Shown: positions 1-31,529 of the stretch, in pieces
Numbering within the stretch: position 1 is the first letter of the stretch
Layout: each line of letters begins with the position of its first letter
From: a virus
Taxonomy: Duplodnaviria > Caudoviricetes
Direction: 5' to 3' (one strand)
IMG/VR virus record: IMGVR_UViG_3300012940_000075
Location: 1-31,529 of that record
DNA: 31,529 nucleotides
The notes under the pieces: model-generated
The model's input: only the letters and a program-made list of their open reading frames with translations
Databases searched by the model: none
What the model was told of the DNA's origin: nothing
Position numbers and translations under genes: made by a program

Positions 1-38
1 ATGACGAGCTGATCCGCAGTATCCTGGGGAAGGGGTGA
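1..38 (+). CDS. 3' end of a host gene (partial)
   Basis: GC-rich open frame ...DELIRSILGKG ending at TGA 36-38, outside the att site; too short to identify. Confidence 0.3.
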   Translation, partial: DELIRSILGKG

Positions 39-65
39 TCCCCCGCAGCCTATGCAGGGCCATGG

Positions 66-123
66 TGGTGCCCGCTCCCGGACTCGAACCGGGATGGAGG
101 TCGCCCTCCGAGGGATTTTAAGT
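66..123 (-). pseudogene. 3' half of the disrupted host tRNA-Leu(UAA)
   Basis: Minus strand reads ACTTAAAATCCCT-CGGAGGGCGACCTCC(long variable arm)-ATCCCGGTTCGAGTCCGGG-AGCGGGC-A-CCA; AGCGGGC pairs with GCCCGCT at 31441-31447. Confidence 0.95.
114..123. repeat. att core, left junction (GATTTTAAGT)
   Basis: Identical to 31407-31416; covers the 7-nt anticodon loop, a typical tyrosine-integrase crossover site. Confidence 0.92.
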
Positions 124-253
124 ACTTTTTCCTGTGATGCTCAGTTAGACGGTTCTTCCTTTTCGCAAATGTAGCTTTTCTGCCCGTTGTAGGGTTGGTT
201 CAAAAAGAAAAGTTTGTGTTTGTAAAAAGAAAGAAAAGAGCAAAAGTATTTTG

Positions 254-282
254 TTGCTAAAAGTACCGTCAACTGTTATAAT
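254..282 (+). promoter_or_regulatory. sigma70 promoter of the integrase
   Basis: TTGCTA (254-259) - 17 bp - TATAAT (277-282); RBS AAGGAG at 302-307. Confidence 0.75.
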
Positions 283-316
283 AAGGCATGTTTAACAGGA
301 AAAGGAGCCTTAAAAT

Positions 317-1438
317 ATGGTGGATACGGGTTTGTTAGCGAAGATGGCGGAAGTTGCTGCCGCTACTGGTATGCGGGTGGTGTTGGACGGAGACAAGGTG
401 TTGCTAGAGCCTGTGCAATCTTCTGCCAATATGCCTGCTGTTGTTTCTCCTGCGCCTGCCAATGTCCAAGTGTTGCCACCTGAGCAGCCGCGTATGGCTG
501 GGGGTGCTTCATCCATTACATATATTGACCAGAGAGCGGAGCGTCAGTTGCCAAAGTTTACCGTTGGCGATGCGATTCGCAAATACATCAACACTCGTCC
601 AGAGAAAACCGATAAGCAGAAGAAAAACAAACACGATTATGGTTTGGTTTTAAAACTGTTTTGGAAGGAGTATGAGGATTGGGATTTGTTAGGGGACGAG
701 TTTAAAGATTTGGTTGTGGATAGGTGTTCAGTTGAGCACAAATCCAACTTTAAGACTTCTTGTGCATATCTCCGTGCAGGTATCAATCTGCTGTTAAAGC
801 CTCGCAATTTGGATCATCTCAATCCTTTCCGCCATGTCACATTGCGTAGGAATACCGTTAAAGTGCGCTCCTACACAAATGCAGAGATTAAAAAGATATG
901 GCGTGAGCTTGAGGCGATGATAAAGCTGTATGATACGCCTCGTTACCGCCGCATGTATATTGGGTGCTTGCTGTTTAAGTTCCTGCTTCTTACAGGAGTA
1001 CGGACGCATGAGGCGCATGCTGCAAAGTGGGAGCATGTCGATTATGAGGATTGCTCCTTGCAGCTACACACCACCAAAGGCGACAAATTCCGCACTGTTA
1101 GCCTCAATGGGGAAGCCATTGCACTGCTCAAGCACCTGCAAGCGTCGTATCCGCATTCTGAGCACATATTCCCGCCCAAGCTTGTGTCTGCTAACACAAC
1201 GCGGAACGTGTATCAGAACCTCTCAGAGCGCACGGGCATAGCTATTACCCGTCATGATGCTCGCAAGCTGTATGGCCAGATCCTGTTACAAACTGGCGCA
1301 AGCTTGCGTGATGTGCAGTTAGAGTTGGGCCATTCCAACATATCGGTTACTGCTCAATACTACTCCCATCTTAACAATGAGCATCGTAGGGAAACTTCCA
1401 ACAAAGTTGGGGATTTCTATAAAAAAGCAGTAGCGTAG
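317..1438 (+). CDS. int: Tyrosine recombinase / phage integrase
   Basis: Catalytic motifs TGVRTHE (R), TTKGDK (K), HDAR (HxxR), LGHS and QYYSH (Y); adjacent to the att core. Confidence 0.95.
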   Translation: MVDTGLLAKMAEVAAATGMRVVLDGDKVLLEPVQSSANMPAVVSPAPANVQVLPPEQPRMAGGASSITYIDQRAERQLPKFTVGDAIRKYINTRPEKTDKQKKNKHDYGLVLKLFWKEYEDWDLLGDEFKDLVVDRCSVEHKSNFKTSCAYLRAGINLLLKPRNLDHLNPFRHVTLRRNTVKVRSYTNAEIKKIWRELEAMIKLYDTPRYRRMYIGCLLFKFLLLTGVRTHEAHAAKWEHVDYEDCSLQLHTTKGDKFRTVSLNGEAIALLKHLQASYPHSEHIFPPKLVSANTTRNVYQNLSERTGIAITRHDARKLYGQILLQTGASLRDVQLELGHSNISVTAQYYSHLNNEHRRETSNKVGDFYKKAVA

Positions 1439-1525
1439 CGGTCTGCTGTTTTTGGAATATTAACGTATTGTTTTCTTTGGAGATATTTTTCTATTTTGCA
1501 TAGAAAGTGGATCAATGTACTGCGC

Positions 1526-1566
1526 CAAAAGAATGCCGTATCAGGAATATCTGGTACGGCATTTTG
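1526..1566. terminator. Bidirectional intrinsic terminator between int and the virion operon
   Basis: Stem GAATGCCGTATCAG / CTGGTACGGCATTT with A- and T-rich flanks, between convergent genes. Confidence 0.8.
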
Positions 1567-1568
1567 TC

Positions 1569-1883
1569 TTATAGGAGTTTATCAACGAGTCGATTGATGT
1601 TGTCGTTGATGGTAGCCACTTGTGTGGACAAGTGTTTAACTTCTGTCTCCAATACAAGCAGCCTATCATGAACGTCTGTGTTCTTGTCGTTTTGTTCTTT
1701 AAACTGGTGTTGTAGTTTAGCTTTCATTTCTTTTATATCTTCCTCGTTCTTTTCGCCTTGCTCAGCCCATTTGATAAACTTCCTGATATGTTTTAGGAGG
1801 TAGGCGATGGATTTCCATGCAGCAACCAATCCAACTATTGCTGAGCCTACTAAACCTAGTAGTTTAAACCATATCCAATCCAC
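1569..1883 (-). CDS. Small membrane protein with coiled coil (holin-like)
   Basis: N-terminal TM helix followed by a heptad coiled coil; last gene of the virion operon. Confidence 0.55.
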   Translation of the reverse strand: MDWIWFKLLGLVGSAIVGLVAAWKSIAYLLKHIRKFIKWAEQGEKNEEDIKEMKAKLQHQFKEQNDKNTDVHDRLLVLETEVKHLSTQVATINDNINRLVDKLL

Positions 1884-1898
1884 CCAATGCCATCTCCA

Positions 1899-2432
1899 TT
1901 ATATTGCCGTGCAGCCGCCAGTGTAGTTGGCGCTCGCTACAATTGTTCCTGCACCGTTTCTTATCTCTACCCTCACGGTTCCAGATATGCTGCTCACACC
2001 AGATGACCATGAAACGAGCCTATTGCTCGACAAGCTCAGCCATGTGTTTAAAGCGTCAACTTCTGTTGGCGCTGTACCGGATATATGGGTAAAACGTATA
2101 TAGTAGTTGTCCTCAGATGCAGCCGCATTTGGGATAATCCAATCTGTGCCGCTGTTGATCTGCTGATACGTTAAGTATGGACCACCGGGTTCAGGAAATA
2201 TGTAGCTTGCGGTGTAAACCCTGCCATTTGACCTAAACTCGAATCCGCCAATTGCGTAGGCGATATGGGTATTGTTGGTGAGGTGCCAAGTCGCGTTTTG
2301 GTATACTAACCGCCATGTGCTACCAACCTTCACATAGGTTTTTTGTATTTCGCGCCATGTGCTACCAACCTTCACATATATCTTTTTTAAAGGGCGCCAT
2401 GTGCTGCCAACTTTAACATAGGTATCTGCCAT
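1899..2432 (-). CDS. Putative fibre-tip / receptor-binding protein
   Basis: Three YVKVGSTWR repeats at 15-aa period, then a beta-rich domain; follows the tail fibre gene; GGAG RBS. Confidence 0.65.
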   Translation of the reverse strand: MADTYVKVGSTWRPLKKIYVKVGSTWREIQKTYVKVGSTWRLVYQNATWHLTNNTHIAYAIGGFEFRSNGRVYTASYIFPEPGGPYLTYQQINSGTDWIIPNAAASEDNYYIRFTHISGTAPTEVDALNTWLSLSSNRLVSWSSGVSSISGTVRVEIRNGAGTIVASANYTGGCTAI

Positions 2433-2447
2433 CCATTTGCGCCTCCA

Positions 2448-3551
2448 TTAGTATTGGTACCAAATGTCACCATCGGAACCGCCAGATGGGCCGCTTGTTG
2501 ATACTGTCTTCCTAGTGCCTGCTCGTCCTGTAATGTTGCGGGCATATCCATCACCCATATGCTGGGTCACATTGGATGAGGAAATACGTGCATTGGAAAA
2601 GGTGCCAGACGTAATATTGCTAGCAGAGTGGTTATGGCTCGATGCAGCAAATGCAGAGGCATGGTTGCCGTCTAACAGGTCTGCATCTATGCCTGAGCCT
2701 GAGCCATCTACGGTAAGCAGTAGGGAACGAATCTCAGAAGCGGTTTGATCGCCCGTAGCGCCGCTCTCAATGCCATTGAGCTTGGTTTTGTCACTACTGG
2801 ACATAAACCCGTTTGCGCCTGTTGTCGCTACGCTGTGGGTGTGATCGGATGTGGCGAACGCGGATGCATGGTTGCCATCTAGTAAGTCTGCATCTAAGCC
2901 GGAACCTGAGCCATCTACAGTCTTGATCTTTGTTAGAAGAGCAGAAGCTGTAGTTGCGTCGCTTACAGACGTGTCGATATATATCTTTGTTGCTGCGTCT
3001 TGGTCATTGGTTGGATCGGAAACATCTGTAATAGCATTGCTGTTCATGCTTAATGAACCGCCGAATCCAACATCACCAACTACCTCTAGATCGCCACTAA
3101 TAGCTGCATCATTGCCAACGATTAGAGATGTAAACAAACCACCTTGTGTATTAAGTAGCTGCCACTCTAGATTGTTGTAATATACCTCGACGACCGTTCC
3201 GCTAGGAATGTTTGTTACTGCTGTTCCGTCGCTATATTTGATAGGATATGCAGGAAACGAATTAATCTTTAGAGTAGCTTCGTTGGATGAAGTATGGTTT
3301 GTTTTGAAGCTAATGCGTTCGCCTTCATACAACTCGCTAAAGTTTGTGTAGGCTAGTGTATATTCGCCATCAGCGCCACTTGATGTTTTAACCGCATTGA
3401 TACGATTCCAAAACCGTTTGCAGGCGGCCATCAACTCTCTAACAGTATTGTTTACTTGAGACGGAAGCCAACCTTCTGGTGCGCCGTTAGGTGGAATTTG
3501 CGTATTGTTACTAGCATTCTCTGATACTTGGTTTGAACCTAAATCTGCCAT
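2448..3551 (-). CDS. Tail fibre protein
   Basis: Ser/Gly/Thr-rich; two VDGSGSG(L/I)DADLLDGNHASAFA repeats, a DPTNDQDAATKIYID motif and C-terminal GSDGDIWYQY, all typical of phage fibres. Confidence 0.85.
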   Translation of the reverse strand: MADLGSNQVSENASNNTQIPPNGAPEGWLPSQVNNTVRELMAACKRFWNRINAVKTSSGADGEYTLAYTNFSELYEGERISFKTNHTSSNEATLKINSFPAYPIKYSDGTAVTNIPSGTVVEVYYNNLEWQLLNTQGGLFTSLIVGNDAAISGDLEVVGDVGFGGSLSMNSNAITDVSDPTNDQDAATKIYIDTSVSDATTASALLTKIKTVDGSGSGLDADLLDGNHASAFATSDHTHSVATTGANGFMSSSDKTKLNGIESGATGDQTASEIRSLLLTVDGSGSGIDADLLDGNHASAFAASSHNHSASNITSGTFSNARISSSNVTQHMGDGYARNITGRAGTRKTVSTSGPSGGSDGDIWYQY

Positions 3552-3567
3552 CTGTCATTTTAACCTC

Positions 3568-4437
3568 TTACTCTAATACCAATCTGCTTGGCTTCCTAGT
3601 TGTCGTGCTTACTGTATCGTCTTCATCATCCGGGCCAACAAGGGTTAGTCTTGGTCCTTTGTTTGGCTGCGAACTAGATTCGCTCTCATCGTCAACAGAC
3701 GCACCAACTGCTAATCCGCCTGCAAAAGCTGGAACTGCCTCAGGAACATAGTTCAACCCTTTACCAACCGCCGTTATAGCTACTGGAGCAACCGCTGCTG
3801 GTAATCCAAATCCAGTACTTCCAATCCCCATTGCTGTTGGCACAGAAGGAATCTGCTTCAACCTGTCATAGATGATATCGCGTGGGACTTTTAGGCTTGG
3901 AAACACGCGGCTAATAGCGTTACCCATTTCGCCTACTAGCTGGTCTGTCTTTGGAATGACCTTGTTAGCTATTGCTTGGGTTCCTCGTGCAGCAACACCA
4001 AACGCTGGGCCAGTAGCTGCACCCCACATCATAGCTTCGTTCGTGTCGCCGCCAGTTCCTTGCGCCAGCAATCCGCTGCCATAAGCGCCAGCAGCGGCAT
4101 CACGTACCAATTGGGCTGTAACACCAGTGGCTTTAGCGAGGGCAGGGGCAATACCCATACCAACAGCTACGTTTCCGCCTAAGCCAATACCTTGGCCCAT
4201 CTTAGCGGCAAGGGGTTGCTTCTCGTTCAAGTCGTCGAAGCGCTCACCTTGTGGCAGGAGTCCGAATGTGAAGGCATCGCCAATGTTGCGCAACATTGTC
4301 TCGTTTGCTTCGGCTACAGAAGGTTGCGCCTCTAGCTCTGTTTGAGCAGTGGACTGCAATAGCTCCTTATACCGTTCCCAAAATCCCTTCTTCTCTGCCA
4401 TTCTTGTTTCTCTTACTGTATCTTCCCACGTTTCCAA
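3568..4437 (-). CDS. Putative internal virion / ejection protein
   Basis: Gly/Ala-rich hydrophobic helices, DAFTFGL motif; lies between the nozzle and fibre genes. Confidence 0.6.
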   Translation of the reverse strand: METWEDTVRETRMAEKKGFWERYKELLQSTAQTELEAQPSVAEANETMLRNIGDAFTFGLLPQGERFDDLNEKQPLAAKMGQGIGLGGNVAVGMGIAPALAKATGVTAQLVRDAAAGAYGSGLLAQGTGGDTNEAMMWGAATGPAFGVAARGTQAIANKVIPKTDQLVGEMGNAISRVFPSLKVPRDIIYDRLKQIPSVPTAMGIGSTGFGLPAAVAPVAITAVGKGLNYVPEAVPAFAGGLAVGASVDDESESSSQPNKGPRLTLVGPDDEDDTVSTTTRKPSRLVLE

Positions 4438-5387
4438 CTTCCGCTTTCTTGGTCGAAATATTGAACATTGCTATTTGCGAAGCGTCGTTTAATGTCGTTC
4501 ACATATTTGTTGTAAAGATTATATTTTGTATCGAAATTCGTTGCTCCAAGACCGCCAGCTTCATCAATCTTCTTGATGGTCGTCTCTGTAGGTGTTCCGT
4601 CTGCTTTTCGATACATTGGTATGATCGAAGTTGTTAGGACGGTATCAATGTCCTGTAGGTCTTTGGTGCCGAAATCGTTGCCAGATAAAAATGTCCTGTC
4701 CAACCAACTTGCTGGTGCTCTAAAGAGTGGGTTGTCAGGGTCAGGGCCAGGCCAGTTCTTGCCGTTGTCAGTACGCTCGTCTAAGCGGTCCTTAAGGTCC
4801 AATGCCATATTGATGCTGTCAGGGTTATATACACCCTGATCTATGGTTGCTTGGAAGTCCTTGCGACGTTCAGCTATTTCTTTGTTCTTAATTTCATTCT
4901 CTTGTGCAACAGCCTTTGGTACGCCAGTCGTAGGTAAGAAGCGAAGGTCTTGAGGCACCTCTATACGAGTGGTTTTGGACTCGTCGTAGAAGTACTCTTT
5001 CTCATCCTGTGATGGTGATGGGCTAGCTGTTGTAGCAGGCGCAGTATTAGGTACTGGTGCCATGTCATATGCGCCGGATGCTACACCAGCAGGGGCGCCG
5101 AACTCGTCCGCATATTTTCGCTCTTCAAAGGTTTGTTGCTGACGTTGTAAATCTAGCTGTTCCTGTCTATACGCTTGTTCAGCAGCATATTTCTCTTGCT
5201 GAAAATTGTAATCGCGTATGTCTTGTTGAGCTTTGAGCAAGGATGCCATTTGCTGCATCTCAATCTGCCGCTCTTGCATTCTATTAGCTAACTCCAATCG
5301 GTTTAGCTCAAGGATTTGTCTAAAGTAGGATGAGCGTGGGCTTTCCTCTGAACTGCGATCACCAAATAAGTTGATACGAACTGCCAT
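4413..5387 (-). CDS. Putative internal virion / ejection protein
   Basis: Gln-rich coiled-coil N-terminus; synteny. Confidence 0.55.
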   Translation of the reverse strand: MAVRINLFGDRSSEESPRSSYFRQILELNRLELANRMQERQIEMQQMASLLKAQQDIRDYNFQQEKYAAEQAYRQEQLDLQRQQQTFEERKYADEFGAPAGVASGAYDMAPVPNTAPATTASPSPSQDEKEYFYDESKTTRIEVPQDLRFLPTTGVPKAVAQENEIKNKEIAERRKDFQATIDQGVYNPDSINMALDLKDRLDERTDNGKNWPGPDPDNPLFRAPASWLDRTFLSGNDFGTKDLQDIDTVLTTSIIPMYRKADGTPTETTIKKIDEAGGLGATNFDTKYNLYNKYVNDIKRRFANSNVQYFDQESGSWKRGKIQ

Positions 5388-5388
5388 C

Positions 5389-5826
5389 TTACCTACGGCC
5401 TCCTGATATTGTGAGAAGGATGCTGTTCACCATGTCATCAGAAGCACCGCCTTTTCTAAGTGTCTCAGCGACAAATTGTGCATATGCTGGGTCTACAGAT
5501 CGGTTAGCTGTCTGTGCTTGTTTATCCAGTACGTCTAAAGCACGCTTCTCAATGTCCTTGTCGTAGACGCGCTTCTCTTTAGCTGTGTTGGCTGCATCTT
5601 CCATGTCCAATGCATTGCCTAAACCAGCTAGCAAACCAAATGGGCCTGCAATAAGAGCAGGAGCAAGAGTGCCAACTACCTGCTTGATACGTAGGTTGCG
5701 TGTCTCACTAGGTGTAAGCTTTGCATCTTCTGCACTAGCGAGTGGCGCATTCTTTGGTTGTGAAGTGGGTAATCCTAGAAGCCCATTAGCGCCGCTGTTT
5801 ATTAAACTTTCGAATGAAAATGCCAT
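5389..5826 (-). CDS. Putative small internal virion protein
   Basis: GGAG RBS, one Gly-rich hydrophobic segment, synteny. Confidence 0.55.
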   Translation of the reverse strand: MAFSFESLINSGANGLLGLPTSQPKNAPLASAEDAKLTPSETRNLRIKQVVGTLAPALIAGPFGLLAGLGNALDMEDAANTAKEKRVYDKDIEKRALDVLDKQAQTANRSVDPAYAQFVAETLRKGGASDDMVNSILLTISGGRR

Positions 5827-5840
5827 TTTTGTTTCTCCAT

Positions 5841-7226
5841 TTATCCTATACTAAACCCAGCACTTTTGGACTTGGTTGTTCCTTGCGTATTTGAACTTGC
5901 ATATGGGGAAGCTGCTGACAGGATTGCAGCTAAGCGGCTTAAACGCTCAAAGTCTGCATTCTGCCCGAAGTCAAATTGCTCTCTGTTCGCGTCTATAATC
6001 GCTTGGGCTTGGTCAGCTTGTATCTGTCCAGTTGCTAGCAAGTTCGCTAGGTTAGTTTGCAAGTTGGCGACTTGGCTGTTGGCCACATCGCTTGCCAATG
6101 CTGTACCGCTGGAAATGCTGTCTAATAGTGCTTGGGCATTGCCTGAACTTAATTGTCTGCTGGATTGCTCACCACTAAGGGCACTTGTTAGAGCATCTAG
6201 GTTCAAGCCTTGTGTGTTCTGACGCGCACTCTCTAATGCACTAGCTGCTGATAGTCGGCGAGACTGGTCAGCATCAAAGGCGTTCTGTTGCAGCTCGTCT
6301 GTTGCAAGATCCAAGTCGGCGATAGACTGTCCGGCGGTTAAGCGTCTTGCTAGCTCACTGTCCTTTGCCTGCTGTCTAAGCTGCGAAGTGCTCAAGTCCG
6401 TATCTAGTAGGGATTGGGCTGCTGCTAGACGCTGTTGCTGCTGGTTCAACGCATTCTTATAAACGAGGTCAGCAACACCAGATGTTAGCTGGCCTGCTGC
6501 ACCTTCCTGTGCTCGGTTGATAGCGTTTGTTAGACCGCTTGAACCATATCGGCCAGCAGCCGCGAATTGGGACTGAACGCCGGGTAATACCTCTCTGTTG
6601 AAGGCTTGGGTGACGTTCTTCGTTAGAGAGTCGATAGCACCTTGTAGGATGGGATCATTCGCAAAGTCTGTGTTGCTTGCGATGCTCTCCAAGTATCCGC
6701 GGGACCGTTCCGTATCTAAGGTTGGATCGTAGCTATTGCCTTGGGCAAAATCTTCCAGATATGAGCGGCCAGCATTGTTGAAGTCCACTGGTGAACTTGT
6801 CCCACTAGCTAGCTCCTGTAAGCGCTGTATGCCTGTTTGATCGCCGCTAGCAGCATTAAAATTCTTGAGAGCGTTGATAATCTCTTCTTCTGTGGCGCTG
6901 CTGCCGATAAGGCTACGTAACAACGCCTGTTCATCTGTTGTCCCTGCTGATAGCTCGCCTGCCCGTGTACCTGCTGCATCTAGAGCTGGGTTCCCACCGC
7001 TTGCCATTTGCATTGCTAAGTCTATAGCGGCTTGCTGGTTGGGTGATATATCTGCAACCTGCTGCCCTGGGTAATACTCCGCGTTGCCTGAGGAGTCTCC
7101 AAAGAGCCTTGTCGCTTCTGCGAATAGTTGCTCAAGGCCCGGTGCTGCTGGACCGTAAGGATTTGAAGTAGTTGTTTGATCTACCTTCTGCTTGCTCTTA
7201 CTGCCTGTTAACCCGAATAGTGCCAT
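5841..7226 (-). CDS. DNA transfer / pilot (ejection) protein
   Basis: N-terminal G-S-K..TTTSNPY, YYPGQQVA, Ala/Gln-rich helices and FAAAGRYGSS, typical of podovirus ejection proteins. Confidence 0.75.
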   Translation of the reverse strand: MALFGLTGSKSKQKVDQTTTSNPYGPAAPGLEQLFAEATRLFGDSSGNAEYYPGQQVADISPNQQAAIDLAMQMASGGNPALDAAGTRAGELSAGTTDEQALLRSLIGSSATEEEIINALKNFNAASGDQTGIQRLQELASGTSSPVDFNNAGRSYLEDFAQGNSYDPTLDTERSRGYLESIASNTDFANDPILQGAIDSLTKNVTQAFNREVLPGVQSQFAAAGRYGSSGLTNAINRAQEGAAGQLTSGVADLVYKNALNQQQQRLAAAQSLLDTDLSTSQLRQQAKDSELARRLTAGQSIADLDLATDELQQNAFDADQSRRLSAASALESARQNTQGLNLDALTSALSGEQSSRQLSSGNAQALLDSISSGTALASDVANSQVANLQTNLANLLATGQIQADQAQAIIDANREQFDFGQNADFERLSRLAAILSAASPYASSNTQGTTKSKSAGFSIG

Positions 7227-7257
7227 CTCATATCGATCTCCATTGTCTCACAGCTAT

Positions 7258-7566
7258 TTATCCAACAACTAGCATTCTATAGTGCAAATCTGTGTAGTTG
7301 TTGTCTTCATAGTGTATATCTACTTCTCTATCCCCCACTTCAAAATACATACCGTTCAAAACCTCTGCCGCAGTATCTGTTTCTGGCATCATCCATAAAA
7401 AGGAATACGGTGTTATAAGTGGGTGTTTTACATTCGTTGTTGTGCCTGGCTCTAAAGTTATCTCAACGACAATATCCAGCTTCCCATTAAATATGTCTCG
7501 TAGAACGCTAGGATTTTTTAGAAAGTTGTCTAACGTCTTACCGCCGAAATTTCTTCTTCTGGTCAT
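7258..7566 (-). CDS. Small tail-associated hypothetical protein
   Basis: Likely start ATG 7566, coupled (TAATG) to the upstream stop, with a GGAGG RBS. Confidence 0.6.
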   Translation of the reverse strand: MTRRRNFGGKTLDNFLKNPSVLRDIFNGKLDIVVEITLEPGTTTNVKHPLITPYSFLWMMPETDTAAEVLNGMYFEVGDREVDIHYEDNNYTDLHYRMLVVG

Positions 7567-9047
7567 TACTGGCGTCCTCCAATTCTCATATCGACGCCAA
7601 ATCCCCATATGTCCGTAATGGTGCTAGAATTGGTCATAGCCTTGATACGCAGCCGTTTGCCTTGCGCTCTAATCGACACTTCATTATGAACGTTAGGATA
7701 TAGCAAGCTTGTAGACTGCCAATTGCTGGTAAAGCGTGGCTTATAATCGACGCTCATTACATATTCGCCAACACCGTTAAAGCTGAGGCTGCCATTTATA
7801 ATCTTGATATTGCGGTGTTGCTCGTCATCCAAAATTGTTGATGCAACTACACATTGTCTTCCACTTCCACCAAACAAGTGAAATTGGTCATTTTTTATGT
7901 AGGGGAAAATTCGTTGAGACTCGGAGAAGTATAAAGAGTCTAAGCTAACATCGAGGTTATCTAGGTTGTTCACTACACTATCCAAATCCTCCATTGTCAT
8001 AGATTCGGAATAGGACGTTAGGAATACCTGCACCTCTTCATCTATAGTTGTCCACTTATCTAAGATGTAATTGTATGCGATGATCTTATCGTTATAGCTG
8101 CCGTTTGTGGAAAAGCTCCAAAGCACCATGTTCAGTGGCTCAAAATGGGTAGCTTTAATGGTGCGATAGCTGTTGTTGTTGAGCGTCTGCGAAAACCACT
8201 CGTCAACACGGCCCACACCAATGGATTCGCTCGAACCGTCTTGGGTGCGCTTAAAGCCTTGTGGACTGTAATAGTAGGCATAGCCGCTATTACCCAGCAC
8301 AACGCTATCTGGCGAGATGGTGCCTATCGAGCCTTCGATTACGTCGAAGTCGAAAACTAGCTCACCATATATGAGGGAGCCTTTGATAATGGCATGCTCA
8401 AAAATGAGCAGGACAGCCGCGCCGCTTGTCTGGCCAATGATCCGTGTAAGTTCACCGTAATCGCCGGGAAATGCCTGTTCACCTGCGAACTTTGCTAGAG
8501 CGTCGTCACTGCCCAATACTGGCCAGTCTGTAGGGTCATTGATGGCGCACCAGCGTATTGTTTGCCTTTCGTTTGGCCAATTGCCAACTATGATAAAGTT
8601 GTCTACCTGTGCAATGTGTGATGCGCCAAGTGGTGTTTCGTCTACTTCTGTAAACTCGCTGTCAACGCCAATAGTATACTTGAGCATCTTATTCTGGCGA
8701 TTAACCGCGCAGATGGTGTTTCCGAATTTGGCAAACTCCCAAGCCTCTATTGATCCAGAAGTGCTAAACAAGTCTACCCATGTGTCGTTAAGCCTGTCGT
8801 AGTTGTATATTCCGTCATCCGTACCTACAAAATTGTAGATAGTGCCACTAACGCGGGCTGATATACCGCTTAAAGGCTCCGCTGGAATTGGGTGATAGTT
8901 TAGTGGATTGCCAACAGGAAAAGGCTTATATATTAATCGTCCGCTAGCGTTCTTTGGGTATACATTTAAAATTTCAGCAGAGTATGATGTGTTGCTTGAA
9001 ACACTGTCTGGCGCAAATTCTGCTAGTTCCAATCCTTTAAATGCCAT
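7566..9047 (-). CDS. Tail nozzle / packaged-DNA stabilisation protein (P22 gp10 / SU10 nozzle-like)
   Basis: ~490 aa, beta-propeller-like; IRWCAINDPTDW and IIAYNYILDKWT motifs; follows the adaptor gene. Confidence 0.75.
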   Translation of the reverse strand: MAFKGLELAEFAPDSVSSNTSYSAEILNVYPKNASGRLIYKPFPVGNPLNYHPIPAEPLSGISARVSGTIYNFVGTDDGIYNYDRLNDTWVDLFSTSGSIEAWEFAKFGNTICAVNRQNKMLKYTIGVDSEFTEVDETPLGASHIAQVDNFIIVGNWPNERQTIRWCAINDPTDWPVLGSDDALAKFAGEQAFPGDYGELTRIIGQTSGAAVLLIFEHAIIKGSLIYGELVFDFDVIEGSIGTISPDSVVLGNSGYAYYYSPQGFKRTQDGSSESIGVGRVDEWFSQTLNNNSYRTIKATHFEPLNMVLWSFSTNGSYNDKIIAYNYILDKWTTIDEEVQVFLTSYSESMTMEDLDSVVNNLDNLDVSLDSLYFSESQRIFPYIKNDQFHLFGGSGRQCVVASTILDDEQHRNIKIINGSLSFNGVGEYVMSVDYKPRFTSNWQSTSLLYPNVHNEVSIRAQGKRLRIKAMTNSSTITDIWGFGVDMRIGGRQ

Positions 9048-9051
9048 ATCA

Positions 9052-9702
9052 TTATACCACCGCAATGTTAGATGCTGTGGAGCCTGCTAAATATCCACCT
9101 GCACTTTCTTTCTTCTTGTCTTCTGCTTGAAGTGCTGCAACCTTCGACTCATATAGCGTGGTATACTTCTCGAAGTTTTCAGGTTCTTCATTGAAATTGA
9201 AAATGTGTGATAGGACGCCGTAAAGCATCACATCAAAATGCTTCTGTACCAGCCAATTTGTGTTAGACGATGCAGTGAGCGGCGGTACTGAACGATAGTA
9301 GACGACATCAAACTCGCCGGCTTTTAAAAACCAAGAGACAAGTAGCTCGTTGCCTTCTTTAGTGAACTGGTTCCACTCTAATGGCTCGTATGCTACGTCA
9401 GGTACATACTCCAGGGTCTTGTTTATTAATGGATCGCCATAAAATCCTGCATTGCTGATCGTTTGCAGAGTGGCTTGTGTTGGGGCTATAGTCTTTAGCT
9501 CATTAAAATTTGCAGGTAGAGCAATGCGAGCGTCAGAAGCTGTAAGCTTTGTTCGGACTACCAAATCTGCCGTGCGTATGCGCCTGTTTAGGTCCGTCTC
9601 TACCATCATTACAAAGGTAGGAAATAGGTTAGTAAGGGTTGTGTCCCCCGGCTTCATCGCAAACTGTAAAGCGGTGCTCTGTAGCTGTAGATAAGTCGTC
9701 AT
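9052..9702 (-). CDS. Head-tail adaptor protein
   Basis: TYLQLQ...ETDLNRRIR...LPANF...NTNWLVQKHFDVMLYGVL pattern of podovirus adaptors. Confidence 0.75.
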   Translation of the reverse strand: MTTYLQLQSTALQFAMKPGDTTLTNLFPTFVMMVETDLNRRIRTADLVVRTKLTASDARIALPANFNELKTIAPTQATLQTISNAGFYGDPLINKTLEYVPDVAYEPLEWNQFTKEGNELLVSWFLKAGEFDVVYYRSVPPLTASSNTNWLVQKHFDVMLYGVLSHIFNFNEEPENFEKYTTLYESKVAALQAEDKKKESAGGYLAGSTASNIAVV

Positions 9703-9720
9703 CCTTTCCTTTTGGTAAGC

Positions 9721-10038
9721 TTAACTTTTGATCTTACCTTGTAATCTCAAATTCTCGTTTTCTGATATGATCTTTTTAAATATGAACTCTGATACGTCTT
9801 CGTTCTGCATGAACTCTCTGAACGTCTTTCCATATTTGTTTAGATACTGATATACTAGCTCCGTTGGTATTCGTGCTAGGTACACGCCATAGTCCTTGCG
9901 GACGTTCCCCATAACGTTTTCCTCGATATACGGCTGTATTGCCTTGATGCCTTCATACAATTCCGTAGTATCTTGTTCTGTTACATGATATAGCTTCTTC
10001 TCGTTCTCGTCGTATATAAAATCTTGTTTTATTGTCAT
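9721..10038 (-). CDS. Hypothetical protein of the head module
   Basis: ARIPTELV...NENLR pattern; position after the capsid genes. Confidence 0.65.
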   Translation of the reverse strand: MTIKQDFIYDENEKKLYHVTEQDTTELYEGIKAIQPYIEENVMGNVRKDYGVYLARIPTELVYQYLNKYGKTFREFMQNEDVSEFIFKKIISENENLRLQGKIKS

Positions 10039-10047
10039 TTCTTGTTT

Positions 10048-10377
10048 TTATATTGAAACTCCGTTTATTGAAACTGCTCCACCATTATCTACAGCCTCAA
10101 TGTCAAATGACACAATGTTTGCATTGTTCATTATGTATTCTGGCGTTTGTGTGATAATGAGCGTTTTTGCACTTCCTGTTTTGTAGTTAACTGTTACCTT
10201 GCAAGGTTCCGTCGCTACAATGCGTATAGCTGGATAGTTTGAAACTGTAGGCAGAACAACGTTCGTCGGCGAAGCGGCAAACGGTTCAATAATACCGGCA
10301 CCTAACAAGGTTCTAGATTTTGGTTGGTTCATAAACATACGTTTTGGTTCTCCAAGTGCAACATAGGGGACCGCCAT
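10048..10377 (-). CDS. Putative capsid decoration protein
   Basis: Small beta-rich protein directly after the major capsid gene; function inferred from position only. Confidence 0.5.
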   Translation of the reverse strand: MAVPYVALGEPKRMFMNQPKSRTLLGAGIIEPFAASPTNVVLPTVSNYPAIRIVATEPCKVTVNYKTGSAKTLIITQTPEYIMNNANIVSFDIEAVDNGGAVSINGVSI

Positions 10378-10402
10378 TGGCGACCCCCTATGTCCTTGTC
10401 TA

Positions 10403-11383
10403 TTAGCTAAAAGTTTGGTTTGGGTATGTTACGTCGAAAATACCACCGTTTCCTTTAGGAGCTAGAACTTCTAAAGTGAACTTTACGGATAGCTGTTTAC
10501 GTGTAGCTGTACCAGTTCTACCAAGGTCCATAACCTTCACGCCGCTCTTTTCAAGATAGACAATTTTATGCATATCTGAACGAATGACATGAACATCACG
10601 AGTACGGCAGTGACGTGTTGGAAGAACTTTTAGTTTATTGCCAGTTGGTGAAAGGTAGAAATCGATAAAATCGCCTTTCTCACCATTGGCATCTTTAAAC
10701 ACAGCAGCTTTACCGCTAAACCCAACCATGCTCTGAGCCTGACGTGGGTTGATGACGATTGTATCTGGCTCTTTAACTTCACTCTCCATTTCGGAAAGGA
10801 GGCTAACAAGCTGCTGCTCGGTGAACTCGCGCATATTTTCATTTGCTGCGTCAGTTCGTCCAGCAGTGGTTGACCCATTGCCGCCACCTTGGCCAGCATT
10901 GATAAATGCAGTTGTTTTTGCCCATGATGGAAGGCCACGCATCACAGTTGCCTGTGTAGTACCGTTACCAGCATTTGGGTCTTGGTTGCCTAAGGCACCC
11001 TTTTCAACCTGAGCCCGTAGCTCGACAGTTTTATTGCGGATTTCATGAGCCATACGGCCACCTTTTAGGCCATAGCCTTTGGTAGCTTCAGCAGCGTCAG
11101 TGACGACTGGTTCCTCCGTTACCTCAGAAATGTAGTTAGTTTCAAGTGAACCAGAAGTAGGCGCTGTAGCCTGTGAAGGTTGGTAGCCATACACTGATGG
11201 AGAAAAATCGTTATCAGCATATTCTTCTGTATTCCAGCTATGGACGACGTTATGTGCCATGCCAGTGCCGATAGCGTTTACGAAGGGTGTGTTACGGTTA
11301 TCAGCGTTATAGATTGCGTCAACGATATCTTCTTGTTTGTTTGTTAAAGAAGTAGCATTAACTTGGTTTGTAATAATTGCCAT
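10403..11383 (-). CDS. Major capsid protein (DUF5309 / SU10-like, HK97 fold)
   Basis: EDIVDAIY..NTPFVNAIG..HSW..TNYI..ELRAQVEKGAL pattern; 326 aa; AGGAG RBS; follows the scaffold gene. Confidence 0.85.
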   Translation of the reverse strand: MAIITNQVNATSLTNKQEDIVDAIYNADNRNTPFVNAIGTGMAHNVVHSWNTEEYADNDFSPSVYGYQPSQATAPTSGSLETNYISEVTEEPVVTDAAEATKGYGLKGGRMAHEIRNKTVELRAQVEKGALGNQDPNAGNGTTQATVMRGLPSWAKTTAFINAGQGGGNGSTTAGRTDAANENMREFTEQQLVSLLSEMESEVKEPDTIVINPRQAQSMVGFSGKAAVFKDANGEKGDFIDFYLSPTGNKLKVLPTRHCRTRDVHVIRSDMHKIVYLEKSGVKVMDLGRTGTATRKQLSVKFTLEVLAPKGNGGIFDVTYPNQTFS

Positions 11384-11436
11384 TTTTGTATACTCCTAAT
11401 AATAATGATACAAATTTCAAAAATGGCAGCGTCGAT

Positions 11437-12465
11437 CTATGAAAGTAGTTCAGCTAAATCCTTTTCTAAAGCAGAAATATCTCCTTTCTTGCTCGCGCTG
11501 CTTATGCGCTGCTTAAACTGGTTAGATTTCTTCGTTGCCTTGCTCTTTATCTGCTTAACTTTTGGCTTCTGCTCTTTTGCTTTGATGGACTTTTCAGTTC
11601 CTTTCTTTAAAGCAGCTTCCCTAAGCATCAATATCAAGCGGTGATCGCCGTTGTTGATCTCCATTATCTCTTCATCGGTTAAACCGTATTCTCTGAGATA
11701 ATCGACAATCTGTTTGGCTTCCTTTTGCATAACCTCTTGGTCATTCCATTCTGGCAGTGCTGATGAAAGTAGGTTCCGTTCACGTTCAATACGTGCTGCC
11801 GTTTCCTGTTTCTCTTGTTCTGCCTTCTGGCTTTCTAACCACTGCAAAGCATTTGCTCTGCGTTGTAAGTGGTCTATGGTCTGTTGCGCTAGCTGTGGGT
11901 TCTTGGCCCTAAGCTGGGTCACATACTGTTCCATTGTTAGACCGCTTTGTTGGATTTGAGCCATTACAGGGTCTGCAATCTGCATAACAACTGATAAGTC
12001 TTCAGCGCGTTTTGCGATTTCCTTCTCAGCATTCTTGCGGGCTTCCGCTAGTTCTTGTTGCTTGAAGGTGTAGTCCCTATGTCTCATGTATCCGTGTTGA
12101 AGCTCTTTAAACGTAACCTCCATGTCTTCATATTGGTCGCCATTTTTGGCTTTCCATTTGACAATACGCTCAGGGTCAATTTCGTCTTCGACATCGGAAT
12201 TATCTTCCTCTGCTTCGTCTTCGTCACCCTCAGCTTCGGTTTCATCCTCAGCTTCGTCAGTTTCTGCGTCGTCACTTTCCTCTTCATCTGTTTCGGCAGT
12301 CTCTAAAACTTCCTCTTCAGAATCTTGAGCGGATCGTTCGCTAACTGTTTCGTCTGCGTCGGTTTCAGATAAGGCAGCAGCGAGTGCATTTATCCTATCG
12401 TCGCTAGACATTGTTCCGTAATCCACTGTCTCTGTGGATGCTTCATTATTATTGGAGATGGCCAT
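11437..12465 (-). CDS. Capsid scaffolding protein
   Basis: Highly acidic N-terminus, EVTFKELQHGYMRHRDYTFKQQELA motif, coiled coil, LPEW..D; likely start 12465 with AGGAGG RBS. Confidence 0.85.
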   Translation of the reverse strand: MAISNNNEASTETVDYGTMSSDDRINALAAALSETDADETVSERSAQDSEEEVLETAETDEEESDDAETDEAEDETEAEGDEDEAEEDNSDVEDEIDPERIVKWKAKNGDQYEDMEVTFKELQHGYMRHRDYTFKQQELAEARKNAEKEIAKRAEDLSVVMQIADPVMAQIQQSGLTMEQYVTQLRAKNPQLAQQTIDHLQRRANALQWLESQKAEQEKQETAARIERERNLLSSALPEWNDQEVMQKEAKQIVDYLREYGLTDEEIMEINNGDHRLILMLREAALKKGTEKSIKAKEQKPKVKQIKSKATKKSNQFKQRISSASKKGDISALEKDLAELLS

Positions 12466-12523
12466 GTGTTTCCTCCTTACGCCTACAAAATGGGAGATGG
12501 CTAATGTTTCCTCCCTAACCAAT

Positions 12524-12564
12524 AAAAAAATAGTTTTGACCGTTACCGATCAAAACTATTTATA
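12524..12564 (-). promoter_or_regulatory. TATAAATA late-type promoter embedded in a terminator-like hairpin
   Basis: Minus strand TATAAATAGTTTTGATCGGTAACGGTCAAAACTATTTTTTT. Confidence 0.65.
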
Positions 12565-12594
12565 AGGCGCACATGAAATTCGTGCTTGTAACGT

Positions 12595-12921
12595 CTATTC
12601 TTCTTCGTGTGCTGTGTTAATGAGGAATGTTCTGAAATTTTCTAGTCCTTTAATCTTTGCTCGATAGGATGACATTTCCTCAGGATCGCATGACACCATC
12701 TCGTTCATGAGAGCTTGGCGGTAATCCCTAAACAGCACGTTGAACGCAGGACTTTTTAGAATGGTGTTCGTCTGAGATCGCAGTTGTCCTTTAGAGTGCT
12801 GTTTTAACTGCTCGCCTTCTTTGATGAGATTTGAAATTTCATCTTCGTTGATGCCATCTGGTGCATCTGTGAGGCCCATTAAATCCTCGCCTTTGTGTAG
12901 CTTTCTCTTAAACCATGCCAT
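12595..12921 (-). CDS. Hypothetical protein between portal and scaffold
   Basis: ILKSPAF helical motif; usual position in podovirus head modules. Confidence 0.7.
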   Translation of the reverse strand: MAWFKRKLHKGEDLMGLTDAPDGINEDEISNLIKEGEQLKQHSKGQLRSQTNTILKSPAFNVLFRDYRQALMNEMVSCDPEEMSSYRAKIKGLENFRTFLINTAHEEE

Positions 12922-15049
12922 TGGTATTTTCCTCTGGTTTTGTTGCTTGCATGGTATTTATCGCTATTTCATTTTGTGCTTTAGCATCTTCTCTGGCTTC
13001 TTTGTTTGCCATAGCATCTACATCAGCTTGTACCTTGAAGTCCTTCAATCCAAGCTCTTTCGCCTTTAGTTCAACCTCGGCTTGCTTGATAGCCAACTGT
13101 AGTTGTTCAAGACGTAGCTCAGCAGCCTTCACTTGAGAATCGATTTGTAGCTTTTGCTGGTCATATGCAGCATCAAGCTCTACCTCTTTGTTCTTTACCT
13201 GTGCCTGCATGCGGCTGGTTTCAGCATTGAGACGGGCTTGCTCAGTCTCATATTGAGCGATTTGGAGTGCTGGGTCTTGTTGCTGCTCACCACCACCTAG
13301 CATCTTCTGCATGAGCGCCTGTTGCAGCTCTGGTGGGTAGGTTGCTGGATCAACAAGAATTGCCTCTGAACCGTTTGGTAGCAGGCGATCAAGCTGCTTC
13401 TTAGCTAAGGTGTAGATGCTGTTTGGATTTACAAAGAGACCCATTGGGCCGCCTTGGAGCGTTATAAGCTCGCTGATAACTTCGCCGGCTTTCTCAATCT
13501 GTTGGATTTCAAACAGCCTGTCTTGGGTGCCTAAGCCGACATTGATAACGATATCGTACTGGTCATCCCAATCGGTTGGCGTGATAGCTTCCACGTTGCC
13601 CGTTGCTGTAGGAAGCTCAAAGTAATCGCCTTCAGGCATATTGACCTGCGCTACAGCGAGCGTCTTAACAGCAATATCCTTTAGGAACTCGCCAATGTTG
13701 CGGATATAGGACCTCTGCTTGACCTGGCTCTGAGCGATGACCTGTCCCAGCGCGTTGCCTGAGAGGTTCATATTCTCCGGGTCCATTTGAGCTAAGGTTG
13801 GATGGAAGCCCGTTAGCTCGGCCCGTAGTAGGTCAATCTTCTCCAGCATGGGCATCGAGTTGCCCAAAATGCTAGGCGGCGTGAGATACGCAATATCTGT
13901 CTGGGGACTTTGAGCACGGATTTTGGCACCCGGTTCATTATTCGATAGATCACGTAGATCCACGTTTGGGCTAATGACAGGGCGGCCGTTGTTGAGATTG
14001 TATATGTTGTCTAATGTCTGGCGCCATAGGTTGGTCTTTAAGAGCTGCACCATGCGCGTGTAATCGAACCAAGAGCCGCCTATGATCTTATGAGGCTCGG
14101 TCACAAGACATAGGATGCTGTAAGGCTGGATGTTCACAACCTCTCTAGCTAGGATGGTTTTGTCTTTGTCATCGAGGAACTGGAAGAAAGTTAGCTCAGG
14201 CTTGCCGTCACCATCAAAATCGTGGCGGATGTATAGCTGATAAACTGCAACCGTTCCGTCTTCTGTGGTAGGCGAGTAGGTATTTGGTTCATCCCGGATA
14301 ACCTGTTCATCGCTCTTGCAATATTTTACAGCGGCGGAAATTGTTTCTTTGTCCAAGTGAGGGAACTCGGCCTGCAATTCCCATTCTGCGTAATGTGCCT
14401 TCTCACCTACATAGCGAGCACGGTCTAAACACTCGGCGTTTGGATCAAAGATGAAGTTCTCAGGTGCTACGGTAGCTTGCGCAACATAGCTTTTTGGTTG
14501 TGTTCTGGTTACGGTGGTTGAGCCTGTGTCTTCATCGATGTTGATGGAAATGACATCATCTTGATCTTCCAACCAAGCAATGTCCTCGTCTGAAAGAGGG
14601 CCATAAGTCGTAACAACAGTTTCTTCCTCTTCTTTCCAGTATGTCTTTGCAACGCCAATTCTAAGCAAACCAGCGTCTTTTACAGCCGTTTCTAAAATCT
14701 TTTTGCCGTCATTCCGCGTCATGAAGTTGTAGTTCACGTAACGCTGCATGTGCTTCACATGCTGTTGGCTGGATACGCTAGTTGCGCGGAAGGTGAGGGG
14801 ATCACATTGTAGGAATGGCTCTATAACGATGGGTGTTAGGCCGTCTATTACTTCGGCTGTGTCCATCGAAACGTAACGACTCTTGCCTTTCTTTGAGGGC
14901 AGAATTTCAGGATCAGCGTTGTAGAAGCGTAATGCGTCCTCCCGAAAATCGGCCCATTCGTTGTATTGGTCTGTCTCGAAGTTTGCTAAGATTTCATCTA
15001 CGACTTCTCTAACTTCTTCGTCTAACCCATAAAGTCCTTTCTCATCCAT
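12908..15049 (-). CDS. Portal protein (P22/SU10-like, long C-terminal barrel)
   Basis: 713 aa; GKSRYVSMD, KDAGLLRIGVAKTYW, PENFIFDP, INVGLGT motifs; Gln-rich C-terminal coiled coil. Confidence 0.9.
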   Translation of the reverse strand: MDEKGLYGLDEEVREVVDEILANFETDQYNEWADFREDALRFYNADPEILPSKKGKSRYVSMDTAEVIDGLTPIVIEPFLQCDPLTFRATSVSSQQHVKHMQRYVNYNFMTRNDGKKILETAVKDAGLLRIGVAKTYWKEEEETVVTTYGPLSDEDIAWLEDQDDVISINIDEDTGSTTVTRTQPKSYVAQATVAPENFIFDPNAECLDRARYVGEKAHYAEWELQAEFPHLDKETISAAVKYCKSDEQVIRDEPNTYSPTTEDGTVAVYQLYIRHDFDGDGKPELTFFQFLDDKDKTILAREVVNIQPYSILCLVTEPHKIIGGSWFDYTRMVQLLKTNLWRQTLDNIYNLNNGRPVISPNVDLRDLSNNEPGAKIRAQSPQTDIAYLTPPSILGNSMPMLEKIDLLRAELTGFHPTLAQMDPENMNLSGNALGQVIAQSQVKQRSYIRNIGEFLKDIAVKTLAVAQVNMPEGDYFELPTATGNVEAITPTDWDDQYDIVINVGLGTQDRLFEIQQIEKAGEVISELITLQGGPMGLFVNPNSIYTLAKKQLDRLLPNGSEAILVDPATYPPELQQALMQKMLGGGEQQQDPALQIAQYETEQARLNAETSRMQAQVKNKEVELDAAYDQQKLQIDSQVKAAELRLEQLQLAIKQAEVELKAKELGLKDFKVQADVDAMANKEAREDAKAQNEIAINTMQATKPEENTNGMV

Positions 15050-15286
15050 TTACCTTGATAACACCTTTGAAAATAGTTTTTTGGTCTTTGTATATAGCGA
15101 GCTAAAGAAGCCGCCTTGTGGTGGCATGCGCTGTAGCATGACCTCAGCAGGTGTTAGCTGCTTCTCAACTGGTGCGGTTTCCTCTATATGCGCTGTGTCG
15201 AGAACCTCATTAACTGCAATAGGTTCTTCTATGACGCGCGGTGCGCTTCTCTTCTTATTTATGAAAACTTTAACTTCTATACCCAT
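15050..15286 (-). CDS. Hypothetical protein
   Basis: Fills the terL-portal gap exactly, same strand. Confidence 0.55.
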   Translation of the reverse strand: MGIEVKVFINKKRSAPRVIEEPIAVNEVLDTAHIEETAPVEKQLTPAEVMLQRMPPQGGFFSSLYTKTKKLFSKVLSR

Positions 15287-15289
15287 CTC

Positions 15290-16795
15290 TTATAGTACCC
15301 ATGCTACGTCCTCTTCCTCTTCCCATGGCATTCGCTTTTGCTCCTTCTTCCAGTCGGCGCGGAAAGCTAGAGCAACGGCGTCGGAAAGATCAGGACTCCG
15401 TTTAATCTTCTTCTTAATTTTATCTTTAGGGATCATTAGTATGCGGCCACGCATATTGAGCGTTACCTCATGTGCAGACAGTTCCTGTCGCAACATCTCA
15501 AGTGTTGGCAAGTCTATGCTAGAGTTTAAGGCAATTTCATATCGCTTGAACATATTGGCCAAATTCCAATACATCTGAGCGCGTAGGTTTTCAAAACGCT
15601 CAGTATCTACTTCTGATGCATTGTTAAAAACGACTTTGTGAACTGGCAGGTTGTTGTATCGCAACCAATCGTATATTGGTCCGCCGTTTCCTGTGCCATC
15701 TACAAATATCTTGAAAGGTTCTTCGTTTACCTGACGAGCGTGGGAATACTCGTTCATCATGAGGATTTGCAAATCCTCTGCATTGGCATTGGGGATAATC
15801 TTTATCTGTTCAATAACCGGGCCATACCGCTTTACGAGCACGGTTTTATCAGCACCTGTAGTTGCTACGTCTAAGCCCCAAAATCGCTGATCGATGGAGC
15901 TAGGAACAACATCACGATTGCCTACAGCCGTTTGGAACTGCTCAAAAGTAACAAGAACGCTTTCGTCGTCCTTTGGAAATTCGCCCAACACACGAGCCTC
16001 AAACATTGAAGCTGTTTCTGTGCGGCGCTTTGTTTCAATCCATTGCGGAGAAACGCGCTCGTTAGGGTCGTTGGGGTTAAGGGCCGTGTAAGCGCCTGTC
16101 CTTGGGTCTTGTGGCCCATGAAGCTGGTAGTCCAAGCTGCTTACCGTCATCGTGTAGTACACGTCTGACAGCTCTTCAAAAGCTTGGAAGAATGGCCCAT
16201 CCGCATGCAGCGGGTTCCCAACCATGATGAGCTGGGTATTGGGATCCGCTAGAATGGATTCGACAGCATCAAAGCATACCTGTGGAATGCCTGACGCCTC
16301 GTCGATGATGATGCTAGTGCGCTTGCCTCGTACACCTTGCAAGGCTGCTGGGTTGTCCTTAGATGCAGTGCGAAGAACAGCAAACACATGGTCAGGAAAG
16401 AACTTGTGCTTGATAATGCCGCTCTGCGCTTCCAGTAGGACACTGAGCACCTTGTTTTCGGATATGAGCTTGCGGATTTCAGCAAACAGGCCAGCTTGCA
16501 AGTTGTCGAAGGAAGCGCCTGTTATGATGATCTTTAGGTCTGTGCTGAAAACCAGAAGGTAGATGACGAGCCAAGCAATAACAGTACTCTTGCCAACGCT
16601 ATGGCCGGATTTCACTGCTACCCTCGGGCGGTCTTTTGCTTCCTGTAAAAACTCTTCCTGCCACCTATTAGGTGTCTGTTTGAGGATATCGCGGACAAAC
16701 TCTAAAATGTCGCCTTCGTAATCCTTTAAATATGCAAAAAGAGCTTTAATTCGATCTGGTGTTGCTCCGTGGTCAACTTTTTTCCTTGGTGCCAT
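15290..16795 (-). CDS. terL: Terminase large subunit
   Basis: Walker A SGHSVGKST, Walker B IIIDEA, VGNP coupling motif, nuclease motifs WGLDVA, VDGTGNG and SPDLSDA. Confidence 0.95.
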   Translation of the reverse strand: MAPRKKVDHGATPDRIKALFAYLKDYEGDILEFVRDILKQTPNRWQEEFLQEAKDRPRVAVKSGHSVGKSTVIAWLVIYLLVFSTDLKIIITGASFDNLQAGLFAEIRKLISENKVLSVLLEAQSGIIKHKFFPDHVFAVLRTASKDNPAALQGVRGKRTSIIIDEASGIPQVCFDAVESILADPNTQLIMVGNPLHADGPFFQAFEELSDVYYTMTVSSLDYQLHGPQDPRTGAYTALNPNDPNERVSPQWIETKRRTETASMFEARVLGEFPKDDESVLVTFEQFQTAVGNRDVVPSSIDQRFWGLDVATTGADKTVLVKRYGPVIEQIKIIPNANAEDLQILMMNEYSHARQVNEEPFKIFVDGTGNGGPIYDWLRYNNLPVHKVVFNNASEVDTERFENLRAQMYWNLANMFKRYEIALNSSIDLPTLEMLRQELSAHEVTLNMRGRILMIPKDKIKKKIKRSPDLSDAVALAFRADWKKEQKRMPWEEEEDVAWVL

Positions 16796-17000
16796 CGCGT
16801 CCTTGTCTCAACAAGTCGCGCACCCATTCGTCATCACTTAATACATCCGCTACATCCTTGCGGGAGATGTTGTTGACGATGTTGAAAGCTTTTAAAGCTA
16901 TCTTAGGATCATGATGTTGGCATAGCATCTCCAATATGCTGATGTTCTGCATCAGTATCCGTTCAAACGCGGTCTTGTCGAATTTGTCGTTGTTATCCAT
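16773..17000 (-). CDS. Putative terminase small subunit (apparently leaderless)
   Basis: 75-aa ORF overlapping the terL start; ATG lies 5 nt after an ATAAATA box; no SD. Confidence 0.55.
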   Translation of the reverse strand: MDNNDKFDKTAFERILMQNISILEMLCQHHDPKIALKAFNIVNNISRKDVADVLSDDEWVRDLLRQGRDGTKEKS

Positions 17001-17008
17001 ACAACTAT

Positions 17009-17428
17009 TTATTGGGATGCCGCGTTTTTACTCTGCCAATCGTTCCATAGCCTATCGAAACGCTTCTCAAACAAGCGAGCTTCTTTCTCTTTCAGCGGAT
17101 TGTTTTGCTTTAGCTTCTTTGCCAACTGTTCAACTGAAAGGTCAGGATTGTTGGCTTGGATTTGCAGTGCTTGCAGGTAATGGACTAGCTCATGTCCAAG
17201 CTGCATCTGCCTATATGGCTCTGATAGATCGAAAGACTGTGGAACAATGATCTTGAAGTCGCCATTGTCCGCTATGCCAAACACGGGATCAACATGACGG
17301 CCATCAGGTCTGGTAACTAGAACGTCCTCTGAGAAGGTGTCAGGTATGTAAGGCTGGTACTGTTGCAGTCTCTCATCGTTGGCCACTGCGAACTGCATCA
17401 ATTGCAGGGCCAGGGCGGATACGTCCAT
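17009..17428 (-). CDS. HExxH zinc-metallopeptidase-like protein
   Basis: QLGHELVHYLQ followed by E-x-E-A, a minimal zincin pattern; AAGGAGG RBS. Confidence 0.7.
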   Translation of the reverse strand: MDVSALALQLMQFAVANDERLQQYQPYIPDTFSEDVLVTRPDGRHVDPVFGIADNGDFKIIVPQSFDLSEPYRQMQLGHELVHYLQALQIQANNPDLSVEQLAKKLKQNNPLKEKEARLFEKRFDRLWNDWQSKNAASQ

Positions 17429-17486
17429 TCATAAGCGCCTCCTTTTGTAGATTTGCCGTATTTAGTGGATAGGTGCGCTTACATAG

Positions 17487-17518
17487 AAAAATGGCGGCCA
17501 CTACCACATGACCGCCAT
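17487..17518 (-). terminator. Intrinsic terminator
   Basis: ATGGCGGTCA-loop-TGGCCGCCAT followed by a T-run on the minus strand. Confidence 0.75.
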
Positions 17519-17549
17519 CGTTCCCAACCTAAGGAGACCTACTTGGTTG

Positions 17550-17723
17550 TTAGTTGCTATTTGCTTCCATTTCGGGTTCCTTGCTGTCTGCATCCTTCCC
17601 GTAGTACTTGAGATACAAACCATACCCTATAATTGCTATGCCAATTGGCGGAAAAACAAAGAGCGCCGCAAGACCCGCATAAAGGCATAAAGCTGCTACT
17701 GCTATACCAAATATATCCTTCAT
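17550..17723 (-). CDS. Small two-TM membrane protein (57 aa)
   Basis: MKDIFGIAVAALCLY...; AGGGAG RBS. Confidence 0.65.
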   Translation of the reverse strand: MKDIFGIAVAALCLYAGLAALFVFPPIGIAIIGYGLYLKYYGKDADSKEPEMEANSN

Positions 17724-17802
17724 ATTACATCTCCCTAAAACTGCATTTGACAGCAACGATATGTTCTGAAAGCGCACATGTCGAGTAAAACCAGAAGGTT
17801 CA

Positions 17803-18024
17803 TTAATCCTTCTTGTAGATGTTTTTGTCATCCCAAGTGGCACCAAAAACATATGAACCTACTATTGATATGATCGTAATGAAGCCCATAGATACAGCGG
17901 TTTGGTTCACTTCCGTATCAACGCCCGTGTATATGCAATAGGATATAACGCTCGCACTGAACGCCAATGCAGCGAGCATCACTCGTCTCCTTATGCGCCA
18001 TCTGTCATGTGAAATATCGCTCAT
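17803..18024 (-). CDS. Two-TM holin-like membrane protein (apparently leaderless)
   Basis: RWRIRRR + TM + TM + GSYVFGATWDDKN; ATG 5 nt after TTAAATA. Confidence 0.6.
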   Translation of the reverse strand: MSDISHDRWRIRRRVMLAALAFSASVISYCIYTGVDTEVNQTAVSMGFITIISIVGSYVFGATWDDKNIYKKD

Positions 18025-18823
18025 GTCCATATTTAATGGACGGGCGAACATTTTTAGATATGAAGTTATTTTTTAACACACCAGTTACCTTCGGCAACTG
18101 GGTGCGATAAACAACTATATATCTTCGCCGTCAAGCGGCTCGATATATTTCGTTGTTTATCCTTATGTGTTTTTACCTATATGTCGTTCGAACTGATATG
18201 GTCGATATGAAAGATATTTTTTATGGAAATGGTATTTGGTTTGGTGTGATGTATTAATGATATGTAAGAATGCTATTACCCCCCATAGCAGACCAAAACT
18301 GAAATGATCTACTATAGGGGGAGTTGCATGATATGTTGTCATGCTATGTAATCCACAACCACACACGAAACTTGCCGTGCTGCTTGGTAGGTAGGTTAGC
18401 CTGTCACCTTTTATGTGGCACCCCGTGCTTGCGCACCCAACGGTACAAGGTCTACGTCATACATGTTTGTATACCTTGCTACGAGTCATCAATGATACAG
18501 ATGTTGCTCGTTCACTTCGCCTCAAAATGCTATTTGGCACATTAAGGACTTTTCACAATGGCCTGACCATTGGTCGTCTTTGTTTATTCTGGCGCTTGCA
18601 AAGGAGGAGTCTCACTACTACTAAGGTGCGTAATAGGGCCTAACCATCATTGATGGTTCCTTTGGTTCTTTCCAGTCGTCAGCTATCATCCCAACCTTTA
18701 TCGCAGTGGCCTCAGCATATATTCGATATATGTCACGAGAACGTGCTTTAACATAACAACATGATAGTGTGGCTGACATACAGATTTTGGGAGCGATAGG
18801 TGAGCAAAATGATAAATACATAT

Positions 18824-18894
18824 AGCTGACGAGGCTCGCAAAATCCTGTTTGTCAGTGCCGCTGGTGGTAAAACACGCGAGCGGCGTTTTTTTT
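18824..18894 (+). ncRNA. Candidate small RNA
   Basis: ATAAATA at 18812-18818, 5' hairpin GCTGAC/GTCAGT, terminator GCCGCT/AGCGGC + T8, no ORF. Confidence 0.5.
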
Positions 18895-19020
18895 GTAAAA
18901 GTATTTATCTTTTCGCCGCCGCCCATTTTTAAAATCCGCAAAATTTTTTTGTTCTTGTTTTGGTCGACTTTCCGTCGCACGGCTTTATCGTGACGGAAAT
19001 CGACGAAAACGGAGCCAAAA

Positions 19021-19200
19021 ATGCTTACGGACACCCAATTGCAGTTTGCTATGGATCAGTTCTTTTCCGCTTCACAAGCTACTGAAAACAAAAAAGAAAA
19101 TGTTTTGTTTTTGCTTGAAACCGCCGTTAAAACGGTAACTGGGCGGGTTGATGATGCAGCGGTGGTACAACTGGCTACAGCACTTACAATCGAACTCTAA
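19021..19200 (+). CDS. Hypothetical protein, 59 aa (MLTDTQLQFAMDQFF...), absent from the ORF track
   Basis: GGAG RBS, ATG 19021, TAA 19198-19200, followed by a terminator hairpin. Confidence 0.7.
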   Translation: MLTDTQLQFAMDQFFSASQATENKKENVLFLLETAVKTVTGRVDDAAVVQLATALTIEL

Positions 19201-19225
19201 AACAAACCCACATAGCCTTTTTATC

Positions 19226-19264
19226 GAAGGAATGCATTTTGCTCTTGCATTCCTTCTTTCTTTT
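19226..19264 (+). terminator. Intrinsic terminator
   Basis: GAAGGAATGCA / TGCATTCCTTC followed by a T-rich tail. Confidence 0.7.
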
Positions 19265-19345
19265 GTGGTACATACTTCTTCACGCAGTACGCTGCGTCTA
19301 GCTTAGCAATGCCGCTTCGCTAGTTCTTTTAAAAAGGAGAGTGAT

Positions 19346-19690
19346 ATGTACACAATTCTAAAACTGACCCATAACGACACCAAAAAAGTATACGTTAGCT
19401 TCACTGGTAAAAACGATATGTTTTTAAAACGGCTGCAACGTGCTTTCGATCAGCAACGCGCTGATATTCTAGGCATAGCTAGACCGTTGCAGGCTATGCT
19501 CGCGGAAGACTTAGACAGCACAAGCTACACGGTTGAAGCTGTAAAGGTTGTGGACGATAACAGCGCAGCACGGAGAGCAGTTGCTGAGCTGGTAGCTGAG
19601 CTAAAGCAGGCTGGCGTTGTGGTTACAAATACGACGCTTGCAGGCACGGCTAAGAGCTATACGTTTAAGTATCTACCTTTGGCTGCATGA
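19346..19690 (+). CDS. Degenerate GIY-YIG-like protein
   Basis: YTILKLTHNDTKKVYVSFT resembles the GIY-x10-YIG hairpin; later R and E at plausible catalytic positions; AAGGAG RBS. Confidence 0.55.
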   Translation: MYTILKLTHNDTKKVYVSFTGKNDMFLKRLQRAFDQQRADILGIARPLQAMLAEDLDSTSYTVEAVKVVDDNSAARRAVAELVAELKQAGVVVTNTTLAGTAKSYTFKYLPLAA

Positions 19691-19716
19691 CGCAGAACGC
19701 GACAGGCTAGCAGGCA

Positions 19717-19748
19717 CAAAAAAAGCAGCACTAAGTGCTGCTTTTTTG
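19717..19748. terminator. Bidirectional intrinsic terminator
   Basis: A7-GCAGCAC-TAA-GTGCTGC-T6 between convergent genes. Confidence 0.9.
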
Positions 19749-19767
19749 TTGGGCGTTTTGGGTTGGA

Positions 19768-20271
19768 CTATTTGAGACCTGGCGCTTCATAACCAGACAT
19801 GCGCAGGAGTGTAGCGGCCTTCTCGTCCACCTCGTTTTCTACGCCAAATCCAGCACCGTATAGCAGGGCCGTTGCTTCAAGCTGCTCTTGCTCGCCTTTG
19901 ATCTTTGCAATGCGCACCATATCAGCAGTGTACAATGCATAGTTCAGTTCACCTTCTTTTGCGGACTTAACGAGTTCCCGCAAAATGGAGGCAGCGGCCT
20001 TTTTGTCGTCTGCTTTGAAGGCAAACACAGGCTTCTTGTTGTGCCAAAGAACGATGGGAGTGCGGCCAAGTTTAGGACGGACGAAACCATCCTTGTACAT
20101 GCTAATCTTGCCCTTGGTAGGCTCTTCTTTGCCCATCAGGACTGCAATGTTCTGTTCCGCTGCTTCTGTGAACTTCAAGATGCGGCGAGCATCCTTAGAT
20201 ACCCGTTCGCGTGTCTGACGAGCAGGCTTCAATACCGCAACGTCAGTAACTGCATTATCGAAAAGACCCAT
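19768..20271 (-). CDS. Hypothetical basic protein (possibly DUF6641-like)
   Basis: Start MGLFD with GGAG RBS; PKLGRTPIVL...ILRELVKSAKEGELN pattern; family assignment from memory only. Confidence 0.55.
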   Translation of the reverse strand: MGLFDNAVTDVAVLKPARQTRERVSKDARRILKFTEAAEQNIAVLMGKEEPTKGKISMYKDGFVRPKLGRTPIVLWHNKKPVFAFKADDKKAAASILRELVKSAKEGELNYALYTADMVRIAKIKGEQEQLEATALLYGAGFGVENEVDEKAATLLRMSGYEAPGLK

Positions 20272-20337
20272 TTTAAAGCTCCATGTAGTGTTGCTATCTG
20301 AACCAACTCTAGTTTCGGCTTTAAAATGGGTCAATGG

Positions 20338-20871
20338 TTATTTCTTGTGGTTATCGAAAATTTCGATAAGCGTTTCTGATGCAGTCTCAAGAATGCGGCT
20401 TTTGTGATATGGCTTCAGTTGGTTCAACAAACTTGCAACAGTCTGTGCAATCTCCTTAATTTCATCATCGCTGTATCTGGTGTCCATCTGCATCTTGTGG
20501 ACATATGAGAAATCTGGTTCCTCTGGCTGCTCTTTCTCTGCAAATATCCTGTCAAATATCGCCTTACGGTCCACAGCCTCGCTATGGTCGTAGTATTTTG
20601 ATGTTGGCAGGTCTAGCGTGATGCCTTCTGTGATGAGCTTGTTTTTTAGCTTCATATAGTGGCGCTCTGTGATGCCACCCCACTTGAAAGTTGGGTTGTT
20701 GCTCGCGGTCTCTAGAAGCTGAGCTAATGTGTTCACTACAAACTCGTCTGGTTCGTCTACTTGGTCGCAGTAGAGTTTGATGCAGGAAAAAATATCCTCG
20801 ATGTCTTGTTCCGTGAACTTGCAGGATGGAATTGATGCGCCTTTGCGGGTTGTTTGTGTTTCGATTTTCAT
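20338..20871 (-). CDS. 177-aa protein, candidate divergent T4 gp55-like sigma factor
   Basis: AAGGAGG RBS; SNNPTF...KLITEGI...L.....YD........AIFDRI aligns by eye with gp55 / sigma region 2; similar length to gp55. Confidence 0.45.
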   Translation of the reverse strand: MKIETQTTRKGASIPSCKFTEQDIEDIFSCIKLYCDQVDEPDEFVVNTLAQLLETASNNPTFKWGGITERHYMKLKNKLITEGITLDLPTSKYYDHSEAVDRKAIFDRIFAEKEQPEEPDFSYVHKMQMDTRYSDDEIKEIAQTVASLLNQLKPYHKSRILETASETLIEIFDNHKK

Positions 20872-20929
20872 GGTGAAAACCTCCTTGTTAGTGTGTTCAT
20901 ATGTATTTATCTTTTTTGCTGTTTTCTCT

Positions 20930-21013
20930 AATGAAATACGGGCGAAGATTGCTCTATCGCCCGTATCTCTGAACACACTGCACAAGGCAGTATTTCGATT
21001 TAGTTACGTTCTC
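20930..21013 (-). ncRNA. Candidate antisense small RNA / alternative leader
   Basis: ATAAATA at 21019-21025; contains CCTTGTGCAGTGTGTTCA, complementary to downstream leaders; ends in hairpin ATACGGGCGA/TCGCCCGTAT. Confidence 0.5.
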
Positions 21014-21024
21014 GTATCTATTTA

Positions 21025-21570
21025 TTACACACCAATAAACGTAACGTTTGGAACTGTGCCTGGGATTCGATACGAAATTCTCATCTGTATGACATCAACT
21101 TGTGCGGGCCATCCAGGTGTAGATGACACGTATGAGACTTTTAATTGGGTTCCAAAAAACAGGCCATTGACGTCTTCTGGTGTTAGACCTGCATTACCGC
21201 CAATGGCATAGTTCGCAAACATATACGTGGGCTGCCATAGGTCTGGTTTTGCCAAATTGTCACTTTCAACTACCACCGATGTTGTGCCTGTATATACTTC
21301 TGAACCAATATAAAGAGAGTAATCTTGTATAGCATCTGGACCGCCAATTCTCTTAACTCTTGCTTCAATGTTGTCTATGACGGCGTTCGTTGGGATATCG
21401 AAACCAAAACCGTATACAGATAATCCGATAGAATGTTGGCCAGTTGGCAACTGTACTTGAGAAGCGCCTTCACTGTCTTCTACCAAAGCCCATCCAGGAT
21501 TGTTCCAACCGAAGAATTCTGTTCCAGTATTTTTTGCTTCTGTGCCATTGGTCCATGCGGTCGTTACCAT
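21025..21570 (-). CDS. Beta-sandwich fibre-associated protein
   Basis: FGFDIPTNAVIDNIEARV...VDVIQMRISY jelly-roll-like pattern; follows the fibre gene. Confidence 0.6.
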   Translation of the reverse strand: MVTTAWTNGTEAKNTGTEFFGWNNPGWALVEDSEGASQVQLPTGQHSIGLSVYGFGFDIPTNAVIDNIEARVKRIGGPDAIQDYSLYIGSEVYTGTTSVVVESDNLAKPDLWQPTYMFANYAIGGNAGLTPEDVNGLFFGTQLKVSYVSSTPGWPAQVDVIQMRISYRIPGTVPNVTFIGV

Positions 21571-21573
21571 CTC

Positions 21574-23259
21574 TTACGACCTCGCACAGGTGAGTTTGAT
21601 GCTAACGCCTTCTGCGCTGCTATTAGATGATAGGACTATAGAAACAGCGTCGCCCGCACTAACGGAATTAGCTGCTGTCGCAGTTTCAGTATCTTGGCTA
21701 CTAGATAATGACAATCCTGTTAGGCCAGTTACGGGTGTTCCATCAATCTCAACAGACGCACTAACAGTTCCTGATGATGTTACAAAATATGCAGATTCGA
21801 TGGTGTAAGCGAATGATGCATATTGATCGATTGCGTAGGTGCCGTTTTCGCCCAAGGGCAACGTAAACTGGATACCAAATGAGTTTAAGCTATCGACATA
21901 TGCCTTTGTGGCTGCATCTTGGGCATTGGTTGGATCACCTACGTTTTGTATCCTATTTGTGTTGGTATATATGTCTGCTCCCGGTGTTCCAAGAGTTACG
22001 AATGGTGCTGACATGCTTATTCCTGCTGTACTTACAAAACCGAGGGTGCCGCCGCCAACATCTTGGAACTGGATACCGCCAGAGCTTTGGTTCGCAAATA
22101 TAATACCACCAGTTCCGGCTGTATTTTGTCCTTGCACTATAGCAATGTAATCGTCACCTTCGGCAGTAATTGCAAATCCGTTTAGATCAAGATCACCGCC
22201 TAACTGTGGGCTAGTGTCATCAACTAAATCTGTCGCAATAGTGTCAGGCACCCATTGGCTACCGTCCCATACAAGTGCTTGGCCACTTGTCGGTGACGAC
22301 GAGCTTGTATCTACGTCGCTCAAATCGTCGATGGATGATGGAATGCTAGGCGTATTTGATAGGTCGCCATAATCGCCTGATGTAGCTACCGTTGCCAATG
22401 ACGGAGCACCTGTTAAATCGCCATATGCGCCACTAAACACATTAGCATCTACATATGCCTTTGTGGCTGCATCTTGGGCATTGGTTGGATCGACTAAATT
22501 GACAACTTTGTAGCTGCTCTGAGCATCAAGGTTGCCGCCTAACTGTGGTGAGGTATCTTCAACAACTGCTGAGATGCCACCTGATGCAACATCATCAGGC
22601 ACCCATTGGCTACCATCCCATATGAGCGCTTGGCCAGTCGTAGGAGCTACAGTGCTCGTATCTACGTCGCTCAAATCGTCGATGGATGATGGAATGCTAG
22701 GCGTATTTGATAGGTCGCCATAATCGCCAGTTGTTGCGACTGTTGCTAGCGAAGGTGTCCCGCTCAAGTCCGAGTAAGCACCTGTCGTTGCAACCGTAGC
22801 CAAGCTTGGCGTGCCTGAAAGGTCACTATATGCGCCAGAACGAGCAACAGTTGCTAAGGTGTCTGGCACCCAATTCGAACCATCCCAAGCTAGAACGTCA
22901 TCAACGCTTGCTGGATTCGAAACAGTGTCTACGTCATCTAGGCTGTCTATTGAGATATCGACAACGATAGACCCCAGCTCGGCCGGAACCCATTGGGATC
23001 CATCCCAAGCAAGAACGTCATCCGTTTGAGGCGGTATAGAGCTAGTGTCTACGTCTGACAGGTCATCGATGGAAACTACCTGCGATCCACCACCACCAAC
23101 CTGAGATTTTATATCTGCCCAAGAAATTTTGAGCTTGGAGTTGGGGTAGGAGTTTGTTCGCTCTACAACGAACAGGTCTGTATCTTGTAAGCTGTCAGCC
23201 TCAACTAGAGGCTCAAACAAGCTCTTATAGATATAGTTCCCATAGATGATGCTGGACAT
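21574..23259 (-). CDS. Second fibre protein (head or tail fibre)
   Basis: Four IDDLSDVD..P..(GQ/DD)xLxWDGSQWVP-type repeats, LATVATTGAYSDLSGTP repeats, DTSPQLGGNLD motifs, two DPTNAQDAATKAYVD. Confidence 0.85.
   Translation of the reverse strand: MSSIIYGNYIYKSLFEPLVEADSLQDTDLFVVERTNSYPNSKLKISWADIKSQVGGGGSQVVSIDDLSDVDTSSIPPQTDDVLAWDGSQWVPAELGSIVVDISIDSLDDVDTVSNPASVDDVLAWDGSNWVPDTLATVARSGAYSDLSGTPSLATVATTGAYSDLSGTPSLATVATTGDYGDLSNTPSIPSSIDDLSDVDTSTVAPTTGQALIWDGSQWVPDDVASGGISAVVEDTSPQLGGNLDAQSSYKVVNLVDPTNAQDAATKAYVDANVFSGAYGDLTGAPSLATVATSGDYGDLSNTPSIPSSIDDLSDVDTSSSSPTSGQALVWDGSQWVPDTIATDLVDDTSPQLGGDLDLNGFAITAEGDDYIAIVQGQNTAGTGGIIFANQSSGGIQFQDVGGGTLGFVSTAGISMSAPFVTLGTPGADIYTNTNRIQNVGDPTNAQDAATKAYVDSLNSFGIQFTLPLGENGTYAIDQYASFAYTIESAYFVTSSGTVSASVEIDGTPVTGLTGLSLSSSQDTETATAANSVSAGDAVSIVLSSNSSAEGVSIKLTCARS
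21896..22491. repeat. 41-bp exact direct repeat (21896-21936 and 22451-22491)
   Basis: ACATATGCCTTTGTGGCTGCATCTTGGGCATTGGTTGGATC occurs twice. Confidence 0.9.
22307..22728. repeat. 71-bp exact direct repeat (22307-22377 and 22658-22728) within longer imperfect repeats
   Basis: Identical sequence 351 bp apart, in frame. Confidence 0.9.
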
Positions 23260-23276
23260 TACTGCTTAGCCTCCGC

Positions 23277-23555
23277 TTAAGCTGAAACGTCGTCAGCAAC
23301 CCAAGCTGAACCGTTCCAAGTGAGAACCTGCCCAATTTCTGGTTCTACTGTTAGGTCCACGTCTGATAGGTCATCAATGGAAGCTGGTACGTTTAAGTTT
23401 GCCTTTAGCTGAGCACCTGTGATGCCATAGGTTTCTGTTCCGTGATCTGTATCTCTCTGAACGAGAATGTAATCTGTGTCTTCAATGCTGGTTACATCTT
23501 CTGATGTAAGGTCTTTAAGTTTGACCAAATTGGTCCAAAATGATGGATATGCCAT
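23277..23555 (-). CDS. Short fibre-related protein (92 aa)
   Basis: AAAGGAG RBS; one IDDLSDVD...GQVLTWNGSAWV repeat; N-terminus resembles that of the 561-aa fibre. Confidence 0.75.
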   Translation of the reverse strand: MAYPSFWTNLVKLKDLTSEDVTSIEDTDYILVQRDTDHGTETYGITGAQLKANLNVPASIDDLSDVDLTVEPEIGQVLTWNGSAWVADDVSA

Positions 23556-23612
23556 AGTTGTTTGCGACTCCTTTATAGAGTGCGGGAGACCCATTCTCCC
23601 GCCGCATACAAC

Positions 23613-23620
23613 TATTTATA
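23613..23620 (-). promoter_or_regulatory. TATAAATA late-type promoter of the fibre cassette
   Basis: TGCGCCTTTTATAAATAGTT, similar to TGCGCCTTATAAATAGTT at 12554-12571. Confidence 0.7.
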
Positions 23621-23630
23621 AAAGGCGCAT

Positions 23631-24794
23631 CTATTTTTTTGTTAGAGCATCCTTTGCGTCCGTCATATCTGCCTCGTTCAAATGTTTGTCTTTAACCTTC
23701 ACTTTCCCAAGAACGTAAGCAAAAAAGTCTGCATACTCCTCAATCCCATCGTCATAGGACTTATTCCAAAACGCGCGGGCTTCTTTTGGATCAAACTTCC
23801 CATACGTGTTGAAAACGACAAAACGACGATCATTTTCAGCAAACGTCAACGGATCATGACGGTCAGTGAACATCCATACGCTGGTCCAATTGCGCAAGTT
23901 CTCTGTTACAGTCGAACGTGGCATTCTAACCTTATAGTATGGGTTGCCAATTACACTCTTAAGCTTATCTAGCAACATCTGTTTGTTTTTCACATATCCT
24001 TTCTGTGTTGGGCCTACGGCGTTCACTTGATAGGCGCTGATATCATCAAAATACATCATCAAGGAATTGGACGTTCCTATGGCCGTCTCCTTCATCAATG
24101 TTTGTGGTGTTTCTGAACTGATATTCGACTCGCCTATGATATGGCGCATTATGTTTATCAATGAACCTTTGCCTGATCCTTCTGGCCCGATCATCAAAAA
24201 GCCTAACCGATGATGGTGCTTTGCTAGTTCATGCCGCTGCACAATCTTTGCAAGAGTGTAGATAAACTGGCGAACTGCTGGATATTGTTCCCAATGTCTT
24301 GGCTGCCTAACCCGCACACCTGTCCAATAGAATATTGCATCCTTCAACCAAGCGTTCATGCGTCTGGCCTTTTCAGCACCCATTGGAGGCTTGCGAGTTG
24401 GGTAGGTGAACGGTTTGTAGGTGTTCATAACCAACCCATTGTCATTGAAAAGAGCTTTCGCATACGGGTTATAGCCTGACCGCCCAATGTATGAGATTGG
24501 TGTCTGCCGAATGAGCCGCGCCGCTTGCTTGGTATTCTTTACCGTTTTCAGTTCTTTATGATGTGCCTCAAAAAACAGATGCACAACAACATCAAAGTTC
24601 TGATGTGTGCTTTTCTCACCGTCGAAATATAGGTAGTTGCTTTTCTGATATTTGTAGATATGGCGTTTGACAATCTCCATGTCCAATTTTATTGGGTCGT
24701 CTGCTTCTTCCTTAGCTTGCTGGTCTTCATAGATATTGTCCCATTCTGCCATTAGCTGCTCTAGCTGCTTTCTAGCTTTGCGTGGTCTGCCCAT
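23631..24794 (-). CDS. SF3 helicase / NTPase (DUF5906-like) without an evident primase domain
   Basis: Walker A GPEGSGKGS, Walker B MMYFDD, motif C-like WMFTD, NDRRFVV arginine finger. Confidence 0.85.
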   Translation of the reverse strand: MGRPRKARKQLEQLMAEWDNIYEDQQAKEEADDPIKLDMEIVKRHIYKYQKSNYLYFDGEKSTHQNFDVVVHLFFEAHHKELKTVKNTKQAARLIRQTPISYIGRSGYNPYAKALFNDNGLVMNTYKPFTYPTRKPPMGAEKARRMNAWLKDAIFYWTGVRVRQPRHWEQYPAVRQFIYTLAKIVQRHELAKHHHRLGFLMIGPEGSGKGSLINIMRHIIGESNISSETPQTLMKETAIGTSNSLMMYFDDISAYQVNAVGPTQKGYVKNKQMLLDKLKSVIGNPYYKVRMPRSTVTENLRNWTSVWMFTDRHDPLTFAENDRRFVVFNTYGKFDPKEARAFWNKSYDDGIEEYADFFAYVLGKVKVKDKHLNEADMTDAKDALTKK

Positions 24795-24836
24795 AGTGTG
24801 TTCTCCCTTTTTTTGTATTTATTTTATCCTTTTCTG

Positions 24837-24865
24837 TTGCCTTATCCTTTCTTTTGATATATAAG
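24837..24865 (+). promoter_or_regulatory. Putative sigma70 promoter
   Basis: TTGCCT - 17 bp - TATAAG upstream of the ORF at 24946. Confidence 0.5.
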
Positions 24866-24945
24866 GTTTCTCGTGCGGTGCCCATAGTAGCATCGCCTAA
24901 CTACAATAGGATATTTTATGACAATTTAAACATAGGAGTTACATC

Positions 24946-25353
24946 ATGCATAAAATTTCGAATATCGTATTTCTTGGTAAGAACATTGTGTTCAATACCA
25001 CTGAAATTGAACCAGATGAGGTTTGGTCTGTTATCCAAGACGGCTATGAAATTAGTTACGGCGCAGAACGTTACACTTGCATTAAAGCGATCTGTGACGG
25101 TTTTTTAGAGTGGTGTGAAAAAACCAAGGTGGAGCCAGAATTAGTTGATCTCAAAGGGTATATGGCAAACTTTGAAGATAACTACGTTTCTGTATATATT
25201 GACCATACAGTTATTTCTGTTGAAGACAAACTGCTTGTAAAAGTCTGCAACGAAAAAAATGTTAGTGCTGGTGATAAGCAAGCTGTATCAGAGGCAATTG
25301 CTATCTGCGTTGCAAAGGTGTTCGCTAAGCAACAATCCGCCGTTATCTTCTAA
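24946..25353 (+). CDS. Hypothetical protein
   Basis: AGGAG RBS, 135 aa, divergent from the helicase gene. Confidence 0.75.
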   Translation: MHKISNIVFLGKNIVFNTTEIEPDEVWSVIQDGYEISYGAERYTCIKAICDGFLEWCEKTKVEPELVDLKGYMANFEDNYVSVYIDHTVISVEDKLLVKVCNEKNVSAGDKQAVSEAIAICVAKVFAKQQSAVIF

Positions 25354-25364
25354 ATTTCCGTTGA

Positions 25365-25379
25365 GAACAGAATGAGAAC
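25365..25379 (+). promoter_or_regulatory. Alphaproteobacterial LexA (SOS) box
   Basis: GAAC-AGAATGA-GAAC matches GAAC-N7-GAAC and is intergenic. Confidence 0.75.
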
Positions 25380-25483
25380 ATGGGAGCATGAGCCCAAGAA
25401 TGGCCTTAGGTGGTCCATTGAGCGGGTATTGGGTTAACCCAGGGTCATAGGCCCAATACCCCGAGTTCAAAGGACATGCTCCC

Positions 25484-25720
25484 ATGCGTCTCTCAGTGAT
25501 GATACGGCACTGCTACTACGTGCAGGTCATATGCGACCCATGCAATCGCTCGACTACGTTCGATCCGCGTGAGCTGCTGGTCATGTTTGGGGATCATGAC
25601 CTAAACACCCTTCGTAAACGTTTCAAATGTAAGGTATGTGGCCGAAAAATGAGCCGCTACAGCAACGGCTATTCCCAAGAGCTAGACCCAAGGATACCGA
25701 AGAAGGGGGATAAGACATGA
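25484..25720 (+). CDS. Zinc-ribbon protein
   Basis: CDPC ... CKVC; AAGGA RBS. Confidence 0.75.
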   Translation: MRLSVMIRHCYYVQVICDPCNRSTTFDPRELLVMFGDHDLNTLRKRFKCKVCGRKMSRYSNGYSQELDPRIPKKGDKT

Positions 25721-26151
25721 AGAGACTCGCATCATGCATATTAGCTGGAGCTATGCTTGGGGCGCCTGTTTCTAAGCCGGCGCTGGCTGCTGATGCAATG
25801 CCTGACATATTCGACAGGTGTGTTGGGGACGCTACTAGGACTGGCTATCAGAGCATCCCATATACAGAGTTTCGTGCTGCTGACAATGCATCACAGGAAC
25901 TGGTCGTGATGGCCTGGCTGCAAGGTGTGATGACAGGGATTGGGCTGGTAGACAAGAATTGTGCTCAACAGCTTGCTACTTGCCTAGCAGGACCAGCAGG
26001 AAACATCTTGACCAAGATGATGGAACGGGTAGCAGAGCACTTTATAGATAGGTGGGATGAACCTAACACCACTGCATATTTCATGTTCGCTGGCATTGTT
26101 GATCCATGCTTGCGCGGATGGGTACCAGCTACTGAGGAAGACATAAAGTGA
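25717..26151 (+). CDS. Exported cysteine-containing protein (Rap1a-immunity-like)
   Basis: Signal peptide ending ALA/AA; WLQGVMTG..C..C..PC helical pattern; ATGA-coupled to the upstream gene. Confidence 0.55.
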   Translation: MKRLASCILAGAMLGAPVSKPALAADAMPDIFDRCVGDATRTGYQSIPYTEFRAADNASQELVVMAWLQGVMTGIGLVDKNCAQQLATCLAGPAGNILTKMMERVAEHFIDRWDEPNTTAYFMFAGIVDPCLRGWVPATEEDIK

Positions 26152-26160
26152 AGGCGGGTG

Positions 26161-26331
26161 CTACTCGTCACTGACCGTTGTTATATTATCCATTGGATAA
26201 TAGCATTCGGAACATATTACACGGCCATCGCTATATAGTCTGAAATCTATACTGCCACACTCGCACTGAAAGACGAATGGACCTTCTTCAACTTTCTTAT
26301 TGCGTTTTTTAAAATCTACTACTTCTCCCAT
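26161..26331 (-). CDS. 56-aa zinc-ribbon protein (MGEVVDFKK...CECG...CSEC), absent from the ORF track
   Basis: Translated by hand; GGAGG RBS. Confidence 0.7.
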   Translation of the reverse strand: MGEVVDFKKRNKKVEEGPFVFQCECGSIDFRLYSDGRVICSECYYPMDNITTVSDE

Positions 26332-26480
26332 CCATTATTTCCTCCAAACCACTTCTTGTTTAATTCTCTAAGAGATGCAGGCTTTGTTTCATCGTAAGTT
26401 CTCAAAGCCCACTTCACTTCGTGGAAATATTTTTTCCTGTCCACCAAAAACAATATTTCATACAGAACATCGCCGTTCAT
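26319..26480 (-). CDS. 53-aa hypothetical protein (MNGDVLYEILF...), absent from the ORF track
   Basis: Translated by hand; fills the operon gap. Confidence 0.55.
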   Translation of the reverse strand: MNGDVLYEILFLVDRKKYFHEVKWALRTYDETKPASLRELNKKWFGGNNGWEK

Positions 26481-26502
26481 CCATCATTTCCCCACTAAAA
26501 CC

Positions 26503-26823
26503 CTACACATAGGATTCAAACTCTCTATCAAATTTGATTTTAAAGGCTAAGAAGTCTTCTTCTAATATAAATGTGAAACATACAAACGGGCAGCAATCGC
26601 CATCAATATATGGGTCTTCATGATATTCGCGTCTGTCGAACCATAACCGCCACCAACCATTATTGGCTTGATGTCCTTCATGGTTAAACCAAATGTTATT
26701 GGCATCCTTATAATCGAACATCCAAAACCCTTTGCAGTTATCATCTAACCATGCAGCGTGTTCGGCGAATTCTGGCCCCATAACATCACTTCTGTATTTC
26801 TTATGTGCTTCGTTCATCATCAT
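26503..26823 (-). CDS. Hypothetical phage protein
   Basis: WLDDNCKGFW...FILEEDFLAFKIKF; coupled to the upstream gene. Confidence 0.75.
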   Translation of the reverse strand: MMMNEAHKKYRSDVMGPEFAEHAAWLDDNCKGFWMFDYKDANNIWFNHEGHQANNGWWRLWFDRREYHEDPYIDGDCCPFVCFTFILEEDFLAFKIKFDREFESYV

Positions 26824-27059
26824 TTCCCCCTTGCTGGTGCCTTCTTTGTAGGTCTCTTGGAGGATGCAGCTTTCAATGCCTCTATCTCATTGCGCAATGC
26901 CTCAAGCTCTTTGATGGCTGCTTGAAGCTCAATGGCTAGCATTCTGACGGATGGTATATGGAAGTTGCTATATACCTTCGGTGATGACCAATTGCGCAGG
27001 TCTTTCATATCTGCATTGGCTAAGTCTTCTAGTGTTTCAAATGTTTTTTCTTCTTTCAT
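26820..27059 (-). CDS. Hypothetical coiled-coil protein
   Basis: AGGAGGT RBS. Confidence 0.7.
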   Translation of the reverse strand: MKEEKTFETLEDLANADMKDLRNWSSPKVYSNFHIPSVRMLAIELQAAIKELEALRNEIEALKAASSKRPTKKAPARGK

Positions 27060-27092
27060 CCATTGTTACCTCCTAAGCTCATCAAGAAGGTT

Positions 27093-27527
27093 TTAAACCT
27101 CCTTCTTAACTTCTTCCTTCAATTGTTTCATTTCAGATTCTCTTCTTTTTTCATAGGCGAGATATTGTCTGAACTCTTTAATGTCGCATTCTCTATTGAA
27201 AACAATCTTATGATATGGCGTAACTTGCATGCCATACTGCTTTGGTCTGCCCAACCAATACGGGTAGTTTTTATCCACAAGTCTAAAGTGGATGCCGCTG
27301 TCATAGCACCAATGAGCCAAATCGCTCTTTTTAAACTCCTTCCTGTCTTCACTTTGTTTCTGTTTATACTCTGGCGTGTATGATACACTTATTTCATAAT
27401 ATTTTTGCAATACGTCATTGTATCTCTTAGCCCTATCTTCTTCAAACTTCTTAACCAATTCTTCTGTTGGGCATGGATCATTATCTTCATCCATATATTT
27501 CTTCCAAAAGTTCCAAATTGCCATCAC
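27093..27527 (-). CDS. Hypothetical phage protein
   Basis: AGGAGGT RBS; WC...F..E.D...F pattern similar to the 26503 gene. Confidence 0.7.
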   Translation of the reverse strand: MMAIWNFWKKYMDEDNDPCPTEELVKKFEEDRAKRYNDVLQKYYEISVSYTPEYKQKQSEDRKEFKKSDLAHWCYDSGIHFRLVDKNYPYWLGRPKQYGMQVTPYHKIVFNRECDIKEFRQYLAYEKRRESEMKQLKEEVKKEV

Positions 27528-27841
27528 TCGTTACCTCCTTCATTTACGGTAACATCCAAGCAATAGTATTGGGCATCGACATATTCCACATTGATATCTA
27601 ACCGGCTCACTAGATCGGGCGAGCAGGCTTCTTCAATCCATTGTGAAAAGCGAACTAGTACTTCTGGCATAACATTAGGATTGATGCCTACCACCATTAT
27701 GACGTTGCCATCCAACAAATGTGCTGTTGCACTGTTATTGATGATAGAGACGAAGTTCTGTTGCAGGCTATTTACAACAATGTCTGCTTCTGATGGGTAT
27801 TCTACTTTTTGATATGTCGTGGTGTGGGCGTCTTCTGACAT
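27524..27841 (-). CDS. Hypothetical phage protein
   Basis: Likely start MSEDA with AAGGAGG RBS after an ATAAATA box. Confidence 0.7.
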   Translation of the reverse strand: MSEDAHTTTYQKVEYPSEADIVVNSLQQNFVSIINNSATAHLLDGNVIMVVGINPNVMPEVLVRFSQWIEEACSPDLVSRLDINVEYVDAQYYCLDVTVNEGGNE

Positions 27842-27906
27842 CTGCCTTCCTCCTTGTAGTGTGTTCATTCGTATTTATTATTGGAGGCAGATATTCTTTC
27901 GATATG

Positions 27907-28011
27907 AAAAAAATGGCGGTTGGAAATGAGCAACCAACCGCCAAGTCGTGTTTAAGGAAATAACAATGTATATTAGGCGCATCAGATACTGGTGTCTGGA
28001 TGATGCAGCCC
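27907..28011 (-). ncRNA. Candidate small RNA (~105 nt)
   Basis: TATAAATA at 28017-28024; 5' hairpin GGGCTGCATCA/TGATGCGCCT; terminator TGGCGGTTGG/CCAACCGCCA + T7. Confidence 0.6.
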
Positions 28012-28023
28012 AATCTTATTTAT

Positions 28024-28134
28024 AAAAAAAGGTAGGATGCCGGAACTCTGACATCCTACCTTGAAGGTATTCTATATTTTTTTTACCAATGGCTACATTG
28101 GACATGATCCATCTGCATAATATATCTAGATCAT
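28024..28134 (-). ncRNA. Candidate small RNA (~110 nt)
   Basis: CTAAATA at 28140-28146; hairpins ATGATCTA/TGGATCAT and CCAATG/CATTGG; terminator AAGGTAGGATG/CATCCTACCTT + T-run. Confidence 0.55.
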
Positions 28135-28155
28135 ATTCCTATTTAGTCCATCAGT

Positions 28156-28512
28156 TTAAAAACATGTAGACATCCTTCTCATGTGTGCAACAAACATGCT
28201 GATATGCTCATTGACGGAAGCATAGTCTTCTTCTGCATGGGCTAAGGATGTCTGTATGTGCATTATGCCTGCCTTAAAGCATATAGCGTATTCGAAGCGC
28301 TGGATGATGACAGGGATGGGTTGGGTATGCTCACCAGCCTTAGCCTGCTCTACGACCCTCAGAATGTGATCTCTGACATCATTGTCGTTATGATGGCGAG
28401 CTATGTTCTGTAGAGCGCCAAGCATAGTAGGAGTTTGAAGGTTTGGCTCATTGTGCAGGCTGAACGTCACCTGCAATGGGGTGGTGATCGATTTGGGGAA
28501 TATAATAGCCAT
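28156..28512 (-). CDS. Hypothetical protein
   Basis: Start MAIIF with AAAGGAG RBS. Confidence 0.7.
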   Translation of the reverse strand: MAIIFPKSITTPLQVTFSLHNEPNLQTPTMLGALQNIARHHNDNDVRDHILRVVEQAKAGEHTQPIPVIIQRFEYAICFKAGIMHIQTSLAHAEEDYASVNEHISMFVAHMRRMSTCF

Positions 28513-28587
28513 AGTAGCTCCTTTGGTCATGATCGTAGGAGCCTATTGCCGTCGTTCTGTCTGTCGATCTGTCGTTATGGGGGTATT

Positions 28588-28980
28588 ATGAAGCTACGTC
28601 AGAAGGTCGTTATATGGTTGATCGATGAAGGGAAGATGCTGGACAAAGCCGCTATCTGGCTAACCAACAATACTAAAGCCGTCTTTGAGATAGTTGCAGC
28701 ATGTGGTGCCATTGCCGTTATCCATCTCGCCTATGAAGTTACCGAACCTAAAAACATAGTGTTCGAATGGCTAGCCTTCATCCTCTATATGCTTCTAATA
28801 CTGCAAATCCTATATCAATGGCTTTCCAACTACATCATACCATTGTTTAAAACTAGGAATGTTGCCTATAAGGTATTTGGCGCTGCAATGTTCGTTCTAT
28901 CGATAACCATAGTTCCATGGGGTCTTGCATACCTGATAAGCAGCCTAGTTTTGGCCTTCATCAATGTTCAGCAGCTATAG
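28588..28980 (+). CDS. Multi-pass membrane protein (130 aa)
   Basis: Three to four hydrophobic helices; GGGGGT RBS before ATG 28588. Confidence 0.7.
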   Translation: MKLRQKVVIWLIDEGKMLDKAAIWLTNNTKAVFEIVAACGAIAVIHLAYEVTEPKNIVFEWLAFILYMLLILQILYQWLSNYIIPLFKTRNVAYKVFGAAMFVLSITIVPWGLAYLISSLVLAFINVQQL

Positions 28981-29552
28981 ATTCTGTTACCGACGCTCGG
29001 CAACTTCAAAGAAATTAACTATATTGGTTTACCCTTAGATTCTGTTACCAACTATCGGGCTCATCATATGGTATCAGACTTCCGTATTATAAACATAACA
29101 TGGTCGTTCTTATCGTCGATTGGAAAAAGACAGAAATATGAACTTTTTTCATATAAAGACAGATAAACCCGCACATACCTAACTGCATGGCGGCTCGTAT
29201 AGTCTAACACTAGTCTTTCCTATCGTTTTTTGTATTGGCCAAGATGAAGGTTATGCCAATGCGCACTTTTTGGGCTGCGTCTCCCTGCTACTACACGGAA
29301 CATTTAAGGTAAGCTCCAACCTTACAGTAGATTCTTGTTCTAACATTATGGCGATCCCGTAGGGCCTGTTTAGCGAGTGTCTACTATTCTTATTTATACA
29401 TTCGGCTCAGAAACCCGCGCAATCGTGCTATATTTGGGTTCACTATCGGGCTGGTCTAAGGTGGTCGCTCCCCTACATTATAATGATACTTTCTTCCTTT
29501 TCTATGTCGATACTTTTCTGACAGAATAGCGCAGATATATATGGTTTCTGTC

Positions 29553-29647
29553 AAAAAAAAGAATACCGCCAACATTGCATTGACGGTACTCCTGTAAACA
29601 GCCATGTAAAGAATGCTTTTAGGCAGGTGTGATATTAATTGGCTGTC
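29553..29647 (-). ncRNA. Candidate small RNA (~95 nt)
   Basis: CTAAATA at 29653-29659; 5' stem ACAGCCA/TGGCTGT; terminator GAGTACCGTCAA/TTGGCGGTATTC + T8. Confidence 0.55.
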
Positions 29648-30498
29648 AATCGTATTTAGCAAGAAACTTTAGATCGACATATATTTTCGTTGGTGTCTGC
29701 GGAATTTTGTATGTTTATCGGGCAGGTCACATTCCCCTAGACCCCTACATTCTAACTATACAGAAACTATGTCAATATGTCGATACCATTACACACAAAA
29801 TATACTATATATTTTGGTATTTTTTATGCCTAAACCATTGATATCATTGATGCGTAGGTTTGGCTAGAATGCTGCTATATCTTGTTGTTCTGGTTTTTCC
29901 ATATTGTGGCATTCTTACAACAGAATGAAGAATCCTTTTTACCAGAATGTCAAAGGTTTCTGCGATATTTTTTAGGTTGGACGGGCATTTTCTTGTTGAC
30001 ATGGCCTGAGCTTGCAGGTCTTTCCATCATATGATGTTAATGGTGTCATAATGTCATCAAGATAGCATCATTATCATCATAGCATCATCATTGATATCAT
30101 TATGCTTCCATCAACCTATCTCCACCCGTTATCACAATGCTCAACTTTCATTGTGTCCTTAGGGTTTTCATCATATCGCCAATATATCGTTCATTGGCCA
30201 TATATCATTCTTTCTTGTTGTTTCTTGCGATATCGGTTTGAACGATAGTTTATATATCAGTCTCTTTCTTCTATTCGATAGTTTCTTCTATATCTGCTTT
30301 CGTTCATATAGATATCTTATTCGTTCTATATTGTTTCTGTACATTATCGTTTTTATATCGTTCTTATCGTATGTCTTGTTATAGATATATAGAATATTGT
30401 TCTTTGCTGTATTGTTTGGCGAATAAATATTTCGTAGCTCGTTATCGAGTTTCTGTGTTTCTTTGTTTTTCAGTTCTTATTGGAGGGTTTTGTGGCGG

Positions 30499-30897
30499 AT
30501 GTCAGAAGAAGAAGTATATATGAAGACTGTTCGTTCCGAGTGGGAAGCTCGTTCATTGTCGGAGATTGTAGAGCCGCCGTTAAATGGTTGGCGGGTTAAT
30601 ATTCGGACAGGTGAGCGTCGTCGTATTCGATTTCGGAGACCGTCAGAACCTAAAAAGCAAGCAGTACCAGCGCCAGATGTTTGTTCAAAGCGTAGGAAGC
30701 GTATGAAGAAGGAACGAAAGAGGGAGGAAGCATCATCCTTGCCGAGTGGTGGTGATCGTCGCAAAAAGCTGTCTGCTGATGATGTTCGTTATATTCGTTC
30801 ATCAGGCAAACGTGTTTCAGATTTGGCGGTGGAATTAGGGGTGTCTCGTCCTACGATCTACCATGTTCTGAACCGTAGGATATACCGCAATATATAA
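30499..30897 (+). CDS. Basic HTH DNA-binding protein
   Basis: C-terminal KLSADDVRYIR...VSDLAVELGVSRPTIYHVL helix-turn-helix; start uncertain. Confidence 0.75.
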   Translation: MSEEEVYMKTVRSEWEARSLSEIVEPPLNGWRVNIRTGERRRIRFRRPSEPKKQAVPAPDVCSKRRKRMKKERKREEASSLPSGGDRRKKLSADDVRYIRSSGKRVSDLAVELGVSRPTIYHVLNRRIYRNI

Positions 30898-30900
30898 TGG

Positions 30901-30986
30901 TGGTACGAGCGGCGGGACTCGAACCCGCACGGCTTTTCGCCTTCAGATTTTAAGTCTGATGTGTCTACCAGTTCCACCACGCTCGC
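30901..30986 (-). tRNA. Element-encoded intact tRNA-Leu(UAA)
   Basis: GCGAGCG acceptor stem, D arm, TCAGA-CT-TAA-AA-TCTGA, variable arm GGC-GAAAA-GCC, GCGGGTTCGAGTCCCGC, ACCA end. Confidence 0.97.
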
Positions 30987-30987
30987 A

Positions 30988-31275
30988 TTAGTCGTCATCT
31001 AACGTTTTAAAGAAGCTGTCGCCAGCCTTGCGCACTCGTTCGCGTCTTTCTCGTTCTGTTTTTTGATCCACAGTTTCAAGCGGAGTGACATTCGGTAGGT
31101 TAGAAATACCGTGTGCTGCTGTATGTGCCTTTGTGGTGTTATCTTTTTTAAACCAAGCTTCTTGGAAATCGTCCCAAGTAACATCGTTTCGCAGGAGTAC
31201 TTTCAGGTCATTGAACCTGTCTCGTGCAATACGAAGTTGCCTTTGTGGCACATTATATATGTTGCTGTAGCCCAT
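30988..31275 (-). CDS. Hypothetical protein (95 aa) between the att site and the replacement tRNA
   Basis: Likely start MGYSN with a GGGGAA RBS-like sequence; stop codon 1 nt before the tRNA 5' end. Confidence 0.65.
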   Translation of the reverse strand: MGYSNIYNVPQRQLRIARDRFNDLKVLLRNDVTWDDFQEAWFKKDNTTKAHTAAHGISNLPNVTPLETVDQKTERERRERVRKAGDSFFKTLDDD

Positions 31276-31406
31276 CGTTCCCCAGCCTAGCACATGTCAA
31301 ATGTTGTCGCGCAGTGCTGTCTCTCAAAGACCAATAGTATTTTGTGCTTTGCTTGAGCGGAGGCTTGGCCGTCAATGGGTTAGCTTCTGCCATTGACACC
31401 GCAAAA

Positions 31407-31416
31407 GATTTTAAGT
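31407..31416. repeat. att core, right junction (GATTTTAAGT)
   Basis: Identical to 114-123. Confidence 0.92.
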
Positions 31417-31447
31417 CCCTTGCGTCTACCAATTCCGCCAAGCGGGC
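31407..31447 (-). pseudogene. 5' half of the disrupted host tRNA-Leu(UAA)
   Basis: GCCCGCTTGGCGGAATTGGTAGACGCAAGGGACTTAAAATC followed by non-tRNA phage sequence. Confidence 0.95.
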
Positions 31448-31529
31448 ACGCAGACAGGTTTAGCCTAACGGCCTGATTCGCACCACCCATTTGATCCTGG
31501 GGCGTCGTCGAAAACACCCTTCGGCCTTA

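Follow-up and report, generated by a model that had tools for sequence, protein, structure and literature searches.

A podovirus prophage led by T4-late-type promoter boxes: a candidate satellite virus of large phages

Which factor reads the promoter boxes of the T4 late type in a prophage that encodes its own virion? This question is raised by a 31,529-nt stretch of viral DNA (IMG/VR record IMGVR_UViG_3300012940_000075; the whole stretch is hereafter the window). The initial annotation had proposed an integrated element that makes its own virion and leaves transcription, replication and lysis to a helper phage. Our analysis showed that positions 114-31416 are an intact, att-bounded podovirus prophage of ~31 kb encoding its own virion.

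Integration at a 10-nt core has split a host tRNA-Leu(UAA), and the element brings a tRNA with the same anticodon. The 3' half of the host tRNA lies at the left junction (66..123, minus strand), where a 27-nt T-arm/acceptor stretch has exact matches in 53 GTDB loci, mostly alphaproteobacteria. The 5' half lies with the attR core (31407-31416) at 31407..31448 (minus strand) and is identical, with 0 mismatches, to the corresponding half of several alphaproteobacterial tRNAs. The host is likely a soil alphaproteobacterium. The attL core (114..123) falls within the anticodon arm, and its 10-mer, repeated at 31407, is also found inside the phage tRNA at 30946. This phage tRNA-Leu(UAA) (30901..30986, minus strand; ARAGORN; Rfam RF00005, 61.5 bits) substitutes for the split host tRNA, and a 95-aa orphan (30988..31275, minus strand) occupies the interval between it and attR. 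The GC content is 45% in the element versus 60% in the 142 nt of flank. An empty-site unitig was present in run X1, in which filled and empty sites coexist; the depth of the element (47.7, against 57.8 for the host flank) is at host-flank level, and no attP joint was found among the joints listed. The tyrosine integrase (317..1438, plus strand; PF00589, E 2e-21; phrog_1, E 3.5e-36) would be driven by a host sigma70-type promoter that can be read at 254..282 (plus strand; TTGCTA-17-TATAAT with an extended -10). The arrangement resembles tRNA-dependent lysogeny, with a tyrosine integrase, a 10-bp core, a host tRNA that is not rebuilt and a phage tRNA of the same anticodon (PMC10865867). In the available part of that source, such lysogeny is known from mycobacteriophages and other actinobacteriophages, whereas the present element sits in a likely alphaproteobacterium and in tRNA-Leu(UAA).

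The integrase, capsid, portal, terminase and tail set named in the initial annotation were confirmed by Pfam and PHROG, except that the small terminase found no support from homology. By their profiles the virion genes, all on the minus strand, are of the phiM5/LUZ24/SU10 podovirus type, with homologous TerL, portal, scaffold, MCP, adaptor and nozzle-like proteins in similar order. The major capsid protein (MCP; 10403..11383; PF17236, E 1e-45) has its closest relative, P0002, at 52% identity and the runner-up by E-value at 33%; its identity to phiM5/LUZ24/SU10-type podoviruses is only 26-31%. The scaffolding protein (11437..12465; phrog_3927, E 2e-32), the portal protein (12908..15049; PF23899, E 2e-98) and the terminase large subunit (TerL; 15290..16795; phrog_2, E 6e-34; phiM5 TerL, E 7e-57) were recognized. 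The nozzle/adaptor block (7566..9702), which matches phiM5 gp25 (E 1e-5) and gp16 (E 7e-10), consists of a nozzle/stabilisation-like protein (7566-9047; phrog_3287, E 2e-45) and an SU10-type adaptor (9052-9702; PF24175, E 6e-16). From position alone, a 75-aa orphan (16773..17000) is the small-terminase candidate; its own ATG ends a box-plus-ATG 15-mer at 16998-17012, which suggests that its transcript is likely leaderless. Four likely internal or ejection proteins lie at 3568..7226, a DNA ejection protein (5841-7226; phrog_4287, E 9e-18) being assigned by profile and the other three by position. Of the two tail fibre-type genes (1899..3551), 2448-3551 matches the tail fibre phrog_32829 (E 4e-21) and 1899-2432 matches only PHROGs of unknown function. 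Closing the virion block, a coiled-coil protein with one TM segment by hydropathy (1569..1883; phrog_1863, E 5e-7) is a possible lysis accessory. Three further fibre/decoration-type genes (21025..23594; phrog_9627, E 2e-37), with weak matches to phiRSL1, PA5oct-group and cyanophage proteins, are preceded by a TATAAATA box at 23613-23620 and a 5' hairpin.

The T4-late-type promoters that had been claimed for the element are borne out by the position of the boxes and not by their raw number. TAAATA is not enriched as such (24 versus 22.3 by chance, reached in 42 of 100 shuffles), and ATAAATA is in modest excess (15 versus 6.2; 1 of 100 shuffles). However, 10 of the 44 curated genes have TAAATA 8-110 nt upstream, against a shuffle mean of 2.6, and none of 500 shuffles reached this value. 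The corresponding figure for ATAAATA was 9/44 (shuffle mean 0.84; 0/500), and ATAAAT ranked first among all hexamers in this gene-upstream test. In the curated set, two coordinates were one base out and one start lay 3 nt too early; an automatic rerun gave TAAATA upstream of 10 of 42 genes against 2.6 (0/150 shuffles). Four structural relatives showed 0, 1, 0 and 0 upstream sites, and the alphaproteobacterial relatives phiM5 and ppBeUSDA76-2 showed none.

Gene blocks for the virion, for packaging and for the helicase are led by boxes, as is the HTH gene beside attR. The boxes are -10-only, since a conserved -35 hexamer is absent (best 4/6 at 14 hand-picked box sites); no shared operator was seen at them, save that three boxes have a 9-nt leader word in common. 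An A at the sixth or seventh base was found at 13 of the 14 chosen sites, yet at 7 of 10 others too, which makes this a weak test of start-site spacing. On the minus strand, a TAAATA box (7255..7260) stands 34 nt ahead of the ejection-protein block, a perfect TATAAATA box (12557..12564) stands ahead of the scaffold-capsid block, a TAAATA box in the portal 3' end (12955-12960) precedes 12595-12921, and another TATAAATA box (29391..29398) lies inside the ORF-poor 28980-30460. The element has two ORF-poor stretches of 1.3-1.5 kb each; in such a stretch, two mutually facing GATAAATAC boxes flank a structured 95-nt core (18800..18925; fold z -3.1, 0/200 shuffles), a candidate origin or RNA. The variants TATAAATA, NATAAATA and CTAAATA, reported for T4-like late promoters (PMC1524935), occur among the boxes of the element. 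For the jumbo phage CBB, ATAAATA is the late motif, and gp33 and gp45 homologs are described as undetected in the part of the report available (PMC5259590). The late promoters of T4 and of RaK2, CBB and PA5oct, which are read by a gp55-family sigma, share with the element an identical -10-only word and its variants, placed ahead of virion genes, one per short unit (PMC1524935, PMC7892883, PMC5259590). Here, unlike in those phages, the boxes belong to a prophage of 31 kb in which gp55, gp33 and gp45 all escaped detection, and they lead helicase and HTH genes as well.

As the initial annotation had stated, several functions expected of an independent phage escaped detection. Searches with Pfam and PHROG in 56 ORFs, NCBIfam in 30 ORFs, PHROG in 116 further stop-to-stop frames and phmmer with genes of phiM5, Cr30 and other relatives revealed no DNA polymerase, prim-pol or other primase, SSB, clamp or endolysin; gp33, covered by the PHROG scans only, was not found either. 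In contrast, phiM5 has prim-pol, Pol A and an endolysin, besides a helicase, a holin, a spanin and a c2-like gene, and has no upstream TAAATA, and an annotated lysin or M15 peptidase is present in all four relatives examined, phiM5 included. Because many temperate phages replicate via the host replisome and a helicase gene is present on the element itself, the missing polymerase, primase and SSB are a weak argument alone.

That gene (23631..24794, minus strand; box at 24816-24821) encodes an SF3-type helicase/ATPase domain of the NrS-1 type. It matches the 'Primase' of PDB 6k9c/6k9e (E 1e-5; query 194-385 against 135-311 of the 415-residue chain) and, in its C-terminal part only, phrog_1829 (E 3e-7); the N-terminal prim-pol and ~100 C-terminal residues of the PDB match are lacking. 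A 2-TM holin-like protein (17803..18030, minus strand; phrog_14936, E 3e-23) has no adjoining endolysin, and its homolog in phage AXL1 is a 'putative holin' beside an endolysin and spanins. The proposed dependence in replication and lysis agrees with the missing genes, but the helicase domain and the holin-like gene count against it. The element had also been thought silent without a repressor. This is unsupported, because a basic protein with a C-terminal HTH (30499..30897, plus strand; HTH_7, E 1e-4; box at 30423-30429) is possibly a repressor: it matches the Cro/CI family HTH_3 at E 0.004, under the cut-off, a score about as good as that of phiM5's repressor-like gene (E 0.001, also under it). 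Its HTH most resembles the C-terminal HTH of HNH endonucleases, and it is a candidate excisionase, repressor or activator. The hypothetical proteins yielded a candidate repressor, but no primase or lysin.

A gp55-like gene of its own, the route to autonomy that the initial annotation had left to the element, was not detected. The profiles phrog_234 and phrog_12791 gave no match in six frames of the window, whereas the phrog sigma profiles recovered their positive controls in Atu_ph07 (E 6e-118) and Phosso (E 2e-91). An HMM built from 10 gp55 sequences gave a best E of 0.88 over 777 frames and recovered gp55s that had been left out of it at E 3e-34 to 5e-55; a jumbo-type sigma HMM gave a best E of 3.2 on the window. 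All these absences (sigma, polymerase, primase, SSB and lysin) rest on sequence profiles.

The box-plus-ATG word of 15 nt, which occurs twice in the window, was followed into IMG/VR. It had ~1000 matches versus ~210 for a control word, and of 114 usable loci, 82 had it where an ORF begins (control, 2/117). An implied genome of at least 280 kb was found for 19 of 25 long records with the word and 5 of 23 controls (Fisher p 4e-4). These records are mostly ~350-kb RaK2/PA5oct-like jumbo phages, and one of them has a sigma whose nearest counterparts are in PA5oct, Phosso and Atu_ph07; a gp55 match was found in only 2/25 of them (fragments) and in 2/23 controls. That this word marks gene starts in records mostly of jumbo phages is new here, and, as the closest promoter word, it points toward jumbo phages. 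Genome-wide, ATAAATA[CG] showed no excess over its reversed control in Atu_ph07 (50 vs 43) or Phosso (27 vs 28). Upstream enrichment was significant in a Phosso stretch (7/41 vs 2.1) and non-significant in Atu_ph07 (10/53 vs 7.6) and Cr30 (3/62 vs 3.9).

Box-led blocks without a detectable sigma find their best single explanation in transcription through a helper's factor, and a T4-type, RaK2/PA5oct-like jumbo phage is the most likely class of helper. Whether the element is indeed a satellite virus switched on by the late sigma of a helper we judge to be evenly poised. Since a late-promoter word is present without a detectable reading factor, the element is likely silent until a large phage infects. 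Seated in the split tRNA-Leu(UAA) with its replacement tRNA, it would keep a host-type promoter for the integrase, while the boxes would go unread by host sigma70, so that a classical switch would not be needed. Upon infection, a helper gp55-family sigma would activate the HTH gene (perhaps an excisionase), the helicase and the virion genes; primase and polymerase might come from host or helper, and helper endolysin would release the particles. Activated T4 late transcription requires a DNA-loaded clamp (PMC7892883). Such a clamp may be missing on a chromosomal prophage, which counts against helper reading. If the explanation is true, a prophage is likely wired to the late-promoter word that T4-type and jumbo phages use, and awakened by their infection.

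It is also possible, though we consider it rather doubtful, that the element is an autonomous temperate phage in which an orphan-encoded, diverged sigma-like factor or activator reads TAAATA. The HTH protein would be repressor or excisionase; replication would pair the element's own helicase with the DnaG and Pol III of the host, and lysis would pair the holin with an unrecognised lysin. Such a factor would tell against the trigger by a T4-like or jumbo phage that had been proposed, which otherwise stands as the best single explanation with a word pointing to jumbo phages. Room for it exists, as ~20 genes are orphans and box-less plus-strand genes (19346, 24946, 25484, 25717) could encode an early factor; the HTH_3 match, the helicase domain and the holin-like gene fit as well. 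The best-sized candidates for a hidden regulator are two orphan genes without relatives (19768..20871, minus strand; 164 and 177 aa). Both, however, are themselves box-led (21019-21024 and 20904-20909), and a structure model of one regulator candidate was of low confidence (pLDDT 49) with no sigma match. Three sigma profiles with working positive controls came up empty, and no lysin was found where all relatives examined have one. Moreover, 10 of 30 genes are box-led (2.5 expected) in G006, an unrelated 32.5-kb provirus with no gp55 match to the sigma profiles and, at E 1e-3, no protein in common with the window; two elements wired alike but without a common protein would need two separate hidden factors for one word.

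It is unlikely that the element is a defective remnant of a once autonomous phage, from which a gp55-like sigma, lysin and prim-pol were deleted, with boxes as relics and induction by jumbo phages as accident. The truncated helicase, the holin without endolysin, the ORF-poor stretches and a CheckV completeness of 32% for the record are consistent with such decay. However, the integrase and all virion genes are full length and open, 116 frames yielded no pseudogene traces of the missing genes, and the helicase gene, with its own box, ribosome site and an end abutting the next box, looks like a finished unit. Filled and empty sites lie side by side in run X1, and 0/4 structural relatives use such boxes. 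Very unlikely, finally, is that the RNA polymerase of the host, through sigma70 with CarD or through another sigma, reads the boxes as -10 elements of an atypical kind, with the T4-late likeness as convergence: TAAATA is similar to a -10 hexamer, alphaproteobacterial promoters often lack the final T of the -10 and leader-free starts fit such hosts, but the -35 element is absent, phiM5 and ppBeUSDA76-2 lack such sites, the element's own integrase has a promoter of the ordinary -35/-10 form, and a repressor at more than ten scattered sites would be required with no common operator besides the leader word.

Returning to the satellite explanation, the nearest known systems are the Streptomyces satellite viruses MulchRoom and MiniFlayer, rather than the PICI and PLE families named initially. 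They have their own capsid and packaging genes, no primase, a GC content below that of the host and a presumed large virulent helper, and MulchRoom further shares with the element a tyrosine integrase and an HTH gene (PMC10690885). They are smaller (15-17 kb versus 31 kb), and the present element differs in its full podovirus tail and ejection module, helicase domain, alphaproteobacterial host and promoter words matching a helper class; promoter mimicry is not mentioned in the available part of that report. Dependence was demonstrated there, as MiniFlayer could not be purified alone (PMC10690885), and is inferred here. PICI, cf-PICI, PLE and I55 are likewise integrated and awakened by helper infection; PLE transcription tracks the helper programme, and I55 has a jumbo-phage helper (PMC10690885, PMC13595925, PMC12772148). 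As far as these sources go, they borrow helper capsids or tails, whereas the present element encodes both. The provirophage mavirus, with a eukaryotic host and an unrelated capsid fold, offers a functional analogy. Mavirus makes its own capsid, integrates and is awakened through helper late promoters, and protection of its host has been demonstrated.

The remaining genes fall into small blocks. A 114-aa orphan without database match (19346..19690, plus strand) is presumably GIY-YIG-like, from a motif recognized by eye. As to the host protection that the initial annotation thought possible, PADLOC returned only four weak matches among 28 proteins (E ~0.001). An HExxH protein (17009..17428, minus strand; best profile phrog_87, E 0.049 only) follows a CTAAATA box (17459-17465), itself after a terminator-like hairpin. 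Three box-less genes without family match (24946..26151, plus strand), an orphan, a CxxC-CxxC zinc finger and a signal-peptide-like protein, are likely expressed in the lysogen. Next to them, eight small orphan ORFs (26161..28530, minus strand) lie behind boxes at 27872-27877, 28017-28024 and 28140-28145.

The hexamer TAAATA, the late-promoter word of T4-type phages (hereafter the box), was found 8-110 nt upstream of 10 of the 44 genes of the att-bounded prophage (114-31416), as against 2.6 genes in shuffled sequences, and none of the 500 shuffles reached this number. An automatic rerun of the count gave 10 of 42 genes, and ATAAAT was the top-ranked of all upstream hexamers. The total number of TAAATA words in the element showed no excess over shuffles. 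The boxes are located ahead of the virion blocks and also ahead of the helicase and HTH genes, and their placement before virion genes is beyond chance, which is a feature of T4-type late promoters. Among four structural relatives, phiM5, MW202879, MW202710 and ppBeUSDA76-2, the upstream sites numbered 0, 1, 0 and 0, respectively.

Fourteen sites were picked by position, 13 of them intergenic or partly so and one in the end of the portal gene; an intergenic CTAAATA at 29653 was counted among the 10 other sites. At the chosen sites the base before TAAATA is A in 12 cases and C in two, the base after the box is C or G in 11, and the form TATAAATA is present at four. The variants TATAAATA, NATAAATA and CTAAATA all occur in the element, and the same variants have been described for the late promoters of T4-like phages (PMC1524935). 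ATAAATA is also given as the late motif of the jumbo phage CBB, for which an excerpt of PMC5259590 describes homologs of gp33 and gp45 as undetected. An A at the sixth or seventh base after the box was seen at 13 of the 14 chosen sites (p 0.002 against base composition), yet also at 7 of the 10 others, so that this is a weak test of a start site about 6 nt after the box, as in T4-type late promoters. Terminator-like hairpins precede several boxes (17464, 20909 and 28022).

Some boxes lie in unusual surroundings. At 18800-18925, within a 1.3-kb ORF-poor stretch, two GATAAATAC boxes stand face to face around a structured core (z -3.1), a candidate origin or regulatory RNA. Three non-virion boxes (20889-20910, 24795-24822 and 27857-27878) are followed by a common 9-nt leader word, possibly an operator or a translational control site; a search with the common leader motif gave three AT-rich loci, which share no protein. 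The AT-rich 1.5 kb at 28980-30460 holds no credible ORF, and contains short ATC-rich runs, a strong hairpin at about 29559-29593 and an TATAAATA box; Rfam gave no match there.

The virion genes form a podovirus module of the SU10/LUZ24/phiM5 type, with TerL, portal, scaffold, major capsid protein (MCP), adaptor, nozzle-like protein, ejection proteins and fibres. The element thus encodes its own encapsidation machinery (TerL, portal, scaffold, MCP and adaptor; TerS is assigned by position alone), and the capsid, portal, terminase and tail set claimed in the initial annotation was recovered. The module is strongly divergent. Among 1.84 billion representatives only one protein, P0002, is close to the MCP (52%), the next best by E-value being at about 33%; P0002 is located on a 733-kb contig. 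Scans of viral_contigs with the MCP, the helicase, P0002 and TerL gave no relatives, a metagenome scan returned the window's own contig only, and a GTDB scan gave no match.

The autonomous phiM5/LUZ24-like podoviruses match the element in the virion module, but they carry their own polymerase or primase and an endolysin. Searches of the element for a polymerase, prim-pol, SSB, clamp, endolysin or spanin gave nothing, whether by profiles on 56 ORFs (30 of these also with a further profile set), in another 116 frames from the ORF-poor regions, or with 36 named genes as queries, taken from phiM5, from Cr30 (a T4-like phage of Caulobacter) and from three more relatives. The replication and lysis genes of phiM5 gave no phmmer match to the element at E < 0.04, and the phiM5 prim-pol reached only the helicase gene (E 0.1). 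A lysin or M15 peptidase is annotated in all four structural relatives examined.

The initial annotation had listed polymerase, primase, SSB, clamp, endolysin and a repressor switch as missing. The listed replication and lysis genes were indeed not found, but the list needs amending in that a helicase domain, a holin-like gene and an HTH gene are present. The helicase gene (23631-24794, minus strand) matches the helicase part of PDB entries 6k9c and 6k9e (E 1e-5), the chains of which we take to be the C-terminal part of the phage NrS-1 polymerase; it has no prim-pol domain and ends about 100 residues before the end of the matched chain. The two-TM holin-like protein (17803-18030, minus strand) has as homolog a putative holin located beside the endolysin and spanins of phage AXL1. 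The HTH gene (30499-30897, plus strand) has a C-terminal HTH resembling mostly those of HNH endonucleases; its match to HTH_3 (E 0.004) is near the sub-threshold score of the c2-like gene of phiM5. The gene at 1899-2432 carries at its start three 42-nt tandem copies (2311-2436) encoding YVKVGSTWR repeats.

No sigma factor was recognised in the element. T4 gp55 and the profiles phrog_234 and phrog_12791 gave no match in six frames, while the positive controls for the PHROG sigma profiles, the jumbo phages Atu_ph07 and Phosso, were found at E 6e-118 and 2e-91. A 10-sequence gp55 profile gave a best E of 0.88 over 777 frames; three held-out gp55s are detected by it with E-values no worse than 3e-34. 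A 4-sequence profile of jumbo-type sigmas gave a best E of 3.2. The gp55-like gene of its own, by which the element had been suggested to be autonomous, is therefore rejected in any recognisable form.

It would nevertheless be conceivable that a hidden factor of the element reads the boxes. About 20 genes are orphans, and the two single-sequence structure models are poor (pLDDT 33 and 49), so that a sigma homolog at the fold level could be among them. Fold searches with the second of these models gave a best Z of 6.0 with no E < 0.001; the ESM Atlas held no usable match for two orphans; and neither the helicase nor a 177-aa orphan had a relative among the proteins of the searched lengths in a 5.8-billion set. 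Folds guessed by eye, Rap1a-like for 25717-26151 and GIY-YIG-like for 19346-19690, were unsupported by a PDB sequence search. Against such a factor stands G006 (loci L311 and L312), an unrelated provirus of 32.5 kb, which is one of the IMG/VR records with the box-plus-ATG word described below and has a completeness rating of 97%. It carries a lambda-like head, siphovirus tail genes, a lysozyme and an integrase of the serine type. Boxes precede 10 of its 30 genes, where 2.5 are expected (0 of 150 shuffles). It has no gp55 match and no HTH_3 candidate, no protein common to it and the window was found, and no cultured close relative of it was found (best portal 29%). G006 would thus need a second hidden reader, and since the same wiring is found in unrelated proviruses, one outside reader is easier to accept than two hidden ones. 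We regard a hidden factor of the element as rather unlikely.

The element might also be a remnant that has lost its sigma, as its CheckV completeness of 32% could indicate; we judge this improbable. That the host reads the boxes is likewise improbable; at the 14 sites the -35 consensus is matched at 2-4 of 6 positions at best with spacers of 14-19 nt and there is no conserved -35 element. A generic sigma70 promoter scan of 16000-31529 was at chance level (29 against 32). The integrase gene has an ordinary -35/extended -10 promoter (254-282).

We consider there to be an even chance that the element is a satellite virus switched on by the late sigma of a T4-type or jumbo helper. The lysogen would express little apart from the integrase, the tRNA and a few plus-strand genes. 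An infecting T4-type or jumbo phage would supply the late sigma, which would switch on the HTH gene (perhaps an excisionase), the helicase, packaging and the virion genes. The DNA of the element would be copied by host or helper enzymes, and the particles would be released by the helper endolysin. The weakest point of the initial annotation is the dependence of replication on a helper, and the protection of the host that it suggested gets no support from PADLOC, which gave four weak matches (E about 0.001) among 28 proteins. According to part of PMC7892883, activated late transcription in T4 requires the clamp on the template, and gp55 alone gives basal transcription. The clamp requirement is a difficulty for a helper-read promoter, from which a CBB-type helper may be free.

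The helper class was analyzed on the basis of a 15-nt word (box, five bases and ATG) present twice in the window, at 17012 and 23619 on the minus strand; the ATG of the 17012 copy starts the gene before TerL. In IMG/VR the word is matched about 1000 times and a control of the same composition about 210 times, as extrapolated from 8 and 38, respectively, of the 64 parts. At 82 of 114 usable loci, against 2 of 117 control loci, an in-frame stop stands just before its ATG, and the frame starting there runs for at least 80 codons; as judged from these frames, the word is a promoter with a leader-free start. A completeness look-up implied genomes of at least 280 kb for 19 of 25 word-bearing records and for 5 of 23 controls (p 4e-4). 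The former were the contigs of at least 25 kb among the 80 matches listed (26 loci, one pair being on one contig), and the latter came from the first 26 control loci on contigs of at least 25 kb. As seen at loci L070-L190, uncultured jumbo phages of about 350 kb commonly use the 15-mer as a late start without a leader.

A sigma gene was present in 2 of the 25 word-bearing fragments and likewise in 2 of the 23 controls. One word-bearing record has a sigma of 305 aa, which is nearest to those of PA5oct-group phages, Phosso (Sinorhizobium) and Atu_ph07 (Agrobacterium); soil alphaproteobacteria therefore have jumbo phages of the same class. In the Phosso stretch, boxes precede 7 of 41 genes (2.1 expected), including portal, scaffold and baseplate genes. 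Upstream enrichment was not significant in the stretches of Atu_ph07 and Cr30, and ATAAATA followed by C or G showed no genome-wide excess in Atu_ph07 or Phosso. The extended motif singles out neither as the helper, and the helper is a class of phages rather than one named phage. The SU10 MCP and Gp23 families were found in none of the 25 word-bearing records and in none of the controls, so that they do not tell the two sets apart, and the available portions of PMC9163698 and PMC7318152 give no late motif for PA5oct.

A 10-nt att core that occurs at 114 and again at 31407 defines the integration site. It is also present at 30946 within the tRNA-Leu(UAA) of the element (30901-30986), the sole tRNA called in the window. 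The 3' half (66-123) and the 5' half (31407-31448) of a host tRNA-Leu(UAA) lie outside the left and right cores, respectively. The host tRNA is not rebuilt by integration, its halves being 31 kb apart. An assembly fragment was rejected on the basis of these flanking cores and tRNA halves and of a record of the same MCP on a contig of 260,556 nt. Of the 53 GTDB loci that match 27 nt of the 3' half, the majority are titled alphaproteobacteria, and in several the 5' half is present with 0 mismatches; the host is therefore likely an alphaproteobacterium. Satellite viruses of the Mulch/Flayer type are marked by a GC content lower than the host's and close to the helper's; here it is 45% in the element and 60% in the host flank, which amounts to only 142 nt (Phosso stretch, 49%; Atu_ph07, 37%).

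A tyrosine integrase with a core of about 10 bp in a tRNA gene, an unrestored host tRNA and a phage tRNA of the same isotype are the features of tRNA-dependent lysogeny, as outlined in part of PMC10865867, that can be checked from sequence, and the element has them. TTA codons are frequent in the virion genes (91 of 436 Leu codons). The replacement tRNA may be driven by the host tRNA promoter. Close to attR on its inner side, at 31340-31400, a hairpin separates the host tRNA 5' half from the ORF-tRNA unit.

The window is one entire metagenome contig. The soil metagenome X1 is the only public run listed with it and may be its source; no RNA run was among those listed. The depth was 57.8 in the left flank and 47.7-47.9 in the element. 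The empty site was present as a 41-nt unitig with a depth of 17, which does not equal a share of cells, and this confirms the att core. The attP joint was absent from the X1 contigs, from which rare variants get dropped. The picture is that of a non-amplified prophage within a population of filled and empty sites.

Mavirus is a provirophage with a similar working, and the parallel is one of analogy only. Virophages (Lavidaviridae) have eukaryotic hosts and double-jelly-roll capsids; the element, with an SU10-type MCP, portal, terminase and bacterial tRNA site, does not belong to them. Nor is it a PICI, cf-PICI or PLE, since its genes for head, adaptor, nozzle-like protein, ejection and fibres are its own. 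EPIP and the I55-type island borrow virion parts, as stated in portions of PMC12822802 and PMC12772148, whereas the element does not. PLE transcription depends on helper progress by cues described as unknown in an excerpt of PMC13595925. The MulchRoom/MiniFlayer satellite viruses, as presented in part of PMC10690885, would be closest in working. Such satellites lack key replication genes; in the element no primase or polymerase was found, but a helicase domain and orphans are present. In the literature, chiefly open-access, we found no prophage or satellite under control of a helper's T4-type late sigma.

If the helper reading is correct, a prophage could time its waking by a promoter readable only by an invading virulent phage, rather than by a damage-sensing repressor. 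Bacterial satellite viruses, known from Streptomyces, would extend to Gram-negative hosts and to T4-type or jumbo helpers, and provirophages would have a bacterial parallel. Some prophages that mitomycin C fails to induce, and that are called cryptic for this reason, would be alive, and promoter words could serve to match satellites with their helpers in viromes. Tentatively, and with somewhat less confidence than in the helper reading itself, we propose a recurring class of bacterial provirophages, small prophages with a complete virion of their own, no working repressor switch and genes wired to a T4-type or jumbo late sigma. Infection by the large phage would be the induction signal, the class would comprise at least two unrelated virion lineages (the podovirus element and the siphovirus-type G006), and it may cut helper yield.

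In Cr30 an integrase is annotated beside the gp55 gene (L057:11923-12771). In the element, the repetitive fibre-like proteins at 21574-23594 have their best, weak matches in phiRSL1, PA5oct-group jumbo phages and cyanomyoviruses, and could be decoration or helper-attachment parts.

Follow-up and report, generated by a model that had tools for sequence, protein, structure and literature searches.

Late promoters of the T4 type, as outlined in PMC2988020, have a T at -13, a box followed by 5-nt spacing to the transcription start, and no -35 element, and their transcription normally requires a clamp loaded on replicating DNA. The boxes read TATAAATA in T4, NATAAATA in S-PM2 and [C/A]TAAATA in phiM12, an alphaproteobacterial T4-like phage that encodes gp55, gp33 and gp45 and in which the box precedes the virion genes g23, g22, g19, g18, g25, g48, g4 and g3. 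Among satellites, the Streptomyces elements MulchRoom and MiniFlayer have a large virulent helper, and MulchRoom carries a tyrosine integrase; the main text of that account does not contain the word "promoter" (PMC10690885). PLE is likewise described as exploiting a virulent phage (PMC11389934, PMC10690885, PMC10111431). For mavirus, silence, activation and protection are reported as demonstrated (10.1101/068312), whereas for the element described here they are hypothetical.

The window, i.e. the whole stretch of 31,529 nt analyzed here, contains a complete integrated temperate short-tailed (podovirus) prophage of ~31 kb, which occupies positions 114-31416. The prophage splits a host tRNA-Leu(TAA) gene and carries a replacement copy. 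Integrase, att repeat and empty site are all present for this integrated temperate element, the last in a contig where 94-123 is joined to the sequence at 31417-31427. Host DNA on the two sides of the element amounts to just 61 and 82 nt in the window, with a GC content of 56-64% versus 45% in the element. The tRNA 5' half matched 37 loci in bacterial genomes, 36 of them labelled Alphaproteobacteria or Pseudomonadota, and had no match among viral contigs; the pattern for the 3' half gave no matches. Judging from these matches, the host is likely an alphaproteobacterium and the integration site chromosomal. The features are as follows.

62-123, minus: 3' half of the host tRNA-Leu(TAA), with the att core GATTTTAAGT at 114-123
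254-281, plus: sigma70 promoter of the integrase, TTGCTA-17-TATAAT
317-1438, plus: tyrosine integrase (PF00589, E 2e-21; phrog_1)
1569-3551, minus: membrane/coiled-coil ORF, fiber-associated ORF and tail fiber (phrog_1863; tail-fiber PHROGs)
3568-9702, minus: likely ejection proteins, tail/stabilization protein and adaptor (phrog_4287 at 5841-7226, phrog_3287, PF24175)
7255-7260, minus: box 29 nt ahead of the ejection-protein gene, with a pyrimidine-purine (YR) step at +6
10403-12465, minus: major capsid protein (PF17236) and scaffold
12528-12562, minus: terminator-like hairpin whose 5' arm is overlapped by the TATAAATA box 12557, before scaffold and capsid
12908-16795, minus: portal (PF23899) and large terminase, with boxes 12955 and 15256
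16773-18035, minus: small ORFs, two of them for membrane proteins and one (17009-17431) for an HExxH protein, with boxes 17006 (TAAATA-N5-ATG), 17459 and 18030 (TAAATA-N5-ATG, in a hairpin loop)
18813-18907: structured non-coding stretch with convergent boxes 18813 (plus) and 18902 (minus)
19768-21024, minus: two ORFans of 167 and 177 aa, behind boxes 20904 and 21019
21025-23618, minus: second fiber-like gene block, behind box 23613
23631-24821, minus: SF3/D5-type helicase, with box 24816 lying 22 nt before the ATG
26161-27877, minus: block of small ORFans, behind box 27872
27908-28145, minus: two tandem box-RNA-terminator units, with boxes 28140 and 28017
29200-29658, minus: boxes 29653 and 29391 with predicted structured RNAs, the first of 98 nt and terminator-bounded
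30424-30897, plus: box 30424 and an HTH protein, a candidate excisionase or regulator
30901-30986, minus: whole element-borne tRNA-Leu(TAA), which would replace the split host gene
31407-31447, minus: 5' half of the host tRNA-Leu(TAA), with the att core at 31407-31416

The virion module is of the LUZ24/SU10 type (SU10_MCP, SU10_portal, SU10_adaptor, scaffold, ejection proteins), and the element has its own capsid and packaging genes together with adaptor, tail protein, fibers and ejection proteins. Its capsid has a sole close relative, P0002 (51%), shows 27-30% identity with LUZ24/SU10-type podoviruses of Alphaproteobacteria, and in a tblastn search found no Streptomyces phage among the organisms of the matches listed. 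Repeats in the second fiber-like block resemble fiber/baseplate proteins, mostly of large myoviruses. No primase domain was recognized in the helicase, for which the relatives search returned no homolog; one primase check of the window covered the helicase part only. In the element, neither gp55 nor any other sigma was recognized, and likewise no polymerase, primase or endolysin. About 20 of its ORFs are ORFans that match no family, and these could hide a diverged specificity factor or a lysin; the HTH gene could encode a repressor. PADLOC gave weak matches only, Rfam did not match the tandem RNA units (predicted structured RNAs of 115 and 104 nt), and the non-coding region had no meaningful match in phage DNA. 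Close relatives with DNA context were absent from viral contigs, and metagenome contigs returned only the window's own contig.

An earlier note on this DNA had listed 18 sites of a T4-late-type motif, all of which lie where it had placed them, at the following leftmost coordinates.

ATAAATA, minus: 7255, 12557, 12955, 17006, 18902, 20904, 21019, 23613, 24816, 27872, 28017, 29391
CTAAATA, minus: 17459, 28140, 29653
TTAAATA, minus: 18030
ATAAATA, plus: 18812 and 30423, with the TAAATA core from 18813 and 30424

TAAATA occurs 24 times in the window, 18 times on the minus strand and six times on the plus strand. Missing from that list were minus-strand 15256 and 27769, both within ORFs, and plus-strand 7488, 9088, 9777 and 16727, which lie antisense within genes. 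The core is found at all sites, the full TATAAATA at 4 only. The bulk count is unremarkable (24 versus 22.4 expected on both strands); on the minus strand there are 18 sites versus 8-12 expected (p 0.001-0.08), and TAAATA ranks tenth among intergenic minus-strand hexamers. The signal is in placement, not number. In 50-nt windows upstream of genes, TAAATA is second among all hexamers, after the Shine-Dalgarno word AGGAGG. A comparison with shuffles, which the earlier note had proposed, revealed the positional enrichment: TAAATA is present in 9 of 44 upstream windows, whereas 1000 dinucleotide shuffles averaged 1.7 such windows and never exceeded 6. Gene-facing sites make up 10 of the 24, compared with 27/230 for nine control hexamers of the same composition. 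"Element-wide", as the motif had been described, is slightly too broad, as no box lies at the tRNA or at most plus-strand genes; that it covers most of the lytic program holds.

The spacing reported for these sites was also recovered, with a YR step after a 5-nt spacer at 14 of the 18 listed sites (background 0.24, p 2e-6) and a purine at +6 at 16; other offsets give 1-8 of 18. Among the 18 minus-strand window sites, the step falls at +6 in 13 and at +7 in 2. The helicase box 24816 and the plus-strand box 30424 lack it, and the variant AAAATA has 5 further gene-facing sites that show it. At four sites, including both tandem RNA units, the predicted +1 opens a stem. The observation that several boxes directly follow a terminator stands as well, 28017, 27872, 17459 and 12557 lying after or within terminator-like hairpins. 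A -35 element is indeed absent: TTG is found 16-18 nt upstream of 0/18 minus-strand window sites, and the best TTGACA match upstream of boxes is at random level. The textbook sigma70 promoter of the integrase, the sole match of that scan in this element and in the second one described below, makes the two promoter classes distinct.

Searches for a late sigma gave no gp55 among the 53 window ORFs, a best tblastn E of 1.4, and no gp55 in the six frames of the window or of the whole genome that carries the second element; the phiM12 positive control reached E 9e-57. Identity as a T4-like phage was rejected, since none of gp55, gp33, gp45 and gp43 was recognized. Because the boxes precede genes for copying and particles and no factor to read them is recognizable, the element is likely silent until infection by a T4-like phage, and the reader of the boxes is likely a gp55-type sigma supplied in trans. 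The earlier proposal that most of the lytic program, including the helicase, needs such a sigma draws support from the box, the spacing, the lack of a -35, phiM12 and the second element; the helicase site itself has no YR step. Among 18 hand-picked phiM12 sites the step is at +6 in only 6, and TAAATA-N5-ATG is absent, so the match between window and phiM12 is in the core only.

The second prophage, of 32 kb (G050:C8:81005-113050), shares the layout and boxes of the window element and is an independent instance of the pattern. It is plainly chromosomal, with 56% GC versus about 70% in its flanks. It holds 19 sites versus 4.5 expected, 10 of the 19 gene-facing (4/65 for controls), with the YR step at +6 in 13 of 17 sites, at +7 in none, and TTG 16-18 nt upstream in 0/17. 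The box is invariant, 18 single-base variants giving no comparable signal, and at 102023 and 111339 it lies within start-codon-hiding hairpins. Five of the nine TAAATA-N5-ATG sites of the 4.6-Mb genome fall inside this prophage, which is 0.7% of the genome (p 2e-9). Among its 33 ORFs, integrase, virion module, SF3 helicase and RuvC were recognized, and no polymerase, primase, sigma, repressor or endolysin was matched. The two elements have five proteins in common, all structural, and at an E cutoff of 0.05 no non-structural one; in a quick version of a capsid tree their capsids form long branches that do not group.

The pattern is absent from 49 other comparator phages and prophages. Regions in G813, G1149, G1072 and G646 and two others in G050 were negative. 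Prophages of G179 first looked positive and were rejected as further members for their repressor-type layout and scattered sites; one ordinary G179 prophage has an excess of TAAATA-N4-YR (22 versus 5.2) on both strands, mostly within genes. A cassette scan returned 119 loci, with a phiM12 homolog in 56 of the 80 long ones, counts that have no background control; it was set aside as support, and the three small-phage loci examined proved to be matches by chance, in antisense.

We favor, with a probability of roughly 0.6, the reading that the element is an integrated satellite virus whose boxes are T4-type late promoters recognized solely by gp55 from an infecting T4-like phage. What is observed directly are the boundaries, the gene content, the placement and spacing of boxes, boxes without a -35, a gp55 search that came up empty, and the second element of like build. 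Host sigma70 would drive just the integrase and a few maintenance genes, the lytic genes being off for lack of a sigma and not through a repressor. A T4-like phage would then bring gp55, probably with gp33/gp45, which would turn on the helicase, small proteins, short RNAs and virion genes. The element would excise, load its own SF3 helicase and borrow polymerase and primase, and its DNA would be packaged in its own podovirus particles that exit when the helper lyses the cell. That it interferes with the helper is conjecture. Points against this reading are that template DNA in an integrated state might carry no loaded clamp, the AAAATA sites with the step, the few phiM12 sites that show it, the excess in the G179 prophage, the possible repressor and what the ORFans could hide.

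That the boxes serve an autonomous phage, whose own gp55-like specificity factor has diverged beyond recognition among the ORFans, seems unlikely. Phages often encode their own late sigma, and ~20 small ORFs without family leave room for one; however, late-sigma families are unmatched in either element, the elements share no non-structural protein, and polymerase, primase and endolysin are likewise unrecognized. Both gp55-sized ORFans of the window (167 and 177 aa) are themselves behind boxes and show no similarity to sigmas; Atlas and PDB searches named no family for them, and the one ORFan model folded (AlphaFold, pLDDT 49) was uninformative and too poor for a fold search.

We consider it improbable that the boxes are -10 elements of host sigma70 or another host sigma. 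In Alphaproteobacteria, -7T is often missing from promoters, the tRNA-Glu promoter of the G050 host (TTGACG-17-TACATA) is one base off TAAATA, and the G179 genome has 30 TAAATA-N5-ATG versus 10 for the control pattern, a threefold excess. Against this, neither element has TTG at the -35 distance, the G050 box is invariant with its step at +6 rather than +7, over half of that genome's TAAATA-N5-ATG sites are concentrated in the prophage, and the comparators lack the pattern. Still less probable is that the boxes are gp55 promoters of an element embedded in a giant T4-like phage genome. This was our first idea, as the same proteins occur on a contig of 260,556 bp and the nearest relative on one of 733,317 bp, sizes like those of jumbo phages, and large phages carry tRNA genes; it is undercut by the tRNA-half matches in bacterial genomes and in no viral contig, by the GC-rich flanks and by the chromosomal G050 element. 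Chance in AT-rich intergenic DNA, with which the total and the tenth rank agree, is largely refuted by the shuffle test, the fixed YR step, the coincidence with stem starts and the recurrence in an element of 56% GC.

If the satellite reading is right, an apparently self-sufficient prophage would in fact parasitize T4-like phages, its dependence readable from promoters alone, and a simple screen could find hidden satellite viruses that homology searches miss. The virophage strategy would extend to bacteria, an inducible defense against a major phage group would be added, and the element would offer a direct test of whether gp55 acts in trans on DNA that the helper does not replicate. More broadly, at somewhat short of even odds, such elements may form a class, bacterial "provirophages": whole tailed phages, possibly with more than one origin, that lie silent in the chromosome and have no repressor switch. 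They would both sense infection and drive their transcription through the gp55 of virulent T4-like phages, form their own particles and curb the helper by box-driven small proteins and RNAs.

The boxes resemble T4-family late promoters, read by gp55 with gp33 and gp45, in the core, the 5-nt spacing to the predicted start, the lack of a -35, and their position before virion genes and also inside hairpins, the latter recalling the boxes in start-codon-hiding hairpins described for T4 genes e, soc, 49 and I-TevI (PMC3014915). Unlike in that family, they lie in a small temperate podovirus without gp55, gp33 or gp45 and also precede a helicase and short RNAs. With the LUZ24/SU10-type podoviruses phiM5, ppBeUSDA76-2 and HTVC106P of Alphaproteobacteria, the element shares capsid, portal, scaffold, adaptor and ejection module, and with the first two also the integrase. 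These phages bring lysins and replication or recombination genes of their own and have no gene-facing TAAATA boxes, whereas the element has no recognized lysin; the autonomous phiM5 and ppBeUSDA76-2 have annotated lysins and 0 gene-facing boxes, and phiM5 also has a polymerase and a primase.

As far as described, P4, PICI, cf-PICI, PLE and HE-PICI share the tRNA-type integration and helper-triggered cycle, and differ in borrowing capsids or tails and having their own replicase, whereas the ~31-kb element has a whole virion (PMC11389934, PMC10690885, PMC10111431). Identity as a cf-PICI, PICI, P4 or PLE was rejected on its adaptor, tail protein, fibers and ejection proteins and the lack of a primase. 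MulchRoom and MiniFlayer resemble the element in having their own capsid and packaging genes, no primase and low GC; by the same account their helpers are siphoviruses and MulchRoom appears to borrow tails (PMC10690885), whereas the window element has all the tail and ejection components of a podovirus, an SF3 helicase and a proposed dependence on the helper's sigma. The mavirus provirophage of Cafeteria, which belongs to a eukaryotic host and an unrelated virus lineage and thus provides an analogy only, is described as likewise integrated and self-encapsidating, with promoters that resemble the late motif of the large virus, and it stays silent until that virus infects (10.1101/068312).

The window's element is a whole prophage, which carries the following features at its ends:

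114-123 and 31407-31416: att core, GATTTTAAGT, 10 bp, splitting tRNA-Leu(TAA) in the anticodon loop
30901-30986: intact replacement tRNA-Leu(TAA), borne by the element

The split tRNA-Leu(TAA) (62-123 and 31407-31447) is compensated by this whole, different tRNA gene and not by a duplicated 3' half. Among the matches listed, the closest relative of the replacement gene was from Rhizobium phage Pasto (85%). TTA makes up 17.5% (120/687) of the leucine codons in the window, versus 4.5% in the G050 element described below and 3.5% in phage phiM12, a high usage that fits the carried tRNA. In the one sequencing run that contains the element, possibly the source of the window DNA, the empty site was recovered as a 41-nt contig at depth 17, compared with 48 for the element and 58-59 for the flanks. 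Among the contigs listed for that run, which drop rare forms, there was no circle joint. The tRNA 5' half matched 37 bacterial loci, of which 36 are labelled Alphaproteobacteria or Pseudomonadota, and no viral contig. Thus, to judge from these matches, the host is likely an alphaproteobacterium. In other genomes the same tRNA is interrupted at the same point by two unrelated islands (L027 and L034, near position 1500), and the integrase of the L034 island differs. Another tRNA-Leu-like stretch lies ~2.4 kb away in the right flank, past 31529.

The virion set is of the LUZ24/SU10 type and comprises terminase, portal, scaffold, capsid, adaptor, tail, ejection proteins and fibres. Capsid relatives are rare, with one at about 52% among 1.8 billion representatives and the remainder at about one third. 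The element further encodes an integrase with a textbook sigma70 promoter (TTGCTA-17-TATAAT), an SF3 helicase in which no primase part was recognised, an HTH protein and about 20 ORFans. A second fibre-like block (21025-23594) is separate from the main tail genes; its repeats are similar to fibre or baseplate proteins from phiRSL1, T4-like cyanophages and PA5oct, and it could bind a second receptor or a helper particle. The 53 ORFs yielded no recognisable polymerase, sigma or endolysin, and the one protein that might be an unrecognised lytic peptidase is a HExxH motif protein ahead of the terminase (17009-17431).

All 18 TAAATA boxes listed in an earlier note were correctly placed; two coding minus-strand copies and four antisense ones had been missed, giving 24 in the window (18 minus, 6 plus). 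This total is unremarkable (22.4 expected), whereas the placement is out of the ordinary. In the 50-nt windows upstream of the 44 called genes, TAAATA ranks second among hexamers, after AGGAGG. It occurs in 9 of these 44 windows, whereas 1000 shuffles averaged 1.7 and never exceeded 6, so that positional enrichment holds and chance is hardly credible as an explanation. The pyrimidine|purine (Y|R) step claimed exactly 5 nt past the box is present at 14 of the 18 listed sites (background 0.24, p 2e-6). The lack of a -35 element was likewise borne out, with TTG found 16-18 nt upstream of none of the 18 minus-strand sites. The T4 late box is described as having T at -13 and no -35 (PMC2988020), which puts +1 at the same base as the Y|R of the window boxes.

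A stem begins exactly at the predicted +1 of boxes 28140, 28017, 29653 and 29391. Three of the RNAs predicted from them reach a terminator after 98-115 nt, and none matched Rfam. These boxes belong to tandem box-RNA-terminator units (27908-28145 and 29200-29658), and the several ~100-nt structured RNAs predicted there are possible anti-helper or anti-host RNAs. Two long non-coding stretches (18050-19020 and 29900-30450) are candidates for the packaging site and origin; one has long hairpins and convergent boxes, the other is rich in GAACGA/GATAT repeats.

We searched for SU10 capsids in genome draws of 401, 119, 301, 401, 91 and 181, and obtained matches in 20, 21, 4, 8, 2 and 1 genomes, respectively, draws and hits overlapping. 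One bacterial genome holds a second element (G050:C8:81005-113050), a 32-kb prophage of 56% GC within a ~70% GC chromosome, with a 17-bp att repeat at a tRNA-Glu 3' end. Its layout is that of the window's element (terminal integrase on the opposite strand, virion module, SF3 helicase), with RuvC and a holin in addition, and none of its 33 ORFs matched a polymerase, primase, sigma, repressor or endolysin. The two share only five proteins, all structural, at 23-28%. TAAATA occurs 19 times in the G050 element versus 4.5 expected, with 17 copies on the virion strand; the preceding base is always A or C, and Y|R falls at +6, the base directly after the 5-nt spacer, in 13 and at +7 in none. Gene-facing sites account for 10/19 boxes versus 4/65 control hexamers, and 5 of the 9 TAAATA-N5-ATG copies in the 4.6-Mb genome lie inside the element (p 2e-9). 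Several boxes sit within predicted hairpins, so that the start codon would be hidden in read-through RNA, as described for the boxes of T4 genes e, soc, 49 and I-TevI (PMC3014915). Nearby cargo (L141:811-1704 and L142:11342-11857) gave weak defence-type hits, a TIR effector just outside att (E 4e-7) and an ApeA-like protein (E 6e-4).

We propose, with a probability of about 0.6, that the boxes are gp55 promoters and that the sigma is supplied by an infecting T4-like phage. The Sinorhizobium phage phiM12 is T4-like, encodes gp55, gp33 and gp45, and has [C/A]TAAATA ahead of g23, g22, g19, g18, g25, g48, g4 and g3. Of 18 phiM12 sites picked by hand, only 6 had Y|R at +6, which speaks against a close match to the window boxes. 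The cyanomyovirus box is given as NATAAATA (PMC2984593), and gp33 is reported missing from some alphaproteobacterial T4-like phages (PMC4621102). Reading by a diverged factor encoded by the element itself is a lesser prospect; no gp55 was found in the window by profile, tblastn or six-frame search, nor did the whole G050 genome give a match.

The gene-facing pattern was absent from all 49 comparators, namely six named phages and 43 genome stretches (10 of only 2-4 kb, 4 of these extended), a count that leaves out further inspected short loci. Among them, the prophage of genome G179 has an excess of TAAATA-N4-YR (22 vs 5.2), and its host genome has 30 TAAATA-N5-ATG against 10 for a control pattern. 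This keeps reading by a host sigma alive at low odds, but the prophage sites lie on both strands, mostly within genes, with no bias at -1. Residence of the window's element inside a giant phage is still less plausible; its tRNA half matched bacterial loci. An SU10-type virion cluster lies between housekeeping genes (L294/L295, G813:C1:1088475-1104864), and neither an integrase nor replication genes were seen next to it; it is possibly a domesticated particle cluster.

Under the gp55 proposal, whose steps beyond the sequence anatomy we infer, the prophage would stay silent with no repressor required. A T4-like infection would turn on the helicase, small proteins, short RNAs and virion genes, and polymerase, primase and lysis would be taken from the infecting phage. 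One problem for this proposal is the normal coupling of T4 late transcription to the clamp on replicating DNA, although gp55 by itself is described as giving basal transcription from supercoiled DNA (PMC2988020).

In searches of the open-access literature we found no gp55-dependent satellite or prophage. PICI, cf-PICI, P4 and PLE are described as borrowing virion parts (PMC11389934, PMC13359090, PMC10111431). The nearest bacterial system is MulchRoom/MiniFlayer, reported with its own capsid, no primase, low GC and a virulent helper (PMC10690885). The mavirus provirophage, with promoters reported to resemble the CroV late motif (10.1101/068312), comes nearest in logic. We regard the window's element as a likely variant of the satellite-virus kind, and there is a reasonable chance that it is a bacterial form of provirophage.
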